From assembly GCA_965204375.1 (NCBI GenBank), contig OZ241986.1, positions 2,336,001 through 2,400,000 of the forward strand: a stretch of 64,000 nt of DNA, written 5' to 3'. Source of the stretch: Candidatus Latescibacterota bacterium (lineage in GTDB: Bacteria; Latescibacterota; UBA2968). How positions within the stretch are numbered: position 1 is the stretch's first letter; each line of letters starts with the position of its first letter. The position numbers and the translations under genes are program-made. Shown in pieces: positions 1 through 64,000 of the stretch. The notes beneath the pieces were generated by a model. The model saw only the letters and a program-made list of their open reading frames with translations. It did no database searches and was not told the DNA's origin.

Positions 1-3000
1 ACCATAATCCGTACCCTCCGTTGCACTGTCACTGCCAGAACCCACGCTCACCGTCACCGTCGTCGCCACTGTCCGGACAGATTCATTCAACGTCGCTGTC
101 ACGCTCACTGTCGTTGCAGAATCATCCTCACCAACCGACGAGGGAGATACAGACAATGTCACCTCAGTCGAAGCCGTATCATCATCAGTAACAGACACCG
201 CTACCTGATCCGCTGTGGTCACAGAGCCATACCCACTCACCGTATGACTGATCGTCGCACTGCCATTCTCCGCATCGTCATCCGCAACCCCACTCACTGT
301 CACTGTCTGTGCTGTGCTCCAATTGCTTGAGGTGAATGTCACAGTCGCTGGGGACACTGTCGCCACACTTACCGCACTACTCCTCGCACTCACCGTCACA
401 TTCCCACCCGGCTTACTGCTCAGTTTCAACGTGTAGGTATTCGTCGATCCCTCATTTATCGTCAGACTGGTCGGATCAACCACCACACCTGCCACGTCGT
501 CATCGGTAATCGTCAGCGACGTCCCATTCACCGTCAGACCTGACGTGCTACCACCCACCGAAACCGTCTCATTCCCCTCCGCAACTGAATCATCACTCGG
601 CGTAATTGTAAACGTCCCGCTACCACTTGATGAACCAGCGGCTATGGTCACTGTAACATCCGCCACAGTACCATAGTCCGTACCCTCCGTTGCACTGTCA
701 CTGCCAGAACCCACGCTCACCGTCACTGTCGTCGCCACCGTCCGGGCAGATTCATTCAGCGTCGCTGTCACCGTTACCGTCGTCGCGCTGTCATCTTCAC
801 CTACCGACGAGGGAGATACAGACAACGCCACCTCAGTCGAAGCCGTATCATCATCAGTTACGGACACCGCCACCTCATCCGCTGTGGTTACGCTACCATA
901 CCCACTCACCGTATGACTGATCGTGGCACTGCCATTCTCCGCATCACCGTCTTGAACCCCACTCACCGTCACGGTCTGTGCTGTGCTCCAATTGCTTGAG
1001 GTGAATGTCACAGTCACTGGGGACACTGTCGCAACACTTACCGCACTACTCCTCGCACTCACCGTCACATTACCACCCGGCTTACTGCTCAGTTTCAACG
1101 TATAGGTATTCGTGCTGCCCTCACCCACTGTCAGCGTCTTGGGGTCAACCACCACACCTGCCATGTCGTCATCGGTTACGGTGATGTCCACAGAGTCCAC
1201 TGTCAGGCTGGACGAATACTTGCTATCACTGCTGGCGGACTGATGACTGATCGTAGCACTGCCATTATCCGCATCATCATCCGAAACCCCACTCACCGTC
1301 ACGGTCTGTGCTGTGCTCCAATTGCTTGAGGTGAATGTCACAGTCACTGGGGACACTGTCGCCACACTTATCGCACTACTCCTCGCGCTCACCGTCACAT
1401 TTCCACCCGGCTTACTGCTCAGTTTCAGCGTATAGGTCTTCGTGTTGCCCTCACCCACTGTCAGGCTGGTTGGGTCAACCACCACACCTGCCATGTCATC
1501 ATCCGTAATCGTCAGTGACGTTCCGTTCACCGTCAGACCTGACGTGCTACCATCCACCGAAACCGTCTCATTCCCCTCCGCAACTGAATCATCACTCGGC
1601 GTGATTGTAAACGTCCCTGTTCCACTCGTCTTTCCCGCTGCTATCGTGACGGTGACATCAGACACAGTACCATAGTCCGTGCCCTCCGTTGCACTGTCAC
1701 TGCCATCCCCTATCGAGACTGTCACCGTCGTCGCCACTGTCCGCGCAGATTCATTCAGCGTCGCTGTCACCGTTACCATCGTCGCACTGTCATCCTCACC
1801 AACTGACGAAGGAGATACAGACAATGTCACCTCAGTCGAAGCCGTATCATCATCAGTGACGGATACCGCCACCTGATCCGCTGTGGTTACGCTACCATAC
1901 CCACTCACCGTATGACTGATCGTCGCACTGCCATTCTCCGCATCGTCATCCGCAACCCCACTCACTGTCACTGTCTGCGCTGTGCTCCAATTGCTGGAAG
2001 TGAATGTCACAGTCACTGGGGACACTGTCGCAACACTTGTCGCACTACTCCTCGCACGCACCGTCACATTCCCACCCGGCTTACTGCTCAGTTTCAACGT
2101 GTAGGTATTCGTGCTGCCCTCACCCACTGTCAGCGTCTTGGGGTCAACCACCACACCTGCCATGTCGTCATCGGTTACGGTGATGTCCACAGAGTCCACT
2201 GTCAGGCTGGACGAATACTTGCTATCACTGCTGGCGGACTGATGACTGATCGTGGCACTGCCATTCTCCGCATCATCATCCGCAACCCCGCTCACCGTCA
2301 CTGTCTGCGCTGTGCTCCAATTGCTTGAGGTGAATGTCACAGTCGCTGGGGACACTGTCGCCACACTTACCGCACTACTCCTCGCACTCACCGTCACATT
2401 CCCACCTGGCTTACTGCTCAGTTTCAACGTGTAGGTATTCGTGTTGCCTTCACCCACTGTCAGACTGGTTGGATTGACAACCACACCTGCCATGTCGTCA
2501 TCCGTAATCGTCAGCGACGTTCCGTTCACCGTCAGACCTGACGTGCTACCATCCACCGAAACCGTCTCATTCCCCTCCGCAACTGAATCGTCCGTCGGCG
2601 TGATTGTAAACGTCCCTGTTCCACTCGTCTTTCCCGCTGCTATCGTGACGGTGACATCAGACACAGTACCATAGTCCGTGCCCTCTACCGCACTGTCACT
2701 GCCATCACCTATCGAGACTGTCACTGTCGTCGCCACCGTCCGCGCATCTGCATTCAGCGTCGCTGTCACTGTCACGGTTGTCGCACTGTCATCCTCACCA
2801 ACCGACGAAGGAGATACAGACAACGCCACCTCGGTCGAAGCCGTATCATCATCACGGATCGTCAAACTCGATGTAGCACCTGTCAGACCCGACACACTGC
2901 CACGCACAGAAACCGTCTCATTACCCTCCGCAACTGAATCGTCCGTCGGCGTAATCGTAAACGTCCCGCTACCACTCGTCTTTTCCGATGCAATCGTCAC

Positions 3001-6000
3001 AGTGACATCAGACACAGTACCATAGTCCGTGCCCTCCGTTGCACTATCACTGCCAGAACCCACAGACACTGTCACCATCGTCGCACCCGGCAATGCCGAC
3101 CCGTTCAACATCACCGTCACGCTCACCGTCACAGAACCACCATTTTCTGTCACACTATTCGGATTCAGACTCAACCCTATCCCGGTCGGTGCCGCATCAT
3201 TATCCATAATTTTCAGACTCGCACCCGTCACCGAAAGAGTGCCCGCAGAGCCGTTCACAGAAACCTGTTCTTCTCCCTCCGATATAGAATCGTCCGTCGG
3301 CGTAATCGTAAACGTCCCTTTACCACTTGTCTTTCCCGCTGCGATCGTCACCGTCACATCAGACACAGTACCATAGTCCGTACCCTCCGTTGCACTGTCA
3401 CCGCTCGCTCCAACAGACACCGTCACCGTCGTCGCATCAGGCAGTATCGACCCTGAAAGCGTTGCCGTCACGCTCACTGTCGTCGCGCTATCACCCTCAC
3501 CTACCATCGCAGGGTCCACAGAAAGAACAATGGTCGGTGCTGTGTCATTGTCGGTAATTGTGCCAGTCGCTTCAAGCGTGCTCCCGCCACCTGATAGCGT
3601 CGCATTCACCGCATTGCTCAACGTCACCTTAAATGTCTCATTACCCTCATATATCGTGTCATCACTAATCGTCACACTAATCGCCTGACTCAGCCCACCC
3701 CCAGAACTGAACGTCACACGACCATCCGTCACTGCTGTATAGTCCTTGCCCGCCTCTGCCGTCCCATCCGCTGTCACCCAACTCACCGTCACGGCCTCGC
3801 TACTCGCCACACTCAAACTCACCGTAAACGTCAGCGTACCTGCACCCTCAGCAGCACTGGCAGAACCTATGCTAAGCACTGGCACTGTGGTTTCTGTAAT
3901 GCTCACCATCACACTTGAAGCTGTCTTACCACTATAGTCACCCGTGCTGCTGACACTATGCGTGACCGTCACTTGTGCATCCACCACCGCATCAGCGTCC
4001 GCAGCCGCACGGACCGTCACGGTCTGCGCTGTGTTCCAAGTATCTGCTGTGAACGTCAGACTCGTCGGACTTGCCGACACATCCGTCCCTGTCGGCACGC
4101 TCACACCAACCGTCACTGACGCTGTTGGTTTAGAGGTCAGTTTCACCGTATATATCTTACTCGAACCCTCATTTATCGTCAGACTGGTTGGATTGACTAC
4201 CACACCTGCCATGTCATCATCCGTAATCGTCAGTGACGTCCCATTCACCGTCAGACCTGACGTGCTACCACTCACTGAAACCGTCTCATTCCCTTCTGCA
4301 ACTGAATCGTCCGTCGGCGTGATTGTAAACGTCCCACTACCACTGGTCTTCCCCGATGCTATCGTGACGGTGACATCAGACACAGTACCATAGTCCGTGC
4401 CCTCCGTCGCACTGTCACTGCCAGAACCCACGCTCACCATCACTGTCGTCGCCACCGTCCGGGCAGATTCATTCAATGTCGCTGTCACACTCACTGTCGT
4501 CGCGCTGTCATCTTCACCAACCGACGAGGGAGATACAGACAACGCCACCTCAGTCGAAGCCGTATCATCATCCGTCACAGACACCGCCACCTCATCCGCT
4601 GTGGTTACGCTACCATACCCACTCACCGTATGACTGATCGTAGCACTGCCATTGTTTGCATCATCATCCGAAACCCCACTCACCGTCACTGTCTGCGCAT
4701 CACTCCAATTGCTGGAAGTGAACGTCACAGTCGCAGGGGACACTGTCGCCACACTTATCGCACTACTCCTCGCACTCACCGTTACATTTCCACCTGGCTT
4801 ACTGCTCAGTTTCAACGTGTAGGTATTCGTGCTGCCCTCACCCACTGTCAGCGTCTTGGGGTCAACCACCACACCTGCCGTCTCGTCATCGGTAACAGAC
4901 ACCGCTACCTGATCCGCTGTGGTCACAGAGCCATACCCACTCACCGTATGACTGATCGTCGCACTGCCATTGTTTGCATCATCATCCGAAACCCCACTCA
5001 CTGTCACTGTCTGCGCATCACTCCAATTGCTTGAGGTGAATGTCACAGTCGCAGGGGACACTGTCGCTACACTTACCGCACTACTCCTCGCACTCACCGT
5101 CACATTCCCACCCGGCTTACTGCTCAGTTTCAATGTGTAGGTATTCGTCGATCCCTCATTTATCGTCAGACTGGTCGGATCAACCACCACACCTGCCACG
5201 TCGTCATCCGTAATCGTCAGTGACGTCCCATTCACCGTCAGACCTGACGTGCTACCACTCACCGAAACCGTCTCATTACCCTCCGCAACTGAATCATCAC
5301 TCGGCGTAATTGTAAACGTCTCGCTACCACTCGTCTGACCCGATGATATCGTCACCGTCACATCAGACACAGTACCATAGTCCGTGCCCTCCGTCGCACT
5401 GTCACTGCCATCCCCTATCGAGACCGTCACCGTCGTCGCCACCGTCCGGACAGATTCATTCAACGTCGCTGTCACACTCACCGTCGTCGCGCTTGCACCC
5501 TCACCAACCGACGAGGGAGATACAGACAACGCCACTGAACTGGAAGCCGTATCATCATCAGTAACAGACACCGCCACCTTATCCGCTGTGGTCACAGAGC
5601 CATACCCACTCACCGTATGACTGATCGTGGCACTGCCATTCTCCGCATCATCGTCTTGAACCCCACTCACTGTCACCGTCTGTGCATCACTCCAATTGCT
5701 TGAGGTGAATGTCACAGTCGCTGGGGACACTGTCGCTACACTTATCGCACCACTACTCGCACTCACCGTCACATTACCACCAGGCTTACTGCTCAGTTTC
5801 AACGTGTAAGTCTTCGTCGATCCCTCACCTACTGTCAGACTGGTTGGATTGACAACCACACCTGCCGTCTCGTCATCGGTAACAGACACCGCTACCTGAT
5901 CCGCTGTGGTTACGCTACCATACCCACTCACCGTATGACTGATCGTCGCACTGCCATTGTTTGCATCATCATCCGAAACCCCACTCACTGTCACTGTCTG

Positions 6001-9000
6001 CGCATCACTCCAATTGCTGGAAGTGAATGTCACAGTCGCTGGGGACACTGTCGCTACACTTATCGCACTACTCCTCGCACTCACCGTTACATTACCACCT
6101 GGCTTACTGCTCAGTTTCAACGTGTAGGTATTCGTGTTGCCTTCACCCACTGTCAGCGTCTTGGGGTCAACCACCACACCTGCCATGTCATCATCCGTAA
6201 TCGTCAGTGACGTTCCGTTCACCGTCAGACCTGACGTGCTACCATCCACCGAAACCGTCTCATTCCCCTCCGCAACTGAATCATCACTCGGCGTAATTGT
6301 AAACGTCCCGCTACCACTTGATGAACCAGCGGCTATGGTCACTGTAACATCCGCCACAGTACCATAGTCCGTACCCTCCGTCGCACTGTCACTGCCATCC
6401 CCTATCGAGACTGTCACCGTCGTCGCCACCGTCCGGACAGATTCATTCAACGTCGCTGTCACACTCACCGTCGTTGCAGAATCATCCTCACCCACTGACG
6501 AGGGAGATACAGACAATGTCACCTCAGTCGAAGCCGTATCATCATCTGTTACGGATACCGCTACTTGATCCGCTGTGGTCACAGAGCCATACCCACTCAC
6601 CGTATGACTGATCGTCGCACTGCCATTATCCGCATCATCATCCGCAACCCCACTCACTGTCACCGTCTGTGCTGTGCTCCAATTGCTTGAGGTGAATGTC
6701 ACAGTCGCTGGGGACACTGTCGCCACACTTATCGCACTACTCCTCGCACTCACCGTCACATTCCCACCCGGCTGGCTACTCAGTTTCAGCGTATAGGTAT
6801 TCGTGCTACCCTCATCTACCGTCAGCGTCTTCGGGTCAACCACCACACCTGCCGTCTCGTCATCGGTAACAGACACCGCTACCTGATCCGCTGTGGTCAC
6901 AGAGCCATACCCACTCACCGTATGACTGATCGTCGCACTGCCATTGTTTGCATCATCATCCGAAACCCCACTCACTGTCACTGTCTGCGCATCACTCCAA
7001 TTGCTTGAGGTGAATGTCACAGTCGCAGGGGACACTGTCGCTACACCTATCGCACTACTCCTCGCACTCACTGTCACATTTCCACCTGGCTGGCTACTCA
7101 GTTTCAGCGTATAGGTATTCGTGCTACCCTCACCCACTGTCAGCGTCTTCGGGTCAACCACCACACCTGCCATGTCGTCATCCGTAATCGTCAGCGACGT
7201 TCCGTTTACCGTCAGACCTGACGTGCTACCACCCACAGAAACCGTCTCATTACCCTCCGCAAACGAATCGTCCGTCGGCGTGATTGTAAACGTACCGCTA
7301 CCACTCGTATTCCCCGATGCTATCGTCACGGTGACATCAGACACTGTACCATAGTCCGTGCCCTCCGTCGCACTGTCATTGGTAGCCCCTATCGAGATCG
7401 TCACCGTCGTCGTCACCGTCCTGGCAGATTCATCCAACGTCGCTGTCACGCTCACCATCGTCGCAGAATCATCCTCACCCACTGACGAGGGAGAAACCGA
7501 CAATGTCACCTCGGTCGAAGCCGTATCATCATCAGTTACGGATACCGCTACTTGATCCGCTGTGGTCACAGAGCCGTATCCACTCACCGTATGACTGATC
7601 GTGGCACTGCCATTCTCCGCATCATCGTCCGCAACCCCACTCACCGTCACTGTCTGCGCTGTGCTCCAATTGCTTGAGGTAAACGTCACAGTCACTGGGG
7701 ACACTGTCGCTACACTTACCGCACTACTCCTCGCACTCACCGTCACATTTCCACCCGGCTTACTGCTCAGTTTCAACGTGTAGGTCTTACTCGAACCCTC
7801 ACCCACTGTCAGACTGGTTGGATTGACAACCACACCTGCCGTCTCGTCATCAGTTACGGATACCGCCACCTCATCCGCTGTGGTTACGCTACCATACCCA
7901 CTCACCGTATGACTGATTGTAGCACTGCCATTGTCTGCATCGTCATCCGAAACCCCGCTCACCGTCACCGTCTGCGCTGTGCTCCAATTGCTTGAGGTGA
8001 ATGTCACAGTCGCAGGGGACACTGTCGCTACACTTACCGCACTACTCCTCGCACTCACCGTCACATTTCCACCCGGCTGACTGCTCAGCTTCAACGTGTA
8101 GGTATTCGTGCTACCCTCATCTACCGTCAGCGTCTTGGGGTCAACCACCACACCTGCCGTCTCGTCATCAGTTATGGTGATGTCCACAGAGTCCACTGTC
8201 AGACTGGACGAATACTTGCTATCACTGCTGGTGGACTGATGACTGATCGTCGCACTGTCGTTGTTCGCATCATCATCCTGAACCCCACTCACCGTCACTG
8301 TCTGTGCTGTGCTCCAATTGTCTGAGGTAAATGTCACAGTCACTGGGGACACTGTCGCCACACTTGTCGCACTACTCCTCGCACTCACCGTTACATTACC
8401 ACCAGGCTTACTGCTCAGTTTCAGCGTATAGGTATTCGTGCTGCCCTCATCTACCGTCAGCGTCTTCGGAGCAACCACCACACCTGCCATGTCGTCATCC
8501 GTAATCGTCAGTTCCGTCCCATTCACCGTCAGACCTGTGGCACTGCCACTCACCGAAACCGTCTCATTCCCCTCCGCAACTGAATCGTCCGTCGGCGTGA
8601 TTGTAAACGTACCGCTACCACTTGTCTGACCCGATGCGATCGTCACCGTCACATCCGACACGGTACCATAGTCCGTGCCCTCTACCGCACTGTCACTGGT
8701 AGTTCCTATCGAGACTATCACCGTCGTCGCCACCGTCCGGGCAGATTCATTCAACGTCGCTGTCACCGTTACCGTCGTCGCGCTGTCATCTTCACCTACC
8801 GACGAGGGAGATACAGACAACGCCACCTCAGTCGAAGCCGTATCATCATCAGTTACGGACACCGCCACCTCATCCGCTGTGGTTACGCTACCATACCCAC
8901 TCACCGTATGACTGATTGTAGCACTGCCATTCTCCGCATCATCATCCGAAACCCCGCTCACTGTCACCGTCTGTGCTGTGCTCCAATTGCTTGAGGTGAA

Positions 9001-12000
9001 TGTCACAGTCACTGGGGACACTGTCGCCACACTTATCGCACTACTCCTCGCACTCACCGTCACATTCCCACCTGGCTTACTGCTCAGTTTCAACGTGTAA
9101 GTATTCGTCGATCCCTCACCCACTGTCAGCGTCTTCGGGTCAACCACCACACCTGCCGTCTCGTCATCCGTCACAGACACCGCCACTTGATCTGCTGTGG
9201 TCACGGAGCCATACCCACTCACCGTATGACTGATTGTAGCACTGCCATTGTCTGCATCATCATCCGCAATCCCGCTCACCGTTACCGTCTGTGCTGTGCT
9301 CCAATTGCTTGAGGTGAACGTCACAGTCACTGGGGACACTGTCGCCACACTTATCGCACTACTCCTCGCACGCACCGTCACATTTCCACCCGGCTTACTG
9401 CTCAGTTTCAGCGTATAGGTCTTCGTGTTGCCCTCACCCACTGTCAGGCTGGTTGGGTCAACCACCACACCTGCCATGTCGTCATCCGTAATCGTCAGTG
9501 ACGTTCCGTTCACCGTCAGACCTGACGTGCTACCATCCACCGAAACCGTCTCATTCCCCTCCGCAACTGAATCATCACTCGGCGTGATTGTAAACGTCTC
9601 GCTACCACTCGTCTGACCCGATGCGATCGTCACCGTCACATCCGACACAGTACCATAGTCCGTGCCCTCCGTCGCACTGTCACTGCCATCCCCTATCGAG
9701 ACCGTCACCGTCGTCGCCACCGTCCGGGCAGATTCATTCAACGTCGCTGTCACGCTCACTGTCGTTGCAGAATCATCCTCACCAACCGACGAGGGAGATA
9801 CAGACAATGTCACCTCAGTCGAAGCCGTATCATCATCCGTCACAGACACCGCTACTTGATCCGCTGTGGTCACAGAGCCATACCCACTCACCGTATGACT
9901 GATCGTCGCACTGCCATTCTCCGCATCGTCATCCGCAACCCCACTCACTGTCACTGTCTGTGCTGTGCTCCAATTGCTTGAGGTAAATGTCACAGTCGCT
10001 GGGGACACTGTCGCCACACTTACCGCACTACTCCTCGCGCTCACCGTTACATTACCACCCGGCTTACTGCTCAGTTTCAGCGTATAGGTCTTGCTCGAAC
10101 CCTCATTTATCGTCAGACTGGTTGGATTGACTACCACACCTGCCGTCTCGTCATCAGTTACGGATACCGCTACCTGATCCGCTGTGGTCACAGAGCCGTA
10201 TCCACTCACCGTATGACTGATCGTAGCACTGCCATTGTCTGCATCGTCATCCGAAACCCCGCTCACCGTCACTGTCTGCGCTGTGCTCCAATTGCTTGAG
10301 GTGAATGTCACAGTCGCAGGGGACACTGTCGCCACACTTACCGCACTACTCCTCGCACTCACCGTCACAGTCCCACCTGGCTGACTGCTCAGTTTCAACG
10401 TATAGGTCTTACTCGAACCCTCACCCACTGTCAGCGTCTTGGGGTCAACCACCACACCCGCCATGTCGTCATCCGTAATCGTCAGTGACGTCCCATTCAC
10501 CGTCAGACCTGTGGCACTGCCACCCACCGAAACCGTCTCATTACCCTCCGCAACTGAATCGTCCGTCGGACTAATTGTAAACGTCCCGCTACCACTTGTA
10601 TTCCCCGATGCTATCGTCACCGTCACATCAGACACAGTACCATAGTCCGTGCCCTCCGTGGCACTGTCACTACCATCCCCTATCGAGACTATCACCGTCG
10701 TCGCCACCGTCCTGGCAGATTCATTCAATGTCGCTGTCACGCTCACTGTCGTCGCGCTGTCATCTTCACCAACCGACGAGGGAGATACAGACAAAGACAC
10801 CTCGGTCGAAGCCGTATCATCATCCGTCACAGACACCGCTACTTGATCCGCTGTGGTGACAGAGCCATACCCACTCACCGTATGACTGATCGTAGCACTG
10901 CCATTCTCCGCATCATCGTCAGCAACCCCGCTCACTGTCACCGTCTGCGCTGTGCTCCAATTGCTTGAGGTGAACGTCACAGTCGCAGGGGACACTGTCG
11001 CCACACTTACCGCACTACTCCTCGCACTCACCGTCACATTTCCACCCGGCTTACTACTCAGTTTCAACGTATAGGTATTCGTGTTGCCCTCACCCACTGT
11101 CAACGTCTTCGGATCAACCACCACACCCGCCGTCTCGTCATCAGTTACGGATACCGCTACTTGATCCGCTGTGGTCACAGAGCCATACCCACTCACCGAA
11201 TGACTGATCGTGGCACTGCCATTGTCTGCATCGTCATCCGCAACCCCGCTCACCGTCACTGTCTGCGCTGTGCTCCAATTGCTTGAGGTGAATGTCACAG
11301 TCGCAGGGGACACTGTCGCCACACTTACCGCACTACTCCTCGCACTCACCGTCACATTACCACCCGGCTTACTGCTCAGTTTCAGCGTGTAGGTATTCGT
11401 CGATCCCTCATCCACTGTCAGCGTCTTGGGGTCAACCACCACACCTGCCATGTCGTCATCCGTAATCGTCAGTGACGTCCCATTTACCGTCAGACCTGAC
11501 GTGCTACCATCCACCGAAACCGTCTCATTACCCTCCGCAACTGAATCGTCCGTCGGCGTAATTGTAAACGTCTCGCTACCACTCGTCTGACCCGATGAGA
11601 TCGTCACCGTCACATCAGACACAGTACCATAGTCCGTGCCCTCCGTTGCACTGTCACTGCCAGAACCCACGCTCACCGTCACCGTCGTCGCCACTGTCCG
11701 GACAGATTCATTCAACGTCGCTGTCACGCTCACTGTCGTTGCAGAATCATCCTCACCAACCGACGAGGGAGATACAGACAATGTCACCTCAGTCGAAGCC
11801 GTATCATCATCAGTAACAGACACCGCTACCTGATCCGCTGTGGTCACAGAGCCATACCCACTCACCGTATGACTGATCGTCGCACTGCCATTCTCCGCAT
11901 CACCGTCTTGAACCCCACTCACTGTCACCGTCTGCGCATCACTCCAATTGCTGGAAGTGAACGTCACAGTCGCAGGGGACACTGTCGCTACACTTATCGC

Positions 12001-15000
12001 ACCACTCCTCGCACTCACCGTTACATTTCCACCAGGCTTACTGCTCAGTTTCAACGTGTAAGTCTTCGTCGATCCCTCACCTACTGTCAGACTGGTTGGA
12101 TTGACAACCACACCTGCCGTCTCGTCATCGGTAACAGACACCGCTACCTGATCCGCTGTGGTTACGCTACCATACCCACTCACCGAATGACTGATCGTAG
12201 CACTGCCATTGTTTGCATCATCATCCGAAACCCCACTCACCGTCACTGTCTGCGCATCACTCCAATTGCTGGAAGTGAACGTCACAGTCGCTGGGGACAC
12301 TGTCGCTACACTTATCGCACTACTCCTCGCACTCACCGTTACATTTCCACCAGGCTTACTGCTCAGTTTCAACGTGTAAGTCTTCGTCGATCCCTCACCT
12401 ACTGTCAGACTGGTTGGATTGACAACCACACCTGCCGTCTCGTCATCGGTAACAGACACCGCTACCTGATCCGCTGTGGTTACGCTACCATACCCACTCA
12501 CCGAATGACTGATCGTAGCACTGCCATTGTTTGCATCATCATCCGAAACCCCACTCACCGTCACTGTCTGCGCATCACTCCAATTGCTGGAAGTGAACGT
12601 CACAGTCGCTGGGGACACTGTCGCTACACTTATCGCACTACTCCTCGCACTCACCGTTACATTTCCACCTGGCTTACTGCTCAGTTTCAACGTGTAGGTA
12701 TTCGTGCTACCCTCATCCACTGTCAGCGTCTTCGGATCAACCACCACACCTGCCGTCTCGTCATCAGTTACGGTGATGTCCACAGAGTCCACTGTCAGGC
12801 TGGACGAATACTTGCTATCACTGCTGGTGGACTGATGACTGATCGTAGCACTGTCGTTGTCTGCATCATCGTCCGCAACCCCACTCACTGTCACTGTCTG
12901 CGCTGTGCTCCAATTGCTTGACGTGAATGTCACAGTCGCAGGGGACACTGTCGCCACACTTATCGCACTACTCCTCGCACTCACTGTCACATTTCCACCT
13001 GGCTTACTGCTCAGTTTCAAGGTGTAGGTATTCGTGCTGCCCTCATCCACTGTCAGCGTCTTCGGATCAACCACCACACCTGCCATGTCATCATCCGTCA
13101 CAGACACCGCCACCTGATCCGCTGTGGTCACAGAGCCATACCCACTCACTGTATGACTGATCGTAGCACTGCCATTGTCTGCATCATCATCCGCAACCCC
13201 ACTCACCGTCACCGTCTGTGCTGTGCTCCAATTGCTGGAAGTGAATGTCACAGTCACTGGGGACACTGTCGCCACACTTATCGCACTACTCCTCGCACTC
13301 ACCGTCACATTTCCACCCGGCTCACTGTTCAGTTTCAAGGTGTAGGTATTCGTGCCACCCTCACCCACTGTCAGACTGGTTGGGTCAACCACCACACCTG
13401 CCGTCTCGTCATCGGTCACAGACACCGCCACTGAGGCCACTGTCAGGCTGGACGAATACTTGCTATCACTGCTGGTGGACTGATGGCTGATCGTCGTACT
13501 GCCATCCTCTGCATCATTGTCTTGAACCCCGCTCACCGTCACTGTCTGTGCATCACTCCAATTGCTGGAAGTGAACGTCACAGTCGTTGGGGACACTGTC
13601 GCCACACTTACCGCACCACTCCTCGCACTCACCGTCACATTCCCACCTGGCTGACTGCTCAGTTTCAGCGTGTAGGTCTTACTCGAACCCTCACCCACTG
13701 TCAGGCTGGTTGGGTCAACCACCACACCTGCCTCATCGTCATCAGTGACGGATACCGCCACCTGATCCGCTGTGGTCACGGAGCCATACCCACTCACCGT
13801 ATGGGTAATCGTGGTATTGTCGTTGTCTGCATCATCGTCCGCAACCCCACTCACTGTCACTGTCTGTGCATCACTCCAATTGCTTGAGGTGAATGTCACA
13901 GTCACTGGCGATACTGTCGCCACACTTACCGCACTACTCCTCGCACTCACCGTCACATTTCCACCTGGCTGACTGCTCAGTTTCAAGGTGTAGGTATTCG
14001 TGCTACCCTCACCCACTGTCAACGTCTTGGGATCAACCACCACACCTGCCATGTCGTCATCCGTAATCGTCAGTGACGTCCCATTCACCGTCAGACCTGT
14101 GGCACTGCCACCCACCGAAACCGTCTCATTACCCTCCGCAACTGAATCGTCCGTCGGACTAATTGTAAACGTCCCGCTACCACTTGTCTGACCCGATGAT
14201 ATCGTCACCGTCACATCAGACACAGTACCATAGTCCGTGCCCTCCGTTGCACTGTCACTACCATCCCCTATCGAGACTATCACCGTCGTCGCCACCGTCC
14301 GGGCAGATTCATTCAATGTCGCTGTCACACTCACCGTCGTCGCGCTGTCATCTTCACCTACCGACGAGGGAGATACAGACAACGCCACCTCGGTCGAAGC
14401 CGTATCATCATCCGTCACAGACACCGCCACCTCATCTGCTGTGGTGACAGACCCATACCCACTCACCGAATGACTGATCGTCGCACTGCCATTGTCTGCA
14501 TCATCGTCAGCAACCCCGCTCACTGTCACCGTCTGCGCTGTGCTCCAATTGCTTGAGGTGAATGTCACAGTCGCTGGGGACACTGTCGCCACACTTGTCG
14601 CACTACTCCTCGCGCTCACCGTTACATTACCACCAGGCTTACTGCTCAGTTTCAACGTGTAAGTCTTCGTCGATCCCTCACCTACTGTCAGACTGGTTGG
14701 ATTGACCACCACACCTGCCGTCTCGTCATCGGTAACAGACACCGCTACCTGATCCGCTGTGGTCACGGAGCCATACCCACTCACCGTATGACTGATCGTC
14801 GCACTGCCATTGTTTGCATCATCATCCGAAACCCCACTCACTGTCACTGTCTGCGCATCACTCCAATTGCTTGAGGTGAATGTCACAGTCGCAGGGGACA
14901 CTGTCGCTACACTTATCGCACTACTCCTCGCACTCACCGTTACATTACCACCAGGCTTACTGCTCAGTTTCAACGTGTAGGTATTCGTGTTGCCCTCACC

Positions 15001-18000
15001 CACTGTCAACGTCTTCGGATCAACCACCACACCTGCCATGTCGTCATCGGTAATCGTCAGCGACGTCCCATTCACCGTCAGACCTGACGTGCTACCACCC
15101 ACCGAAACCGTCTCATTCCCCTCCGCAACTGAATCATCACTCGGCGTAATTGTAAACGTCCCGCTACCACTTGATGAACCAGCGGCTATGGTCACTGTAA
15201 CATCCGCCACAGTACCATAGTCCGTGCCCTCCGTCGCACTGTCATTGGTAGCCCCTATCGAGACTGTCACTGCCGTCGCGCCGGGCAGTGCTGACCCGTT
15301 CAACATTGCCTTCACACTCACCGTCTGAGCACCACCATCCTCTGTCACAGCACTCGGATTCAGACTCAATCCTATCCCGGTCGGTGCCGCATCATTATCC
15401 ATGATTTTCAGATCCGCACTCGTCACTGTGAAACCCGACGCCGTGCCATTGACTGAAACCTTTTCTTCTCCTTCCGCTATCCCATCATCACTCGGCGTAA
15501 TGGTAAATGTCCCGGTACTACTTGACGAATTAGCTGCTATCGTCACCGTGACGTCATTCACTGATGCGTAGTCCGTGCCCTCCGTTGCACTGTCACTGGT
15601 AGTCCCTATTGAGACTGTCACCGTCGTCGCAGCAGGCAGGGTCACACTGCCTGATATTGTCGCTGTCACTGTCACAGTCGTCGCGCCAGCACCTTCACCT
15701 ACCATTGCAGGTGACAAAGACAGACGAATGCCTGTCGGTGCTGTGTCATTGTCGGTAATTGTACCCGTCGCCTCAAGCGTGTTTCCGCCACCTGAAAGCG
15801 TCGCATTCACCGCATTGCTCAACGTCACCTTAAATGTCTCATTACCCTCATATATCGTGTCATCACTGATCGTCACACTAATCGCCTGGCTCAACCCATC
15901 CCCTGAACTGAACGTCACACGACCATCCGTCACTGCTGTATAGTCCTTACCCGCCTCTGCCGTTCCATCCACTGTCACCCAACTCACCGTCACGGCCTTG
16001 CTACTCGACACACTCAAACCCACCGTAAACGTCATCGTACCTGCATTCTCAGCAGCACTCGCATTACCGATGCTCAGCACAGGCACTGTGGTTTCTGTAA
16101 TGTTCACCACCACACTTGAAGCCGTCTTACCACTATAGTCTCCCGTGCTGCTGACACTATGCCTAATCGTCACTTTATCATCCACCACCGCATCGTTGTC
16201 CGTAGCCACGCTCACCGTCACCGTCTGTGCTGTGCTCCAATTGGTCGTCGTGAACGTCACAGTTGTTGGACTTGCCGACACATCTGTCCCTGTTGGCACG
16301 CTCACTCCAACCGTCACTGACGCTGTCGGCTCAGAATCCAGCACCACCGTATAGGTCTTGCTCGAACCCTCATTTATCGTCAGACTGGTTGGGTCAACCG
16401 TCACGCCTGCTGTCTCGTCATCCGTCACAGACACGGCCACCGAGGCCACTGTCAGGCTCGACGAATACTTGCTATCGCTGCTGGAAGACTGATGGCTGAT
16501 CGTCGCACTGTCATTGTTCGCATCATCGTCCGCAACCCCACTCACTGTCACCGTCTGTGCATCACTCCAATTGCTTGAGGTGAATGTCACAGTCGCTGGG
16601 GACACTGTCGCAACACTTATCGCGCTACTACTCGCACTCACCGTCACATTTGTTGAAGGCTTACTGCTCAGTTTCAACGTATAGGTATTCGTGCTGCCCT
16701 CATCCACTGTCAGCGTCTTCGGGTCAACCTCCACGCCCGCCATGTCGTCATCGGTAATCGTCAGCGACGTCCCATTTACCGTCAGACCTGATGTGCTACC
16801 ACGCACCGAAACTGTCTCATCCCCTTCTGCAACTGAATCATTCACCGGACTAATCGAAAACGTCCCTTCACCACTCGTCTTCCCCGATGATATTGTTACC
16901 GTGATCGCGGCCACTGCCCCATAATCGGCAGGCGAAGTCGCCGTCCCATCAGACACACTCACCGTCACGGCCGTCGCGCCGGGCAGTGCTGAACCATTCA
17001 GCATCGCCTTCACGGTCACCGTCTGAGCACCACCATCCTCTGTCACAGCACTCGGATTCAGACTCAAAACGATACCTGTCGGTGCCGTGTCATTATCCAT
17101 GATTTTCAGATCTGCACCCGTCACATCAAGGCCGGTAGCAGAGCCGTTCACTGAGACCTTCTCTTCTCCTTCCGCGATCCCATCGTCACTCGGCGTTATG
17201 GTAAACGTCCCGCTACCACTTGACGAATTAGCTGCTATCGTCACTGCCACATCCGACACAGCACCATAGTCTGTACCTTCTGTTGCACTGTCACTGCCAT
17301 CACCCACGCTCACTGTCACCGTCGTCGCATCAGGTAGTGTCACACTGCCTGATATTGTCGCTGTCACTGTCACCGTCGTCGCGCCGTCACCCTCACTAAC
17401 CATCGCAGGCGACAAAGACAGACGAACACTCATCGGTGCGGTGTCATTGTCTGTAATTGTGCCCGTCGCTTCAAGCGTGGACCCGCCACCAGACAGCGTC
17501 GCATTCACCGCATTGCTCAATGTCACCTTGAACGTCTCGTTACCCTCAGCTATATTATCATCGCTGATCGTCACACTCACGGTCTTGCTCAGCGCATCCC
17601 CTGAACTAAACGTCACACGACCATCCGTCACTGCCGTATAATCCTTGCCCGCCTCTGCCGTCCCATCCGTAGTCGCCCAACTCACCGTCACGGCATCACT
17701 ACTCGCCACACTCAAACTCACCGTAAACGTCAGCGTCCCTGCACCCTCAGCAGCACTCGCATTACCGATGCCCAACACAGGCACTGTGGTTTCTGTGATA
17801 CTCACCACCACACTTGAAGCCGTCTTACCATTATAGTCACCTGTGCTGCTGACACTATGCGTAATCGTCACCTGTGCATCCGCCACCGCATCAGCATCCG
17901 CAGCCACGCTCACCGTCACCGTCTGTGCTGTGCTCCAGTTATCCGCTGTGAAGGTCAGACTCGTCGGACTCGCTGACACATCCGTCCCTGTCGGCACGCT

Positions 18001-21000
18001 CACACCAACCGTCACTGACGCTGTTGGCTTAGAGGTCAGTTTCATCGTATAGATCTTACTCGCACCCTCATTCACTGTCAGACTGGTTGGGTCAACCGTC
18101 ACACCAGTCGTCTCGTCATCAGTGACGGATACCGCCACTGAGGCCACTGTCAGACTGGACGAATACTTGCTATCACTGCTGGTGGACTGATGGCTGATCG
18201 TCGCACTTTCATTGTTTGCATCATCATCCGAAACCCCACTCACCGTCACCGTCTGTGCTGTGCTCCAATTGCTTGAGGTGAATGTCACAGACCCTGGCGA
18301 TACTGTCGCCACAGCCAGCGCACTACTGGTCGCCGTTACCGTCACATTACCGCCTGGCTGGCTGCTCAGTTTCAATGTGTAGGTATTCGTAGAACCCTCA
18401 TCCACTGTCAGCGTCTTCGGAGAAACCACCACGCTGGCCGTCTCGTCATCGTTCACGGTGATGGTCACAGAATCCACTGTCAGACTGGATGAATACTTGC
18501 TATCGCTACTGGACGACGAATGACTGATCGTCGCACTGCCATTGTTTGCATCATCATCCGCAACCCCACGCACCGTTACCGTCTGCGCCGTGCGCCAATT
18601 GGTCGTCGAGAACGTCACAGTCGCTGGGGACACCCTCGCCACATCTGTAGCATTACTGCTCGCACTCACTGTCACATTACCACTTGGCTGGCTGCTCAGC
18701 TTCAACGTGTAGGTATTCGTTGATCCCTCATTCACTGTCAGACTGGCTGGGTCAACCACCACACCTGCCATGTCGTCATCCGTAATCGTCAGCGACGTTC
18801 CATTCACCGTCAGACCTTCCGTCGAACCCGTCACCGAAACCGTCTCATTACCCTCCGCAACAGAATCATCATTCGGCGTAATCGTAAACGTCTCTTCACC
18901 ACTTGTCTTCCCCGATGATATCGTCACCGTGACGTCATTCACAGATGCATAGTCCGTGCCCTCCGTCGCACTGTCATTGGTAGCCCCTATCGAGACTGTC
19001 ACCATCGTCGCCACGGTCCGGGCATCTGCATTCAGACTCGCTGTCACTGTCACTGTCGTCGCAGAATCATCCTCACCAACCGACGAGGGTGATACAGACA
19101 ACGCCACCGAACTGGATGCTGTATCATCATCCCTTAGCGTCAAACTCGCTGTCCCGCCAGTCAAACCTTCCGTCGAACCCGTCACCGAAACTGTCTCATC
19201 CCCTTCCGCTACTGAATCATTCACTGGACTAATTGAAAACGTCCCTTCACCACTTGTCTGACCGGCTGCTATCGTCACCGTCACATCCGACACAGCACCA
19301 TAGTCCGTGCCCTCTACTGCACTGTCATTGGTAGCCCCTATCGAGACTGTCACTGTCGTCGCATTAGGCAGTGCTGACCCGTTCAACATTGCCTTCACAC
19401 TCACCGTCTGAGCACCACCATCTTCTGTCACATGACTCGGACTCAGACTCAATCCTATCCCGGTCGGTGCCGCATCATTATCCATGATTTTCAGATCCGC
19501 ACCCGTCACTGTGAAACCCGACGCCGTGCCATTGACTGAAACCTTTTCTTCTCCTTCCGCGATCCCATCATCACTCGGTGTGATCGTAAACGTCCCGCTA
19601 CCACTCGACGAATTAGCTGCTATCGTCACCGTCACATCAGACACAGCACCATAGTCCGTGCCCTCTACTGCACTGTCACCCACATTACCCACACTCACCG
19701 TTACCGTCGTTGCACCCGGCAGGGTCACACTCCCATCTATTGTCGCTGTCACTGTCACCGTCGTTGCGCCGTCACCTTCACCAACCATCGCAGGCGACAA
19801 AGACAGACGAACACTCATCGGTGCTGTGTCATTGTCTGTAATTGTGCCCGTCGCTTCAAGCGTCGCCCCTCCACCTGATAGCGTCGCATTCACCGCATTG
19901 CTCAACTTCACCTTGAACGTCTCGTTACCCTCAGCTATCGTATCATCGCTGATTGTCACACTAATCGCCTGACTTAGCCCATCCCCTGAACTAAACGTCA
20001 CACGACCATCTGTCACTGCCGTATAGTCCTTGCCCGCCTCGGCTGTCCCATCCGCTGTCACCCAACTCACCGTCACGGCATCACTACTCGCCACACTCAA
20101 ACTCACCGTAAACGTCAGCGTCCCTGCACCCTCAGCAGCACTCGCATTACCGATGCCCAACACAGGCACTGTGGTTTCTGTGATACTCACCACCACACTT
20201 GAAGCCGTCTTACCATTATAGTCACCTGTGCTGCTGACACTATGCGTAATCGTCACCTGTGCATCCGCCACCGCATCAGCATCCGCAGCCACGCTCACCG
20301 TCACCGTCTGTGCTGTGCTCCAGTTATCCGCTGTGAAGGTCAGACTCGTCGGACTCGCTGACACATCCGTCCCTGTCGGCACGCTCACACCAACCGTCAC
20401 AGACGCTGTTGGCTCAGAGGTCAGTTTCACCGTATAGGTCTTGCTCGCACCCTCATTTATCGTCAGACTGGTTGGGTCAACCGTCACGCCTGCTGTCTCG
20501 TCATCCGTCACAGACACGGCCACCGAGGCCACCATCAGGCTGGACGAATACTTGCTATCACTGCTGGAAGACTGATGGCTGATCGTCGCACTGTCATTGT
20601 TCGCATCATCGTCCGCAACCCCGCTCACTGTCACCGTCTGTGCATCACTCCAATTGCTTGAGGTGAATGTCACAGTCGCTGGAGACACTGTCGCCACACT
20701 TACCGCACCACTGGTCACCGTTACCGTCACATTTCCACCTGGCTGACTGTTCAGTTTCAGCGTGTAGGTATTCGTGCTACCCTCATCCACTGTCAGCGTC
20801 TTGGGGTCAACCACCACACCTGCCATGTCGTCATCCGTAATCGTCAGTGACGTCCCATTCACCGTCAGATCTGTGGCACTGCCACCCACCGAAACCGTCT
20901 CATTACCCTCCGCAACAGAATCATTCACTGGACTAATCGTAAACGTCACCTTACCACTCGTCTGACCCGCTGTGATCGTCACCGTCACATCCGACACAGT

Positions 21001-21540
21001 ACCATAGTCCGTGCCCTCTACCGCACTGTCACCGGTAGCTCCGACAGACACCGTCACCGTCGTTGCATCAGGCAGTATCGACCCTGAAAGCGTTGCCGTC
21101 ACTGTCACAGTCGTTGCGCCGTCACCCTCACCTACCATATCAGGCGACACAGACAGACGAACACCTGTCGGTGCTGTGTCATTGTCTGTAATCGTCAGCT
21201 CCGTTCCGTTCACCGTAAGAGAGGACGAACCCGTCACTGAAACCGTCTCATCCCCTTCCGCTATCGAATCATCATTCGGCTTAATCGTAAACGTCCCCGT
21301 ACTACTTGTCAGACCCGATGCTATCGTCACCGTCACATCCGACACGGCACTATAGTCCGTGCCCTCCGTTGCACTGTCACTGCCAGAACCCACGCTCACC
21401 GTGACCGTCGTCGCCACTGTCCGCGCATCTGCATTCAACGTCGCTGTCACACTCACCGTCGTCGCGCCGTCACCCTCACCAACCGACGAAGGAGATACAG
21501 ACAACGCCACCTCAGTCGAAGCCGTATCATCATCACGGAT
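1..21540 (-). repeat. Intragenic array of ~318-bp (type A, 106 aa) and ~351-bp (type B, 117 aa) modules with occasional canonical Calx-beta modules
   Basis: Homologous antisense ORFs recur at 987-bp spacing (8675/9662/10649/11636; 4397/5384), equal to 351+318+318, and at 2385-bp spacing (17645/20030). Confidence 0.9.
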
Positions 21541-24500
21541 GTCGATCTCGATCTGGTTTCTATCGGAGATGCTTGCCGAAACTTCGCTGTTGACAAGTGC
21601 CATCTGCAGATGAAGCGTCTCAGTCTCCTCGTAGAGGTTGTCCCCAATAATGGTGATCTCACAGCTATCTGCACTGTCGGTCAGGATGCAGTTGCCGAGT
21701 GTGAAATCGTCCTCTGTGGCGGTGCTGGTGTTGTTTCGCGTGAAACTGAGCTCTATGTCACCCTCCCACGCCTTGTCCGCGTTTACCGGGAATCGGCGTA
21801 ATTGATCTGTGTCCGTTTCGTTAAGCGTCACTTTGGTGCCCCTGGATAACGTGACTACTTCGCTTCTGTCCGTTATCTTGACCATAAACCTTGCGTCTTG
21901 GGGATGAGGTGTGTAGCCGTCTCCGGGTTCGATAGTGATTAATATGTATTCCGGCGGCTCTATGACTTCGTCATCGCAGACCACGATCTGGAATTGGATA
22001 GAAGTTACTCCCATGCCCACAGACGCTCCCTCGACCATCACGATATCTACTCCACCATCGCTGCAACTACCAGTGGTTACAGCGGTGGCGAGTCTCTTGC
22101 CCGGCGAGGGAACCGCCTTCAATTTGACAATGGCTGAGGACAACTGTATGCCGGTACTGAAGTCTAACGCGATGGTAAACGATTGATCTCTTTCCGTCAC
22201 TCCTTCGATCACCTCCAACGAGGTATCCGTGAAGGAGACCGTGGGCGGTCCTTCATCGTCATCATTAATGGTTCCGGTCGCCAATTGCCTTTTGTAGTTA
22301 GTGTTCCCAGTTATGTTACTCAGCGTCAGCCTCAGCGTCTCGGACGCCCCTTCATTGAAAGTGTCGCCCGTCACCATCACGACCACGTCCATCGCGGATA
22401 CGCCCGGATTGAACGTCAGTGTACCTCTCCCCGCCGTGTAGTCCACGCCCGCCTTCGCCGTGCCGTCGCTCGTCGCCCATTCCACCATGGTTTCCCTGTC
22501 CGCCGGAGGCGACAGCGTCACCGTAAACACCAACTCGGTCTCGCCCGCGTCGCCCTCGGTCACCTCGGCATCCGCCACAGAGAACGCCGAAATGCCCTCG
22601 TCGTCAATCACCGTCACTGTCACCGCGCCGCTCACCATAGCATAGTCGCCCCCACTCGCCCCATGGACGATATTCGCCGTGCGGTCCGACGCGTTATCTA
22701 CATTGTCGTCCGTCCCCATCACCGTCACCGTCTGCGCTGTGTTCCAGGCGTCCGTCGCAAACGTCAGTGAGGTGGGGGTGACACGCGCCACAGCATTGTC
22801 TTCCGAGCTGACCGAGACCGTCACTTCCGCCGTGGGCTTCGACGTCAATGCCACCGCGTAGGTCGCCGTATTCATCGCACCCGATGCCTCTGTCACCGTC
22901 ACGCTCTGCGGCGACAGCGCGAGACCACGCTCGTCGTCGTCGATAATCGTACCCGTCGCGCTCGCCGTGCCGAGTGTGGCACCCCCAGTCGGGTTACTCA
23001 GCGTCACTGTCACCGCCTCGTTGTCCTCGTCAATCTCATCGCCATACACCGACACCGTCACCGCCTTCTCGGTCTCGCCCGCAGCGAAATTCTTTGAGCT
23101 GATCCTCGCTATGTAGTCCAGCCTCGCCTTCGCCGTGCCGTCGCTCGTCGCCCAGTCCACCCTGGTTTCCCTGTCCGCCGGAGGCGACAGCGTCACCGTA
23201 AACACCAACTCGGTCTCGCCCGCGTCGCCCTCCATCACCTCGGCATTCGCCACAGAGAACGCCGAGATGTCCTCGTCAATCACCGTCACTGTCACCGCGC
23301 CGCTGACCATAGCATAGTCGCCTCCACTCGCCACATGGACGATATTCGCCGTGCGGTCCGACGTGTTATCTACGTTGTCGTCCGTCCCCATCACCGTCAC
23401 CGTCTGCGCTGTGTTATAGCCGTCCGTCGCAAACGTCAGTGAGGTGGGAGTGACACGCGCCACAGCATCGTCTTCCGAGCTGACCGATACCGTCACCTCC
23501 GCCGTGGGTTGCGATGTCAACGCCACCGTGTAGGTCGCCGTGTGCATCGCACCCGATGCCTCTGTCACCGTCACGCTCTGCGGCGACAGCGCGAGACCGC
23601 GCTCGTCGTCGTCAATGATTGAGATGACCGCAATGGAATCTGCGCTTACGGTATAAGGCGCATAGGGTATTTCGGAGAGCTTGAGATAGATGGTCTCGGT
23701 GTCCTCTTTTTCGTCGTCACCCTTGATGGTGATGTCGAAGGAAACGGAGGTCTGTTGCGCGGACAGTTCGAGCGACCGGGATGGTAGGGTGTAGTCGGTA
23801 TCGAGGGTGGCTGTGCTTTCAGAACCAATATTGATGGTAACCGTGCTGGCCTCGGTCTGTGCCGGATTGATGTTCACCGTGAGGCTCAAGGTCGCGTCGC
23901 TGTCGGTCTCTGTGTGGCGATATGTGGTTTCGTCCCAACTGACATCGTATGAGCAAGTCGTGCCTGAGAATCTATGGATTTTCCCCGCCCAAGTCTGGAA
24001 CTCCATGTCTGCAGGTACACACAGCCCGGAGTTCCAGATACTCATTTGAAATAATTGCTTCAGTGCCGTGAACGTCCGGGGTAGTGGGCCCGACAACTTG
24101 TTGTTGGGGAGATTCAGGCGCCGCAGCTTGGACAGGTTGCCCAACTCTGATGGAATTGACCCCGACAAAGTGTTGGTACCGAGATGCAGGCTCGTCAGAT
24201 TGGACAGACCGCCCAACTCTGATGGAATTGACCCCGACAAAGTGTTGGCGCTGAGATTCAGGCTCGTCAGATTGGACAGGTTGCCCAACTCTGTTGGAAT
24301 TGACCCCGACAAAGCGTTGTTGGAGAGATCCAGACTCGTCAGATTGGACAGGTTGCCCAACTCTGTTGGAATTGACCCCGACAAAGCGTTGCGGGCGAGA
24401 TCCAAGCTCGTCAGATTGGACAAGCTACCCAACTCTGTTGGAATCGTCCCCATCAAATTGTTGTCGGAGAAGAACTCGAGTTGGGTGACCCGATTTTGTG

Positions 24501-27500
24501 AAACTTTGACGCCTTCCCAGTCGCTGATGGGTTTACTGTCATCCTTCCAGTTGGTGTTTCTATGCCAGTTCGCTCCATCGGTCGCATCGTAAAGCGCGAT
24601 CAGCGCCGCCCGGTCAGGGGACGCATCATCATCCTCTATCGTGACCGTCACACTGGCTGAACCCACAGTGTAAGGGGCATCGGCAATGGCCGAAAGGGTG
24701 AGAATGAAGACCTCTTCAAGCTCGTAGATGTCGTCACCCTTGATCGTGACGTCAAAAGTGGTGCTCTCAGTGTTTGCAGACAACATGAGGGACGTGCTGG
24801 AAACTGTGTAATCGCTCGTGCTGCTGGCGTGGTTGACGCCCGTCTGCGTGCTCTGCCCAGCACTCACGTTGACCGTACTGGCCTCGGTCAGTGCCGGGCT
24901 GATATTCACCGTGAGGCTCAAGGTCGCGTCGCTGTCGGTCTCTGTGTGGCTATATGTGGTTTCGTCCCAACTGACACTGACATCGCGGCAGGTCTGACCT
25001 CTGTAGGTCCCGATTTCCCCCACCCAGTTCCGGAACTCGGTGTCTGCAGGTACACACAGCCCGGCGTTCCCTCTGATTCTCAGAATATTGAGGCTCAGTG
25101 CCGTGAACGCCCGGGGAAGTGGGCCCGTCAACTCGTTGGCGGAGAGATCCAGGCTCAGCAGATTGGACAGGTCGCTCAGTTCTGTTGGAATCGTCCCCGA
25201 CAAAGCGTTGCGGGCGAGATTCAGGCTCGTCAACTTGGACAGGCTACCCAGCTCTGATGGAATTGACCCCGACAAAGCGTTGCCGTGGAGACTCAGGCTC
25301 GTCAGATTGGACAGATCGCCCAACTCTGATGGAATCGTCCCCGACAAAGCGTTGTTGGAGAGATCCAGGCTCGTCAGATTGGACAAGCTACCCAACTCTG
25401 TTGGAATCGTCCCCATCAAATTGTTGTTGGAGAGCCGGATTGTGGTGACCCGATTGTCCCGTGAAACCTGGACGCCTTCCCAGTCGCTGATGGGTTTACC
25501 TTCATCCTTCCAGTTGGTGTTTCTATGCCAGTTCGCTCCACCGGTCGCATCGTAAAGCGCGATCAGCGCAGCCCGGTCAGGGGACGCATCATCATCCTCT
25601 ATCGTGACCGTCACACTGGCTGAACCCACAGTGTAGGGGGCATCGGCAATGGCCGAAAGGGCGAGAATGAAGACCTCTTCAAGCTCGTAGATGTTGTCAC
25701 CCTTGATCGTGACGTCAAAAGTGGTGCTCTCAGTGTTTGCAGGCAACACGAGGGACGTGCTGGAAACTGTGTAATCGCTCGTGCTGATAGCGTGGTTGAC
25801 GCCCGTCTGCGTGCTCTGCCCAGCACTCACGTTGACCGTACTGGCCTCGGTCAGTGCCGGCCTGATATTCACCGTGAGGCTCAAGGTCGCGTCGTTGTCG
25901 GTCTCTGTGTGGCTATATGTGGTTTCGTCCCAACTGACATCGCGGCAGGTCTGACCGCTGTAGGTCAGGATTTCCCCCACCCAGTCCCGGAACTCCATGT
26001 CTGTAGGTACACACAACCCGGCGTTCGAGTTGATATCCAGATTAATAATGAGGTCCAATTTCGTGAACGCCCGGGGAAGTGGGTCCGTCAATTCGTTGTT
26101 GGAGAGAAAGAGGCTCCGCAGCTTGGACAGATTGCCCAATTCTGATGGAATTGACCCCGACAAAGCGTTGTTGGAGAGACCCAGGTGCCGCAGCTCGGAC
26201 AGGTTGCCCAATTCTGATGGAATTGACCCCGACAAAGCGTTGTTGGAGAGATTCAGGTACGTCAGCTTGGACAGGTTGCCCAATTCTGATGGAATTGACC
26301 CCGACAAATTGTTCTTGTTGAGTTCCAGGTACGTCAGCTCGGACAGGCTGCCCAACTCTGATGGAATCGTTCCTCTCAAATTGTTGCTGGAGAGAAAGAG
26401 GTTGGTGACCCGATTTTGTGAAACGGTGACGCCATACCAGTCGTTGATGGGTTTACTATCATCCTTCCAGTTGGTGTTATTCGACCAGTTTGCTCCACCG
26501 GTCGCATCGTAAAGCGCGATCAGCGCCGCCCGGTCAGGGGACGCATCGTCATCCACGATCGTCAGCGTTGATGACACGACACTCAGCCCCGACGCACTGC
26601 CACTCACTGAAACGGTCTCATTTCTTTCAAAAGACGAATCGTTTGTCGGCGTGATCGTGAACGTCCCTGTCCCACTCGTCTGACCCGCAGCAATTGTCAC
26701 CGTGACATCTGACACGGCACCATAGTCCGTACCCTCCGTTGCACTGTCACCGGTAGCCCCTATCGAGACTATTACCGTCGTCGCCACCGTCCGCGCATCT
26801 GCATTCATCGTCGTTGTCACCGTGACCGTCGTCGCGCCGTCACCCTCACCCACTGACGATGGAGACACCGTCAAAGACACCGAACTGGAAGCCGTCTGGG
26901 CTTCTATCCGCTTCGTATCGTCATCCTTGATCGTCAGCGACATTATGTTCACCAGCAGACCCGGCGTCGAACCCGTCACCGTAACTGTCTCATCCCTTTC
27001 TGCAAACGAATCATCCACTGGCGTCAGCGTGAACGTCCCTGTTCCACTCTGCTGCCCCGCAGGAATCGTCACCGTGACATCTGACACCGCTCCGTAGTCC
27101 GCTGGCGAAGTCGCTGTCCCATCACCCACACTCACCGTCACTGCCGTGCTCTCATTCAGTGTCGTGCTCCCATCTATCGTCGCTGTCACCGTCACTGTCG
27201 TCGCGCCGTCACCCTCACCCACTATCGCAGGGGACAAAGACAGACGAACACTCGTCGGTGCGGTGTCATTGTCTGTGATTGTACCCGTCGCTTCAAGCGT
27301 CGTCGCGCCACCTGAAAGCGTCGCATTCACCGCATTGCTCAGCTTCACCTTAAATGTCTCATTACCCTCAGCTATGTTATCATCACTGATCGTCACACTC
27401 ACGGTCTTGCTCAACGCATCCCCAGCACTAAACGTCACGCGACCATCCGTCACTGCTGTATAGTCCTTGTCCGCCTCTGCTGTCCCATCCGCTGTCACCC

Positions 27501-30500
27501 AACTCACCGTCACGGCCTCACTACTCGCTACACTCAAACTCACCGTGAACGTCAGCGTACCGGCGTCCTCAACAGCACTCCCATTTTCTATACTCAGCAC
27601 GGGCACTATTGTCTCACTGATGCTCACCACCACGCTCTCAGCCATCTCACCACTATAGTCACCTGTGCTACTGACACTGTGCGTAATCGTCACTTGATCA
27701 TCCACCACGGCATCATCGTCCGTAGCCGCGCTCACCGTCACGGTCTGTGCGGTGTTCCAGTTATCCCCTGTAAATGTCAGACTCGCCGGACTCGCCGACA
27801 CATCCGTCCCTGTCGGCACGCTCACTCCAACTGTCACAGACGCTGTCGGCTCAGAGGTCAGCTTCAGTGTGTAGGTCTGCGTGCTCCCCTCATCCACCGT
27901 CAGACTGGTCGGAGCAACCAACACATTAGGCGTCTCGTCATCCGTTACAGATACCGCCACCTGATCCGCTGTGGTTACAGAACCATAACCACTTACCTCA
28001 TGGCTGATCGTCGCACTGCCATTCTCTGCATCATCGTCCTGAACCCCACTCACTGTTACCGTCTGTGCCTCATGCCAGTTGTCCGCTGTAAACGTCACAG
28101 ACATTGGGGACACTGTCGCAACACTTATCGCACCACTGCTCACCGTTACCGTCACATCGCCATCAGGCTGGCTGCTCAGCTTCAGCGTGTATGTACCAGT
28201 GTTGCCCTCACTCACCGTCAGACTCGTCGGAGCAACCAACACACCCGCCATGTCGTCATCCGTAATCGTCAACTCTATACCCGTCACTGTCAGACCCGAC
28301 GTGCTACCACTCACAGAAACTGTCTCATTCCCCTCCGAAACCGAATCATCCATTGGCGTCAGCGTGAACGTTCCTGTCCCACTCGTCTGACCCGCAGGAA
28401 TCGTCACACTGAAGTCATTCACCGCTCCGTAGTCCTCCGGCGAAGTCGCTGTCCCATCACCCACGCTCACCGTCACTGTCGTGCTCCCATTCAGTGTCGT
28501 ACTTCCATCTATCGTCGCTGTCACGGAAACCGTCGTTGCGCCATCACCCTCACCAACCACCGCAGGTGACAAAGACAGACGAACACCCGTCGGTGCTGCA
28601 TCGTCATCCGTGATTGTCCCGGTCGCTTCAAGCGTCGTCGCGCCACCTGAAAGCGTCGCATTCACCGCATTGCTCAGCCTCACCTTAAATGTCTCGTTAC
28701 CCTCAGCTATATTATCATCACTGATCGTCACACTCACGGTCTTGCTCAACGCATCCCCAGCACTGAACGTCACGCGACCATCCGTCACTGCTGTATAGTC
28801 CTTGCCTGCCTCTGCTGTTCCATCCTCAGTCGCCCATGTCACTGTCACTGCCTCTCTACTCGCCACACTCAAACCCACCGTGAACGTCAGCGTACCGGCG
28901 TCCTCAACAGCACTCCCATTTTCTATATTCAGCACGGGCACGGTTGTCTCACTGATGCTCACCACCACGCTCTCAGCCATCTCACCACTATAGTCACCTG
29001 TGCTACTGACACTGTGCGTAATCGTCACCTGATCATCCACCACGGCATCATCGTCCGTAGCCGCACGCACCGTCACCGTCTGTGCCTCGTTCCAATTATC
29101 TGCTGTGAATGTCAGACTCGTCGGACTTGCCGACACATCTGTCCCTGTCGGCACTGTCACTTCAACTGTCACAGACGCTGTCGGCTCAGAGTTCAGTTTC
29201 ACAGTGTATATGCCAGTGTTCCCCTCATCCACCGTCAGGCTGGTCGGAACAACCAAAACGCCAAGCGCCTCGTCATCCGTTACAGATACCGCCACCTGAT
29301 CCGCTGTGGTTACAGAACCATAACCACTTACCTCATGGCTGATCGTCGCACTGCCATTCTCTGCATCATCGTCCTGAACCCCACTCACTGTTACCGTCTG
29401 TGCCTCATGCCAGTTGTCCGCTGTAAACGTCACAGAACCTGGGGATATTGTCGCAACATCTATCGCACCACTGCTCACCGTTACCGTCACATCGCCACCC
29501 GGCTGACTGCTCAGTTTCAAGGTGTAGGTCTGCGTTGCACCCTCATCCACCGTCAGGTTGGTCGGATTGACAACCACACCAGTCGTCTCGTCATCGGTGA
29601 CAGATACCGCCACAGGATCCGCTGTGGTCACGCTGCCATAACCACTCACCTCATGACTGATCGTAGCACTGCCATTATCCGCATCATCGTCCTGAACGCC
29701 AGCCACTGTCACCGTCTGCGCATCCTTCCAATTGTCCGGCGTGAATGTCAAAGACTCTGGGGATACTGTGGCTACACTTGCAGCACCACTACTCGCACGC
29801 ACCGTCACATCGCCACCTGGCTGACTGCTCAGTTTCAACGTGTACGTACCAGTGCTCCCCTCACCCACCGTCAAGCTGGTCGGAGCAACCAACACACCTG
29901 CCATGTCGTCATCCGTAATCATCAGCGATGTTCCATTCACCGTCAGACCTGACGTGCTACCACTCACCGAAACTGTCTCATTCTCCTCCGAAACCGAATC
30001 ATCACTCGGACTAATCGTAAACGTACCGCTACCACTTGACGAATTAGCTGCTATCGTCACCGTCACATCAGACACTGTGCCATAGTCTGTACCCTCCGTC
30101 GCACTGTCGCCCACATCACCCACAGACACCGTTACCGTCGTCGCGCCTACCAGTGTCGTACTTCCATCTATCGTCGCTGTCACGGAAACCGTCGTTGCGC
30201 CATCACCCTCACCAACCATATCAGGAGACACAGACAGACGAACACCCGTCGGTGCTGCATCGTCATCCGTGATTGTCCCGGTCGCTTCAAGCGTTGTCTC
30301 ACCACCGCTCAGCGTCGCATTCACTGCATTACTCAGCCTCACCTTAAATGTCTCGTTACCCTCAGCTATATTATCATCACTGATCGTCACACTCACGGTC
30401 TTGCTCAACGCATCCCCAGCACTAAACGTCACGCGACCATCCGTCACTGCTGTATAGTCCTTGCCTGCCTCTGCTGTTCCATCCGCTGTCACCCAACTCA

Positions 30501-32736
30501 CCGTCACTGCCTCTCTACTTGCCACACTCAAACCCACTGTGAAACTCAGCGTCCCTGCACCCTCAGCAGCACTCGCATTACCGATGCTCAGCACGGGCAC
30601 TATTGTCTCACTGATGCTCACCACCACACTCTCAGCCATCTCACCACTATAGTCACCTGTGCTACTGACACTGTGCGTAATCCTCACCTGATCATCCACC
30701 ACGGCATCATCGTCCGTAGCCGCGCTCACCGTCACGGTCTGTGCGGTGTTCCAGTTATCTGCTGTGAATGTCAGACTCGTCGGACTTGCCGACACATCCG
30801 TCCCTGTCGGCACGCTCACTCCAACTGTCACAGACGCTGTCGGCTCAGAGTTCAGTTTCACAGTGTATATGCCAGTGTTCCCCTCATCCACCGTCAGGCT
30901 GGTCGGAGCAACCAACACACCAGGCGTCTCATCGTCGGTCACAGTAATCTGAACCGGGTCCGCTGTGGTTACGCTACCATAGCCACTCACAGAATGGGTA
31001 ATCGTGGCACTGCCATTGTCTGCATCGTCATCCTCAACCCCACTCACTGTCACCGTCTGCGCTTCATGCCAATTGTCCACTGTGAACGTCACAGACATTG
31101 GGGACACCGTGACTACGGCTTCATCGCTACTACTCACGCTCACCATCACATCGCTACCAGGCTGGCTGCTCAGCTTCAGCGTGTATGTACCAGTGCTCCC
31201 CTCACCCACTGTCAGGCTGGTCGGAGCAACCAACACACCCGCCATGTCGTCATCCGTAATCATCAGCGATGTTCCATTCACCGTCAGACCTGACGTGCTA
31301 CCACTCACAGAAACCGTCTCATTCCCCTCCGAAACCGAATCATCCATTGGCGTCAGCGTGAACGTTCCTGTCCCACTCGTCTGACCCGCAGGAATCGTCA
31401 CACTGAAGTCATTCACCGCTCCGTAGTCCTCCGGCGAAGTCGCTGTCCCATCACCCACGCTCACCGTCACTGTCGTGCTCCCATTCAGTGTCGTACTTCC
31501 ATCTATCGTCGCTGTCACGGAAACCGTCGTTGCGCCATCACCCTCACCAACCACCGCAGGTGACAAAGACAGACGAACACCCGTTGGCGCTGAGTCATCA
31601 TCTGTGATTGTCCCGGTCGCTTCAAGCGTCGTCGCGCCACCTGAAAGCGTCGCATTCACCGCATCGCTCAGCTTCACCTTGAATGTCTCGTTACCCTCAG
31701 CTATGTTGTCATCACTGATCGTCACACTCACGGTCTTGCTCAACGCATCCCCAGCACTAAACGTCACACGACCATCCGTCACTGCTGTATAGTCCTTGTC
31801 CGCCTCTGCTGTCCCATCCGCTGTCACCCAACTCACCGTCACGGCCTCACTACTCGCTACACTCAAACCCACTGTGAAACTCAGCGTCCCTGCACCCTCA
31901 GAAGCACTCCCATTATCTATGCTCAGCACGGGCACTATTGTCTCACTGATGCTCACCACCACACTCTCAGCCATCTCACCACTATAGTCACCTGTGCTAC
32001 TGACACTGTGCGTAATCGTCACCTGATCATCCACCACGGCATCATCGTCAGCAGCCGCACGCACCGTCACCGTCTGTGCCTCGTTCCAATTATCTGCTGT
32101 GAATGTCAGACTCGTCGGACTTGCCGACACATCTGTCCCTGTCGGCACTGTCACTTCAACTGTCACAGACGCTGTCGGCTCAGAGTTCAGTTTCACAGTG
32201 TATATGCCAGTGTTCCCCTCATCCACCGTCAGGCTGGTCGGAGCAACCAACACATTAGGCGTCTCATCATCAGTGATCGAGATTTCAGTAGCAGCATCTT
32301 CTGTTATTCTGTAAGGCGCGTCGGCTATCCCGGAGAGTTCGAGAACGATAGTTTCCGTGCTCTCGGCGATGTCGTCGCCCACGATGGTGATGTCGAAGGA
32401 AACGGAGGTCTGTTGCGCGGGAAGTTTGAGCGTCGTGGAAGGGAGCGTGTAGTCGGTGTTGGGAGTGGCCGTGCTTTCAGAGCCGATATTGATGGTGGCC
32501 GTACTGGCCGTGATCAGTGCCGGGGTGATGTTTACCGTGAGGCTGAGGGTGGCGTCGCTGTTGGTTTCTGTGACGCTGTAGGTGGCTGCTGCCCAGCTAA
32601 CCACAGGGGTCGTCTGCGCCGCGGCGGGGTTTGCGTCCAGCAGAAGGGCCAGCGCAACCAGCGCCCAGCGCAACGACATAGGATAGGAATCGCCTGTTTG
32701 GGAAGCGCGAGATGGCTTTGAGAAGGCAGCACTCAT
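1..32736 (-). CDS. Giant secreted repetitive surface protein/adhesin (>10,900 aa, 3' end outside window): signal peptide, many Calx-beta/Ig-like modules, 3 LRR domains
   Basis: Manual translation from ATG 32736 (alternative ATG 32679): MSAAFSKP...MSLRWALVALALLLDANPAAA|QTTPVVSW. The same frame reads ...ATEGTDYG at position 1. The ORF track has no closed minus ORF in this frame, which fits no internal stop. Calx-beta-like motifs recur (TADGTA..DY, DD.IAEGNETF.V.L). Confidence 0.93.
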   Translation of the reverse strand, partial: MSAAFSKPSRASQTGDSYPMSLRWALVALALLLDANPAAAQTTPVVSWAAATYSVTETNSDATLSLTVNITPALITASTATINIGSESTATPNTDYTLPSTTLKLPAQQTSVSFDITIVGDDIAESTETIVLELSGIADAPYRITEDAATEISITDDETPNVLVAPTSLTVDEGNTGIYTVKLNSEPTASVTVEVTVPTGTDVSASPTSLTFTADNWNEAQTVTVRAAADDDAVVDDQVTITHSVSSTGDYSGEMAESVVVSISETIVPVLSIDNGSASEGAGTLSFTVGLSVASSEAVTVSWVTADGTAEADKDYTAVTDGRVTFSAGDALSKTVSVTISDDNIAEGNETFKVKLSDAVNATLSGGATTLEATGTITDDDSAPTGVRLSLSPAVVGEGDGATTVSVTATIDGSTTLNGSTTVTVSVGDGTATSPEDYGAVNDFSVTIPAGQTSGTGTFTLTPMDDSVSEGNETVSVSGSTSGLTVNGTSLMITDDDMAGVLVAPTSLTVGEGSTGTYTLKLSSQPGSDVMVSVSSSDEAVVTVSPMSVTFTVDNWHEAQTVTVSGVEDDDADNGSATITHSVSGYGSVTTADPVQITVTDDETPGVLVAPTSLTVDEGNTGIYTVKLNSEPTASVTVGVSVPTGTDVSASPTSLTFTADNWNTAQTVTVSAATDDDAVVDDQVRITHSVSSTGDYSGEMAESVVVSISETIVPVLSIGNASAAEGAGTLSFTVGLSVASREAVTVSWVTADGTAEAGKDYTAVTDGRVTFSAGDALSKTVSVTISDDNIAEGNETFKVRLSNAVNATLSGGETTLEATGTITDDDAAPTGVRLSVSPDMVGEGDGATTVSVTATIDGSTTLVGATTVTVSVGDVGDSATEGTDYGTVSDVTVTIAANSSSGSGTFTISPSDDSVSEENETVSVSGSTSGLTVNGTSLMITDDDMAGVLVAPTSLTVGEGSTGTYTLKLSSQPGGDVTVRASSGAASVATVSPESLTFTPDNWKDAQTVTVAGVQDDDADNGSATISHEVSGYGSVTTADPVAVSVTDDETTGVVVNPTNLTVDEGATQTYTLKLSSQPGGDVTVTVSSGAIDVATISPGSVTFTADNWHEAQTVTVSGVQDDDAENGSATISHEVSGYGSVTTADQVAVSVTDDEALGVLVVPTSLTVDEGNTGIYTVKLNSEPTASVTVEVTVPTGTDVSASPTSLTFTADNWNEAQTVTVRAATDDDAVVDDQVTITHSVSSTGDYSGEMAESVVVSISETTVPVLNIENGSAVEDAGTLTFTVGLSVASREAVTVTWATEDGTAEAGKDYTAVTDGRVTFSAGDALSKTVSVTISDDNIAEGNETFKVRLSNAVNATLSGGATTLEATGTITDDDAAPTGVRLSLSPAVVGEGDGATTVSVTATIDGSTTLNGSTTVTVSVGDGTATSPEDYGAVNDFSVTIPAGQTSGTGTFTLTPMDDSVSEGNETVSVSGSTSGLTVTGIELTITDDDMAGVLVAPTSLTVSEGNTGTYTLKLSSQPDGDVTVTVSSGAISVATVSPMSVTFTADNWHEAQTVTVSGVQDDDAENGSATISHEVSGYGSVTTADQVAVSVTDDETPNVLVAPTSLTVDEGSTQTYTLKLTSEPTASVTVGVSVPTGTDVSASPASLTFTGDNWNTAQTVTVSAATDDDAVVDDQVTITHSVSSTGDYSGEMAESVVVSISETIVPVLSIENGSAVEDAGTLTFTVSLSVASSEAVTVSWVTADGTAEADKDYTAVTDGRVTFSAGDALSKTVSVTISDDNIAEGNETFKVKLSNAVNATLSGGATTLEATGTITDNDTAPTSVRLSLSPAIVGEGDGATTVTVTATIDGSTTLNESTAVTVSVGDGTATSPADYGAVSDVTVTIPAGQQSGTGTFTLTPVDDSFAERDETVTVTGSTPGLLVNIMSLTIKDDDTKRIEAQTASSSVSLTVSPSSVGEGDGATTVTVTTTMNADARTVATTVIVSIGATGDSATEGTDYGAVSDVTVTIAAGQTSGTGTFTITPTNDSSFERNETVSVSGSASGLSVVSSTLTIVDDDASPDRAALIALYDATGGANWSNNTNWKDDSKPINDWYGVTVSQNRVTNLFLSSNNLRGTIPSELGSLSELTYLELNKNNLSGSIPSELGNLSKLTYLNLSNNALSGSIPSELGNLSELRHLGLSNNALSGSIPSELGNLSKLRSLFLSNNELTDPLPRAFTKLDLIINLDINSNAGLCVPTDMEFRDWVGEILTYSGQTCRDVSWDETTYSHTETDNDATLSLTVNIRPALTEASTVNVSAGQSTQTGVNHAISTSDYTVSSTSLVLPANTESTTFDVTIKGDNIYELEEVFILALSAIADAPYTVGSASVTVTIEDDDASPDRAALIALYDATGGANWHRNTNWKDEGKPISDWEGVQVSRDNRVTTIRLSNNNLMGTIPTELGSLSNLTSLDLSNNALSGTIPSELGDLSNLTSLSLHGNALSGSIPSELGSLSKLTSLNLARNALSGTIPTELSDLSNLLSLDLSANELTGPLPRAFTALSLNILRIRGNAGLCVPADTEFRNWVGEIGTYRGQTCRDVSVSWDETTYSHTETDSDATLSLTVNISPALTEASTVNVSAGQSTQTGVNHASSTSDYTVSSTSLMLSANTESTTFDVTIKGDDIYELEEVFILTLSAIADAPYTVGSASVTVTIEDDDASPDRAALIALYDATDGANWHRNTNWKDDSKPISDWEGVKVSQNRVTQLEFFSDNNLMGTIPTELGSLSNLTSLDLARNALSGSIPTELGNLSNLTSLDLSNNALSGSIPTELGNLSNLTSLNLSANTLSGSIPSELGGLSNLTSLHLGTNTLSGSIPSELGNLSKLRRLNLPNNKLSGPLPRTFTALKQLFQMSIWNSGLCVPADMEFQTWAGKIHRFSGTTCSYDVSWDETTYRHTETDSDATLSLTVNINPAQTEASTVTINIGSESTATLDTDYTLPSRSLELSAQQTSVSFDITIKGDDEKEDTETIYLKLSEIPYAPYTVSADSIAVISIIDDDERGLALSPQSVTVTEASGAMHTATYTVALTSQPTAEVTVSVSSEDDAVARVTPTSLTFATDGYNTAQTVTVMGTDDNVDNTSDRTANIVHVASGGDYAMVSGAVTVTVIDEDISAFSVANAEVMEGDAGETELVFTVTLSPPADRETRVDWATSDGTAKARLDYIARISSKNFAAGETEKAVTVSVYGDEIDEDNEAVTVTLSNPTGGATLGTASATGTIIDDDERGLALSPQSVTVTEASGAMNTATYAVALTSKPTAEVTVSVSSEDNAVARVTPTSLTFATDAWNTAQTVTVMGTDDNVDNASDRTANIVHGASGGDYAMVSGAVTVTVIDDEGISAFSVADAEVTEGDAGETELVFTVTLSPPADRETMVEWATSDGTAKAGVDYTAGRGTLTFNPGVSAMDVVVMVTGDTFNEGASETLRLTLSNITGNTNYKRQLATGTINDDDEGPPTVSFTDTSLEVIEGVTERDQSFTIALDFSTGIQLSSAIVKLKAVPSPGKRLATAVTTGSCSDGGVDIVMVEGASVGMGVTSIQFQIVVCDDEVIEPPEYILITIEPGDGYTPHPQDARFMVKITDRSEVVTLSRGTKVTLNETDTDQLRRFPVNADKAWEGDIELSFTRNNTSTATEDDFTLGNCILTDSADSCEITIIGDNLYEETETLHLQMALVNSEVSASISDRNQIEIDIRDDDTASTEVALSVSPSSVGEGDGATTVSVTATLNADARTVATTVTVSVGSGSDSATEGTDYSAVSDVTVTIASGLTSSTGTFTIKPNDDSIAEGDETVSVTGSSSLTVNGTELTITDNDTAPTGVRLSVSPDMVGEGDGATTVTVTATLSGSILPDATTVTVSVGATGDSAVEGTDYGTVSDVTVTITAGQTSGKVTFTISPVNDSVAEGNETVSVGGSATDLTVNGTSLTITDDDMAGVVVDPKTLTVDEGSTNTYTLKLNSQPGGNVTVTVTSGAVSVATVSPATVTFTSSNWSDAQTVTVSGVADDDANNDSATISHQSSSSDSKYSSSLMVASVAVSVTDDETAGVTVDPTSLTINEGASKTYTVKLTSEPTASVTVGVSVPTGTDVSASPTSLTFTADNWSTAQTVTVSVAADADAVADAQVTITHSVSSTGDYNGKTASSVVVSITETTVPVLGIGNASAAEGAGTLTFTVSLSVASSDAVTVSWVTADGTAEAGKDYTAVTDGRVTFSSGDGLSQAISVTISDDTIAEGNETFKVKLSNAVNATLSGGGATLEATGTITDNDTAPMSVRLSLSPAMVGEGDGATTVTVTATIDGSVTLPGATTVTVSVGNVGDSAVEGTDYGAVSDVTVTIAANSSSGSGTFTITPSDDGIAEGEEKVSVNGTASGFTVTGADLKIMDNDAAPTGIGLSLSPSHVTEDGGAQTVSVKAMLNGSALPNATTVTVSIGATNDSAVEGTDYGAVSDVTVTIAAGQTSGEGTFSISPVNDSVAEGDETVSVTGSTEGLTGGTASLTLRDDDTASSSVALSVSPSSVGEDDSATTVTVTASLNADARTVATMVTVSIGATNDSATEGTDYASVNDVTVTISSGKTSGEETFTITPNDDSVAEGNETVSVTGSTEGLTVNGTSLTITDDDMAGVVVDPASLTVNEGSTNTYTLKLSSQPSGNVTVSASSNATDVARVSPATVTFSTTNWRTAQTVTVRGVADDDANNGSATISHSSSSSDSKYSSSLTVDSVTITVNDDETASVVVSPKTLTVDEGSTNTYTLKLSSQPGGNVTVTATSSALAVATVSPGSVTFTSSNWSTAQTVTVSGVSDDDANNESATISHQSTSSDSKYSSSLTVASVAVSVTDDETTGVTVDPTSLTVNEGASKIYTMKLTSKPTASVTVGVSVPTGTDVSASPTSLTFTADNWSTAQTVTVSVAADADAVADAQVTITHSVSSTGDYNGKTASSVVVSITETTVPVLGIGNASAAEGAGTLTFTVSLSVASSDAVTVSWATTDGTAEAGKDYTAVTDGRVTFSSGDALSKTVSVTISDDNIAEGNETFKVTLSNAVNATLSGGGSTLEATGTITDNDTAPMSVRLSLSPAMVSEGDGATTVTVTATISGSVTLPDATTVTVSVGDGSDSATEGTDYGAVSDVAVTIAANSSSGSGTFTITPSDDGIAEGEEKVSVNGSATGLDVTGADLKIMDNDTAPTGIVLSLNPSAVTEDGGAQTVTVKAMLNGSALPGATAVTVSVSDGTATSPADYGAVAAITVTISSGKTSGEGTFSISPVNDSVAEGDETVSVRGSTSGLTVNGTSLTITDDDMAGVEVDPKTLTVDEGSTNTYTLKLSSKPSTNVTVSASSSAISVATVSPATVTFTSSNWSDAQTVTVSGVADDDANNDSATISHQSSSSDSKYSSSLTVASVAVSVTDDETAGVTVDPTSLTINEGSSKTYTVVLDSEPTASVTVGVSVPTGTDVSASPTTVTFTTTNWSTAQTVTVSVATDNDAVVDDKVTIRHSVSSTGDYSGKTASSVVVNITETTVPVLSIGNASAAENAGTMTFTVGLSVSSSKAVTVSWVTVDGTAEAGKDYTAVTDGRVTFSSGDGLSQAISVTISDDTIYEGNETFKVTLSNAVNATLSGGGNTLEATGTITDNDTAPTGIRLSLSPAMVGEGAGATTVTVTATISGSVTLPAATTVTVSIGTTSDSATEGTDYASVNDVTVTIAANSSSSTGTFTITPSDDGIAEGEEKVSVNGTASGFTVTSADLKIMDNDAAPTGIGLSLNPSAVTEDGGAQTVSVKAMLNGSALPGATAVTVSIGATNDSATEGTDYGTVADVTVTIAAGSSSGSGTFTITPSDDSVAEGNETVSVGGSTSGLTVNGTSLTITDDDMAGVVVDPKTLTVGEGNTNTYTLKLSSKPGGNVTVSARSSAISVATVSPATVTFTSSNWSDAQTVTVSGVSDDDANNGSATISHTVSGYGSVTTADQVAVSVTDDETAGVVVNPTSLTVGEGSTKTYTLKLSSKPGGNVTVSARSSATSVATVSPATVTFTSSNWSTAQTVTVSGVADDDADNGSATISHSVSGYGSVTTADEVAVSVTDDDTASTEVALSVSPSSVGEDDSATTVSVTATLNESARTVATTVIVSIGDGSDSATEGTDYGTVSDVTVTISSGQTSGSGTFTISPTDDSVAEGNETVSVGGSATGLTVNGTSLTITDDDMAGVVVDPKTLTVGEGSTNTYTLKLSSQPGGNVTVSARSSAVSVATVSPVTVTFTSSNWSDAQTVTVSGVADDDADNDNTTITHTVSGYGSVTTADQVAVSVTDDDEAGVVVDPTSLTVGEGSSKTYTLKLSSQPGGNVTVSARSGAVSVATVSPTTVTFTSSNWSDAQTVTVSGVQDNDAEDGSTTISHQSTSSDSKYSSSLTVASVAVSVTDDETAGVVVDPTSLTVGEGGTNTYTLKLNSEPGGNVTVSARSSAISVATVSPVTVTFTSSNWSTAQTVTVSGVADDDADNGSATISHTVSGYGSVTTADQVAVSVTDDDMAGVVVDPKTLTVDEGSTNTYTLKLSSKPGGNVTVSARSSAISVATVSPATVTFTSSNWSTAQTVTVSGVADDDADNDSATISHQSTSSDSKYSSSLTVDSVDITVTDDETAGVVVDPKTLTVDEGSTNTYTLKLSSKPGGNVTVSARSSAISVATVSPATVTFTSSNWSDAQTVTVSGVSDDDANNGSATISHSVSGYGSVTTADQVAVSVTDDETAGVVVNPTSLTVGEGSTKTYTLKLSSKPGGNVTVSARSSAISVATVSPATVTFTSSNWSDAQTVTVSGVSDDDANNGSATISHSVSGYGSVTTADQVAVSVTDDETAGVVVNPTSLTVGEGSTKTYTLKLSSKPGGNVTVSARSGAISVATVSPATVTFTSSNWSDAQTVTVSGVQDGDAENGSATISHTVSGYGSVTTADQVAVSVTDDDTASTEVTLSVSPSSVGEDDSATTVSVTATLNESVRTVATTVTVSVGSGSDSATEGTDYGTVSDVTVTISSGQTSGSETFTITPTDDSVAEGNETVSVDGSTSGLTVNGTSLTITDDDMAGVVVDPKTLTVDEGSTNTYTLKLSSKPGGNVTVSARSSAVSVATVSPATVTFTSSNWSTAQTVTVSGVADDDADNGSATISHSVSGYGSVTTADQVAVSVTDDETAGVVVDPKTLTVGEGNTNTYTLKLSSKPGGNVTVSARSSAVSVATVSPATVTFTSSNWSTAQTVTVSGVADDDAENGSATISHTVSGYGSVTTADQVAVSVTDDDTASTEVSLSVSPSSVGEDDSATTVSVTATLNESARTVATTVIVSIGDGSDSATEGTDYGTVSDVTVTIASGNTSGSGTFTISPTDDSVAEGNETVSVGGSATGLTVNGTSLTITDDDMAGVVVDPKTLTVGEGSSKTYTLKLSSQPGGTVTVSARSSAVSVATVSPATVTFTSSNWSTAQTVTVSGVSDDDADNGSATISHTVSGYGSVTTADQVAVSVTDDETAGVVVNPTSLTINEGSSKTYTLKLSSKPGGNVTVSARSSAVSVATVSPATVTFTSSNWSTAQTVTVSGVADDDAENGSATISHTVSGYGSVTTADQVAVSVTDDDTASTEVTLSVSPSSVGEDDSATTVSVTATLNESARTVATTVTVSIGDGSDSATEGTDYGTVSDVTVTIASGQTSGSETFTITPSDDSVAEGNETVSVDGSTSGLTVNGTSLTITDDDMAGVVVDPTSLTVGEGNTKTYTLKLSSKPGGNVTVRARSSAISVATVSPVTVTFTSSNWSTAQTVTVSGIADDDADNGSATISHTVSGYGSVTTADQVAVSVTDDETAGVVVDPKTLTVGEGSTNTYTLKLSSKPGGNVTVSARSSAISVATVSPVTVTFTSSNWSTAQTVTVSGVSDDDAENGSATISHTVSGYGSVTTADEVAVSVTDDDTASTEVALSVSPSSVGEDDSATTVTVTATLNESARTVATTVIVSIGTTSDSAVEGTDYGTVSDVTVTIASGQTSGSGTFTITPTDDSVAEGNETVSVSGSATGLTVNGTELTITDDDMAGVVVAPKTLTVDEGSTNTYTLKLSSKPGGNVTVSARSSATSVATVSPVTVTFTSDNWSTAQTVTVSGVQDDDANNDSATISHQSTSSDSKYSSSLTVDSVDITITDDETAGVVVDPKTLTVDEGSTNTYTLKLSSQPGGNVTVSARSSAVSVATVSPATVTFTSSNWSTAQTVTVSGVSDDDADNGSATISHTVSGYGSVTTADEVAVSVTDDETAGVVVNPTSLTVGEGSSKTYTLKLSSKPGGNVTVSARSSAVSVATVSPVTVTFTSSNWSTAQTVTVSGVADDDAENGSATISHTVSGYGSVTTADQVAVSVTDDDTASTEVTLSVSPSSVGEDDSATMVSVTATLDESARTVTTTVTISIGATNDSATEGTDYGTVSDVTVTIASGNTSGSGTFTITPTDDSFAEGNETVSVGGSTSGLTVNGTSLTITDDDMAGVVVDPKTLTVGEGSTNTYTLKLSSQPGGNVTVSARSSAIGVATVSPATVTFTSSNWSDAQTVTVSGVSDDDANNGSATISHTVSGYGSVTTADQVAVSVTDDETAGVVVDPKTLTVDEGSTNTYTLKLSSQPGGNVTVSARSSAISVATVSPATVTFTSSNWSTAQTVTVSGVADDDADNGSATISHTVSGYGSVTTADQVAVSVTDDDTASTEVTLSVSPSSVGEDDSATTVSVTATLNESVRTVATTVTVSIGDGSDSATEGTDYGTVADVTVTIAAGSSSGSGTFTITPSDDSVAEGNETVSVDGSTSGLTVNGTSLTITDDDMAGVVVDPKTLTVGEGNTNTYTLKLSSKPGGNVTVSARSSAISVATVSPATVTFTSSNWSDAQTVTVSGVSDDDANNGSATISHTVSGYGSVTTADQVAVSVTDDETAGVVVNPTSLTVGEGSTKTYTLKLSSKPGGNVTVSASSGAISVATVSPATVTFTSSNWSDAQTVTVSGVQDDDAENGSATISHTVSGYGSVTTADKVAVSVTDDDTASSSVALSVSPSSVGEGASATTVSVTATLNESVRTVATTVTVSIGDGSDSATEGTDYGTVSDVTVTISSGQTSGSETFTITPSDDSVAEGNETVSVSGSTSGLTVNGTSLTITDDDVAGVVVDPTSLTINEGSTNTYTLKLSSKPGGNVTVSARSSAVSVATVSPATVTFTSSNWSDAQTVTVSGVSDDDANNGSATISHTVSGYGSVTTADQVAVSVTDDETAGVVVDPKTLTVGEGSTNTYTLKLSSKPGGNVTVSARSSAISVATVSPATVTFTSSNWSDAQTVTVSGVSDDDANNGSATISHTVSGYGSVTTADEVAVSVTDDDTASTEVALSVSPSSVGEDDSATTVSVTATLNESARTVATTVMVSVGSGSDSATEGTDYGTVSDVTVTIASGKTSGSGTFTITPTDDSVAEGNETVSVSGSTSGLTVNGTSLTITDDDMAGVVVNPTSLTINEGSSKIYTVKLTSKPTASVTVGVSVPTGTDVSASPTSLTFTADTWNTAQTVTVRAAADADAVVDAQVTVTHSVSSTGDYSGKTASSVMVSITETTVPVLSIGSASAAEGAGTLTFTVSLSVASSEAVTVSWVTADGTAEAGKDYTAVTDGRVTFSSGGGLSQAISVTISDDTIYEGNETFKVTLSNAVNATLSGGGSTLEATGTITDNDTAPTIVLSVDPAMVGEGDSATTVSVTATLSGSILPDATTVTVSVGASGDSATEGTDYGTVSDVTVTIAAGKTSGKGTFTITPTDDSISEGEEQVSVNGSAGTLSVTGASLKIMDNDAAPTGIGLSLNPNSVTENGGSVTVSVTVMLNGSALPGATMVTVSVGSGSDSATEGTDYGTVSDVTVTIASEKTSGSGTFTITPTDDSVAEGNETVSVRGSVSGLTGATSSLTIRDDDTASTEVALSVSPSSVGEDDSATTVTVTATLNADARTVATTVTVSIGDGSDSAVEGTDYGTVSDVTVTIAAGKTSGTGTFTITPTDDSVAEGNETVSVDGSTSGLTVNGTSLTITDDDMAGVVVNPTSLTVGEGNTNTYTLKLSSKPGGNVTVSARSSAVSVATVSPATVTFTSSNWSTAQTVTVSGVADDDAENGSATISHQSASSDSKYSSSLTVDSVDITVTDDDMAGVVVDPKTLTVGEGSTNTYTLKLSSKPGGNVTVRARSSATSVATVSPVTVTFTSSNWSTAQTVTVSGVADDDAENGSATISHTVSGYGSVTTADQVAVSVTDDDTASTEVTLSVSPSSVGEDDSATMVTVTATLNESARTVATTVTVSIGDGSDSATEGTDYGTVSDVTVTIAAGKTSGTGTFTITPSDDSVAEGNETVSVDGSTSGLTVNGTSLTITDDDMAGVVVDPTSLTVGEGNTKTYTLKLSSKPGGNVTVSARSSAISVATVSPVTVTFTSSNWSTAQTVTVSGVSDDDADNGSATISHQSASSDSKYSSSLTVDSVDITVTDDDMAGVVVDPKTLTVGEGSTNTYTLKLSSKPGGNVTVSARSSAVSVATVSPVTVTFTSSNWSTAQTVTVSGVQDGDAENGSATISHTVSGYGSVTTADEVAVSVTDDDTASTEVALSVSPSSVGEDDSATTVTVTATLNESARTVATTVTVSVGSGSDSATEGTDYGTVADVTVTIAAGSSSGSGTFTITPSDDSVAEGNETVSVGGSTSGLTVNGTSLTITDDDVAGVVVDPTSLTINEGSTNTYTLKLSSKPGGNVTVSARSSAVSVATVSPATVTFTSSNWSTAQTVTVSGVADDDAENGSATISHTVSGYGSVTTADQVAVSVTDDDTASTEVTLSVSPSSVGEDDSATTVSVTATLNESVRTVATTVTVSVGSGSDSATEGTDYG
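12004..12669. repeat. Apparently exact tandem duplication, period 318 bp
   Basis: By eye 12004-12351 equals 12322-12669; the + ORF 11869..12921 repeats an identical 106-aa block. Confidence 0.85.
23950..26545 (-). repeat. Three capped plant-type (24-aa/72-bp) leucine-rich-repeat domains inside the giant ORF, about 963-bp period
   Basis: N-cap SPDRAALIALYDAT.GANW...NWKD..KPI.DW.GV; repeats like LTSLxLxxNALSGSIPSELGNLSN; C-cap GLCVP.D.EF..W.......G.TC. Confidence 0.92.
26550..32265 (-). repeat. N-terminal intragenic array with ~1335-bp higher-order unit (about 4 modules)
   Basis: Homologous antisense ORFs at 27146/28481, 27467/28802 and 30461/31796 are each 1335 bp apart; 28802/30461 is 1335+324. 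Confidence 0.85.
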
Positions 32737-33000
32737 TAGGGTTGACTTTTGGGTTATGAAGTAGCAACATTTTGGTACAACCTTAAAAACACACAAACAG
32801 AGATGGTCTATTTGACACCACTCTATTTTGAGTACTCAGAGTGTGTAAAAGTGCCTACTGCTATCGCAGAGCAGATTGGGCAGATTATCTTTTTTATGCC
32901 GCCTTTGTAAAAAGAGACTACAGATGACTTCAGGAGGGATAGCACGAACTATGGATATAGGTAATCTATATTCACTTTTGACACACTCTATATAGCATAC

Positions 33001-33016
33001 AGCAAAAAGTGTGCCA
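33001..33016 (-). promoter_or_regulatory. sigma54 (RpoN) -24/-12 promoter for the giant gene
   Basis: Minus strand reads TGGCAC-ACTTT-TTGCT, an exact TGGCAC-N5-TTGCW match, oriented toward the giant ORF; predicted +1 near 32990. Confidence 0.85.
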
Positions 33017-33092
33017 GTTTATACCAAATGAGCTAATTCCTTGTAGATAAAGGAGTTGGGGCAGATGAGGTATGATTCTCAGATCTTTGAAT

Positions 33093-33246
33093 TGTTACAG
33101 AATGCGACACTACAAATTGCTCAGGAGTGCATATCTACTGAGTTAGGTATGAAACAAATATTTGTTTTATAGAGGATTTATGGAAAAATTAAAGGTGGGA
33201 TATAAGGATTTGTTGCCATTTGAAACAAATGTCGCATTTTACAACA
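33093..33246. promoter_or_regulatory. Three TGT-N11-ACA pseudo-palindromes, candidate upstream activator sequences
   Basis: TGTTACAGAATGCGACA (33093-33109), TGTTGCCATTTGAAACA (33211-33227), TGTCGCATTTTACAACA (33230-33246); about 80-230 bp upstream of the -24 box. Confidence 0.6.
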
Positions 33247-33396
33247 AATATGGCAAATACGACCTCGTTCCAAAAAATTTTTCATTTTTTTGAAGGAAAT
33301 ATTCTATATTATGTCATGTGCGACTTTAAATAGACAGGAGGAGGTTCCTTGGGCATGTTGTAAAATTTCTATAAATTGTTTAAAAACAATATGTTA

Positions 33397-33409
33397 CCCC
33401 CCCCCCCCC
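33397..33409. repeat. C13 homopolymer tract in AT-rich intergenic region
   Basis: atgtta-CCCCCCCCCCCCC-gaatttttc seen directly. Confidence 0.9.
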
Positions 33410-33678
33410 GAATTTTTCAAATTCAGAATCGCTATCTTATGCGATTTTTTTGTACTGCCCGCTGAGATAACTCTAAAAATTATCACACCCAATCTGTCCA
33501 TATTTATTCGGTATTACTCTATGGACATTTTGAAGTCACACATCGCGTACTTTTCTGTATTGGTTATAGCACTCTGGGATATTGCGATGGCACTGCTTTC
33601 CACGACCTGAGTGGATACCACAACGCACTGTAAAAGTGTAGAAATTTAAAAAAGTCACTCCAACAGGATGCGAATAGT

Positions 33679-35790
33679 ATGACCGATGCAAAAATAATGA
33701 TTGTCGAAGACAATGCCTCCGGCGTTGCCCACCTTGAAGAATGCCTGAAAAACCTGGGATACACAGTGTGCGCTGCAGTTTCGTGCGGACGTCAAGCCCT
33801 TGAAAAAGCCGCGGACACGCATCCCGACCTGGCCCTGGTCAATCTCTGTCTCGAAGGGGAGATCACAGGCCCGGAAATAGCCGAGCAGATCGGCAGCCGG
33901 TTCGACATTCCCGTGTTATATCTGACTGACGAAGCCGAGGGAGACCTGTTGCAACAGGCACAGGCGACCACTCCCTTCGGCTATGTGCTGAGACCCTTCG
34001 AGGAGCAACAACTCCACCTGAACATCCTGACTGCCCTCGCGATGCACAAGAAGGAACGCCGGCACAAAGAGACAGAGGTCAGGTTGAAACAGACAATCAA
34101 CAAATTGGAAGATTTCACCCACCTCATGGAAGCGGTATTCAACAGCATGAATGAAGGTGTGGTTGCGGTTGATGAAAACAGGATGCTCATGTTTTACAAT
34201 TCAAGCGCGGGGCGGATCGCCGGGGAGCATCCAGAGCCAGTAGAGGCAGATATCTACACATGGGCCGAAAGGTACGGTGTTTTCAAGCCCGATGGAGAAC
34301 TATTTGGTTCGTTGGATGATAGTCCGATTGGCATTTCTTTGAAAGGCGGAACAACGGACGAAGTCGAGGTACTCATACGCAATGAATTTAAGCCTGAAGG
34401 CGTTCACATCAGGGTTAACAGCAGACCTCTGCTGAGAGAAACAGGTGTTTTGAAAGGGGCCGTGATCGTCTTCCGCGACATCACCACGGAAAAAAAAGTA
34501 ACCGCGGAATTGGACAAAACAATGGGGGAGTTACGCTATCAAAGCGAACTCATGGAAACCTCGTTCAAGAGCATCAGCGACGGCATAGTCGTCGCCGACG
34601 CCGAGGGGAAATTCCTCTACGTCAATCCCGGTGCCGAACACATCGTCGGGATGGGCATAACGGACGGAACCCTGAATGAATGGGTCAAAAAATACGGCAT
34701 TTACTATCCCGACCGGGAAACACCGCTGAAAACGGAGGCTCTGCCCCTGGTCCGCGCCATACACCACGGCGAATCGACAGATGAGCAAGATCTGTTCATA
34801 CGCAACCGAAACAGGCCGGCCGGTGTTTTTATCCGTATGAGCGGATGGCCGCTACTCGATAATACAGGCGGGATCAGGGGAGGTGTAATCATTTTCCGCG
34901 ACGTTACCAGGAGCGTGCTCGCCGAGGAGGCTCTGGATCGGGCATTCGCGCAAGGGCGCATGGAGATCGTGGATACCATTCTCCACAACATCGGCAACGC
35001 CATCACCAGTGTCACCACGGGTATTGAGACTGTACGCAGGAACCTGACGAATGATCAAGCCGGACGCCGTCTTTCCGCGCTGGCCATGGCGATAAAGGCG
35101 CACCGGGAAGACTGGACCAATTACATCGAGAATGACCCGCAGGGCCAGAAGGTTATGCCGTTCATCATCGAACTTGCCGAAGACTTCTCCAGGCAGAACG
35201 AAGAACTGATGAAGACGGTCAGTCGCGTCAGGGACAGGGCGAATCGCATCGCCGATATCATCCGCACACAAAAGACACTCGACAGTGCCAACATGGATCG
35301 CAAGGACATCGACCTTCAAGACGCGCTCTCGAGTCCTTTCAGGGTATTGAGAGATTCGCTCAACAAAAGGGGGATCCATACCAGCATCGACTGCGAAAAC
35401 GCACCGCAGGAAATTCGTATCCAAGAGAGCCAGTTTCACCAGATGCTGATCAACCTGGTTAAAAATTCGATTGAAGCCATTGATGATCTCGCAGGTACTC
35501 ATGGATTCGACGAAACGCCCCGTATTGGGATAGAGGCCAGCATCAGAGACGATTTTTTTTATCTACAAGTAATCGACAACGGCATCGGCATAAAAAATAA
35601 AGACACCAGGGTGATCTTCTCCCCTAATTATACCACAAAAGAATCTGGGACCGGGCTCGGTCTCCATTCGGCGGCCAATTTCGTCATTGCTTCGGGTGGA
35701 AAAATTCAGGCTTTGAGCGAGGGCACTGGTAAGGGCACGACGATGCGCATCATGCTGCCGCTTTCCTCGGTGACGACCAGTGACGGTTGA
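33679..35790 (+). CDS. Soluble sensor histidine kinase: atypical REC, two PAS, HisKA-like, HATPase
   Basis: REC-like N-terminus KIMIVEDN; two PAS-like segments ending V(I/V)IFRD-type motifs; H-box ILHNIGN; N-box NLVKNSIEAI; DNGIGI; GTGLGL; no obvious TM helix. Confidence 0.9.
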   Translation: MTDAKIMIVEDNASGVAHLEECLKNLGYTVCAAVSCGRQALEKAADTHPDLALVNLCLEGEITGPEIAEQIGSRFDIPVLYLTDEAEGDLLQQAQATTPFGYVLRPFEEQQLHLNILTALAMHKKERRHKETEVRLKQTINKLEDFTHLMEAVFNSMNEGVVAVDENRMLMFYNSSAGRIAGEHPEPVEADIYTWAERYGVFKPDGELFGSLDDSPIGISLKGGTTDEVEVLIRNEFKPEGVHIRVNSRPLLRETGVLKGAVIVFRDITTEKKVTAELDKTMGELRYQSELMETSFKSISDGIVVADAEGKFLYVNPGAEHIVGMGITDGTLNEWVKKYGIYYPDRETPLKTEALPLVRAIHHGESTDEQDLFIRNRNRPAGVFIRMSGWPLLDNTGGIRGGVIIFRDVTRSVLAEEALDRAFAQGRMEIVDTILHNIGNAITSVTTGIETVRRNLTNDQAGRRLSALAMAIKAHREDWTNYIENDPQGQKVMPFIIELAEDFSRQNEELMKTVSRVRDRANRIADIIRTQKTLDSANMDRKDIDLQDALSSPFRVLRDSLNKRGIHTSIDCENAPQEIRIQESQFHQMLINLVKNSIEAIDDLAGTHGFDETPRIGIEASIRDDFFYLQVIDNGIGIKNKDTRVIFSPNYTTKESGTGLGLHSAANFVIASGGKIQALSEGTGKGTTMRIMLPLSSVTTSDG

Positions 35791-35812
35791 TTGAACGTTG
35801 AGAGGATGCTTT

Positions 35813-37675
35813 ATGAAATACGAGAACAACCGCGTCCTGATCGTCGATGATCAGCGCGAGATCCACGACGACTTCACAGAAATGTTGCGTATTGCGCCGC
35901 CGTCAGCCAATGACCTGACGGCGGCGTTCATGCACGAGGAAGAGGAAAACTTTTTGCCGGAGTTCGAGCTTCTGCACGCGAACAACGGCGAGGAAGCATA
36001 TAAAATCATCGCGACGGGAAAGGAATCGAACCGTCCCATCGCCGTCGCTTACATCGACATCAGAATGCCTCCGGGCATTGATGGTATAGAGACGATCCGC
36101 CGGGCGAGAAGAATCGACCGCGATATTGAGGTCGTCATCATGACCGCGTACACCGACAAATCGCTACCCGAGATCGTCCAGGACATGGAATTGCTGCACA
36201 AACTGCTCTATATCAGAAAACCTTTTACGCACGAGGAGATACAGCAGATCACCCTGTCCCTGGTTGGGAAGTGGAACATCGAACAGGAACTATCAGATAA
36301 ACGGCGGCAACTCACCACCAGTCACCGGAGACTGGAAGCTGTACTCAATGCTACTGGAGACGCCATTGCGATGCACAATAGCGCTGGATACCTGATCTTC
36401 GCCAACCAGTTGTACGAGAGACTACTGGGTCTGAAGGAAAGCGAACTAAAGAAAATGCCACCCCGCGATATCGAAGCGCGTATCAAAGAGCTGTTCCGGG
36501 ATCCAGATCTGGGCGACATGGCGGGAAATTTCCCGCTCAATGGCGGCAAAGTGGTGAAAACGACCAGCGAGGGACTGAAGTCGAGGCTGTTCTATTGCTC
36601 TACCGCACCGGTGTGCGACATCCGGGAAGAGGTGATCGGCAACCTCGCCGTGTATCGGGATGTGTCAAAGGAGATTGAGGTCGAGCAAGTGAAGGCCGAG
36701 TTGCTGCGCTTGCGCGCCGAACGACCTGCTTTATTTCCCGACCTGATCGGCACCAGCTCCGTAATGCAGCAGATGTACGCGCTGATGCAGCAGGCCGCCG
36801 AAAGCGATATCACAGTGTTCATTCGCGGCGAGAGCGGCACAGGTAAGGAATTGGTAGCCAACTCATTGCACGCCAACGGCCCGCGCAAGGATGGGCCGTT
36901 CGTAGCTCTCGATTGCGCCGCCATTCCCGAAACACTCATCGAAAGCGTGTTGTTCGGACATGAACGAGGGGCTTTCACGGGAGCGATAACGCAGAGAATC
37001 GGGGCCTTCATGCGCGCCAATGGAGGCACGCTCTTTCTCGACGAGATCGGCGACATGCCGTATAGCCTGCAAGGCAAGCTATTGCGCGTTTTGCAGGAAC
37101 GGGAAATCCAGCGGATCGGAGGAATAGATCCCATTCCCATCGACATTCGCGTGATAACAGCGACCAACAAGGACCTGGAGCGCGCAGTAAGAGAGGGCAA
37201 GTTCCGCCAGGATCTGTTCTATCGCATCGCTGCCTTCCCCATCCCGATTCCACCGCTGAGAGATCGGCCTGAAGATATTTCCCTGCTGGTCAAGCATTTT
37301 CTCGAAAAATATACTGTCCAGACCGGCAAATCCATAAGCGGCATTTCTCCCCTTGCCCTGCGCCTGTTGCTGCAGTACGATTGGCCGGGCAATGTGCGCG
37401 AGCTGGAGAACGCGATAGCGCGCGCTGTGTTGTTGGAGACGACCGGGGTGCTGCAAGCAGATAACCTGCCGTCTCAGCTATCGTCGACCGTTGCTTCGAA
37501 AAGAGACCTCTCGGCATCACTGGAGATCCTGCCACTGGCCGAGATCGAGCGACAGGCCCTGATCCATGCGATCAACGCCACGGACAACAACATGACTCAG
37601 GCCGCCCAGGCACTGGGTATTAATCGGACGACCCTGTACCGGAAGTTAAAGAAATACAACATTGTCAGAGGTTGA
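35813..37675 (+). CDS. NtrC/AtoC-family sigma54-dependent activator: REC, PAS-like, AAA+, Fis HTH
   Basis: VLIVDD and YIDIRMPPGIDG receiver; Walker A GESGTGKE; GAFTGA; LFLDEIG; WPGNVREL; AAQALGINRTTLYRKLKKY. ATG 35813 follows AGAGGA. Confidence 0.95.
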   Translation: MKYENNRVLIVDDQREIHDDFTEMLRIAPPSANDLTAAFMHEEEENFLPEFELLHANNGEEAYKIIATGKESNRPIAVAYIDIRMPPGIDGIETIRRARRIDRDIEVVIMTAYTDKSLPEIVQDMELLHKLLYIRKPFTHEEIQQITLSLVGKWNIEQELSDKRRQLTTSHRRLEAVLNATGDAIAMHNSAGYLIFANQLYERLLGLKESELKKMPPRDIEARIKELFRDPDLGDMAGNFPLNGGKVVKTTSEGLKSRLFYCSTAPVCDIREEVIGNLAVYRDVSKEIEVEQVKAELLRLRAERPALFPDLIGTSSVMQQMYALMQQAAESDITVFIRGESGTGKELVANSLHANGPRKDGPFVALDCAAIPETLIESVLFGHERGAFTGAITQRIGAFMRANGGTLFLDEIGDMPYSLQGKLLRVLQEREIQRIGGIDPIPIDIRVITATNKDLERAVREGKFRQDLFYRIAAFPIPIPPLRDRPEDISLLVKHFLEKYTVQTGKSISGISPLALRLLLQYDWPGNVRELENAIARAVLLETTGVLQADNLPSQLSSTVASKRDLSASLEILPLAEIERQALIHAINATDNNMTQAAQALGINRTTLYRKLKKYNIVRG

Positions 37676-37728
37676 ACCGGGCAGGCGATCAGGGTCGTGT
37701 ACATATTTTATGTTGTACAATAAAAAAA

Positions 37729-37813
37729 TGCCGAGAACGGGACTCGAACCCGTACGGGCGATTAGCCCAAGGGATTTTAAGTCCCTCGTGTCTACCAATT
37801 CCACCATCTCGGC
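37729..37813 (-). tRNA. tRNA-Leu(TAA), CCA not encoded
   Basis: GCCGAGATGGTGGAATTGGTAGACACGAGGGACTTAAAATCCC...GGTTCGAGTCCCGTTCTCGGCA with long variable arm. Confidence 0.95.
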
Positions 37814-37824
37814 ACTATATAAAA

Positions 37825-37853
37825 AAAATAGTTAAAGGTGTCCTGCTTGTCAA
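37825..37853 (-). promoter_or_regulatory. sigma70-type promoter for tRNA-Leu
   Basis: TTGACA-17 bp-TATTTT on minus strand just upstream of the tRNA. Confidence 0.65.
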
Positions 37854-37875
37854 ACACGCAATTTCCCATACGAGT

Positions 37876-37909
37876 AACCGGTCAATCTCGTCATCGAAAT
37901 TGACCGGTT
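37876..37909. terminator. Hairpin between tRNA-Cys and tRNA-Leu
   Basis: AACCGGTCAAT-N12-ATTGACCGGTT, 11-bp stem; no clear U-tract on the tRNA strand. Confidence 0.5.
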
Positions 37910-37915
37910 GATTTT

Positions 37916-37989
37916 TGGAGGTGCCGGGCGGATTCGAACCGCCGATAAAGGCTTTGCAGGCCTCTGCCTTACCGCTTGGCCACGGCACC
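37916..37989 (-). tRNA. tRNA-Cys(GCA)
   Basis: GGTGCCGTGGCCAAGCGGTAAGGCAGAGGCCTGCAAAGCCTTTATCGGCGGTTCGAATCCGCCCGGCACCTCCA. Confidence 0.95.
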
Positions 37990-38016
37990 CGATACGTATT
38001 TGATCTGCGAAACGTT

Positions 38017-38045
38017 AAAATACCGTACTTTATATCGAATGTCAA
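38017..38045 (-). promoter_or_regulatory. sigma70-type promoter for tRNA-Cys
   Basis: TTGACA-17 bp-TATTTT on minus strand, same hexamers as the tRNA-Leu promoter. Confidence 0.65.
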
Positions 38046-38055
38046 GGGGTGGACA

Positions 38056-38709
38056 TTAACGCGCAGCCCAGTTAATACCGCGCCGCTGGATCTCCTTTGC
38101 CTCTGGAACATCGAAATCCACGGCTTTGTGCCCCAAGGAAGAGTAAAACACGCGCCCCTGTCCCCACATGCGCTTCCAAACCACCGGCATCACACAACCA
38201 TTGACCCAGGGGGCCACATCGGTCTCAAATGTCGTTGTCACCAGCACCTCATTACCCGGATCGGTATGCATATAATACTGCTCGGAATGCATCGCAAAAT
38301 CGCTCAGACCCGCCACAATCGGATCACCCGCTTTTTCCGGCACAATATTGACCTCATAATCGATCACCCCACCCGGGTGCGACACCCACTGCCCGCCCGT
38401 CATCCACTGATAGCCCGTATTATTGCGAAACGCATCGCACATCCCACCGTGCCACCCGGCCAATCCAACGCCACTCTTAACCGCCCCTTGAAGCCCCTGT
38501 TCCTGTTCTTTCTCAATACTCCCCATCGTCCAACAAGGCACAACAACGCTCAGTTCCGACATGTAATCCGCATCCGTATAAACATCCATTAAATCGCGAA
38601 CATCCACGTCAAACCCATCTGCTTCCAGCAACGGCGCAAAAATATCCACACATTCCTTTGGCTCGTGCCCGGCCCAACCACCCCATACCATCAAAGCTTT
38701 TCTGCTCAT
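38056..38709 (-). CDS. ThuA-like (class I GATase-fold) protein
   Basis: [49 protein letters not shown]; GGAG RBS. Confidence 0.85.
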
Positions 38710-38734
38710 CTTTGTCTCCTTTTTGGAAAATCTA

Positions 38735-39790
38735 TCAACTGTCCAGCGTAAAAGAAAGGCCTCTTTCTTCTGCTGTTTTCTTCAAATCATTTAACGTAAC
38801 CATATTCAAGGGTATGCCCTGCGTGCGATACGCGTTGCGCCGCAGAGCTTCGGGTTCACCAGGAGCAAATAGCCGATCCACCCCAGGTGCCCTTTTGCAG
38901 GCGTGAATCTGCTGAATCGCACTGTCAACCCGCGCCTTGAATCGCGCCACATCTTCAAAAGCACCCACCCGAATAGCCGCCACAAAATGACCATCTTCAC
39001 CTGCCTGTGGTCCATCTTCCATATTGCCCAATTCGGTGCCATAGCTCGCGCCGGACAACATAGAAGACAAAATCCCCATCACCATTGCCAGCGCCACACC
39101 CTTAAATTGTCCAATCGGCATCAACAGGCCATCTATCGCCTTTACGGGATCGGTCGTCGGCACCCCGTCTGCATCCATAGCCCACCCTTCTGGCAGGGTC
39201 AGTCCTTTTTGTTGATATACGCGGATTTTCCCATGTGCAGAGCCAGAAAACGCCGCGTCAAAAACAATGGGAAATTCCCCACCAGCGGGAATCGCCACAC
39301 TCAAGGGATTGATACCCAGGATACGCTCGGCACCTCCCCACGGAGCCATTGTGGGCAGAGCATTGGTCGTCGCAACCCCAATCATATCGCAATCCAGGGC
39401 CATACGCGCAAAATACCCCACGGCACCGCAGTGATTACTGCCCCGAATACCCGCGGCCGCTATACCAATATCCCGAGCGCGAGCAATCACCTGCTGCATC
39501 GCAAACGCCATCCCAATCTGCCCCATAGAATTGCCCCCATCCACCACCAGACACGCCCCATTATCCTTCACCACCTCGGCTTTGCCATCTGGGTCCACGC
39601 CATCAACCGTCAACTTCCCCACGTATTCGGGAACGCGCAATACCCCGTGCGAATGTACCCCGCCGAGGTCGGCATCCACCAGCGAATCCGCCAACAGATG
39701 TGCATCCCCTGCATACATCCCACACGTCTCAAAAATCGCCTGCACCAGATCCAACAGCGCCCCAGCAGCCACACGCCTTTCATTCTCCAT
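38735..39790 (-). CDS. Ldh_2 family (type 2 malate/L-lactate/ureidoglycolate/sulfolactate-like) oxidoreductase
   Basis: [45 protein letters not shown]; alternative TTG start 39805. Confidence 0.9.
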
Positions 39791-39801
39791 TGCACTATCC
39801 C

Positions 39802-40539
39802 TCAATGCTTACACGCTACATGTCGATCTTTGTATATCCCCTTTAGAAACTTTTCTGGATTGAGTTCTTCTGGCAAATAATGCCATGCCGTACTATAGCG
39901 CGTGCGATTGCTGTGGTTATCATAAGCACCGTGAAGGAGATTGGCGGAAAACAGAACAACAGTACCAGCGGGAATGACCAGATCCACAGCCTGCGATTCA
40001 TCGACCTGTGTCCAACTGCCGTGCCTACCTATATTTCTGCGATGCTCCATAATCTCACCCATCCGGTGGCTACCGGGCACCACCCGCAAACACCCATTCT
40101 CCAAATCTGAATCTTCCAGATAAATCCCGCAACTGATAATGCGATCCGTATCGGTCCCAAAATAAAAATTGTCCTGATGCCAGCCCGTTGACGTACCGCC
40201 ATTGGGCAACTTGGGAAAAAACTTGGTACCAAACAAATCGATATTTTCACCAATCAACGCCGCCACGCGTTCTAAAATCGCCGGTTCTCGCGCCAGTTCC
40301 AACACGCGGGAATCAACCACGCAAACACCCTGAATTTTGTGCAACAAACCCGCCCGGGGTTCACCGCGCTCGTCTAACTCGAGCGTCCAGTGCGGCACCT
40401 CCTCGGTCAATTTACTACCCTCTGCGACCAGTTCATCAAACACCTGTTTGTAATAGGCCAATCGCTCGCCCTGAATCAGGCTCTCAAAAACGAGATACCC
40501 ATCTCCTCGAAACTGCTGCACCTGTTCCTCGGTCAACAT
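39802..40539 (-). CDS. Phytanoyl-CoA dioxygenase (PhyH) family 2OG-Fe(II) oxygenase
   Basis: WHQD, ENGCLRVVPGSH, LLHGA..N.S..TR; RBS AAGGAGG before ATG 40539. Confidence 0.9.
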   Translation of the reverse strand: MLTEEQVQQFRGDGYLVFESLIQGERLAYYKQVFDELVAEGSKLTEEVPHWTLELDERGEPRAGLLHKIQGVCVVDSRVLELAREPAILERVAALIGENIDLFGTKFFPKLPNGGTSTGWHQDNFYFGTDTDRIISCGIYLEDSDLENGCLRVVPGSHRMGEIMEHRRNIGRHGSWTQVDESQAVDLVIPAGTVVLFSANLLHGAYDNHSNRTRYSTAWHYLPEELNPEKFLKGIYKDRHVACKH

Positions 40540-40616
40540 AAACCCCTCCTTCAATCAGGATTTCCAAAATACCACAGGATACTCCCCTCTCCCGCCTATT
40601 CTCCGCGTCATCTGTG

Positions 40617-41567
40617 TCATCTGTTTAATCCGCGTTTAATTTCCCGATTCAACTTCGCGGCCTTCACCAACTCGCGCTCCAGCAATTGGTAATAGGTCGC
40701 AGAATCCATCGCCGCCTTTTTCTTCACCAGAGCCTGCACCTCATCAATCGCCTTGCCATAAGCGGCAACAAGCGCGGGCGAAGCGCCCTTGGGAACACGA
40801 AAATTGAGCAAAAAACAACGGTCTGCCAACATTCCATCGCCCGCGTCGATATCGGACAGACGCGTACCCAACCCATCGCCATTATCGTCCAGAATCGCGT
40901 TCTCTGTCGCAATCAGCCCCTCACTCAAAAACCAGGCGTCTGTCAGCGAAGATGCCTGGGTGCAAATCTCCAGAACCGAAATGCGGTCATCGCGATTTTG
41001 ATCGGCACTGCCATCCTCCAATGCCTGCACAAAAAAACGCATAAATTGCGTGGCATTGCGCTGATCCGTACTGCGCGTACTCGCGCATATAATACGCCCA
41101 TCCCGACTCAGAGCATTGACAAAAGGCGCACTCATCGACGCGCCATTGACAACAATAATGCGTCGCGCGGATAACATCTTCAAAAATCCATCCAGATCCT
41201 CCGCCGTCAAATCCGCACCGGGAATATTCAATTTCCCAACCTGACGCCGATAGCTTCCGTGCCCAATTAAAAAAATGAACACATCGTCACCCGACTTTAC
41301 CCGCTCCGACAAACCGCGGAATACATTGCGGATGCCTTTTATTGATGAATTACCATCGGCATTCTCATCCGTCTCATTCACCAATAGCACATTTGCCGCG
41401 GGATGATCGCATCGATCAATCAGCACCCGACGCAACCGCTGCCCCCAATCGTCAAACCGCTCGGAATACTCGCCCTCTCCACCACTACCGCTGATAATCA
41501 CATCGAAAACAGCGGCATTTGCCTGCGCCAGCATCAACACCCAAATAGGGAAAATCCATAATTTCAT
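40617..41567 (-). CDS. Secreted caspase/peptidase C13-like fold protein, probably lacking the catalytic Cys
   Basis: Signal peptide MKLWIFPIWVLMLAQANA; FLIGHGS; VVNGASMSAPF at the expected Cys site; EF-hand-like DQNRDDRISVLE; ATGA overlap with upstream gene. Confidence 0.55.
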   Translation of the reverse strand: MKLWIFPIWVLMLAQANAAVFDVIISGSGGEGEYSERFDDWGQRLRRVLIDRCDHPAANVLLVNETDENADGNSSIKGIRNVFRGLSERVKSGDDVFIFLIGHGSYRRQVGKLNIPGADLTAEDLDGFLKMLSARRIIVVNGASMSAPFVNALSRDGRIICASTRSTDQRNATQFMRFFVQALEDGSADQNRDDRISVLEICTQASSLTDAWFLSEGLIATENAILDDNGDGLGTRLSDIDAGDGMLADRCFLLNFRVPKGASPALVAAYGKAIDEVQALVKKKAAMDSATYYQLLERELVKAAKLNREIKRGLNR

Positions 41568-43921
41568 GGCTCTCCCCGCTTCCGTCTCAAATACCATTCA
41601 ACGCCGAGCAACAACACGAGTAGAATATAAAAAGGCGGAAAATGCCACAACGGAAAACGATCCAATCGCGCATGAGCCTGGTCGGTATATGGAATCTGCT
41701 CAGCCAATTCGTCGAGCGCGTCCAACTCGATAAATTTGCCACCCGTGTGTGCAGACAGGCGTTTCAAAAAATCGGGATTATAACGCGCAGACAAAAACTC
41801 GAGATGATCTGGTCGCGCCAGCACAGCCGCGTCCAACTGCCCAATATCCGCGCCATCGGAATCGCGCGCCGTGAGCTTCACGCGGTGCAATCCCGTTTCC
41901 GTAGCCTCAAAAATCGCAGAATACGCCCCCACCTCGGCAATAGACTCAGAAATCGGCAATCTAATCGTTCCACCATTCGGTATCTCGACCTGCACATCAA
42001 CGGACAGCCCTTCGCGGGGTTCGAAAAGAGAATCGCGCACCACAAACTTCAAATCGCGCATGTCTCCTACGACAACATCCTCGCCGCTATCGATCATCGT
42101 CACAGGCTCTGGCACCCGCATCGCCAGCAAACGCGCCAACTGCCGCCAAAAGCGTTCATGGGCAGCATCTTCAACATTCTGCATCATCTGCCACTGCCAC
42201 GTCTCGCCCGTACCCAACGCAGCACTCAAACCCTCTCCATAACGCTGCCAGGCAAACAGCGGTTGTCCATCCACAGCTTCAGATCCCGCATCCACCGTCG
42301 CCATCACCGTTGCACCAGCGCGCACAGACGCAAACGCATTGACCCCGTAAAGCGCGGACAAATTCGCCCACTGCTCGGCATTGAGTTTGGCATCTTCGCT
42401 CAAAGACCAGACCCCGGACAATACGCCTTCAATCGTCGGCTTAGCGCGAAAAGCCACATCGTCGTAATCGCCCGCGGGACCCAACACAACGGGCAACATC
42501 GGTTCAATAGTCGAATGCATCCACCCGCCTTCTGAGTACGCGCGAGGGCCGCCCAGCATCAAAAAACTGCCCCCGCGTTTGGACACAAATTCTCGCGTCA
42601 AATTGAGTTGGGCAAGAGAAAAAAAATCGCGTTCAATATCCCCCCAGATCACCACATGGTAGCGAAAAAGCTCTGATACTTCTGAGGGATACCCGCCCAC
42701 CAACTCCGACTCTGACACACCAATGCGGATAAAAACCGCTTCGTCATAACGCGGCGCATTCAGCGCCTGATCGTCAAAGCCCTCGAACAGGGGATTCGCC
42801 ATCGTCGCATCGCGCCCCCGGAATACAAACTTGCGCTCGGCACCAGAAATGCGAACCAGACTCGACAAAACGAGTTGCGGCGCCCCATCTAAGGCACGCC
42901 GTAAAAACTTGCCCTCCCAATTAGGACGCCCGCTAAAATACAAAATGCGAAAAACGCGCTCGCGATTATCCACCAGAATATCCCGCGCATTATTCTCAGC
43001 AATGCGGTCTTTGGTCGCAACGTCTGTAGTATCTGCCAAACGCACCCGCACGCGGTGTGATACCCAGCCATCTCTTTGCGGATCAAAAGCGAGCCGAACG
43101 TAATTCTCTTCTTCTGGTCCCACAATCGAAAGCGGTGACGACGCCACCACCCGCTTGCCATCCAGGACATCGACCACCACATCTTCACCGCCCAACCCCT
43201 CGGCCACCACCCGCGCGGTAACTGCCACCTCATCGGATCGCACGCGCGACACCGACACATCGGTCAATGCCAGATCGCGCCAGAGATCATCGCGGCCTAT
43301 TCCCACTGTAAAAACGGGCACATCGCGGGACAAATCCGTTATCGGAACGGGCGTGACACTTTGCTGCACCCCATCGCTAAATACCACCACAGCCGACACC
43401 GCAGCCCCCGACATTTGCTTGAGCACCCCGCGAACTGCACCGACAATATCTGTTCGCCCCTGATCAAACGCGAGGTCCTCAACCTCATTAACGCGCGCTG
43501 TCGTGCTGCCAAACCGAAACCGCGCCACCTGATGGGATTGTGTCAAAACGCGCTCAAAATCCGACGCCTGATACACCTGCACAAATCTTTCTGCTCGCGC
43601 CTGCCCATCGTATTCGGGCACCGTCATACTGCGGGAATCATCAAACAAAACAGGCACAAAATGCGTGCCAGGCTCCAATTTTCGCGCCACCAGCACAGGT
43701 CCCAATAACAAAAATAGCACCAGCGTCAATGCCACCGCGCGCAACCCAATCAACATCTTTGAAAGCGCGGGGCGCCGCCTGTGCCAAAAAACCACACTCA
43801 CACAAAAAACAATGCCGAGTAAGACCAGCGCCACAGGCCATGCGACATCCAGTGCAAACCGCACATCCCGATACGCAACGGCGCGATCCCCGACCAATAA
43901 GTGTAATAACCAGTCAGTCAC
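41564..43921 (-). CDS. Membrane-anchored VWA + glutamine-amidotransferase-like domain protein
   Basis: Two N-terminal TM segments; MIDAS-like LFDDSRSM; VFSDG; GGSFLMLGG; YGEGLS..ETWQW; C-terminal TM ending EWYLRRKRG. Confidence 0.75.
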   Translation of the reverse strand: MTDWLLHLLVGDRAVAYRDVRFALDVAWPVALVLLGIVFCVSVVFWHRRRPALSKMLIGLRAVALTLVLFLLLGPVLVARKLEPGTHFVPVLFDDSRSMTVPEYDGQARAERFVQVYQASDFERVLTQSHQVARFRFGSTTARVNEVEDLAFDQGRTDIVGAVRGVLKQMSGAAVSAVVVFSDGVQQSVTPVPITDLSRDVPVFTVGIGRDDLWRDLALTDVSVSRVRSDEVAVTARVVAEGLGGEDVVVDVLDGKRVVASSPLSIVGPEEENYVRLAFDPQRDGWVSHRVRVRLADTTDVATKDRIAENNARDILVDNRERVFRILYFSGRPNWEGKFLRRALDGAPQLVLSSLVRISGAERKFVFRGRDATMANPLFEGFDDQALNAPRYDEAVFIRIGVSESELVGGYPSEVSELFRYHVVIWGDIERDFFSLAQLNLTREFVSKRGGSFLMLGGPRAYSEGGWMHSTIEPMLPVVLGPAGDYDDVAFRAKPTIEGVLSGVWSLSEDAKLNAEQWANLSALYGVNAFASVRAGATVMATVDAGSEAVDGQPLFAWQRYGEGLSAALGTGETWQWQMMQNVEDAAHERFWRQLARLLAMRVPEPVTMIDSGEDVVVGDMRDLKFVVRDSLFEPREGLSVDVQVEIPNGGTIRLPISESIAEVGAYSAIFEATETGLHRVKLTARDSDGADIGQLDAAVLARPDHLEFLSARYNPDFLKRLSAHTGGKFIELDALDELAEQIPYTDQAHARLDRFPLWHFPPFYILLVLLLGVEWYLRRKRGEP

Positions 43922-46900
43922 TTCTCACTTTCCGTCAACGCTTTAAAATACTCGGCAACGCGGGCGCGGTATTGCTCGGGAATTTCGTCTGCCTTGCCAG
44001 CGGAAAGACCATAGTCTCCCTTACGCTCGCGAATCAACACCGACAATTCTTCGGCAGACAGCGTCAAAGGCTTGATCGCGCGCTCAAAAATCAAATCGTA
44101 CTGAGGCACCGCCCCCTTGCGATAATAATCGCGCCCAATACCCGCCAGATCTTCGCGGATACCCGTCAAACGCTGTCGCACACCCAAATCAGTCGGCAAA
44201 AGCGACTCGGCCTCGCGCAAGCGATCCATCCAATCGCGAAAACCGCTTTCGGCAAAACGCCGCAACGCATCGGGATCTTGCGGTCCCCACCCAAAACGCC
44301 CGTCACCATCCCCTCTTTCTTCTCCCATCACACGCTCCAGACGCTCCTGCGCCCGCTCCAGTGCCTCCAGATCATCGCGCACCAGAAGTTGCGCGACACC
44401 ATCGAGTTTTTCAGCCGCCTGATCCAACTTCTCCGCCACGCCGCGCTCGTGTGTTTCCGATGCCTGCCACGCTCCCAATCTCACCAATCGCTCGCCCGCT
44501 TGCATATCTTCAAAAATGCCCTCTCGGCTCGTCTCGCGCAGCCAGTCATTGAGTTTTTGCGCCATCAAACCCTGGCTTTCAGCGGCCTTTTCTGCCAACG
44601 CACTCGCTTCCTCCATCATATCGCGGAACTGATCGGTCGTGCGTTGCTTGCCCTCGAGCATCTCGCTCAACGCGCGCTCCGAATCAGACAACGTTCCACG
44701 CCTCGTCTGCTGCTCCTGAGCCTGTGCGACCAGACCGCGCTGTTGGGCGCGCAAACTATCCATATCTTCTTGCAACATTCTCATGCGCTCAGCGGCTGCC
44801 CCGCGAGATAAATTGCCCAATTGCTCCTGCACATCGCGCAATGCGTCCAAAGCGCGATTGCCCGCAGCCCGCGCCCGTTGCAATTGATCACCCTGAAGAT
44901 TTTGCGCGCTACGACTCATTTGCCGCCGCGCACCTTCCAATTGTTCTCGCGCCCGCCGCGCCTGTTGTGGATCCATATCCCCAGACGCAATCTCGCCATT
45001 GACCGCATCGAGCGCGTCCATCGTCTGACGCTGCGCCTCGCGCAACTGCTCCAGGCGCCTTTCAGCCTCTTCGCGCGCTTCGCGCTCCAGCTTTTCCGCC
45101 TCTGAAATTAACTGCGCCACATCTTCGTTAATCGCTGCCTGCCGCCTCGTCAATTCCTCAATTTTATTTTGTGCCTCTGCCGTCTCCGCAAGTTGCTGTT
45201 GCAATGTAGAGGCCTCTTCCCGAAAATCTCGTCGCTGCGCCAACTCCAGACCATCTAACTCGCGTTGCTGTGCCTGACCCCCGCCACCTCCGCGCTGCCG
45301 CTGCCTGTTTTGCACGACCTCGGCCTCTCTCGGTCTCCTCTGCAAAAGATATCGATACGCGCGCTGTGCATGCCCCCAGGCCCTTGCCAATGCCGCATCG
45401 GGATCGTCAAAAGACGCCTCGTGTAATGCCTCTACAACACCCGCAAACTCGGCTTCCAAATCCGCTGCTGGATTCCTCACAGAACCCCGAACATTCTCCT
45501 GCGCTTCAATAATAGAGTCCTTTTGCTCATCGTATTCTTCCCGATCCATTCCCGACGCGCCTTTGCGCAAATTCCAGATCGCAATAATCACTTGCTTCTG
45601 GCCCTCAGCACCACCCCGCTGCCCCCTGCCCTGCCCCTGCTGACCGCCCTCATTGCTCACAGCCTGGCGATAGAGCCGTTCAAAAGGCCGAATCTCCAAA
45701 AAATAGGGATCGCCCAAAGTCTCCACCTCAGACCGTCCAGGCTTGCCATCTTCTGCCCAGACCGTCCAGGTAATAAAATCGCCCGCCGCGAGACCCAGAC
45801 CTTCCAACGCCATCGGATACTCGCCCTCTGCACTCTCTATCCGCGCAGTCTCCGTCTTAAGAGAAATTCGCACAGGATCGCGCCCTGCCACCTCGTATTG
45901 CAAACCGTAATCCATAAGCCCGTAATCATCTTTTATCGAAAACCCAAAAGCTACCTCCTCAATTGCCGTAGCTTCGTCATCCCCGCGTGGAAAACGAATC
46001 TGAATGCGCGGCGGCTGATCGACCTTCGCCGTAATTTTATACGCGCGCGCATACTCATTTTCCTCGCCTTCGGCATCTTGCAACCCCACCTCGTACGAGC
46101 CATTCTCTGTAATCGACAGCGCGCCTTCCCACACGGCATCGTCTGATTTCTCCAACACCATTTCTTTTTCACCATCCAATACCAGCGATGCCTTCTCCAA
46201 CTCTTTATTCACCGTCACCGCCACCACCACCTCAGTACCTTCGGGTGCCGTAATATCGCCGCCATAAGGCACGTCCCGGTCTTTCATCTCCAAATAGTCG
46301 GGATAGCGATATAAAAGTCCAATCGACACGACCTCGGGTGGCGTCCACACCGAAAGCCGATACACTTCTGAACGATAAGCCCCAACCTGCACCTGGTATT
46401 CTGTATCGGCATACAAATCGCGCAACTGGTGGGCAAACACATCGCCAGCCTCTCCAGGCTCTAACGGCGCGGTTTGCCAGTCCCCGCCCGATGTCCGCCA
46501 CTGAATTGCCTTGCTCGCACCCATAAGATCTGTCGTCACCCACACCATCTGATGCGCCCCGCGCCGCACCCGCGCATCACCCGGTTCAACCGTATAGGGC
46601 ACCGGCAAAACCGGTGCAAAAAACAAACGCCCTGCAATATCGCGCAGATCAACCTGCCACAACGCGATGAGCAACACAACAGCACCCAATCCCCAAACCC
46701 CGACAACCGCGCGGCGCACGCGCTTCAAAACGCGCAAATCAATCACAGGTGGTGCCTGTATCGCCGACAATTCGCGCACCTGTTGAAACACCTGCTCGGT
46801 CATCCACTCGGAAACCGGCGTTGAACCGTGCAGCGACACAGTGCTCACAATCAGATCCTCAAGCTCGGGATGATGTGCATCGATAAACAGCGCGATCTGC

Positions 46901-47154
46901 TCTCGTGTCACCACCGCCCGCTGCGGAACGTACAACCACTTATAACCCGCACCAAAAACCAGAATGAGAAATGTGAGCACTGGCACAATAACAGGTACGC
47001 GATCGGCAAAAGCCACCACAGCGCACAACCCGATCAGCAAACCCAAAAACACCGCGCCAAACATCAACCGACCCTGCAAACGCCGCCGCCGCTCAAACTG
47101 CGCGGCCACTTCGCGGATCGCATGTTCTAATTTAAGCGGTAGCAATGGTATCAT
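43918..47154 (-). CDS. DUF4175-like membrane protein: TM helices, Ig-like region, long coiled coil
   Basis: TM segments; DQPPRIQI, DDYGL; Q/E/R-rich coiled coil; C-terminal IPEQYRARVAEYFKAL; start placed at ATGA overlap 47154. Confidence 0.7.
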   Translation of the reverse strand: MIPLLPLKLEHAIREVAAQFERRRRLQGRLMFGAVFLGLLIGLCAVVAFADRVPVIVPVLTFLILVFGAGYKWLYVPQRAVVTREQIALFIDAHHPELEDLIVSTVSLHGSTPVSEWMTEQVFQQVRELSAIQAPPVIDLRVLKRVRRAVVGVWGLGAVVLLIALWQVDLRDIAGRLFFAPVLPVPYTVEPGDARVRRGAHQMVWVTTDLMGASKAIQWRTSGGDWQTAPLEPGEAGDVFAHQLRDLYADTEYQVQVGAYRSEVYRLSVWTPPEVVSIGLLYRYPDYLEMKDRDVPYGGDITAPEGTEVVVAVTVNKELEKASLVLDGEKEMVLEKSDDAVWEGALSITENGSYEVGLQDAEGEENEYARAYKITAKVDQPPRIQIRFPRGDDEATAIEEVAFGFSIKDDYGLMDYGLQYEVAGRDPVRISLKTETARIESAEGEYPMALEGLGLAAGDFITWTVWAEDGKPGRSEVETLGDPYFLEIRPFERLYRQAVSNEGGQQGQGRGQRGGAEGQKQVIIAIWNLRKGASGMDREEYDEQKDSIIEAQENVRGSVRNPAADLEAEFAGVVEALHEASFDDPDAALARAWGHAQRAYRYLLQRRPREAEVVQNRQRQRGGGGGQAQQRELDGLELAQRRDFREEASTLQQQLAETAEAQNKIEELTRRQAAINEDVAQLISEAEKLEREAREEAERRLEQLREAQRQTMDALDAVNGEIASGDMDPQQARRAREQLEGARRQMSRSAQNLQGDQLQRARAAGNRALDALRDVQEQLGNLSRGAAAERMRMLQEDMDSLRAQQRGLVAQAQEQQTRRGTLSDSERALSEMLEGKQRTTDQFRDMMEEASALAEKAAESQGLMAQKLNDWLRETSREGIFEDMQAGERLVRLGAWQASETHERGVAEKLDQAAEKLDGVAQLLVRDDLEALERAQERLERVMGEERGDGDGRFGWGPQDPDALRRFAESGFRDWMDRLREAESLLPTDLGVRQRLTGIREDLAGIGRDYYRKGAVPQYDLIFERAIKPLTLSAEELSVLIRERKGDYGLSAGKADEIPEQYRARVAEYFKALTESEK

Positions 47155-49067
47155 GTCCGTACCTCCCGCGCGCTTAAATACGCGGCGTAAAAATGTTCGA
47201 CCAAAAGCAAGGCGAGCAAAAAACCGAGTATCCAACGCCCATATTCATACACAATCGAAAGATCAGCCGATGGTTTGCCATCTCGCCGAAATAACACGGG
47301 CGCATCGCAAAGCCGAATCTCAAATTCCGCGGGCGTTATCCGCGCCAAATCGCTCTCTCGATCTGCGACATTGACCGATGCGATTTGCGTTCCCCACTGA
47401 TACACGCCTGGCGCGTAAAATATGCGCGCATCGCCAATTACAGAATCCGACCCCTCTCCCATAACTCGTTCCACCGCATCAGACGTGCTTATGGCATCGC
47501 CCACCTGATAATCTGTCCTGATCTCTCGATCACCCGATAAATAGCGCAACGTCTCGTGCAACAAAGGCACAAACCGCGGCGTCCGCGCCAGATTTGACCG
47601 ATCAAACCCCATTCCACCGCCCCAGACCACAATGCGACCTTCTCCTATCTTGCCTTCGACAATAGCGGGCATAAGATTGTCGTATTTTGCCAGCACTGTA
47701 GCTGAACTGTCAGCGTTAATAACGTGGTAATTCTCATAGCGCACAGATGAAAAATCGTTAAATCGCGCCCCCCTGAAAGGGCGAAAAATGGGATGTTCCA
47801 AATTGACCCACGCCAACGCGGCATAACCCGCATCCTCCACCCCTGAAATCCTTATATTCGCGCGTGCGAGCAAAGCATTCACAGACTGAATATCGGCATC
47901 TCTGCGAAGCGGCAAAAACAGCGCTCCGCCTTCTTCAACATAATCTGCAAATTCACTTACAGAAGTCACATCCTCGGCAATCACCACCGACCCTATAAGT
48001 TCCCCAGACCAGATCAATCGCCAATCCGCACCCTCGGGCACAGCAGCCTTGAGCATAAATCGCGAGGACTCCGAAGCGTTCAACACCGCGATGGGATGTT
48101 GCGGTTTGGCAAGCCACGCAAAAAAACGGCGATCATCTCGCTTCAACCCATCGCCTCCCGCGAGCGCGACATATCCGTTTATCCCATCCTCCAAAGGCAC
48201 GGAAAAAGCCACCTGTGTAGCATTGCCCTGCAACACCGTCACATCGCGCGTTTCTATCACCTCTCCATCAACCACCAGTTGCGCGGCAAGCGCGCCTTGC
48301 CCAGACCAATTTCTCACCCGAGCGCGAACCCGCAAAACATCGTCCTTTACAGCCCGCACAGCGAGCGCGTCAACCGATGCATTGGACACAGCGTTCGCCC
48401 CCACATCAACCGCTTGAAGCTCAATCGCACCCGGCAGTCGCCATCCCATATCGGACACCGGCATGCCACTCGCCTGAAAATCGCTGATCACGTGAACCAC
48501 GCGCTTCACCTGCGCAGTATCAGCCGCAAAAACATGCTCAACCGCCTGAAGAGCCGCGGTATAATCGGTATGTCCCCACGTCACATCGGCGACCTCAATA
48601 GCACGTCGAACATCTACCACATCACCCGAAATTGGCACATCCACCACGGGCTGTTGTGCAAATCGCACAAACCCAACCCGATCTCCCGGTCCCAGAGTCT
48701 CCAGCACGGATTTCGCCTCCATTTTCGCCCGCTCCCACACCCCATTATATCCCATACTCAGCGAAACATCCATCGCAATCACATGATCAGTCGTTCCCGA
48801 AGACACCGCCTCAGCATCCAACATCATCTCTTGAAAAGGCCGCGCAAACGCAAGTGCCAGAGCGACCAGCACCGCCATTCGCAACAACATCAACACAACG
48901 TGTTGAACGCGCCTGCGCTCGATCACCTCGCGTTTGACATCCGGCACAAACATCAAACTACTAAACCGCACGGTCTCGCGCTCAGGACGGCGAATGCGAT
49001 GCACAAAATAGGGAATGCCAATCAGCGCAACGCCAAATGCAAATAGCGGGACCAGCACCCCCATCAC
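47151..49067 (-). CDS. BatA-like N-terminal domain + VWA membrane protein
   Basis: IPYFVHRIRR...VRFSSLMF...LLRM..LALAFARP; MDVSLSM; VISDFQ; C-terminal TM LLLVE. Confidence 0.85.
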   Translation of the reverse strand: MMGVLVPLFAFGVALIGIPYFVHRIRRPERETVRFSSLMFVPDVKREVIERRRVQHVVLMLLRMAVLVALALAFARPFQEMMLDAEAVSSGTTDHVIAMDVSLSMGYNGVWERAKMEAKSVLETLGPGDRVGFVRFAQQPVVDVPISGDVVDVRRAIEVADVTWGHTDYTAALQAVEHVFAADTAQVKRVVHVISDFQASGMPVSDMGWRLPGAIELQAVDVGANAVSNASVDALAVRAVKDDVLRVRARVRNWSGQGALAAQLVVDGEVIETRDVTVLQGNATQVAFSVPLEDGINGYVALAGGDGLKRDDRRFFAWLAKPQHPIAVLNASESSRFMLKAAVPEGADWRLIWSGELIGSVVIAEDVTSVSEFADYVEEGGALFLPLRRDADIQSVNALLARANIRISGVEDAGYAALAWVNLEHPIFRPFRGARFNDFSSVRYENYHVINADSSATVLAKYDNLMPAIVEGKIGEGRIVVWGGGMGFDRSNLARTPRFVPLLHETLRYLSGDREIRTDYQVGDAISTSDAVERVMGEGSDSVIGDARIFYAPGVYQWGTQIASVNVADRESDLARITPAEFEIRLCDAPVLFRRDGKPSADLSIVYEYGRWILGFLLALLLVEHFYAAYLSAREVRT

Positions 49068-49996
49068 ACACCTCCCCGCGACCGCCTGCTCGGCGTGATC
49101 AGCCCATCGTTGCGCCGATGTAAAAACCGATGCAACGCCATATCTAAGGGTTCAGAACACGCGAACTCTTCAATATCGATCTCCGCCGACAAACACGCTT
49201 CCCTTATCGCATCAAAATGTCGCCTGCGATTTTCCAAATAGGCCTCTCGCACCTCCTCTGGCACGGCAAATTGCTCGCGATTATCCTCGGCATCCACCAG
49301 CGTCACCGACCGATCAAAGGGAAACGTCTGCTCAGCCGGATCGCTCACCTGCAACACCAGCACATCGTGACGCTGCGCCCGCAGGGAACGCAAATGCAAA
49401 ATCATCTCATCTGCCGGATGCAACAAATCCCCGATCAACACCACCATGCCCCGCGCAGGCAACACATCGCCCATCACACGCAACGTCCCCGCCGTATCCG
49501 TCTCTTCACCCGCGGGCCTCAAATTGTCGATCTCCATCAAAATGCGATGGCGTTGCCCATCTCGACGACGCGCTGGCACATGCGCAATCAACTCCCGATG
49601 ATAAGCGGCAAAACCCACGGCATCTCCCTGACTCGCAGCCAGCATCACCAGACACGCCGCCAGCATCTGTGCATACCGAAACTTACTCACTTCTCCCGAA
49701 CCATAGTCCATAGAAGCGCTGCAATCCAGCAAAATAGTAGAACGCAAATTGCGCTCATCCTGAAACTGCTTCACGTGCAGCCGATCACTCCGTCCGTACA
49801 GCCGCCAATCCACAAAGCGCAAATCATCGCCCCAGGCATAAGGGCGATACTGGGCAAACTCGACCGACGCCCCGTGGTGAATACTGCGATGCGCCCCACC
49901 CTGCAAGCCCGATATAACCGTACGCGCCAGAAGCTCCAGATCGGCAATACGCGCCAACTCAGCCGGATCGAGATATGTGTAAATAGAGTTTTGCAT
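49064..49996 (-). CDS. DUF58 family protein (MoxR partner)
   Basis: G.HRS..HG.SVEFAQYRPY..GDDLRFVDWRLYGRSDRL; LDCSASM. Confidence 0.92.
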   Translation of the reverse strand: MQNSIYTYLDPAELARIADLELLARTVISGLQGGAHRSIHHGASVEFAQYRPYAWGDDLRFVDWRLYGRSDRLHVKQFQDERNLRSTILLDCSASMDYGSGEVSKFRYAQMLAACLVMLAASQGDAVGFAAYHRELIAHVPARRRDGQRHRILMEIDNLRPAGEETDTAGTLRVMGDVLPARGMVVLIGDLLHPADEMILHLRSLRAQRHDVLVLQVSDPAEQTFPFDRSVTLVDAEDNREQFAVPEEVREAYLENRRRHFDAIREACLSAEIDIEEFACSEPLDMALHRFLHRRNDGLITPSRRSRGGV

Positions 49997-50019
49997 ATTA
50001 GCAATCAGCGGTCAGCCCG

Positions 50020-50052
50020 CTACTCAACCCAAAGACGAGAATCAATCAGCAT
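50020..50052 (-). pseudogene. Truncated PIN/VapC toxin remnant (MLIDSRLWVE*)
   Basis: ATG CTG ATT GAT TCT CGT CTT TGG GTT GAG TAG overlaps the antitoxin stop and resembles the VapC N-terminal xhDSxxWhE strand. Confidence 0.55.
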
Positions 50053-50267
50053 ACCATTTCACCCCGGGTCAATGCCATAATCTCATCCGTTGTCATTTTG
50101 ATCGTAGCAGACCCCAACAGACGCTTATAAGGATTTTCTTTTGGCTTCTTTACCAGATAAACACGACCATCTTCTTCAACAAAATCGACTTCTGATTTTG
50201 GTCCAATCCCCAATGCGTCACGCACCTTTTTGGGAATGGTCACTTGTCCTTTACTCGTCACACGCAT
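50046..50267 (-). CDS. AbrB/MazE/SpoVT-family antitoxin
   Basis: MRVTSKGQVTIPKKVRDALGI..EVDF; tail MTTDEIMALTRG; AGGAG RBS. Confidence 0.9.
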   Translation of the reverse strand: MRVTSKGQVTIPKKVRDALGIGPKSEVDFVEEDGRVYLVKKPKENPYKRLLGSATIKMTTDEIMALTRGEMVC

Positions 50268-50298
50268 CGCTCATTCTCCTGAAAAACATTGGTCAGTC

Positions 50299-51327
50299 TC
50301 ATACCAGATCCGCCTCTGGCGGTTGAATAGTCTCTAACAGTCGCTTGATAACATCCTCGGCATTTACGCGATCGGCTTCGGCTCTAAAATTGGTCAAAAT
50401 GCGATGGCGCAACACATTGGGGGCAACAGCTCGTACATCACCAAAAGAAACGTGATATCGCCCCTTGAGCAGTGCCCGAGCCTTTGCCCCCAGCAACAAC
50501 CCCTGCACGCCGCGTGTGCCCGCGCCCCAACTCACCCAGGAATTCACAAAATCCGGTGCCGCATCGCCCGGGCGGCTCGCCTGCACCAGTTGCACCGCAT
50601 AACGCGCCACAGGCTCGGCAACCGGAACCATCCTCACCAGCCTGGCAAAATCGAGCATATCCGCACCCGAAAACACAGGCTCAACCTCTTCAGCCTCTAT
50701 TGACGTCGTGCGCGTCGCCACATCCAACTCTTCATCCTCCGCCAAATAATCGATCCAGATATTCATCATAAAGCGATCCAACTGCGCCTCGGGCAGTGGA
50801 TAAGTCCCCTCCAGCTCAATGGGATTCTGCGTCGCCAGAACGTAAAACGGTTGCTCCAGCGCGTGCAAATTACCCCCTATTGTCACCTGCTTCTCCTCCA
50901 TCGCCTCCAGCAGTGCAGCCTGCGTCTTGGGCGGCGTGCGGTTAATCTCATCAGCCAGCAAAATATGCGTAAAAATAGGACCCGGAATAAACCGCAACTC
51001 GCGGTGGCCACCCACGCGATCCTCATCGATAATCTCTGTACCCGTTATATCCGAAGGCATCAGATCCGGCGTAAACTGCACGCGCTTAAAATCCAAATCC
51101 AAAATCTTCGCAATCGTACGCACCAGCAGCGTCTTCGCCAAACCCGGCGCCCCTGTCAACAAACAATGACCGCCGCTAAACAACACAATCAACAGCGACT
51201 CAATAACCTCATCCTGCCCGACGATCACCTTGCGAATCTGCTCCATCATCCGCGCGCGACCATCGCGCAACTTGTCTATCGCCTCGGCTTCAAATGGCGT
51301 TTCTCGAACTTGAATAGTTTCTCCCAA
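50299..51327 (-). CDS. moxR: MoxR-family AAA+ ATPase
   Basis: GAPGLAKT, RVQFTPDLMPSDITG, LADEINRTPPKTQAALLEAMEE, ATQNPIELEGTYPLPEAQLDRF. Confidence 0.95.
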   Translation of the reverse strand: MGETIQVRETPFEAEAIDKLRDGRARMMEQIRKVIVGQDEVIESLLIVLFSGGHCLLTGAPGLAKTLLVRTIAKILDLDFKRVQFTPDLMPSDITGTEIIDEDRVGGHRELRFIPGPIFTHILLADEINRTPPKTQAALLEAMEEKQVTIGGNLHALEQPFYVLATQNPIELEGTYPLPEAQLDRFMMNIWIDYLAEDEELDVATRTTSIEAEEVEPVFSGADMLDFARLVRMVPVAEPVARYAVQLVQASRPGDAAPDFVNSWVSWGAGTRGVQGLLLGAKARALLKGRYHVSFGDVRAVAPNVLRHRILTNFRAEADRVNAEDVIKRLLETIQPPEADLV

Positions 51328-51344
51328 AAGTCACCTCAATTATC

Positions 51345-52199
51345 TCAATGCGTCATCGCATACACCACGATATTAATACCCATCGGATACGCCTTGGGCG
51401 CGGAAAAATTCCGAAAATACTCGTAATTCTCGCCCTCGCGCTCCCAGCCATCGCCCAAATCTGTATTGTGCATCACCACCACCATCAACCGCCCGTCCCG
51501 ATCAAAAATGCCCTTGCAGTGCGCCTCAGAACCGTACTCGTCATAACGCCCTGCCCAGCCCTCATAAGTAATCCCCGTCGATTGCCAGTCCCAGAAACTC
51601 CCCAGACCCGGCACCTGCGGCACCTCCTTAATATCAAACACAATGTGAAACAACTCGTGATCCAGCGGAATATCCACCAGAGGAAATTCATCGGGTGGCA
51701 ACACCTGAGAAATCTCGTACTCCCAATTTCGCCACGCCTCATCCCCCCAGAAATCATCTACAAGCAAAAAGCCACCGCGCAACAAATAATCGCGCAACCC
51801 CTCCTGCTCGGACACACTCAAAGCCATCCGCCCCACTTCGAGCATATAAGTAAACGGATACTTAAACACCTCGGGATCATCGAGACGCACGACCACATGC
51901 TTAAACCGTCCGTCTTCTGTGCGATTGACATTGAGCGTTGTAATTTGAGACAAACGCAGTGAAAAATTCTCATCCGACTCGGGATAATCCACCGACCAAC
52001 TGCCCCGCCGTCGCCGATATCCCCAATCATCATCGCCCGTATAATTCGAATACTCGATACGACAGAACGTAAACGTATTGCCCGGAAAAATATCGCGCTC
52101 CATCCGCTCAATAGGACCTCGCCGTCTGCGACCAAACTGTGCATCGACATCCCACTCGGGCATCAACATCACCAACAAACACGCCAGTAGAATCCTCAT
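51345..52199 (-). CDS. DUF4159 domain protein with signal peptide
   Basis: FTFCRIEY, W..DYP, YPFTY, LRDYLLRGGFLLVDDFWG, NTDLGDGWE, MGINIVVYAMTH. Confidence 0.85.
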   Translation of the reverse strand: MRILLACLLVMLMPEWDVDAQFGRRRRGPIERMERDIFPGNTFTFCRIEYSNYTGDDDWGYRRRRGSWSVDYPESDENFSLRLSQITTLNVNRTEDGRFKHVVVRLDDPEVFKYPFTYMLEVGRMALSVSEQEGLRDYLLRGGFLLVDDFWGDEAWRNWEYEISQVLPPDEFPLVDIPLDHELFHIVFDIKEVPQVPGLGSFWDWQSTGITYEGWAGRYDEYGSEAHCKGIFDRDGRLMVVVMHNTDLGDGWEREGENYEYFRNFSAPKAYPMGINIVVYAMTH

Positions 52200-52251
52200 T
52201 GCGAAATCTCCATCCAGCTTCCTGTCTCCAGTCCCCAACCCCTTATCTTTT

Positions 52252-52281
52252 ATCTGTGTTCATCTGCGTTCATCTGCGGAT
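52252..52281. repeat. Decamer repeat element (ATCTGCGTTC)n-ATCTGCGGAT
   Basis: ATCTGTGTTC ATCTGCGTTC ATCTGCGGAT; second copy at 61411-61440. Confidence 0.75.
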
Positions 52282-54704
52282 ACTTTTGCATCCACCAATT
52301 CCAACAACAACTGTTGTGCATCCCAAAAATGCGGCATGGTTTCCAACAGCGCGAGCACCTCGGCTTTTGCGGCCACAACCTCGCCCTTTTTTGCGAGCGC
52401 CTCCGCCAGATTGAGCCGATGCTCGGCGCGTCCTGGTACATCCAGATAAATAAGCCGACGCCAATCCGCGATAGCCGCATCCCAGTCTTCCAGCATCTCG
52501 TGAACCTCGGCGCTTCGCGTCAGTATCTCAACCTGAAAAGGACGCACCGCCAATGCCCGGTCCAGCACTGCACGCGCAGCCGCCCAGTCTTTATCCTCCA
52601 CATACAATCCGCCCAATGCCAGACAGGCTTCATGCGCCATCGCATCCCATCCAACGAGCTTTTTTAATGCTCTGCGATACCACTCCGGATCACCGCGCAT
52701 AGCACCGGCATCCGCCCATAGCCGCAAAGGCGCATCCTCCGCTGCATAATCTGGATACAAATCATACGCCTCCAAAAAAAACCGCTCTACATCCGCCCAG
52801 TTCTCTGCCTCAACCGCCTTTTTCCCTGCATTTAATTTCTGGCGAAATTCCGAATTTTTGGACAGAGCCTTGAGGGGCGCGCATCGATTCCCCAGATACT
52901 CCATAAACCGCTCATCCATAATACGAGCAGAAACACCACTGGCCGAAATCAACGCCTCAACAGCCTCCATTCCATCACCAATGCGGCCGAGTGCCGTCAC
53001 CAGTGCATCGTGGCCGTAGTGATTTACGTAAAAAGCCACAAACTCGCCCGATACAAAATACCCATACATCAGATGCATCGGCGTTTCTGGATCGGTAAAA
53101 AACCGCCCGAGATCGCCTACAGCGGGAAACCCCTCGCCATCCACAATATGCTTAAATTCCGGCCCCAGTCGCTGCCCCCACGACACATCCTTTTGCGTCT
53201 CTTCATAGACCGAAATCCCCTCCGACAACCAGCGCGGCATGCGATTGTGGGTCTTTTGCAGCGTAATCACATGCACAAACTCGTGCCACAACACCTGTTG
53301 CCAGTTCATCGTACCGGGGGGCCGTGCCCGAGGAGAATCCATCGTGACCAACCGCCCAAAACAAATACCCAAATGCCCCGCATTGCCCGGCAGACCAACC
53401 GACCGCACCATAAACACATCGTGATCGTCAAACACCTGCACCACCACGGGCGTGTGCAATTCAATATTGTATTTTCTCTGATAGTACAAAGCCGCTTCAT
53501 TGAGCAACTTCAACAACTCATCGGCCATCACCTCGGCTTCTTGCCTGGGCAATTGCAACTTAAAAATACCGCGCGATATCGTATCAAAACCATCGATCGC
53601 ATCGGCAGCTTCGAGCAAATTATACGCCCGCACGCTATATGGATCGGCAGCAAAAACCTGCTCCAACTCGCTCCGCGCCTCGGCATCTTTGCCCAACCGC
53701 AACAAATCATACGCCAACAGCAGCCGCGCCTCGACATCTTTTGCATCAATTTCCAACGCTCGCGCTTGAAAAGCACGCCCTTCTTCAAACCGGTATTGCC
53801 GAGACGCAATGCGCCCAGGAATGCGAAAAGCACCTGAAAAATACCCATTAAAAGCCAATGCCCGTTCCTGTATCTCTTGCATCGACATAGAATCGTCCAA
53901 CAAAAAAAACGCCGCCGCCTTTAACCCCAGTGCTTTCAGGTGATTTGGATTAACAGACAGGATAGAATCCAGCACCTCAAGCGCATCACGTGGCGCGTTG
54001 CGATCCAGCAATTGCTCGGCTTGCAACCGCTGGACCTCTAAATGATTCGGATTGAGGGCGAGAAGTTGCGTCATCACCTCCAAAACCCGCTCATCGCCCG
54101 CGTGATAATAGCACCACATCAACCCCGCCAAAGCCTTCTGGTTCTCGGGATCCAACGCGAGCGCTGCACCGTATTTCTCTGCCGCCACATCAAAAGCGCG
54201 TTTATCCAGCGCCAGATTGCCCGCCGCAACCAGCACAGACGCGCTATTGGGAAAAACCTCAGCCATCAAATTGTAAAACCGCAACAGCGATTTTGGATCT
54301 TCGCCCTGTAACTCGCGCAGACGCGCAACTGCGATCAAATCATCGACATCAGGGCGATATTCCGACAACAAGCGCACCTGATTCTCGGCCTTCATCAATG
54401 CCAGACCATAATCGCCCATCCGACCGCGCAGGCGATACAACTCGGCCAATCGCACGGTCACATCGGGCGCACTTCCAACCCCTTCCAACTGCTCAATTGC
54501 ATCGTCAACACGACCCGTCAACACCAGCAATTCGGCATAATCCCGCCGCGTTGACCACGGGTGATAAGACGCGCGCTCGAGCACTTTCACCGCCTCGGCA
54601 TAATCGCCCCGCGCCCACAGTGTGCGATAATCCGTCTCCTGTGCAAAAACGCTCTCCGCGCTAAAGAGTATTGCGAAGATTAAAGATGTAATTTGAGAAC
54701 GCAT
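52260..54704 (-). CDS. Secreted TPR-repeat protein with peptidase MA (HEXXH) domain
   Basis: Signal peptide ending SVFA|Q; TPR-like helices (ALALDPEN, LALNPNH); VLWHEFVH followed by PRWLSEGISVYEE. Confidence 0.85.
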   Translation of the reverse strand: MRSQITSLIFAILFSAESVFAQETDYRTLWARGDYAEAVKVLERASYHPWSTRRDYAELLVLTGRVDDAIEQLEGVGSAPDVTVRLAELYRLRGRMGDYGLALMKAENQVRLLSEYRPDVDDLIAVARLRELQGEDPKSLLRFYNLMAEVFPNSASVLVAAGNLALDKRAFDVAAEKYGAALALDPENQKALAGLMWCYYHAGDERVLEVMTQLLALNPNHLEVQRLQAEQLLDRNAPRDALEVLDSILSVNPNHLKALGLKAAAFFLLDDSMSMQEIQERALAFNGYFSGAFRIPGRIASRQYRFEEGRAFQARALEIDAKDVEARLLLAYDLLRLGKDAEARSELEQVFAADPYSVRAYNLLEAADAIDGFDTISRGIFKLQLPRQEAEVMADELLKLLNEAALYYQRKYNIELHTPVVVQVFDDHDVFMVRSVGLPGNAGHLGICFGRLVTMDSPRARPPGTMNWQQVLWHEFVHVITLQKTHNRMPRWLSEGISVYEETQKDVSWGQRLGPEFKHIVDGEGFPAVGDLGRFFTDPETPMHLMYGYFVSGEFVAFYVNHYGHDALVTALGRIGDGMEAVEALISASGVSARIMDERFMEYLGNRCAPLKALSKNSEFRQKLNAGKKAVEAENWADVERFFLEAYDLYPDYAAEDAPLRLWADAGAMRGDPEWYRRALKKLVGWDAMAHEACLALGGLYVEDKDWAAARAVLDRALAVRPFQVEILTRSAEVHEMLEDWDAAIADWRRLIYLDVPGRAEHRLNLAEALAKKGEVVAAKAEVLALLETMPHFWDAQQLLLELVDAKVSADERR

Positions 54705-54803
54705 AATCAATGAGTAAAATTATTCCCTATTCAAAGGCATATTGAAGTGTTTTTTCCATATCAATTTTGACCTTGATATCATCTGGTTTGTTCCATCTCA
54801 GTG

Positions 54804-54827
54804 AACTGGTCTGGACTACGACCAGTT
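54804..54827. terminator. Hairpin downstream of aldo-keto reductase
   Basis: AACTGGTC-N8-GACCAGTT. Confidence 0.35.
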
Positions 54828-54849
54828 GTACACCGTCCCCCACTTCTTC

Positions 54850-55821
54850 TCACCTGTTATACGGAAAATGCCCCCCACGCACATTGCGCCACACCGCGTC
54901 ACAAGCCTTTAAGACATCCTCATCCAAACGCCCATCTGCAGCCTGAATATTATGCGTCAGGTGTTCCAACTTGCTCGCACCCAAAATCATCGAATCGACA
55001 ATTGACTGAGACATCAACCATTGTAAAGACAATTCAATCATCGTCTTGCCAGCAGAATGTGCAATCTGCTTCAATTCATCAAGCGCATCAAAATTGCGAT
55101 CATACCAGAACCTGCCGTAATAATCCCTATTCAAATCGAAACGCGTACCCACTGCCGGTTCGGTACCCCGCGTGTGTTTGCCCGTCAGCATACCTGCTGC
55201 AAGCGGATTATATACCGCCATTCCAATATTCATTTCACGGCTAAACGCAACGCACTCCTCATCGATACTCCGCGTAATCAAATTATAGGGCACCTGCAAC
55301 ACCACGGGCGATGCCCAATTGTTTACATCGCATTTCCAAAGCGCTTTCATCACCTGCCATGAAGCGAAATTCGACATCCCCACATATATAATCTTGCCCT
55401 GTTGTACCAATGTGTCAAACGCCGCCATCGTCTCTTCAAGAGGCGTATCCCAATCGGGCTTGTGCAAATAGAGAATATCCAGACAATCGGTCTGCAACCG
55501 CTTCAAACACGCTTCCACTCCCCGAATCACATGCCAGCGGTGCAACCCCTGATCCTTAATCTCGTCCTGTCCGACAAAATTGGCGATCTTGCTCGCCAAA
55601 ATCACCCGATCGCGTTTGCCCTTGAGTGCCTTACCCACAATTTCTTCGGACACACCATTGACATAAGTATCTGCCGTATCGATAAAATTCACACCGGCAT
55701 CCAGAGCCGTATCCACCATGCGAATAGACGTAGCCTCATCGGCCTGATCGCCAAATGTCATAGCTCCCAAACATATACGCGACACGCGAATACCCGTCCC
55801 TCTCAAAACGCGATACTCCAT
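54850..55821 (-). CDS. Aldo/keto reductase
   Basis: VSRICLGAMTFG, GVNFIDTADTY, LASK, LKRLQTD..DILYLH, YNPLAAGMLTGK; AGGAGG RBS. Confidence 0.93.
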   Translation of the reverse strand: MEYRVLRGTGIRVSRICLGAMTFGDQADEATSIRMVDTALDAGVNFIDTADTYVNGVSEEIVGKALKGKRDRVILASKIANFVGQDEIKDQGLHRWHVIRGVEACLKRLQTDCLDILYLHKPDWDTPLEETMAAFDTLVQQGKIIYVGMSNFASWQVMKALWKCDVNNWASPVVLQVPYNLITRSIDEECVAFSREMNIGMAVYNPLAAGMLTGKHTRGTEPAVGTRFDLNRDYYGRFWYDRNFDALDELKQIAHSAGKTMIELSLQWLMSQSIVDSMILGASKLEHLTHNIQAADGRLDEDVLKACDAVWRNVRGGHFPYNR

Positions 55822-55913
55822 CTCTCCTCCTAACTGTTGCTTGTGCAATGTTTTTTTTTATCTTTACCACTATCGCTATAACATAACACCGTTTCGTGAC
55901 TTCGCAATATACT

Positions 55914-56087
55914 ATGATCTGGCTCTTCATCTTCATTTTTATTGCATTTTGGGTCTATATGGGCATTGAACTCTACCTGTATTTCCGCAAACCCCAAAAT
56001 ACCGACAACTGGGACGACATGTCCGAATGGGCGTGGCGGCGCACAGTGCGCAAAGCCATTGACGAGATGTTAAAAGAGAAGCGGTAG
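55914..56087 (+). CDS. Small single-pass membrane protein
   Basis: MIWLFIFIFIAFWVYMGIELYLYFRK then charged tail; ends 12 bp before ctaA. Confidence 0.55.
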   Translation: MIWLFIFIFIAFWVYMGIELYLYFRKPQNTDNWDDMSEWAWRRTVRKAIDEMLKEKR

Positions 56088-56099
56088 TCAGCAGGTTTT

Positions 56100-57041
56100 A
56101 TGAACGCCTTCCAAAAAACCGCCATCACCACCCTCGTTGCGATCCTCTTGCTCATCGGCGTTGGCAGTCTCGTGCGCGTTTCAGGCGCGGGCCTGGGATG
56201 TCCCGACTGGCCCCGGTGCTGGGGCTGCTGGTTCCCACCCTCGAGTATTGACGACATTGACCGAGCCTATCTCGCAGAACGCGGGCTAAACATCGAAGAC
56301 TTCAACCCGGTCAAAATGTGGATCGAATACATCAACCGCCTCATCGGCATGATCATCGGCCTGCTGGTCATCGCTACCTTCTTGCACGCCATCACATATC
56401 GCACAACACACCCCGCCATCTTCTACGGCTCGCTCATTGCCGTCTTCCTCGTTGGCTTTGAAGGCTGGCTCGGCGGACAAGTCGTACAATCCGGCCTCAA
56501 ACCCGGCATGATCACCCTGCACATGGCAGGCGCAATGGTACTCTTATGCCTGTTGCTCTACGTCACATTTCGCGCCGTTGACATCCGCCTTCCGGTCACA
56601 TTGCCCTCCCCCAAAATGCTCGCCCACCTCTCTGCTCTGCTCTTCATCATCGTCTGTATTCAGATGCTACTCGGCACACAGGTGCGCGAAGCCATTGACC
56701 CCTACATCAAAAACAGCGCGGGCGTCGCTCGCAGTGCATGGATCGCCAATATTGGCCTTATGGATCACATCCACCGCTCATTCACCTGGGTAGTACTTGC
56801 CGTTGCCGCTTATCTCGTCTATATCATACGCAAAAATGCCATAGGAGGCTTGCTCAAAGTGAGCAGCCACCTCTCATTCGCACTCATCCTATTCCAGGCA
56901 GCCACTGGCATTGCCCTAACTTATGGCGGCCTACCCCGCGTTTTTCAAGTACTCCATCTCGTAACCTCGGCCCTGCTAATCTGCGCGGTCTATACCCTGT
57001 GGCTCACACTGAGAGCCACCAATACAAGGAGGTCTCCATGA
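56100..57041 (+). CDS. ctaA: Heme A synthase, COX15/CtaA family
   Basis: GSLVRVSGAGLGCPDWPRC, WIEYINRL, GWLGG.VV, ITLHM, HIHR, QVLHL; about 8 TM segments. Confidence 0.85.
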   Translation: MNAFQKTAITTLVAILLLIGVGSLVRVSGAGLGCPDWPRCWGCWFPPSSIDDIDRAYLAERGLNIEDFNPVKMWIEYINRLIGMIIGLLVIATFLHAITYRTTHPAIFYGSLIAVFLVGFEGWLGGQVVQSGLKPGMITLHMAGAMVLLCLLLYVTFRAVDIRLPVTLPSPKMLAHLSALLFIIVCIQMLLGTQVREAIDPYIKNSAGVARSAWIANIGLMDHIHRSFTWVVLAVAAYLVYIIRKNAIGGLLKVSSHLSFALILFQAATGIALTYGGLPRVFQVLHLVTSALLICAVYTLWLTLRATNTRRSP

Positions 57042-57997
57042 AAGTTTCCGTCTGGCACCGCGAACTCTCCGATTCGTATCTGCGATTTGTCACCCAACTC
57101 GGCGCTGACGCCCTCGATTTTGGGACTGATACGGACATTCCCGGCGTTGCAGAACAGGGGTATCCCGACCTGGATGAACTTCTAAAAATAAAGAAAAAGA
57201 TCCAGTCCTGGGGCTTGTCGATCAACCGCGTCAGCCTGCCCAATATCACGGAAAAATTTATGACCGATCAACCCGGCGGCGAAAAAGAACTCGAAAATAC
57301 AAGTACGGCACTGCGTATACTTGCCGAAGCAGGCGTACCCATTGCCCGACAGCGATTCTGGGGCGACACCTTTAACGAACTCATGTTTCGCTATCGATCT
57401 GAACACCGCGGCGGATACCTCTCGCGAGGCGAAAGTCAGGCATTGACCAAACCCGTGCCCGAAACACCCGACTACGAAGCCCTGCAAGACTGGTGGAAAC
57501 ACTTCTGCATCGTCTATGAAAACCTCGTGCCCATAGCCGAAGAAACCGGGATTAAACTCGCCATTCACCCGTCCGACACCCCCAATCCGGACACCCCGCT
57601 GGGCGGCCTGGGATTTCACCGCGTCATCGACGCCTTTCCCAGCGCGCAAGTGGGCTACCTCTACTGCTGCGGCACCCGCGCCGAAGCGGGCGGCTCTCCG
57701 CTCGTCCTCGACGAAATTAACAACTACGGCCGCAAAGGCCGCATCTTTATGGTACACTTCCGCAATGTGCGCGGCTCACTCGCCACAGCCCGCGGTTTTG
57801 AAGAAACCCTGCTCGACGACGGTGACATGAACATGTTTAAGCTCTTGCTGGAACTCGACCGCGTGGGCTTTGACGGCTGCCTGAATCCCGACCACATTCC
57901 CGGACTCGAAGGCGATAACGACCCCATCACTGGCGGACTGGCTTACTCCGTGGGCTACATCAAAGCCCTATTCGCCGCTCTCGCTGCCCTGCCGTGA
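57038..57997 (+). CDS. Mannonate dehydratase (UxuA)-like TIM-barrel protein
   Basis: LVPIAEETGIKLAIHPSD, VHFRNVRG, FEET..DDGDMNM, NPDHIP, AYSVGYIKAL; AGGAGG RBS and ATGA overlap with ctaA. Confidence 0.8.
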   Translation: MKVSVWHRELSDSYLRFVTQLGADALDFGTDTDIPGVAEQGYPDLDELLKIKKKIQSWGLSINRVSLPNITEKFMTDQPGGEKELENTSTALRILAEAGVPIARQRFWGDTFNELMFRYRSEHRGGYLSRGESQALTKPVPETPDYEALQDWWKHFCIVYENLVPIAEETGIKLAIHPSDTPNPDTPLGGLGFHRVIDAFPSAQVGYLYCCGTRAEAGGSPLVLDEINNYGRKGRIFMVHFRNVRGSLATARGFEETLLDDGDMNMFKLLLELDRVGFDGCLNPDHIPGLEGDNDPITGGLAYSVGYIKALFAALAALP

Positions 57998-58103
57998 TGA
58001 AGTGTGAAGTGTGAAGTGTGAAGTGTGAAGTGTGAGATGAAGCACCCGCCTTTGGAGTGGTGTTGGGTGGACTTCTAACTTCTTCCTTCTTACTTCTCAC
58101 TTC
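57998..58103. repeat. Heptamer array (TGAAGTG)x5 with an inverted degenerate ACTTCTN array
   Basis: 57998-58032 five exact copies; 58071-58103 ACTTCTA ACTTCTT CCTTCTT ACTTCTC ACTTC. Confidence 0.85.
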
Positions 58104-58104
58104 C

Positions 58105-58133
58105 TTGACAACCCATAGGCGATTTGATATATT
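58105..58133 (+). promoter_or_regulatory. sigma70-type promoter for tRNA-Leu(CAG)
   Basis: TTGACA-17 bp-TATATT with TGn extension. Confidence 0.7.
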
Positions 58134-58154
58134 TGCCTTCGCACTGGATCAGGT

Positions 58155-58241
58155 GCCGAAGTGATGGAATTGGTAGACGTGCGGCGTTCAGGGCGCCGTG
58201 GGCTTAGGCCCGTGTGGGTTCGAATCCCACCTTCGGCACCA
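58155..58241 (+). tRNA. tRNA-Leu(CAG)
   Basis: GCCGAAGTGATGGAATTGGTAGACGTGCGGCGTTCAGGGCGCCG...GGTTCGAATCCCACCTTCGGCACCA. Confidence 0.95.
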
Positions 58242-58276
58242 TAAATTAAAAAGACAATCTCCTCACACAGCGACAC

Positions 58277-58311
58277 AAAGGATTATGCCGATTAGGTATA
58301 ATCCTTTTTTT
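58277..58311 (+). terminator. Rho-independent terminator after tRNA-Leu
   Basis: AAAGGATTATGCC-GATTA-GGTATAATCCTTT continuing into a T-run. Confidence 0.7.
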
Positions 58312-58360
58312 CCTATCCATCTTGCGAAAACAAGATATGGTGGATAGAAAGACGATTGCC

Positions 58361-58630
58361 ATGAAAACATTCACAGTTGAATATCCCGAATCTGTCCTAA
58401 CAACATTGAAACTCAGCCCCGAATCCTTTGAAGAACGAGCGAGAGTCGCGATGGCGGTGAAGCTCTTTGAAACGGGTCATTTGACCTCTGGACAGGCCGC
58501 AAAATTGGCAGGTATATCCCGCGTGGAATTTATGTTGCGCTGTCGGGAATTTGGAACGCCAAGCGTCACCTGGGATAAGGAAGAGCTTGAAGCAGAATTT
58601 AATGTGAGTCACAACGGAGCGCGAGAGTGA
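58361..58630 (+). CDS. UPF0175 family protein (antitoxin-like)
   Basis: MAVKLFETGHLTSGQAAKLAGISRVEF...FG; acidic tail. Confidence 0.8.
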   Translation: MKTFTVEYPESVLTTLKLSPESFEERARVAMAVKLFETGHLTSGQAAKLAGISRVEFMLRCREFGTPSVTWDKEELEAEFNVSHNGARE

Positions 58631-59514
58631 TCAGTTACGGAGAAGGGGTTGCACTCGGGGCGTCACTGGTTTGGGCATCCACCAGCCTCGTCTTAAGAAC
58701 GCTATCTCAGCACCAACCATCGGCACTCATCACAGCCATCCGCTGTGGAATTTCCGGGCCTTTTTTCTGGATGCTACTACCTTTTGGTCCACCCCTATCC
58801 ACACTGGTCAACGTACCGCTACATGAATGGGGGCTTTTGATCGGCTCCGTTTTCATCGGCATAGTCATTGGCGATCAACTCTATTTACACGCCATGAAAG
58901 AAATTGGCGTATCGCGCACAATGGCACTGGTTGGCACCCTTCCGATTACCACGCTAATTTGGGAGCAATTACTGCTCGATGTACCTGTCACCCACACCTT
59001 TATTTTTGGATGTGTATTGGCTGCATCTGGCGTTATCTTACTTTCCCAACGACCGCGCCAAAATCGCACAGACACACAAGAACACCCCATCCGCCTCAAA
59101 CGCGGGATAGTCTTCGCACTCATCACAGCCCTGCTCTGGGGTTTGAGCACCACCATGCTCAAACCCGCGATGGCACATCTCACCAGTATCCAAGCCAACA
59201 GCGTGCGAATGCCGCTCGTAGCCCTGGCATTATTCGGTATTTGGCGACTCAATCAGGGACGCGGCAACCTGCGCGACATCGGATGGCGTACATTTGCCCT
59301 GATTGCTCTGACAGGACTTTTGGGCATGGGCTTCGGATCTTTCTTCTATGTCGAAGCCGTTCTGTTCATCGGCCCCGCCAAAACAGCAACACTGACAACG
59401 GCAACCCCCGTCCTTGCACTTATTCTGGCCGTAATCTTTCTGAAAGAACAAATTACACTCCGCCTCCTCACAGGCGTTGCGCTCTGCGTGACCGGCGTTC
59501 TGCTCGTACTTTGA
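58627..59514 (+). CDS. EamA/DMT family transporter
   Basis: About 10 TM segments in two repeats; IGVSRT, IGPAKTA, FLKEQIT. Confidence 0.88.
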   Translation: MISYGEGVALGASLVWASTSLVLRTLSQHQPSALITAIRCGISGPFFWMLLPFGPPLSTLVNVPLHEWGLLIGSVFIGIVIGDQLYLHAMKEIGVSRTMALVGTLPITTLIWEQLLLDVPVTHTFIFGCVLAASGVILLSQRPRQNRTDTQEHPIRLKRGIVFALITALLWGLSTTMLKPAMAHLTSIQANSVRMPLVALALFGIWRLNQGRGNLRDIGWRTFALIALTGLLGMGFGSFFYVEAVLFIGPAKTATLTTATPVLALILAVIFLKEQITLRLLTGVALCVTGVLLVL

Positions 59515-59539
59515 CTCCTTCATTTAGGAGATTGCACAG

Positions 59540-59567
59540 TTGACAAAATTTAAGTGAGAATTACATT
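59540..59567 (+). promoter_or_regulatory. Putative sigma70 promoter of the nitrile hydratase operon
   Basis: TTGACA-16 bp-TACATT upstream of AGGAG RBS. Confidence 0.45.
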
Positions 59568-59623
59568 ATGAAACCCTTCGGAAACCCAATGAACATACAC
59601 AACAGCCAAACACAGGAGTAACC

Positions 59624-60295
59624 ATGGACGGCATTCACGACATGGGTGGGATGCATGGATTTGGTCCCATAGAGCGCGAAGAAAACGAACCTTTATTTCA
59701 CCACCCCTGGGAAAGCCGAGTACTCGCCATCTCCGTAGCCACACCTGTACCGATTCCCGGAGGCTCCCGCAACAACATCGAAAACATGGACCCCGCGCAC
59801 TACCTCTCGTCCAGCTATTACGAAAAATGGCTGTATTCCCGTATCAAAGGACTGATCGACGCTGGCGTACTAACCCCGGAAGAAATGGAAACGCGGATGG
59901 CGCTCTTCCGCAACAATCCCAATGCCGAAACTCCTGTACATCCCGACCCCGATGCCGTCAGAGCGGAACTTAAGCGCTCTCGCCCTGCTACCCCACCCCA
60001 ACAGAAAATGGACATCCAGCCGCAATTTTCCAATGGCGACCGCGTAAAAGCGCGCAATATCCATCCCGAAGGCCACACCCGGCTTCCCCGATATGTAAGG
60101 GGTAAATACGGCACGATCACAAATTACTACGGCATCGACAACCTCCAGGACGCCGAACTGCCCACAGGGTATACAAACCGCCAGCAACCCTTATACGCCG
60201 TGCGCTTTGAAGCCTCGGAACTGTGGGGTAGTGCCGCCGAAACAAAAAGTGCCGTCTATCTGGATATGTGGGAAAGTTATCTGGAATCCGTTTAA
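59624..60295 (+). CDS. nthB: Nitrile hydratase beta subunit
   Basis: MDGIHDMGGMHGFGPI, FHHPWE, YLSSSYYEKW, GHTRLPRYVRGK, DMWESYLE. Confidence 0.95.
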   Translation: MDGIHDMGGMHGFGPIEREENEPLFHHPWESRVLAISVATPVPIPGGSRNNIENMDPAHYLSSSYYEKWLYSRIKGLIDAGVLTPEEMETRMALFRNNPNAETPVHPDPDAVRAELKRSRPATPPQQKMDIQPQFSNGDRVKARNIHPEGHTRLPRYVRGKYGTITNYYGIDNLQDAELPTGYTNRQQPLYAVRFEASELWGSAAETKSAVYLDMWESYLESV

Positions 60296-60323
60296 CCATC
60301 CCTAAGCACAAAAGGATTCTTTT

Positions 60324-60914
60324 ATGAACACCGCCGAGACTGATGCAGCCCTGCGCACCAGAGCGCTCGAATCGCTCCTGATCGAAAAGGGATTGATTAC
60401 AGAGGACATAATAGACGAAGTCGTAGAAAAATACGAAAAAGACGTAGGTCCCCTCAACGGTGCCAGAGTGGTTGCCCGCGCCTGGACCGATCCGGACTAC
60501 AAGCAACGGCTGCTTGAAGATGGCAGAGCGGCGATTGCCGAACTGGGTTTTGACAGCGCGCATGGTGCCAAAATCGTCGTAATGGAAAACACCCCAGGCG
60601 TTCACCACCTCGTCGTCTGCACCCTTTGCTCCTGTTATCCCTGGTCCGTACTCGGCTTGCCCCCAAACTGGTACAAATCCTACGCGTACCGCTCCCGAGC
60701 CGTGCGAGAGCCAAGAGCCGTCTTGCAGGAATTTGAACTCGACTTACCCGATACCGTAGAAATCCGCGTCTGGGACAGCAACTCGGACCTCCGCTACATG
60801 GTCCTGCCCGAACGCCCTGCTGGCACAGAAGGCTACACCGAAGAACAACTCATTCCACTTGTCACGCGCGACTCAATGATCGGCGTCGCCAAAATCGAAT
60901 CGCCCGCAAAGTGA
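60324..60914 (+). CDS. nthA: Nitrile hydratase alpha subunit, cobalt type
   Basis: VCTLCSCY metal-binding motif (T/Y signature of Co-type); [26 protein letters not shown]. Confidence 0.96.
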
Positions 60915-60921
60915 GGCCAGC

Positions 60922-61272
60922 ATGACGCAAAAAACCGATAAAAACATCACCACTATGGAAGCGCGAATCGCCCTGCCCAGAGAAAATGGAGAACTCGTTT
61001 TTCAGGCACCCTGGGAAGCGCGCGCTTTCGGCCTTGCCGTTGCACTCAACGAAAAAGACCTCTACAAATGGCAGGAGTTCAGCTCCCAATTGGCTTCGGA
61101 AATCGCGGCAGCAGAACAAAACAACACCCCATCAAGCTACTATGCCCGATGGGTCGCCTCCCTCGAAGAATTGATCATTGCCCAGGGCTTAATCAGCCGG
61201 AAACAACTGGACGCCAGAATAGCGGAATACGCCTCTGGCATTCACGACGATCACGATCATCACGACCACTAA
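60922..61272 (+). CDS. Nitrile hydratase accessory/activator protein with His-rich tail
   Basis: LVFQAPWEARAFGLAV, YYARWVASLE; C-terminus HDDHDHHDH. Confidence 0.88.
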   Translation: MTQKTDKNITTMEARIALPRENGELVFQAPWEARAFGLAVALNEKDLYKWQEFSSQLASEIAAAEQNNTPSSYYARWVASLEELIIAQGLISRKQLDARIAEYASGIHDDHDHHDH

Positions 61273-61292
61273 AATTTACGACAGAAAAACAG

Positions 61293-61325
61293 AAAGGGTT
61301 ACGCCATCTCGACGTAACCCTTTTT
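61293..61325 (+). terminator. Rho-independent, possibly bidirectional terminator
   Basis: AAAGGGTTACG-loop-CGTAACCCTTTTT between convergent genes. Confidence 0.8.
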
Positions 61326-61410
61326 AACTATTAACTTTACTGGCGTTGTGCTCAGCGTATGCCTATGCTGTGATCCTTCTCAAATTACGCGCTCTTCTTT
61401 TGATTTTTCC

Positions 61411-61440
61411 ATCTGCGTTCATCTGCGTTCATCTGCGGAT
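61411..61440. repeat. Decamer repeat element, second copy
   Basis: ATCTGCGTTC ATCTGCGTTC ATCTGCGGAT, 2 bp past the sulfatase stop. Confidence 0.75.
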
Positions 61441-61442
61441 CC

Positions 61443-62882
61443 TCAACGCTCTCGCCCCGACACAAACAAATCATAAGAATTTGACTGCCAGCCACCATCA
61501 TTTACAATCCCATCATTCGTATCTCTCAGCCATTTGACCATCCGATCTTTCATGCGCCTGAGCACATGTTTGTACCCCAACTTCGGAGCCAAATTGTGCA
61601 ACTCCCCGGGATCACTCTCCAGATCGTAGAGTTCATCCTCGCTACACGGATTGTAGATATACTTCCACTTTTGGGTCTGCACCATCCGAATCGTACACAG
61701 CGCAGGCTCGTACCCGTGATGTTCCGCAAAAATATCCTCCCGCCAATCCGACGGCGTCTCTCCGCGCAGCAAGGGCAGCAGAGAACACCCATCGACCTTA
61801 TCGGGAATATCCGCACCCGCCATCTCGAGAAACGTCGGCATCATATCGACCAAACTCACAAAATCATCGCAAACACGATTGGGTTCAACAACACCCGGCC
61901 AACGGATCGCCAATGGAATCTGGTGCGTCTCGTTGTACATATTCATCATCTTATTAAACAAGCGGTGACTGCCCAACATATCGCCGTGATCCGAACTGTA
62001 CACAATCACCGTATTGTCCAACTGCCCCGCCTCTTCTAAAGCATGTAGAACGCGCTGCACCTGATCATCAATAAACGTGCAATATCCCCAATACGTCGCG
62101 ATCACCTTCTGCCAATCGGGCCATGTCAAATGGCTGCCATTCCACCTGAGCATCTCCTTTTGCTGAACACTCGGTTTATCGACAAACTGCTCGTCGAAAT
62201 TGATCCAGCGCTCCACAGTATCGGGATCGTACATCTCATCGTAGGGTTCTGGCACACAATAGGGAAAATGCGGACCAAAAAAACTGCTGCAAATCATAAA
62301 GGGTTTATCGCCCTCACAAAAACCTTCAATCAGATCAATCGTCCTATCGGCAGTCCAGTGCTCCTGCATATACTCGGCGGGCAACTGCGACCGACCGCAA
62401 AAAGGCGCGTCACCCCCCCATTCCATGCGCTGAACCTCCTGAGCATATCCCCAATCAAAACCCGCATCGCGCACACTCTGGTTCCAATCACGCGTCGTAT
62501 GCCACGGGTCAAACCCCCAAAACTCGCTATCGCCCTCCCTGGGCAAATGCCACTTACCCACATAACCGACATTATAACCCGCATCAGATAAAATCTGAGG
62601 ATAGGCGGGCTTATCCAGAATATTTAAATCAAAAGCCCGATTAAAATTACCCATATTCGACATCTGCCCGTGATTGTGTGGAAACATCCCGGTAAGTAAC
62701 GACCCGCGCGCAGGAGAGCAAAGCGCAATGGGCGTATAGGCGCGGCAAAAACGCAGGCCCTCCTGGGCAATGCGATCAATCGCAGGCGTCTTGCACACCG
62801 CATTGCCATTAAATCCCAGCGCATCGTAGCGCTGCATATCGGTAAGCAAAAAAAGGATATTGGGTCTCTCCGTATTCATCAC
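61443..62882 (-). CDS. Formylglycine-dependent (Cys-type) sulfatase
   Basis: PNILFLLTD, CSPARGSLLTG, GKWHL, PHFPY, SDHG, ELYDLESDPGEL. Confidence 0.95.
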   Translation of the reverse strand: MMNTERPNILFLLTDMQRYDALGFNGNAVCKTPAIDRIAQEGLRFCRAYTPIALCSPARGSLLTGMFPHNHGQMSNMGNFNRAFDLNILDKPAYPQILSDAGYNVGYVGKWHLPREGDSEFWGFDPWHTTRDWNQSVRDAGFDWGYAQEVQRMEWGGDAPFCGRSQLPAEYMQEHWTADRTIDLIEGFCEGDKPFMICSSFFGPHFPYCVPEPYDEMYDPDTVERWINFDEQFVDKPSVQQKEMLRWNGSHLTWPDWQKVIATYWGYCTFIDDQVQRVLHALEEAGQLDNTVIVYSSDHGDMLGSHRLFNKMMNMYNETHQIPLAIRWPGVVEPNRVCDDFVSLVDMMPTFLEMAGADIPDKVDGCSLLPLLRGETPSDWREDIFAEHHGYEPALCTIRMVQTQKWKYIYNPCSEDELYDLESDPGELHNLAPKLGYKHVLRRMKDRMVKWLRDTNDGIVNDGGWQSNSYDLFVSGRER

Positions 62883-62896
62883 ATCAACCTCCTGTG

Positions 62897-64000
62897 TCAG
62901 CGGTCCGATTTACTTCTCCGAAAACAAATCCAAAACATAAACGCCCCCATCCCCGTGAGCACTGCCCCGGTGAGAAAAAGACTCGAATATCCCGCAACCG
63001 GGATCATATACCCACCCCCCAGAGCCATTGCCGAATAGCCTATCCCCGACATCATAGCAGTCGCACCCGACATGGCAGTACGCCAGCGCACGGGCACCAA
63101 CTCCTGGTGAAAAATGGCAAAAGCCGAGCGGCGAAGCGAAGCCATCGCCATAATCCCCACCAGGCAAACACCCGCAACAATCCAATTTGAGACCTGCGCC
63201 ATAAAAAAAAGAAAAACAGCCGTAACAACCGTTACCAGAACCACCGTCCGGCGAATGCCAAAACGCGCAGAAAAAAACGGAAGGGACAGTGCAGCCGGAA
63301 CAGCGAGCAACTGTCCCGCAGCGAGTTGCACACTAATCAGAGAAAGACTAATATTGAGACCTTTATCCATATAGACATTAAAAAATGTACGCGCCGCCGC
63401 TTCGCCAGCAACGTGGAGAACGGAAATCAGAGAAGTAATAACAATAGCCGCAAGTGGAAGCGCAGGCGTATTAGACACATCGCCACTATCCCCCACTTCC
63501 CGCTTGTCCTCAGCCTGAACATCCTGCGTGGCAAGCAGTGCGAAAACCGCCGGAATCAAACATAGCACCCCGATGAACAGCGTATAGCGGTAAACAACCG
63601 GCTGTGCGAGTGAAACACCGAGCACGCCTGCCAGATATTCCGGAACAACGCCCCCCAACATACTCCCGACAAATCCCGAAAAAGGCATCAGCGCGGCCTG
63701 CACGGCAAAAACCGGATCGCGCTCAGCAGGACCAGTAATACCCATCAAATAAGGCGTGCCATTTACAATAAACAGCGCAATACCCATCACACCGAGCGAA
63801 TAAGATATTAAAATAAAATAATCGCGCGTGCCGGAAGAAATCAACTCCGCCTGTGAAAGCAATCCAAAACCCGCCACAGACACACAAATCCCAACAACCA
63901 TCGTAAACCGGCTACCCCAGCGTCCACCCAGCATCCCACTGGGCAAACTGGACAGAGCAAAACAAAGTGCCCCCGTCGCATTTGCCAACCCCACAAACTC
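62897..64000 (-). CDS. MFS transporter, 5' end outside window
   Basis: Multiple TM segments; G.LGGRWGSR and SARFGIRR motif-A-like loops. Confidence 0.85.
   Translation of the reverse strand, partial: EFVGLANATGALCFALSSLPSGMLGGRWGSRFTMVVGICVSVAGFGLLSQAELISSGTRDYFILISYSLGVMGIALFIVNGTPYLMGITGPAERDPVFAVQAALMPFSGFVGSMLGGVVPEYLAGVLGVSLAQPVVYRYTLFIGVLCLIPAVFALLATQDVQAEDKREVGDSGDVSNTPALPLAAIVITSLISVLHVAGEAAARTFFNVYMDKGLNISLSLISVQLAAGQLLAVPAALSLPFFSARFGIRRTVVLVTVVTAVFLFFMAQVSNWIVAGVCLVGIMAMASLRRSAFAIFHQELVPVRWRTAMSGATAMMSGIGYSAMALGGGYMIPVAGYSSLFLTGAVLTGMGAFMFWICFRRSKSDR

Follow-up and report, generated by a model that had tools for sequence, protein, structure and literature searches.

The stretch of DNA analysed here (64,000 nt from Candidatus Latescibacterota; below, the window) brings together a giant gene, a sigma-54-type promoter facing it and a divergent operon for a histidine kinase and a sigma-54 activator. 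A first-pass annotation had read this arrangement as a self-contained module, in which the activator is the dedicated switch of the giant gene. The locus raises the question whether the activator controls the giant gene alone, or controls it as one of several targets, or whether the promoter is served by a different activator.

The giant gene is a single open frame on the minus strand, running from a TTG at 32796 to 9,440 bp past the window start (14,078 codons counted from this TTG); an ATG at 32679 or 32736 is the likely start. From the ATG at 32679 the protein has 14,039 aa (1.40 MDa, in line with the initial estimate of more than 1 MDa), its N-terminal 10,893 codons lying within the window (1..32679) and its last 3,146 being missed by the first-pass coordinates. 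It contains Calx-beta-like units, about 113 in number and each roughly 100 aa long. The three pieces searched matched PF03160 (Calx-beta) with E 2.8e-185, 8.1e-115 and 3.8e-73, and all of the genome's Calx-beta matches (53 of 53) fall within this gene. LRR domains, likewise named at first reading, were recovered by domain search, and four gaps are LRR-bearing (aa 2084-2301, 2403-2621, 2724-2965 and 3514-3776 in TTG numbering). By eye, the N-terminus is signal-peptide-like (MSLRWALVALALLLDANPAAA/Q). The C-terminal 455 aa, encoded outside the window, are predicted to form an outer-membrane barrel: the match to PF03797 (24.3 bits, E 3e-5) stays under the 26-bit gathering cut-off, which the protein of a relative (L019) passes with 43.5-44.4 bits. 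An AF2 model built on 17 sequences (pLDDT 70.4, against 31 for a single-sequence model) has a helix (pLDDT <50) and then about 18 strands. Foldseek with this model returned generic outer-membrane barrels at TM-scores of 0.35-0.56, including the beta-domains of EstA, EspP, Hbp and BrkA, with TonB-dependent receptor barrels scoring equal or better; a PDB sequence search with the barrel gave no match. We infer surface location and function from these features, the protein being most likely a cell-surface fibre that contacts the host or a matrix. At 1.4 MDa it would be extreme among surface proteins anchored in the outer membrane, should the anchor be confirmed.

The divergent operon on the plus strand was described correctly at first pass as encoding a soluble PAS kinase and a GAFTGA activator, to judge from domain matches and translation. 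The kinase (33679..35790; REC-PAS-PAS-HATPase_c) contains no hydrophobic segment, its H-box is LHNIGNAIT, and its N-terminal REC is a pseudo-receiver with Asn55 at the phospho-Asp position and Arg for the conserved Lys. The activator (35798..37675, likely start ATG 35813; REC-PAS-Sigma54_activat-HTH_8) matches PF00158 at 2.3e-70 in its AAA+ domain, where GAFTGA and the Walker A motif GESGTGKE are read in the translation, and PF02954 at 2.6e-16 in its C-terminal Fis-type HTH. Translation and alignment give its REC domain the phosphorylatable set of residues (DD, D in AYIDIRMPP, T in IMTAY and K in IRKPF); the domain also carries an insertion. None of the 25 NCBIfam equivalog matches listed for the activator reaches its cut-off, the best being AtoC (388.5 bits against 714), PrdR, PrsR and NtrC. 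The genome has 19 sigma-54 activator matches, only one of which is of this subfamily (the next best reaches 47%, in the AAA+ part only), and rpoN is present once (one PF04552 match above cut-off, in a 501-codon open frame).

The promoter TGGCACACTTTTTGCT (TGGCAC-ACTTT-TTGCT, minus strand, 33001-33016, with the GC at 33002-33003) is the sole exact match to TGGCAC-N5-TTGCW in the window and is directed towards the giant ORF, as had been noticed initially. In shuffled sequences such matches occur at a mean of 0.09, at least one being found in 8 of 100 shuffles; the one-mismatch pattern shows no excess over chance in the window (2 found, 2.99 expected). The predicted transcription start near 32990 would leave a leader of about 310 nt (32680..32990, minus strand) up to the ATG at 32679, the alternative being the ATG at 32736. 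In the contig of an approximately 92%-identical relative, which comes from a run labelled coral metagenome, 10 other letters take the place of 32739-33000, and the cassette described below is likewise joined to the 5' end of the giant gene.

Upstream of the promoter, at about 90-245 bp, we found the three TGT-N11-ACA sites that had been reported at enhancer distance: dyad C (TGTTACAGAATGCGACA, 33093..33109), centred about 90 bp upstream of the -24 element, dyad B (TGTTGCCATTTGAAACA, 33211..33227) and dyad A (TGTCGCATTTTACAACA, 33230..33246), the last forming the distal end of the cassette. A fourth such site lies at 32906, inside the leader. The bare TGT-N11-ACA pattern is not enriched across the window (13 sites against 23.1 expected, 98 of 100 shuffles reaching 13); the three dyads are meaningful because they are clustered within 154 bp and fit the narrower pattern TGTYKCA-N3-TGMRACA, kept in the 18 cassette copies. 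Between the promoter and the first dyad there is a conserved A/T-rich block (33024..33046; CAAagaATTAgcTC in promoter orientation), which resembles what we take to be an IHF site, and a perfect 16-bp palindrome, AAACAAATATTTGTTT (33152..33167), is situated within a conserved central block.

The three dyads, the central block, the A/T-rich, bend-like block and the promoter (TGGCAC-N5-TTGC) constitute one cassette of roughly 260 bp. It occurs in three copies in the genome of the window and was found in 9 of the 20 other genomes of the genus, with 1-3 copies per genome. All 18 aligned copies begin to resemble one another at the -12 element, share GG and GC without exception and differ in the spacer, and the three dyads are retained. 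A same-strand ORF of at least 172 aa starts within about 300 nt downstream in 16 copies, the other two being followed by small ORFs only. The two further copies in this genome, at 5,312,171-5,312,724 (copy 2, promoter and three dyads) and 2,126,255-2,126,481 (copy 3, promoter and two dyads), have no activator nearby. A genome scan for the dyad at >=18 bits yielded 11 sites, 8 of them in the three cassettes, compared to one in the reversed control, the matrix being partly trained on the genome's own sites (8 of 47).

The cassette could be a real sigma-54 promoter that is served by another activator, either one of the other 18 or the type found at one related locus (L083), where a cassette drives a GT2 gene followed by that of a 1,608-aa STK-TPR-GAF sigma-54 activator; the adjacency in the window would then be a historical accident. 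It would agree with this that for five of the 18 cassettes no activator of the family is encoded within 10 kb on either side (the span fetched), and that the kinase-activator pair of the window has no cassette-type promoter of its own. However, a homolog of the activator lies within 5.5 kb of the cassette in the remaining 13 copies. Four of the copies drive the operon of kinase and activator, and two genomes have an activator gene placed between two outward-facing cassettes. Among the 21 genomes of the genus, the cassette is detectable by BLAST in 10, and the activator is present in all of these; in two more genomes with the activator, its gene is directly followed by a diverged cassette, so that a cassette accompanies the activator in 12 of 12 genomes, while the remaining nine match neither the cassette query nor the activator query. 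These related genomes are not independent, and the co-occurrence counts therefore overstate the case. The recognition helix of the HTH (LGINRxTLYRKLKKY) is conserved among the cassette-linked activators.

The linkage also holds outside the genus, where diverged cassettes are found both before and after the activator gene. In 13 of 20 such loci TGGCAC-N5-NTGC is located 250-330 nt past the activator stop codon, and in seven of those (L008, L009, L010, L011, L014, L016 and L019) there are eight downstream Calx-beta ORFs, one of which lies 3.5 kb beyond the first ORF of its locus. We consider control by another activator unlikely. The comparison supports the view that promoter and dyads function as a conserved unit, and the linkage names this activator family as its probable partner.

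We next turn to the range of targets, on which the idea of a closed, dedicated module without other targets depends. The pair and the giant gene are indeed adjacent and divergent in the window, and the activator is alone in its subfamily in the genome. Against such a module, the two other cassette copies of the same genome front unrelated genes, one set encoding a GPP34-P450 fusion, an acyltransferase and a glycosyltransferase, the other a LacI-like protein lacking the HTH, and in relatives the targets include LRR, WD40, cadherin and enzyme genes as well as the regulator operon. The divergent giant ORF, moreover, was seen in none of the 24 related loci examined. The closest ortholog pair (G014, 83% identity) has serS upstream and a cassette 5.4 kb downstream, facing a 172-aa ORF; in G022 (82%), also among the closest, a WD40 protein stands behind the cassette. 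Neither of these pairs adjoins a giant gene, and the divergent layout is not kept, although the motifs are conserved with the activator family, and proteins with the giant's C-terminal domain do follow the activator in six congeners (G012, G015, G016, G021, G025 and G030). There, a frame of 2,196-4,345 codons with that domain comes directly after the activator gene, preceded by a diverged cassette. These six congeners and several loci outside the genus support a recurrent tie between the activator and a large, putatively outer-membrane-anchored surface protein. The giant's C-terminal domain is also encoded by a further eight large or giant genes (about 2.2-11.2 thousand codons), which have neither a cassette nor a strict sigma-54 motif in the approximately 2.3-2.9 kb upstream of the frame; this control is not predictable from size or type of anchor.

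A closed module is in our opinion very unlikely, and the term 'self-contained' finds no support. The activator probably is the switch of the giant gene, as its family's linkage to the promoter and dyads suggests, but not a dedicated one, since the cassette also fronts other genes.

Recurrence with unrelated flanks, both within and between genomes, could also mark the 260-bp block as a repeat of mobile or selfish nature with an incidental match to the sigma-54 consensus, and the window copy and copy 2, 90% similar, look like products of a recent duplication within the genome. We regard this as highly improbable: there are just 1-3 copies per genome, the block is aimed at a downstream gene start in every case and has its boundary at the -12 element without exception, no terminal inverted repeats were noticed by eye in the alignments, and there was no Rfam match of note. 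Similarity is highest between copies at orthologous loci (L060/L080, 89%; L085/L090, 92%), a sign of inheritance and not of hopping.

Between the cassette and the kinase gene, a block at 33254..33316 (plus strand) is conserved upstream of the regulator genes of relatives (L002, 7497-7555; L081; L084) and is probably the promoter region of the regulator operon itself. The adjoining stretch (33317..33548) is common only to copy 2 of this genome and is missing upstream of the L002 kinase. Slipped-strand phase variation at its 13-base homopolymer (C13, 33397-33409), earlier suggested as a possible gate on expression of the module, deserves next to no credence, for, in spite of the C8 in the paralogous copy, the tract lies beyond the dyads, upstream of the promoter of the giant gene by about 380 bp, L002 and the 92%-identical relative have no such stretch, and the contigs of three runs (two samples of one study, possibly the source) span C13 unchanged with no length variant listed, as far as contigs, which drop rare variants, can tell.

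The reading that we favour, and hold to be likely as a whole, is a small regulon built on the cassette. The soluble PAS kinase would phosphorylate the receiver of the activator encoded next door; the activator would bind the three dyads of the cassette and, once phosphorylated, remodel the sigma-54 polymerase at the promoter, thereby switching on the 14,078-codon gene. Its product would be secreted, consisting of Calx-beta-like units with LRR inserts and of the C-terminal outer-membrane barrel. The same activator would also serve the two other cassette copies of the genome, and the giant gene would hence be one member of a small regulon. What the comparison shows directly is the sequence elements with their conservation, their linkage to and co-occurrence with the activator family, and the rpoN gene; binding of the dyads, control by phosphorylation and dependence on sigma-54 are inferred.

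Tentatively, and with clearly less confidence, this may be extended to the genus: one PAS-sensing two-component sigma-54 switch might command a host-interaction regulon via the re-usable 260-bp cassette, and evolution might wire in new eukaryote-like effector genes (the giant Calx-beta/LRR fibre, LRR, WD40, cadherin, GPP34-P450) by placing the cassette before them. The genomes of sponge and coral symbionts are best known by two marks, eukaryote-like repeat proteins and GPP34-P450, and the cassette targets are of the same kinds as the eukaryote-like proteins of sponge symbionts. LRR, WD40, fibronectin and GPP34-P450 proteins are described as marks of sponge-associated bacteria, Latescibacterota included (PMC11706023; PMC12993501). 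The GPP34-P450 fusion is reported to be exclusive to sponge symbionts. As searched, both papers catalogue such genes, giving neither a regulator or shared cis-element nor a signal; no word starting with 'regulat' or 'sigma' occurs in PMC11706023, and no 'sigma' in PMC12993501. Our literature search returned no paper linking sigma-54 or enhancer-binding proteins to eukaryote-like repeat proteins or GPP34-P450. If true, the extended reading would supply the eukaryote-like proteins of uncultured animal symbionts with their first proposed regulator and cis-code. A short conserved cassette tied to one activator family is a concrete, portable test object for unculturable organisms.

The architecture had initially not been recognised as that of a described system. 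However, a two-component kinase, an NtrC-type activator, upstream dyads and a -24/-12 promoter adjoining the target make up the textbook sigma-54 layout. As in the NtrB/NtrC-type systems (NtrBC-glnAp2, DctBD-dctA, PilSR-pilA, AtoSC), a histidine kinase is combined with a REC-AAA+(GAFTGA)-Fis-HTH activator, a bend-like A/T block separates the GG-N10-GC promoter from dyads situated about 90-250 bp upstream of it, and the regulator genes adjoin a target, some relatives of the window's pair probably being autoregulated. In contrast to these systems, a PAS domain is added between the REC and AAA+ domains of the activator, the soluble kinase carries a pseudo-receiver, the entire 260 bp, beyond the sites alone, are conserved and re-used, and the targets are giant or repeat proteins instead of metabolic genes.

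With respect to its target, the locus resembles FleQ-LapA of Pseudomonas, where an activator of the sigma-54 family is also tied to a very large repetitive surface adhesin. FleQ, though, acts on adhesin and EPS genes largely via c-di-GMP and is not known to do so through a -24/-12 promoter dedicated to it, and LapA exits by type I secretion, whereas here we see a consensus -24/-12 promoter and a predicted C-terminal outer-membrane barrel. Adhesins of about 1.5 MDa (the Marinomonas ice-binding adhesin, RTX proteins of the SiiE/LapA type) similarly form a long fibre of about a hundred tandem beta-sandwich units with calcium-binding Calx-beta or Ig-like repeats. They are released by type I secretion with C-terminal RTX signals, while the giant protein has an N-terminal signal-peptide-like segment, LRR inserts and a putative C-terminal barrel. 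It may also be compared with the type Va autotransporters (EspP, Hbp, BrkA, EstA), with which it would share the N-terminal signal peptide, the long passenger and the C-terminal barrel ending in an aromatic residue, as well as the helix predicted ahead of the barrel and the weak match to PF03797. It differs from them in the approximately 18 strands modelled for the barrel (12 in type Va), and, with about 13,600 aa of Calx-beta units, its passenger would to our knowledge far exceed that of any type Va protein.

The promoter claimed for the giant ORF, a 14,078-codon minus-strand Calx-beta/LRR frame, is present: TGGCACACTTTTTGCT at 33001-33016 of the minus strand is aimed at this ORF and is the sole exact TGGCAC-N5-TTGCW in the 64 kb (0.09 expected). 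The three TGT-N11-ACA sites described by the first-pass annotation are likewise found at enhancer distance, at 33093, 33211 and 33230, clustered within 154 bp, although the bare pattern is not enriched across the window (13 found vs. 23.1 expected). The genome has one rpoN gene and 55 strict sites of the TGGCAC-N5-TTGCW kind, about 12 being expected by chance if all base frequencies are set to one quarter. A scan of 32600-33800 with Rfam yielded only a chance-level match (E 0.77).

The promoter, together with the dyads C (33093-33109), B (33211-33227) and A (33230-33246), forms a block of about 260 bp, the cassette, that recurs elsewhere in the genome. The segment 32991-33548 is repeated at 5,312,171-5,312,724 (copy 2, 86% identity), and the segment 33002-33232 at 2,126,255-2,126,481 (copy 3, 78%); a profile search of the genome retrieved no full copy beyond these three. 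Of 20 further congeneric genomes searched by BLASTN, nine contain the cassette; ten genomes from five other genera of the family gave no match. In the alignment of 18 copies from 10 genomes, the similarity starts at the -12 element in every copy; CTGG and TTGC are retained in all of them (one has TGGCAT and one TGGCGC), and the five spacer bases are variable. Upstream of the promoter follow an A/T-rich block, dyad C, a conserved centre of about 90 bp that includes a perfect palindrome, then dyad B and lastly dyad A; the 47 ungapped sites yield the dyad consensus TGTYKCA-N3-TGMRACA. Conservation is uniform along the entire block (0.67-0.89 per 20 columns). Copies differ by indels whose lengths are not divisible by three, hence the block is non-coding. 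A candidate small ORF inside the cassette (ATG at 33066 after AAGGAG) was rejected, as its frame is broken by 10-nt and 1-nt indels among the three genome copies. A scan of the genome for dyads added no regulon members: the single strong sites at 126,847, 2,387,936 and 5,488,245/447 lack a -24/-12 motif up to 600 bp away.

The cassette is linked to one family of activators. The nearest named relatives of the activator gene in the window come from Candidatus Latescibacterota MAGs, and among the 19 AAA+ sigma-54 activator matches in the genome it is the sole member of its subfamily. Of the 18 cassettes, 13 are situated at most 5.5 kb from a homolog of this activator (58-83% identity), in several arrangements: divergent, as in the window (locus L081); immediately after the activator gene (L082, L092); 5.4 kb downstream of the activator (L091); or before a kinase-kinase-activator operon (L085, L088, L089, L090), which implies autoregulation. 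In L084 (9419-12092) and L087 (9477-12030), one activator gene has a cassette on each side, both facing outward and presumed to be target promoters of this regulator. Around the other five (L059, L060, L080, L083, L086), no activator of the family occurs within 10 kb on either side. At the level of genomes, ten of 21 in the genus have a cassette detectable by BLAST and all ten have the activator (E of 1e-100 or better), two further activator-bearing genomes have a diverged cassette directly after the activator gene according to a profile search, and in nine neither query matched; as the genomes are related to one another, these numbers do not represent independent observations. At 11 of the related loci beyond the genus, the profile search revealed a diverged cassette before an activator or kinase gene or behind an activator gene. 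The recognition helix of the HTH is almost constant across the cassette-linked activators.

The description of the regulators as a soluble PAS kinase (33679-35790, plus strand) and a GAFTGA activator (35798-37675, plus strand) transcribed divergently from the giant ORF held up. Neither protein contains a hydrophobic segment. In the activator, a receiver that is intact and carries an insertion is combined with a PAS domain, the GAFTGA motif and a Fis-type HTH; no NCBIfam equivalog cut-off was reached. The N-terminal receiver of the kinase (33679-34080) is a pseudo-receiver with Asn at the phospho-Asp position and Arg in place of the conserved Lys. The short activators of L081, L082, L084 and L087 (about 606 aa), where pseudo-receiver and PAS are fused straight to AAA+-HTH, begin with the same pseudo-receiver, and the usual route of phosphorylation could not apply to them; L085 retains both Asp and Lys. 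No well-scoring sigma-54 promoter for the kinase operon was found on the plus strand in 33017-33700. The block 33254-33316, conserved with relatives, probably holds the promoter of the regulator operon and, because dyads A and B abut it, we infer that negative autoregulation of this operon is possible.

The suggested phase variation gained no support. The C13 tract at 33397-33409 belongs to a stretch (33317-33548) common to the window and copy 2 only, the tract in copy 2 being C8; neither L002, a compared locus, nor the relative sampled by sequencing run X5 has this stretch upstream of the kinase. The runs X1-X3 (two samples from one study, possibly the source) contain the whole stretch of the window as contigs. 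In each of them, one contig covers the tract without deviating from the window, and no variant in tract length is recorded; as contigs drop rare variants, this constitutes an absence of support rather than a disproof. Runs X4 and X6-X9 contain small shares of the window and carry no information on habitat.

The window covers positions 2,336,001-2,400,000 of a 6.34-Mb genome in a single contig (50.8% G+C). The giant ORF extends on the minus strand from 32796 to 9,440 bp past the window start, its 14,078 codons being counted from the first TTG. From the ATG at 32679, it encodes 14,039 aa (1.40 MDa), and Pfam detects both claimed domain types, so that the prediction of a Calx-beta/LRR protein above 1 MDa is borne out. 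The N-terminus, MSLRWALVALALLLDANPAAAQ, reads by eye as a putative signal peptide. With the protein searched in three pieces, Calx-beta matches have E-values of 2.8e-185, 8.1e-115 and 3.8e-73, and LRR families match in the first piece at approximately residues 2138-2884. A profile HMM built iteratively from the repeats of the protein itself, and broader than Pfam Calx-beta, delineates 113 units of about 100 aa each and leaves four gaps of 218-263 aa and a 455-aa tail, three of the gaps (2084-2965) falling within the Pfam LRR range. All 53 Calx-beta matches of the genome are inside this gene. Elsewhere in the window, a minus-strand gene row unrelated to the giant gene or the cassette (41564-49996; BatA/VWA, DUF58/VWA, DUF4175, GATase1-like) resembles a Bat aerotolerance-type operon.

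Between promoter and coding region there is a 262-nt leader (32739-33000), which carries a fourth, unconserved TGT-N11-ACA at 32906. In a 783-nt contig of run X5 (about 92% identical), 10 letters that differ from the window separate the 5' end of the giant gene (32738) from the cassette (33001); thus, a close relative has the same cassette-giant junction without this leader. This contig comes from an RNA library and covers coding sequence, promoter and enhancer, hence it provides no evidence for a transcript from the giant gene's promoter.

The last 400 aa of the giant protein, which ends in ...QYRQQF, match the autotransporter beta-domain PF03797 with E 3e-5 and 24.3 bits, below the cut-off of 26 bits. 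Aligned with 16 relatives, the tail is modelled by AF2 as a helix followed by about 18 strands (mean pLDDT 70.4; the single-sequence model, at pLDDT 31, was unusable). Foldseek with this model matches outer-membrane barrels generally, at TM-scores of 0.35-0.56, among them TonB-dependent receptors as well as the EstA, EspP, Hbp and BrkA barrels, and a profile of the domain matched no PDB sequence. Given the sub-threshold PF03797 score, the generic barrel matches and the lack of a PDB-sequence match, we call the tail a predicted outer-membrane barrel anchor resembling an autotransporter domain and do not assign it to type Va. The domain ends open frames in 17 of the 20 other genomes of the genus, the longest having 10,886 and 11,240 codons. 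Frames of 5,864-11,240 codons with the same barrel domain and no cassette upstream were observed in G020, G021, G025, G011, G022 and G024 (L119-L125). Cassette control of all giant genes with this domain was rejected, as none of eight others (about 2.2-11.2 thousand codons) has a cassette or strict motif in the 2.3-2.9 kb upstream (approximate lengths). The genus therefore has further giant surface proteins, a family whose control is of another kind.

A linkage of regulator orthologs to a giant-type gene and to the motifs had also been proposed as a check, and it held in part. The divergent layout is not conserved: in none of 24 related loci is a giant ORF divergent from the regulator pair, and in the closest ortholog pair (83%) the upstream gene is serS. 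What does recur is a surface protein downstream. In six genomes of the genus (G012, G015, G016, G021, G025, G030), the next gene after the activator, on its strand, is a frame of 2,196-4,345 codons ending in the giant's C-terminal domain; a diverged cassette, bearing TTGGCACGGTTTTTGCA (or CTGGCAC...) together with paired dyads, separates the two. Of 20 loci from beyond the genus, 13 carry TGGCAC-N5-NTGC at a distance of 250-330 nt past the activator stop, about 75 nt ahead of the next ORF in the loci checked. Seven of these loci contain eight downstream ORFs for Calx-beta proteins of 858-1,777 aa; one of the eight passes the autotransporter model, and one (in L011) is located about 3.5 kb further, behind the first. 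In BLASTP comparisons with the giant protein, the Calx-beta units of these proteins match and the C-terminus does not. As judged from sequence comparison, the type of target is recurrent and the exact layout lineage-specific.

Cassettes also precede genes of other kinds. Copy 2 faces a minus-strand gene for a GPP34-cytochrome-P450 fusion (L059 8053-10032, genome 5,310,053-5,312,032), followed by an acyltransferase-3 and a GT1-type glycosyltransferase, and on its opposite side is a gene for a 1,147-aa LRR protein; LRR_8 occurs in about 13 frames of the genome, two of which adjoin cassettes. Copy 3 precedes a gene for a LacI-like protein without HTH (L060 9310-10215), which may serve as a ligand-binding decoy or represent a remnant; the same order is seen in G025 (L080 8975-9880), and a full-length LacI gene is situated just upstream of copy 3. 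In relatives, the first gene downstream of a cassette encodes an LRR protein (L084, L086, L087), a cadherin/fn3/PKD/leishmanolysin-like protein (L087), a WD40 protein (L092; in L082, a WD40 protein comes fourth) or a fatty-acid hydroxylase (L082). The cassette of L091 faces a 172-aa ORF, with NfeD and FloA behind it. Only small ORFs are found downstream of cassettes in L081 and L084, and directly behind a cassette in L081 is a stand-alone 66-aa ORF of the Fis-type HTH (9734-9934). In L083 (3938-8764), the cassette faces a GT2 gene, which is followed by one for a 1,608-aa Ser/Thr-kinase-AAA16-TPR-GAF-sigma-54-activator fusion, an arrangement suggestive of a cascade that links two activators.

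In the accessible text of PMC11706023, the GPP34-cytochrome-P450 architecture is given as exclusive to sponge symbionts, and that text has no word starting with "regulat" or "sigma"; the accessible text of PMC12993501 reports sponge-associated Latescibacterota MAGs with LRR, WD40 and FN3 proteins and does not contain "sigma". A full-text search found no literature combining sigma-54, eukaryotic-like proteins and sponge, and "enhancer-binding protein" was absent from the ten top-ranked of 74 papers matching three of four related terms.

That the neighbouring activator would switch on the giant gene through the sigma-54 promoter and the dyads is well supported by these comparative data. The idea of a self-contained, dedicated module is not supported: copies 2 and 3 front other genes, and this genome probably contains three or more targets of the activator. 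The novelty lies in the content: through a conserved and re-used enhancer-promoter cassette, one two-component switch of an uncultured phylum would be tied to the giant Calx-beta/LRR protein at the cell surface, to further repeat proteins of eukaryote-like type and to a GPP34-P450 fusion. The first-pass annotation had recognised no described system with this architecture; the mechanism of the switch is the same standard one as in NtrC-type systems.

What the first reader, a model, noticed from the sequence alone, without database searches (positions are those of the whole stretch)
23950..26545. Three plant-receptor-type LRR domains varying mainly at concave-face residues
Seen: three capped LRR domains, each followed by a Calx-like spacer, with about 5-6 repeats each. 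The scaffold (LSGSIPSELGNLS) is near-identical in DNA, while the xxLxLxxN positions vary: TYLELNKN, TYLNLSNN, RHLGLSNN, TSLSLHGN, TSLNLARN, TSLHLGTN, RRLNLPNN. Established: these positions form the ligand-binding face of plant LRR receptors and lamprey VLRs. Inference: a diversifying multi-specific binding cassette placed mid-stalk, possibly for host or competitor recognition.
Basis: partly seen in the sequence, partly recalled or inferred. Interest (0 to 1): 0.7.

Follow-up and report, generated by a model that had tools for sequence, protein, structure and literature searches.

The report
Fast-evolving binding tips on giant adhesin
A 14,000-residue, likely surface-anchored bacterial protein carries three small leucine-rich-repeat domains near its far end whose predicted gripping face has changed its amino acids about four times faster than silent sites, likely under selection to bind new partners that nobody has yet identified.

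Summary
Confirmed. The stretch is three capped plant-type LRR domains (5, 5, 6 repeats) with Calx-beta spacers, at residues 2085-2951 of a 14,078-codon minus-strand ORF ending in an autotransporter-like barrel. They sit near the distal end, not mid-stalk. In the 10 internal repeats, concave codons give omega 3.9-6.1, convex 0.9-1.3, buried 0 (p<=5e-5 on three trees). A close homologue (spacers 79-85% identical) has at least five, probably seven, such domains, and only 1 of its 17 concave patterns is shared. But concave>convex variation is the family norm (17 of 17 arrays); this array is unusual only in being young enough to show omega>1. No diversity-generating retroelement, and four internal repeats are identical in a second sample, so diversification is evolutionary, not VLR-like. 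The cassette was absent from 13 of 13 congener autotransporters read. Ligand and habitat are untested. The scan has noted this capped-LRR family on other genomes. New variant of a known kind.

The parts
1..32736 (-). Giant ORF carrying the cassette: 14,078 codons from the TTG at 32796 (14,058 from the ATG at 32736, 14,039 from the ATG at 32679); runs 9.4 kb past the window's left edge to a stop at G000:C1:2326560; mostly Calx-beta/Ig-like repeats, C-terminal autotransporter-like barrel outside the window
32617..32679 (-). Likely Sec signal peptide (basic start, hydrophobic core, AAA before Q), judged by eye
   Evidence: no predictor run
25939..26544 (-). LRR domain 1 (aa 2085-2286): N-cap, 5 repeats at 26409-26050, two-Cys C-cap
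25588..25938 (-). Calx-beta-like spacer 1 (117 aa)
24976..25587 (-). LRR domain 2 (aa 2404-2607): 5 repeats at 25449-25090
24625..24975 (-). Calx-beta-like spacer 2, 97.4% identical in DNA to spacer 1
23944..24624 (-). LRR domain 3 (aa 2725-2951): 6 repeats at 24486-24055
23602..23943 (-). Third, more diverged Calx-beta-like domain closing the cassette; resembles the protein's first domain (aa 66-177)
33002..33016 (-). Exact sigma-54 -24/-12 consensus site about 270 bp upstream of the first ATG; the only 0-mismatch site in the window
33679..37675 (+). Divergent receiver-PAS-histidine kinase and receiver-PAS-sigma-54 activator pair, likely controlling the gene

Best explanation
The three domains are likely ligand-binding tips on a giant, predicted autotransporter adhesin, and their concave face has likely been driven by diversifying selection to bind changing partners, most likely surface proteins or glycans of a host or of neighbouring microbes. 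Shown: one 14,078-codon ORF with three capped 24-residue LRR domains near its N-terminus; the LRR+spacer module was duplicated recently (spacers 97% identical); amino-acid changes are concentrated at the beta-strand/turn positions with omega about 4-6; a close homologue has more modules, different repeat numbers and different concave residues. Predicted: each domain folds like a plant SERK co-receptor ectodomain; the C-terminus is an outer-membrane barrel. Inferred: about 90 Calx-beta/Ig-like domains hold the cassette a few tenths of a micrometre from the cell; unequal recombination between near-identical scaffolds and spacers changes repeat and module number; point changes at the concave face are then kept by selection. 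Untested: expression, export, ligand, habitat.
For: Anatomy. Selection: pN concave 0.437 vs pS 0.147, ratio 3.0 (leave-one-out 2.6-3.5), convex 1.0; ML omega 4.3/6.1/3.9 concave, 1.1/0.9/1.3 convex, 0 buried, LRT p 1e-5, 4e-8, 5e-5 on trees from all, scaffold-only and concave-only columns; tree-free count 19 extra amino acids to 2 extra synonymous codons at concave sites vs 8 to 7 elsewhere, Fisher p=0.019. Silent sites inside the variable island are not old (L6 codon CTC 10 of 10, L4 third base 10 of 10, third bases of codons 3, 5, 7, 8 kept 9 of 10 each). Fold: AlphaFold2 pLDDT 97.9, strands at repeat positions 3-5; best PDB matches SERK1/SERK2/BIR ectodomains, TM 0.77-0.79. Homologue P0166 (with P0034, P0167): spacers 79-85% identical, concave identity 28% vs convex 50%, 1 of 17 concave patterns shared. 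Barrel: Pfam PF03797 E 4e-5; top five Foldseek hits are autotransporter barrels. Concave face as the usual ligand face: PMC3138743 and PMC3341825, passages.
Against: Only 10 short, non-independent repeats; 89 of 153 informative site pairs are incompatible, and both recombination and multi-base mutations are known to inflate omega (own knowledge). Convex positions also have omega near 1, so constraint is loose outside the core. The pattern is the family norm, and in the 16 older arrays concave pN/pS is only 0.82-1.83 (partly saturation). No ligand evidence. The barrel is below Pfam's cut-off (23.9 vs 26 bits) and its model is weak (pLDDT 51.7, TM 0.39). No allele difference was listed at any LRR codon in three runs with cover.
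Confidence: 0.65

Rival explanations
1. Relaxed constraint plus artefact: concave positions simply tolerate any residue, and repeat conversion and multi-base mutations make omega look above 1. The domains would be generic sticky or spacer modules.
For: Concave > convex variation in 17 of 17 arrays, with ratio near 1 in most; many concave codons differ at two bases; heavy site incompatibility; small sample.
Against: Neutral tolerance predicts omega about 1, as at convex sites, not 4-6; the result holds on the concave-only tree (p=5e-5). If the scaffold had been homogenised around old islands, silent sites in the islands would be diverged; they are not.
Confidence: 0.15
2. Escape, not gain: the concave face is selected to change because a phage fibre, predator or host immune protein binds it.
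For: Exposed distal position of the cassette; omega>1 is blind to the direction of selection.
Against: An outside binder could use any exposed face, yet the excess is confined to the canonical ligand face; about 13,000 residues of stalk stay repetitive and spacers show pN 0.026.
Confidence: 0.12
3. Self or kin recognition: the domains bind matching domains on sister cells, so each lineage drifts to a private code.
For: SERK/BIR-like folds pair with other LRR ectodomains in plants (PDB titles); lineage-private concave patterns.
Against: No test of homotypic binding was run; three different faces on one chain are not needed for this.
Confidence: 0.06
4. A diversity-generating retroelement randomises adenines in AAY codons of the repeats.
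For: Variable codons at positions 3, 5, 7, 8, 10 mostly keep C/T at the third base while the first two change.
Against: No template: no hit outside the cassette of 100 bp or more exceeds 75% identity, and no repeat-like copy outside at up to 12 mismatches. Both reverse transcriptases of the genome carry intron maturase and HNH domains. Silent adenine of Pro16 unchanged in 10 of 10; 13 of 23 concave changes start from a non-A majority base.
Confidence: 0.02

Closest known systems
Plant extracellular (plant-specific) LRR ectodomains, closest SERK1/SERK2/BAK1, BIR2/3, PGIP
   Same: 24-residue xLxLxxNxLt/sGxIPxxLxxLxxL unit (PMC3138743 passage); five-repeat capped solenoid, TM 0.77-0.79 to 4lsc, 6g3w, 6fg8; variable concave face.
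   Different: Bacterial; no cysteines in the N-cap (cysteines only in the C-caps); no membrane helix or kinase; three domains strung in a stalk.
Ectocarpus ROCO type I LRR exons (PMC3341825, passages)
   Same: 72-nt, 24-aa units that vary in number and show positive selection on the concave face, tested by the same unit-by-unit approach.
   Different: There each unit is an exon in a GTPase or kinase protein of an alga; here the units are intron-free parts of a secreted bacterial stalk with no signalling domain.
Lamprey variable lymphocyte receptors (features recalled; mentioned in PMC3341825 passages)
   Same: Small capped LRR solenoid with a variable concave face on a stalk.
   Different: No pool of unrearranged cassettes, no sign of per-cell assembly; repeats identical in a second sample where covered.
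Eukaryotic-like LRR proteins of sponge-associated bacteria, including Latescibacterota (PMC12993501, passages)
   Same: Same capped domain occurs in 35 of 40 related genomes and 3,759 database proteins.
   Different: Those read here are 200-2,500 aa proteins without an autotransporter stalk; the cap-spacer-cap junction was found in 0 of 20 congeners and in one other assembly.
Type Va autotransporter adhesins and giant Calx-beta/Ig-repeat adhesins
   Same: Signal peptide, long repeat passenger, C-terminal beta-barrel; 17 of 20 congeners have a related barrel, on ORFs up to 11,240 aa.
   Different: Passenger of about 13,600 residues with an LRR cassette; 0 of 13 congener autotransporters read carry one.

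Membership tests
Plant-specific LRR class | 24-residue LxxLxLxxNxLxGxIPxxLxxLxx consensus | tested here: met
   10 of 10 internal repeats fit; unit spacing exactly 24
Plant-specific LRR class | Curved solenoid with concave beta-sheet | tested here: met
   predicted only: pLDDT 97.9, TM 0.79 to SERK1
Plant LRR receptor kinases / receptor-like proteins | Cysteine-containing N-cap | tested here: not met
   each domain has two Cys, both in the C-cap
Plant LRR receptor kinases / receptor-like proteins | Membrane helix and cytoplasmic signalling part | tested here: not met
   LRRs are flanked by Calx-beta domains; no kinase family hit in residues 1-4000 or the last 460; the middle is visibly the same repeats
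Variable lymphocyte receptors | Pool of unrearranged LRR cassettes beside an incomplete gene | tested here: not met
   no repeat copy outside the cassette; the gene is complete
Variable lymphocyte receptors | Cell-to-cell sequence diversity | tested here: inconclusive
   only assembled contigs were available, which drop rare variants; no LRR codon difference listed
Diversity-generating retroelement target | Template repeat in the genome | tested here: not met
Diversity-generating retroelement target | DGR-type reverse transcriptase | tested here: not met
   2 of 2 PF00078 matches are group II intron proteins
Diversity-generating retroelement target | Changes confined to adenines | tested here: not met
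Type Va autotransporter | N-terminal Sec signal peptide | tested here: inconclusive
   fits by eye; no predictor run
Type Va autotransporter | C-terminal 12-stranded beta-barrel | tested here: inconclusive
   PF03797 E 4e-5 but under cut-off; low-confidence model with more than 12 long strands whose top hits are EstA, Hbp, BrkA, EspP barrels
Type Va autotransporter | Passenger exported to the cell surface | not testable with these tools
   needs microscopy or proteomics
Eukaryotic-like proteins of sponge symbionts | Encoded by a sponge-associated bacterium | not tested
   run and organism names are coded; relatives' proteins are labelled Gemmatimonadota; sponge association is my inference
Eukaryotic-like proteins of sponge symbionts | Acts on host cells | not testable with these tools
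   no assay

The most novel reading that the evidence does not exclude
A bacterial antibody-like display system: strains of this lineage shuffle 72-bp repeats and whole LRR-Calx modules at the tip of a sub-micrometre autotransporter stalk, so a population carries a library of binding faces matched to host or microbial partners. Omega 4-6, the homologue with seven differently faced domains, and the 37-fold depth spread among exact-match pieces in run X3 are all compatible with this.
Probability: 0.2. Interest if true: 0.75.

Novelty: new variant of a known kind. Interest (0 to 1): 0.47.

Why it matters
Eukaryote-like LRR proteins of uncultured marine bacteria are counted in many genome surveys, but their partners are unknown. 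This array is young enough to show which residues selection acts on and gives three sister domains, plus about seven in a homologue, that differ mostly at six positions per repeat. That is a ready-made set for pull-downs that ask what such proteins bind. It also extends concave-face positive selection, described for plant, algal and lamprey receptors, to a bacterial surface protein. It matters less as a new system: the domain family is large and the mechanism looks like ordinary duplication plus selection.

Tried and rejected
DGR origin: rejected. Assembly artefact: rejected. Old variable islands in a homogenised scaffold: disfavoured. Direct proof of recombination among repeats: not obtained; a PHI-like test gave p=0.96, and the apparent mosaic N-cap of domain 3 is explained by domain-2-specific changes. 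Read-level allele test: only contigs were served; all 9 listed differences lie in the spacer or N-cap start and each equals the other copy's letter, so they may be collapsed copies; parts without cover in X3 (most of domain 1's front half, 24996-25148) prove nothing. X4 and X5 hold only small shares and were not used. No RNA holder listed. Genome-contig scan gave 6 distant loci of 105 candidate stretches; metagenome scan gave 26 loci, Calx-only, 26-44% identity: no strain allele. One search left out arrays with under 5 strict-pattern repeats and duplicates; its copy of this array had 6 repeats. No complex prediction was run, for lack of a candidate partner. Literature searches for a bacterial case of concave-face selection or an LRR-Calx autotransporter found none; the library lacks most subscription papers and no supplements were read.
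Full report
What is there. The finding lies inside one minus-strand ORF that starts near window 32736 and continues 9.4 kb beyond the window, 14,078 codons from the first possible start. It is by far the longest ORF of the 6.34-Mb genome; the next is 3,365. It opens with a likely signal peptide, consists mostly of Calx-beta/Ig-like repeats and ends in a region that weakly matches the autotransporter barrel family (E 4e-5, 23.9 bits against a cut-off of 26). A low-confidence model of that region (pLDDT 51.7) has autotransporter barrels as its first five structural matches. Residues 2085-2951 hold three LRR domains of 5, 5 and 6 exact 24-residue units, each with a cysteine-free N-cap, a two-cysteine C-cap and a following Calx-like domain. 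The cassette is at 15-21% of the chain, so with a C-terminal anchor it would lie near the distal end. Domain 1 is predicted with pLDDT 97.9, with strands on repeat positions 3-5, and matches SERK and BIR ectodomains best (TM 0.77-0.79). By sequence the best solved relatives are also plant receptor ectodomains.

Is the variation real and face-specific? [quoted passage not shown] I used the 10 internal repeats of 16, leaving out the first and last unit of each domain. Buried positions have no amino-acid change. Entropy is 1.57 against 0.63 bits (p=0.014), pN is 0.437 against 0.144, and pS over all codons is 0.147. A codon model with one silent clock gives omega 3.9-6.1 concave, 0.9-1.3 convex and 0 buried; omega=1 at concave sites is rejected on all three trees tried, p at most 5e-5. 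A tree-free count agrees (p=0.019). Silent sites within the variable island are as young as the scaffold. Caveats: ten short related units, 89 of 153 incompatible site pairs, and two-base codon changes, all of which can inflate omega.

How unusual is it? The domain is common: matches in 35 of 40 related genomes, up to 75 per genome, and 3,759 of 7,970 scored database proteins. In all 17 arrays with five or more strict repeats among 63 loci, concave sites vary more than convex ones. This array stands out by youth: pS 0.15 against 0.30-0.71, and concave pN/pS 3.1 against 0.82-1.83 in the 16 others, where saturation hides any excess. The two inner spacers are 97.4% identical, so the LRR+Calx module was duplicated recently.

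Relatives. Related barrels occur in 17 of 20 congeners, on ORFs up to 11,240 aa. I read 13 of those 32 ORFs (three only in part, 89-92% of their length); none has an LRR domain. The cap-spacer-cap junction was not found in any of 20 congeners (one N-cap-only hit). One protein search found a close homologue, P0166, 1,883 aa (search limited to 2,000 aa). It has five LRR domains (two cut at its ends) and four spacers 79-85% identical to ours; P0034 and P0167 each add one domain and share the same 13,402-bp contig length, so I infer one frameshifted gene with about seven domains. Its complete domains have 3 to 8 units. Across the two genes concave identity is 28% and convex 50%, and 1 of its 17 concave patterns occurs among our 9. 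Module number, repeat number and binding face therefore all differ between close relatives.

Mechanism of change. The kept third bases suggested a diversity-generating retroelement. It failed every test: no template, both reverse transcriptases are group II intron proteins, silent adenines are untouched and most concave changes start from other bases. In a second sample (run X3) contigs cover the concave codons of four internal repeats with no difference (8 of 13 pieces shown), which argues against fast per-cell variation. The same run shows pieces with 0-1 differences at depths from 3.4 to 127, where runs X1 and X2 are flat; this is a weak hint of strains with other repeat or module sets, since contig depth is no copy number. 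Unequal recombination is the likely source of number changes but was not shown directly.

Context. An exact sigma-54 site lies at 33002-33016, upstream of the gene, facing away from a kinase and a sigma-54 activator. In six congeners a 65-68% identical activator lies within about 0.3-0.9 kb of an autotransporter ORF (coordinates). In G016 the genes that flank the giant gene here are directly adjacent, so the gene is accessory at this site. Proteins at 90% identity to neighbouring genes are labelled Gemmatimonadota; earlier scan notes call this genome Latescibacterota, which fits my recall of how these bins are classed but was not tested. Sponge-associated Latescibacterota carry LRR eukaryotic-like proteins (PMC12993501, passages). 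That this genome is a sponge symbiont is inference.

Comparison and verdict. It works like the ligand face of plant, algal and lamprey LRR receptors; PMC3341825 (passages) reports positive selection on the concave face of 72-nt LRR exons in Ectocarpus. It is not a plant receptor, a VLR or a DGR target by the tests above. Giant bacterial proteins with LRR and adhesin domains have been mentioned before (bioRxiv 10.1101/2023.11.21.568195, two passages). Nine searches found no report of concave-face selection in a bacterial surface LRR or of an LRR-Calx autotransporter (other papers seen as listings and abstract starts only, no supplements). The scan has described the same capped domain family in other genomes. 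Verdict: a real, measurable case of binding-face diversification in a new architectural setting, with ordinary mechanics and an unknown ligand. New variant of a known kind, interest 0.47.

Noticed in passing
window 33002-37675; L093, L096, L097: The kinase/sigma-54 activator pair recurs in congeners beside different secreted or surface genes, each with a sigma-54 site: autotransporters in six genomes, secreted proteins with an EF-hand/dockerin-like tail and a 700-aa LRR protein in G020, and a shorter fused receiver-activator form in G016 and G008. It looks like a portable switch for variable surface proteins.
   Followed up: partly
G017:C1:~4853000-4885700, G015:C1:~890300-924000, G010:C1:~1686400-1712900: Congeners encode other giant autotransporter-like ORFs of 10,886, 11,240 and 8,822 aa; their barrels are only 27-36% identical to this one.
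   Followed up: partly
window 21800-22300: A non-repetitive stretch (aa ~3515-3760) with two cysteine pairs interrupts the Calx stalk just after the LRR cassette; a candidate further binding region.
   Followed up: no
L031:5227-8670 (G000:C1:5313124-5316666): A second multi-domain capped LRR protein (1,147 aa) in the same genome, with an internally duplicated short LRR module and older repeats (pS 0.455).
   Followed up: partly
L023:2896-3261: A short direct repeat recurring three times with unique spacers beside a group II intron reverse transcriptase; looks like a small CRISPR-type array, seen only in a translation.
   Followed up: no
window 40617-54710: Minus-strand operon of TPR/peptidase MA, DUF4159, MoxR AAA, DUF58, BatA-vWA, DUF4175-like and GATase1-like genes.
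   Followed up: no
window 37915-38592: 225-aa ORF with no Pfam match, right after the sigma-54 activator.
   Followed up: no
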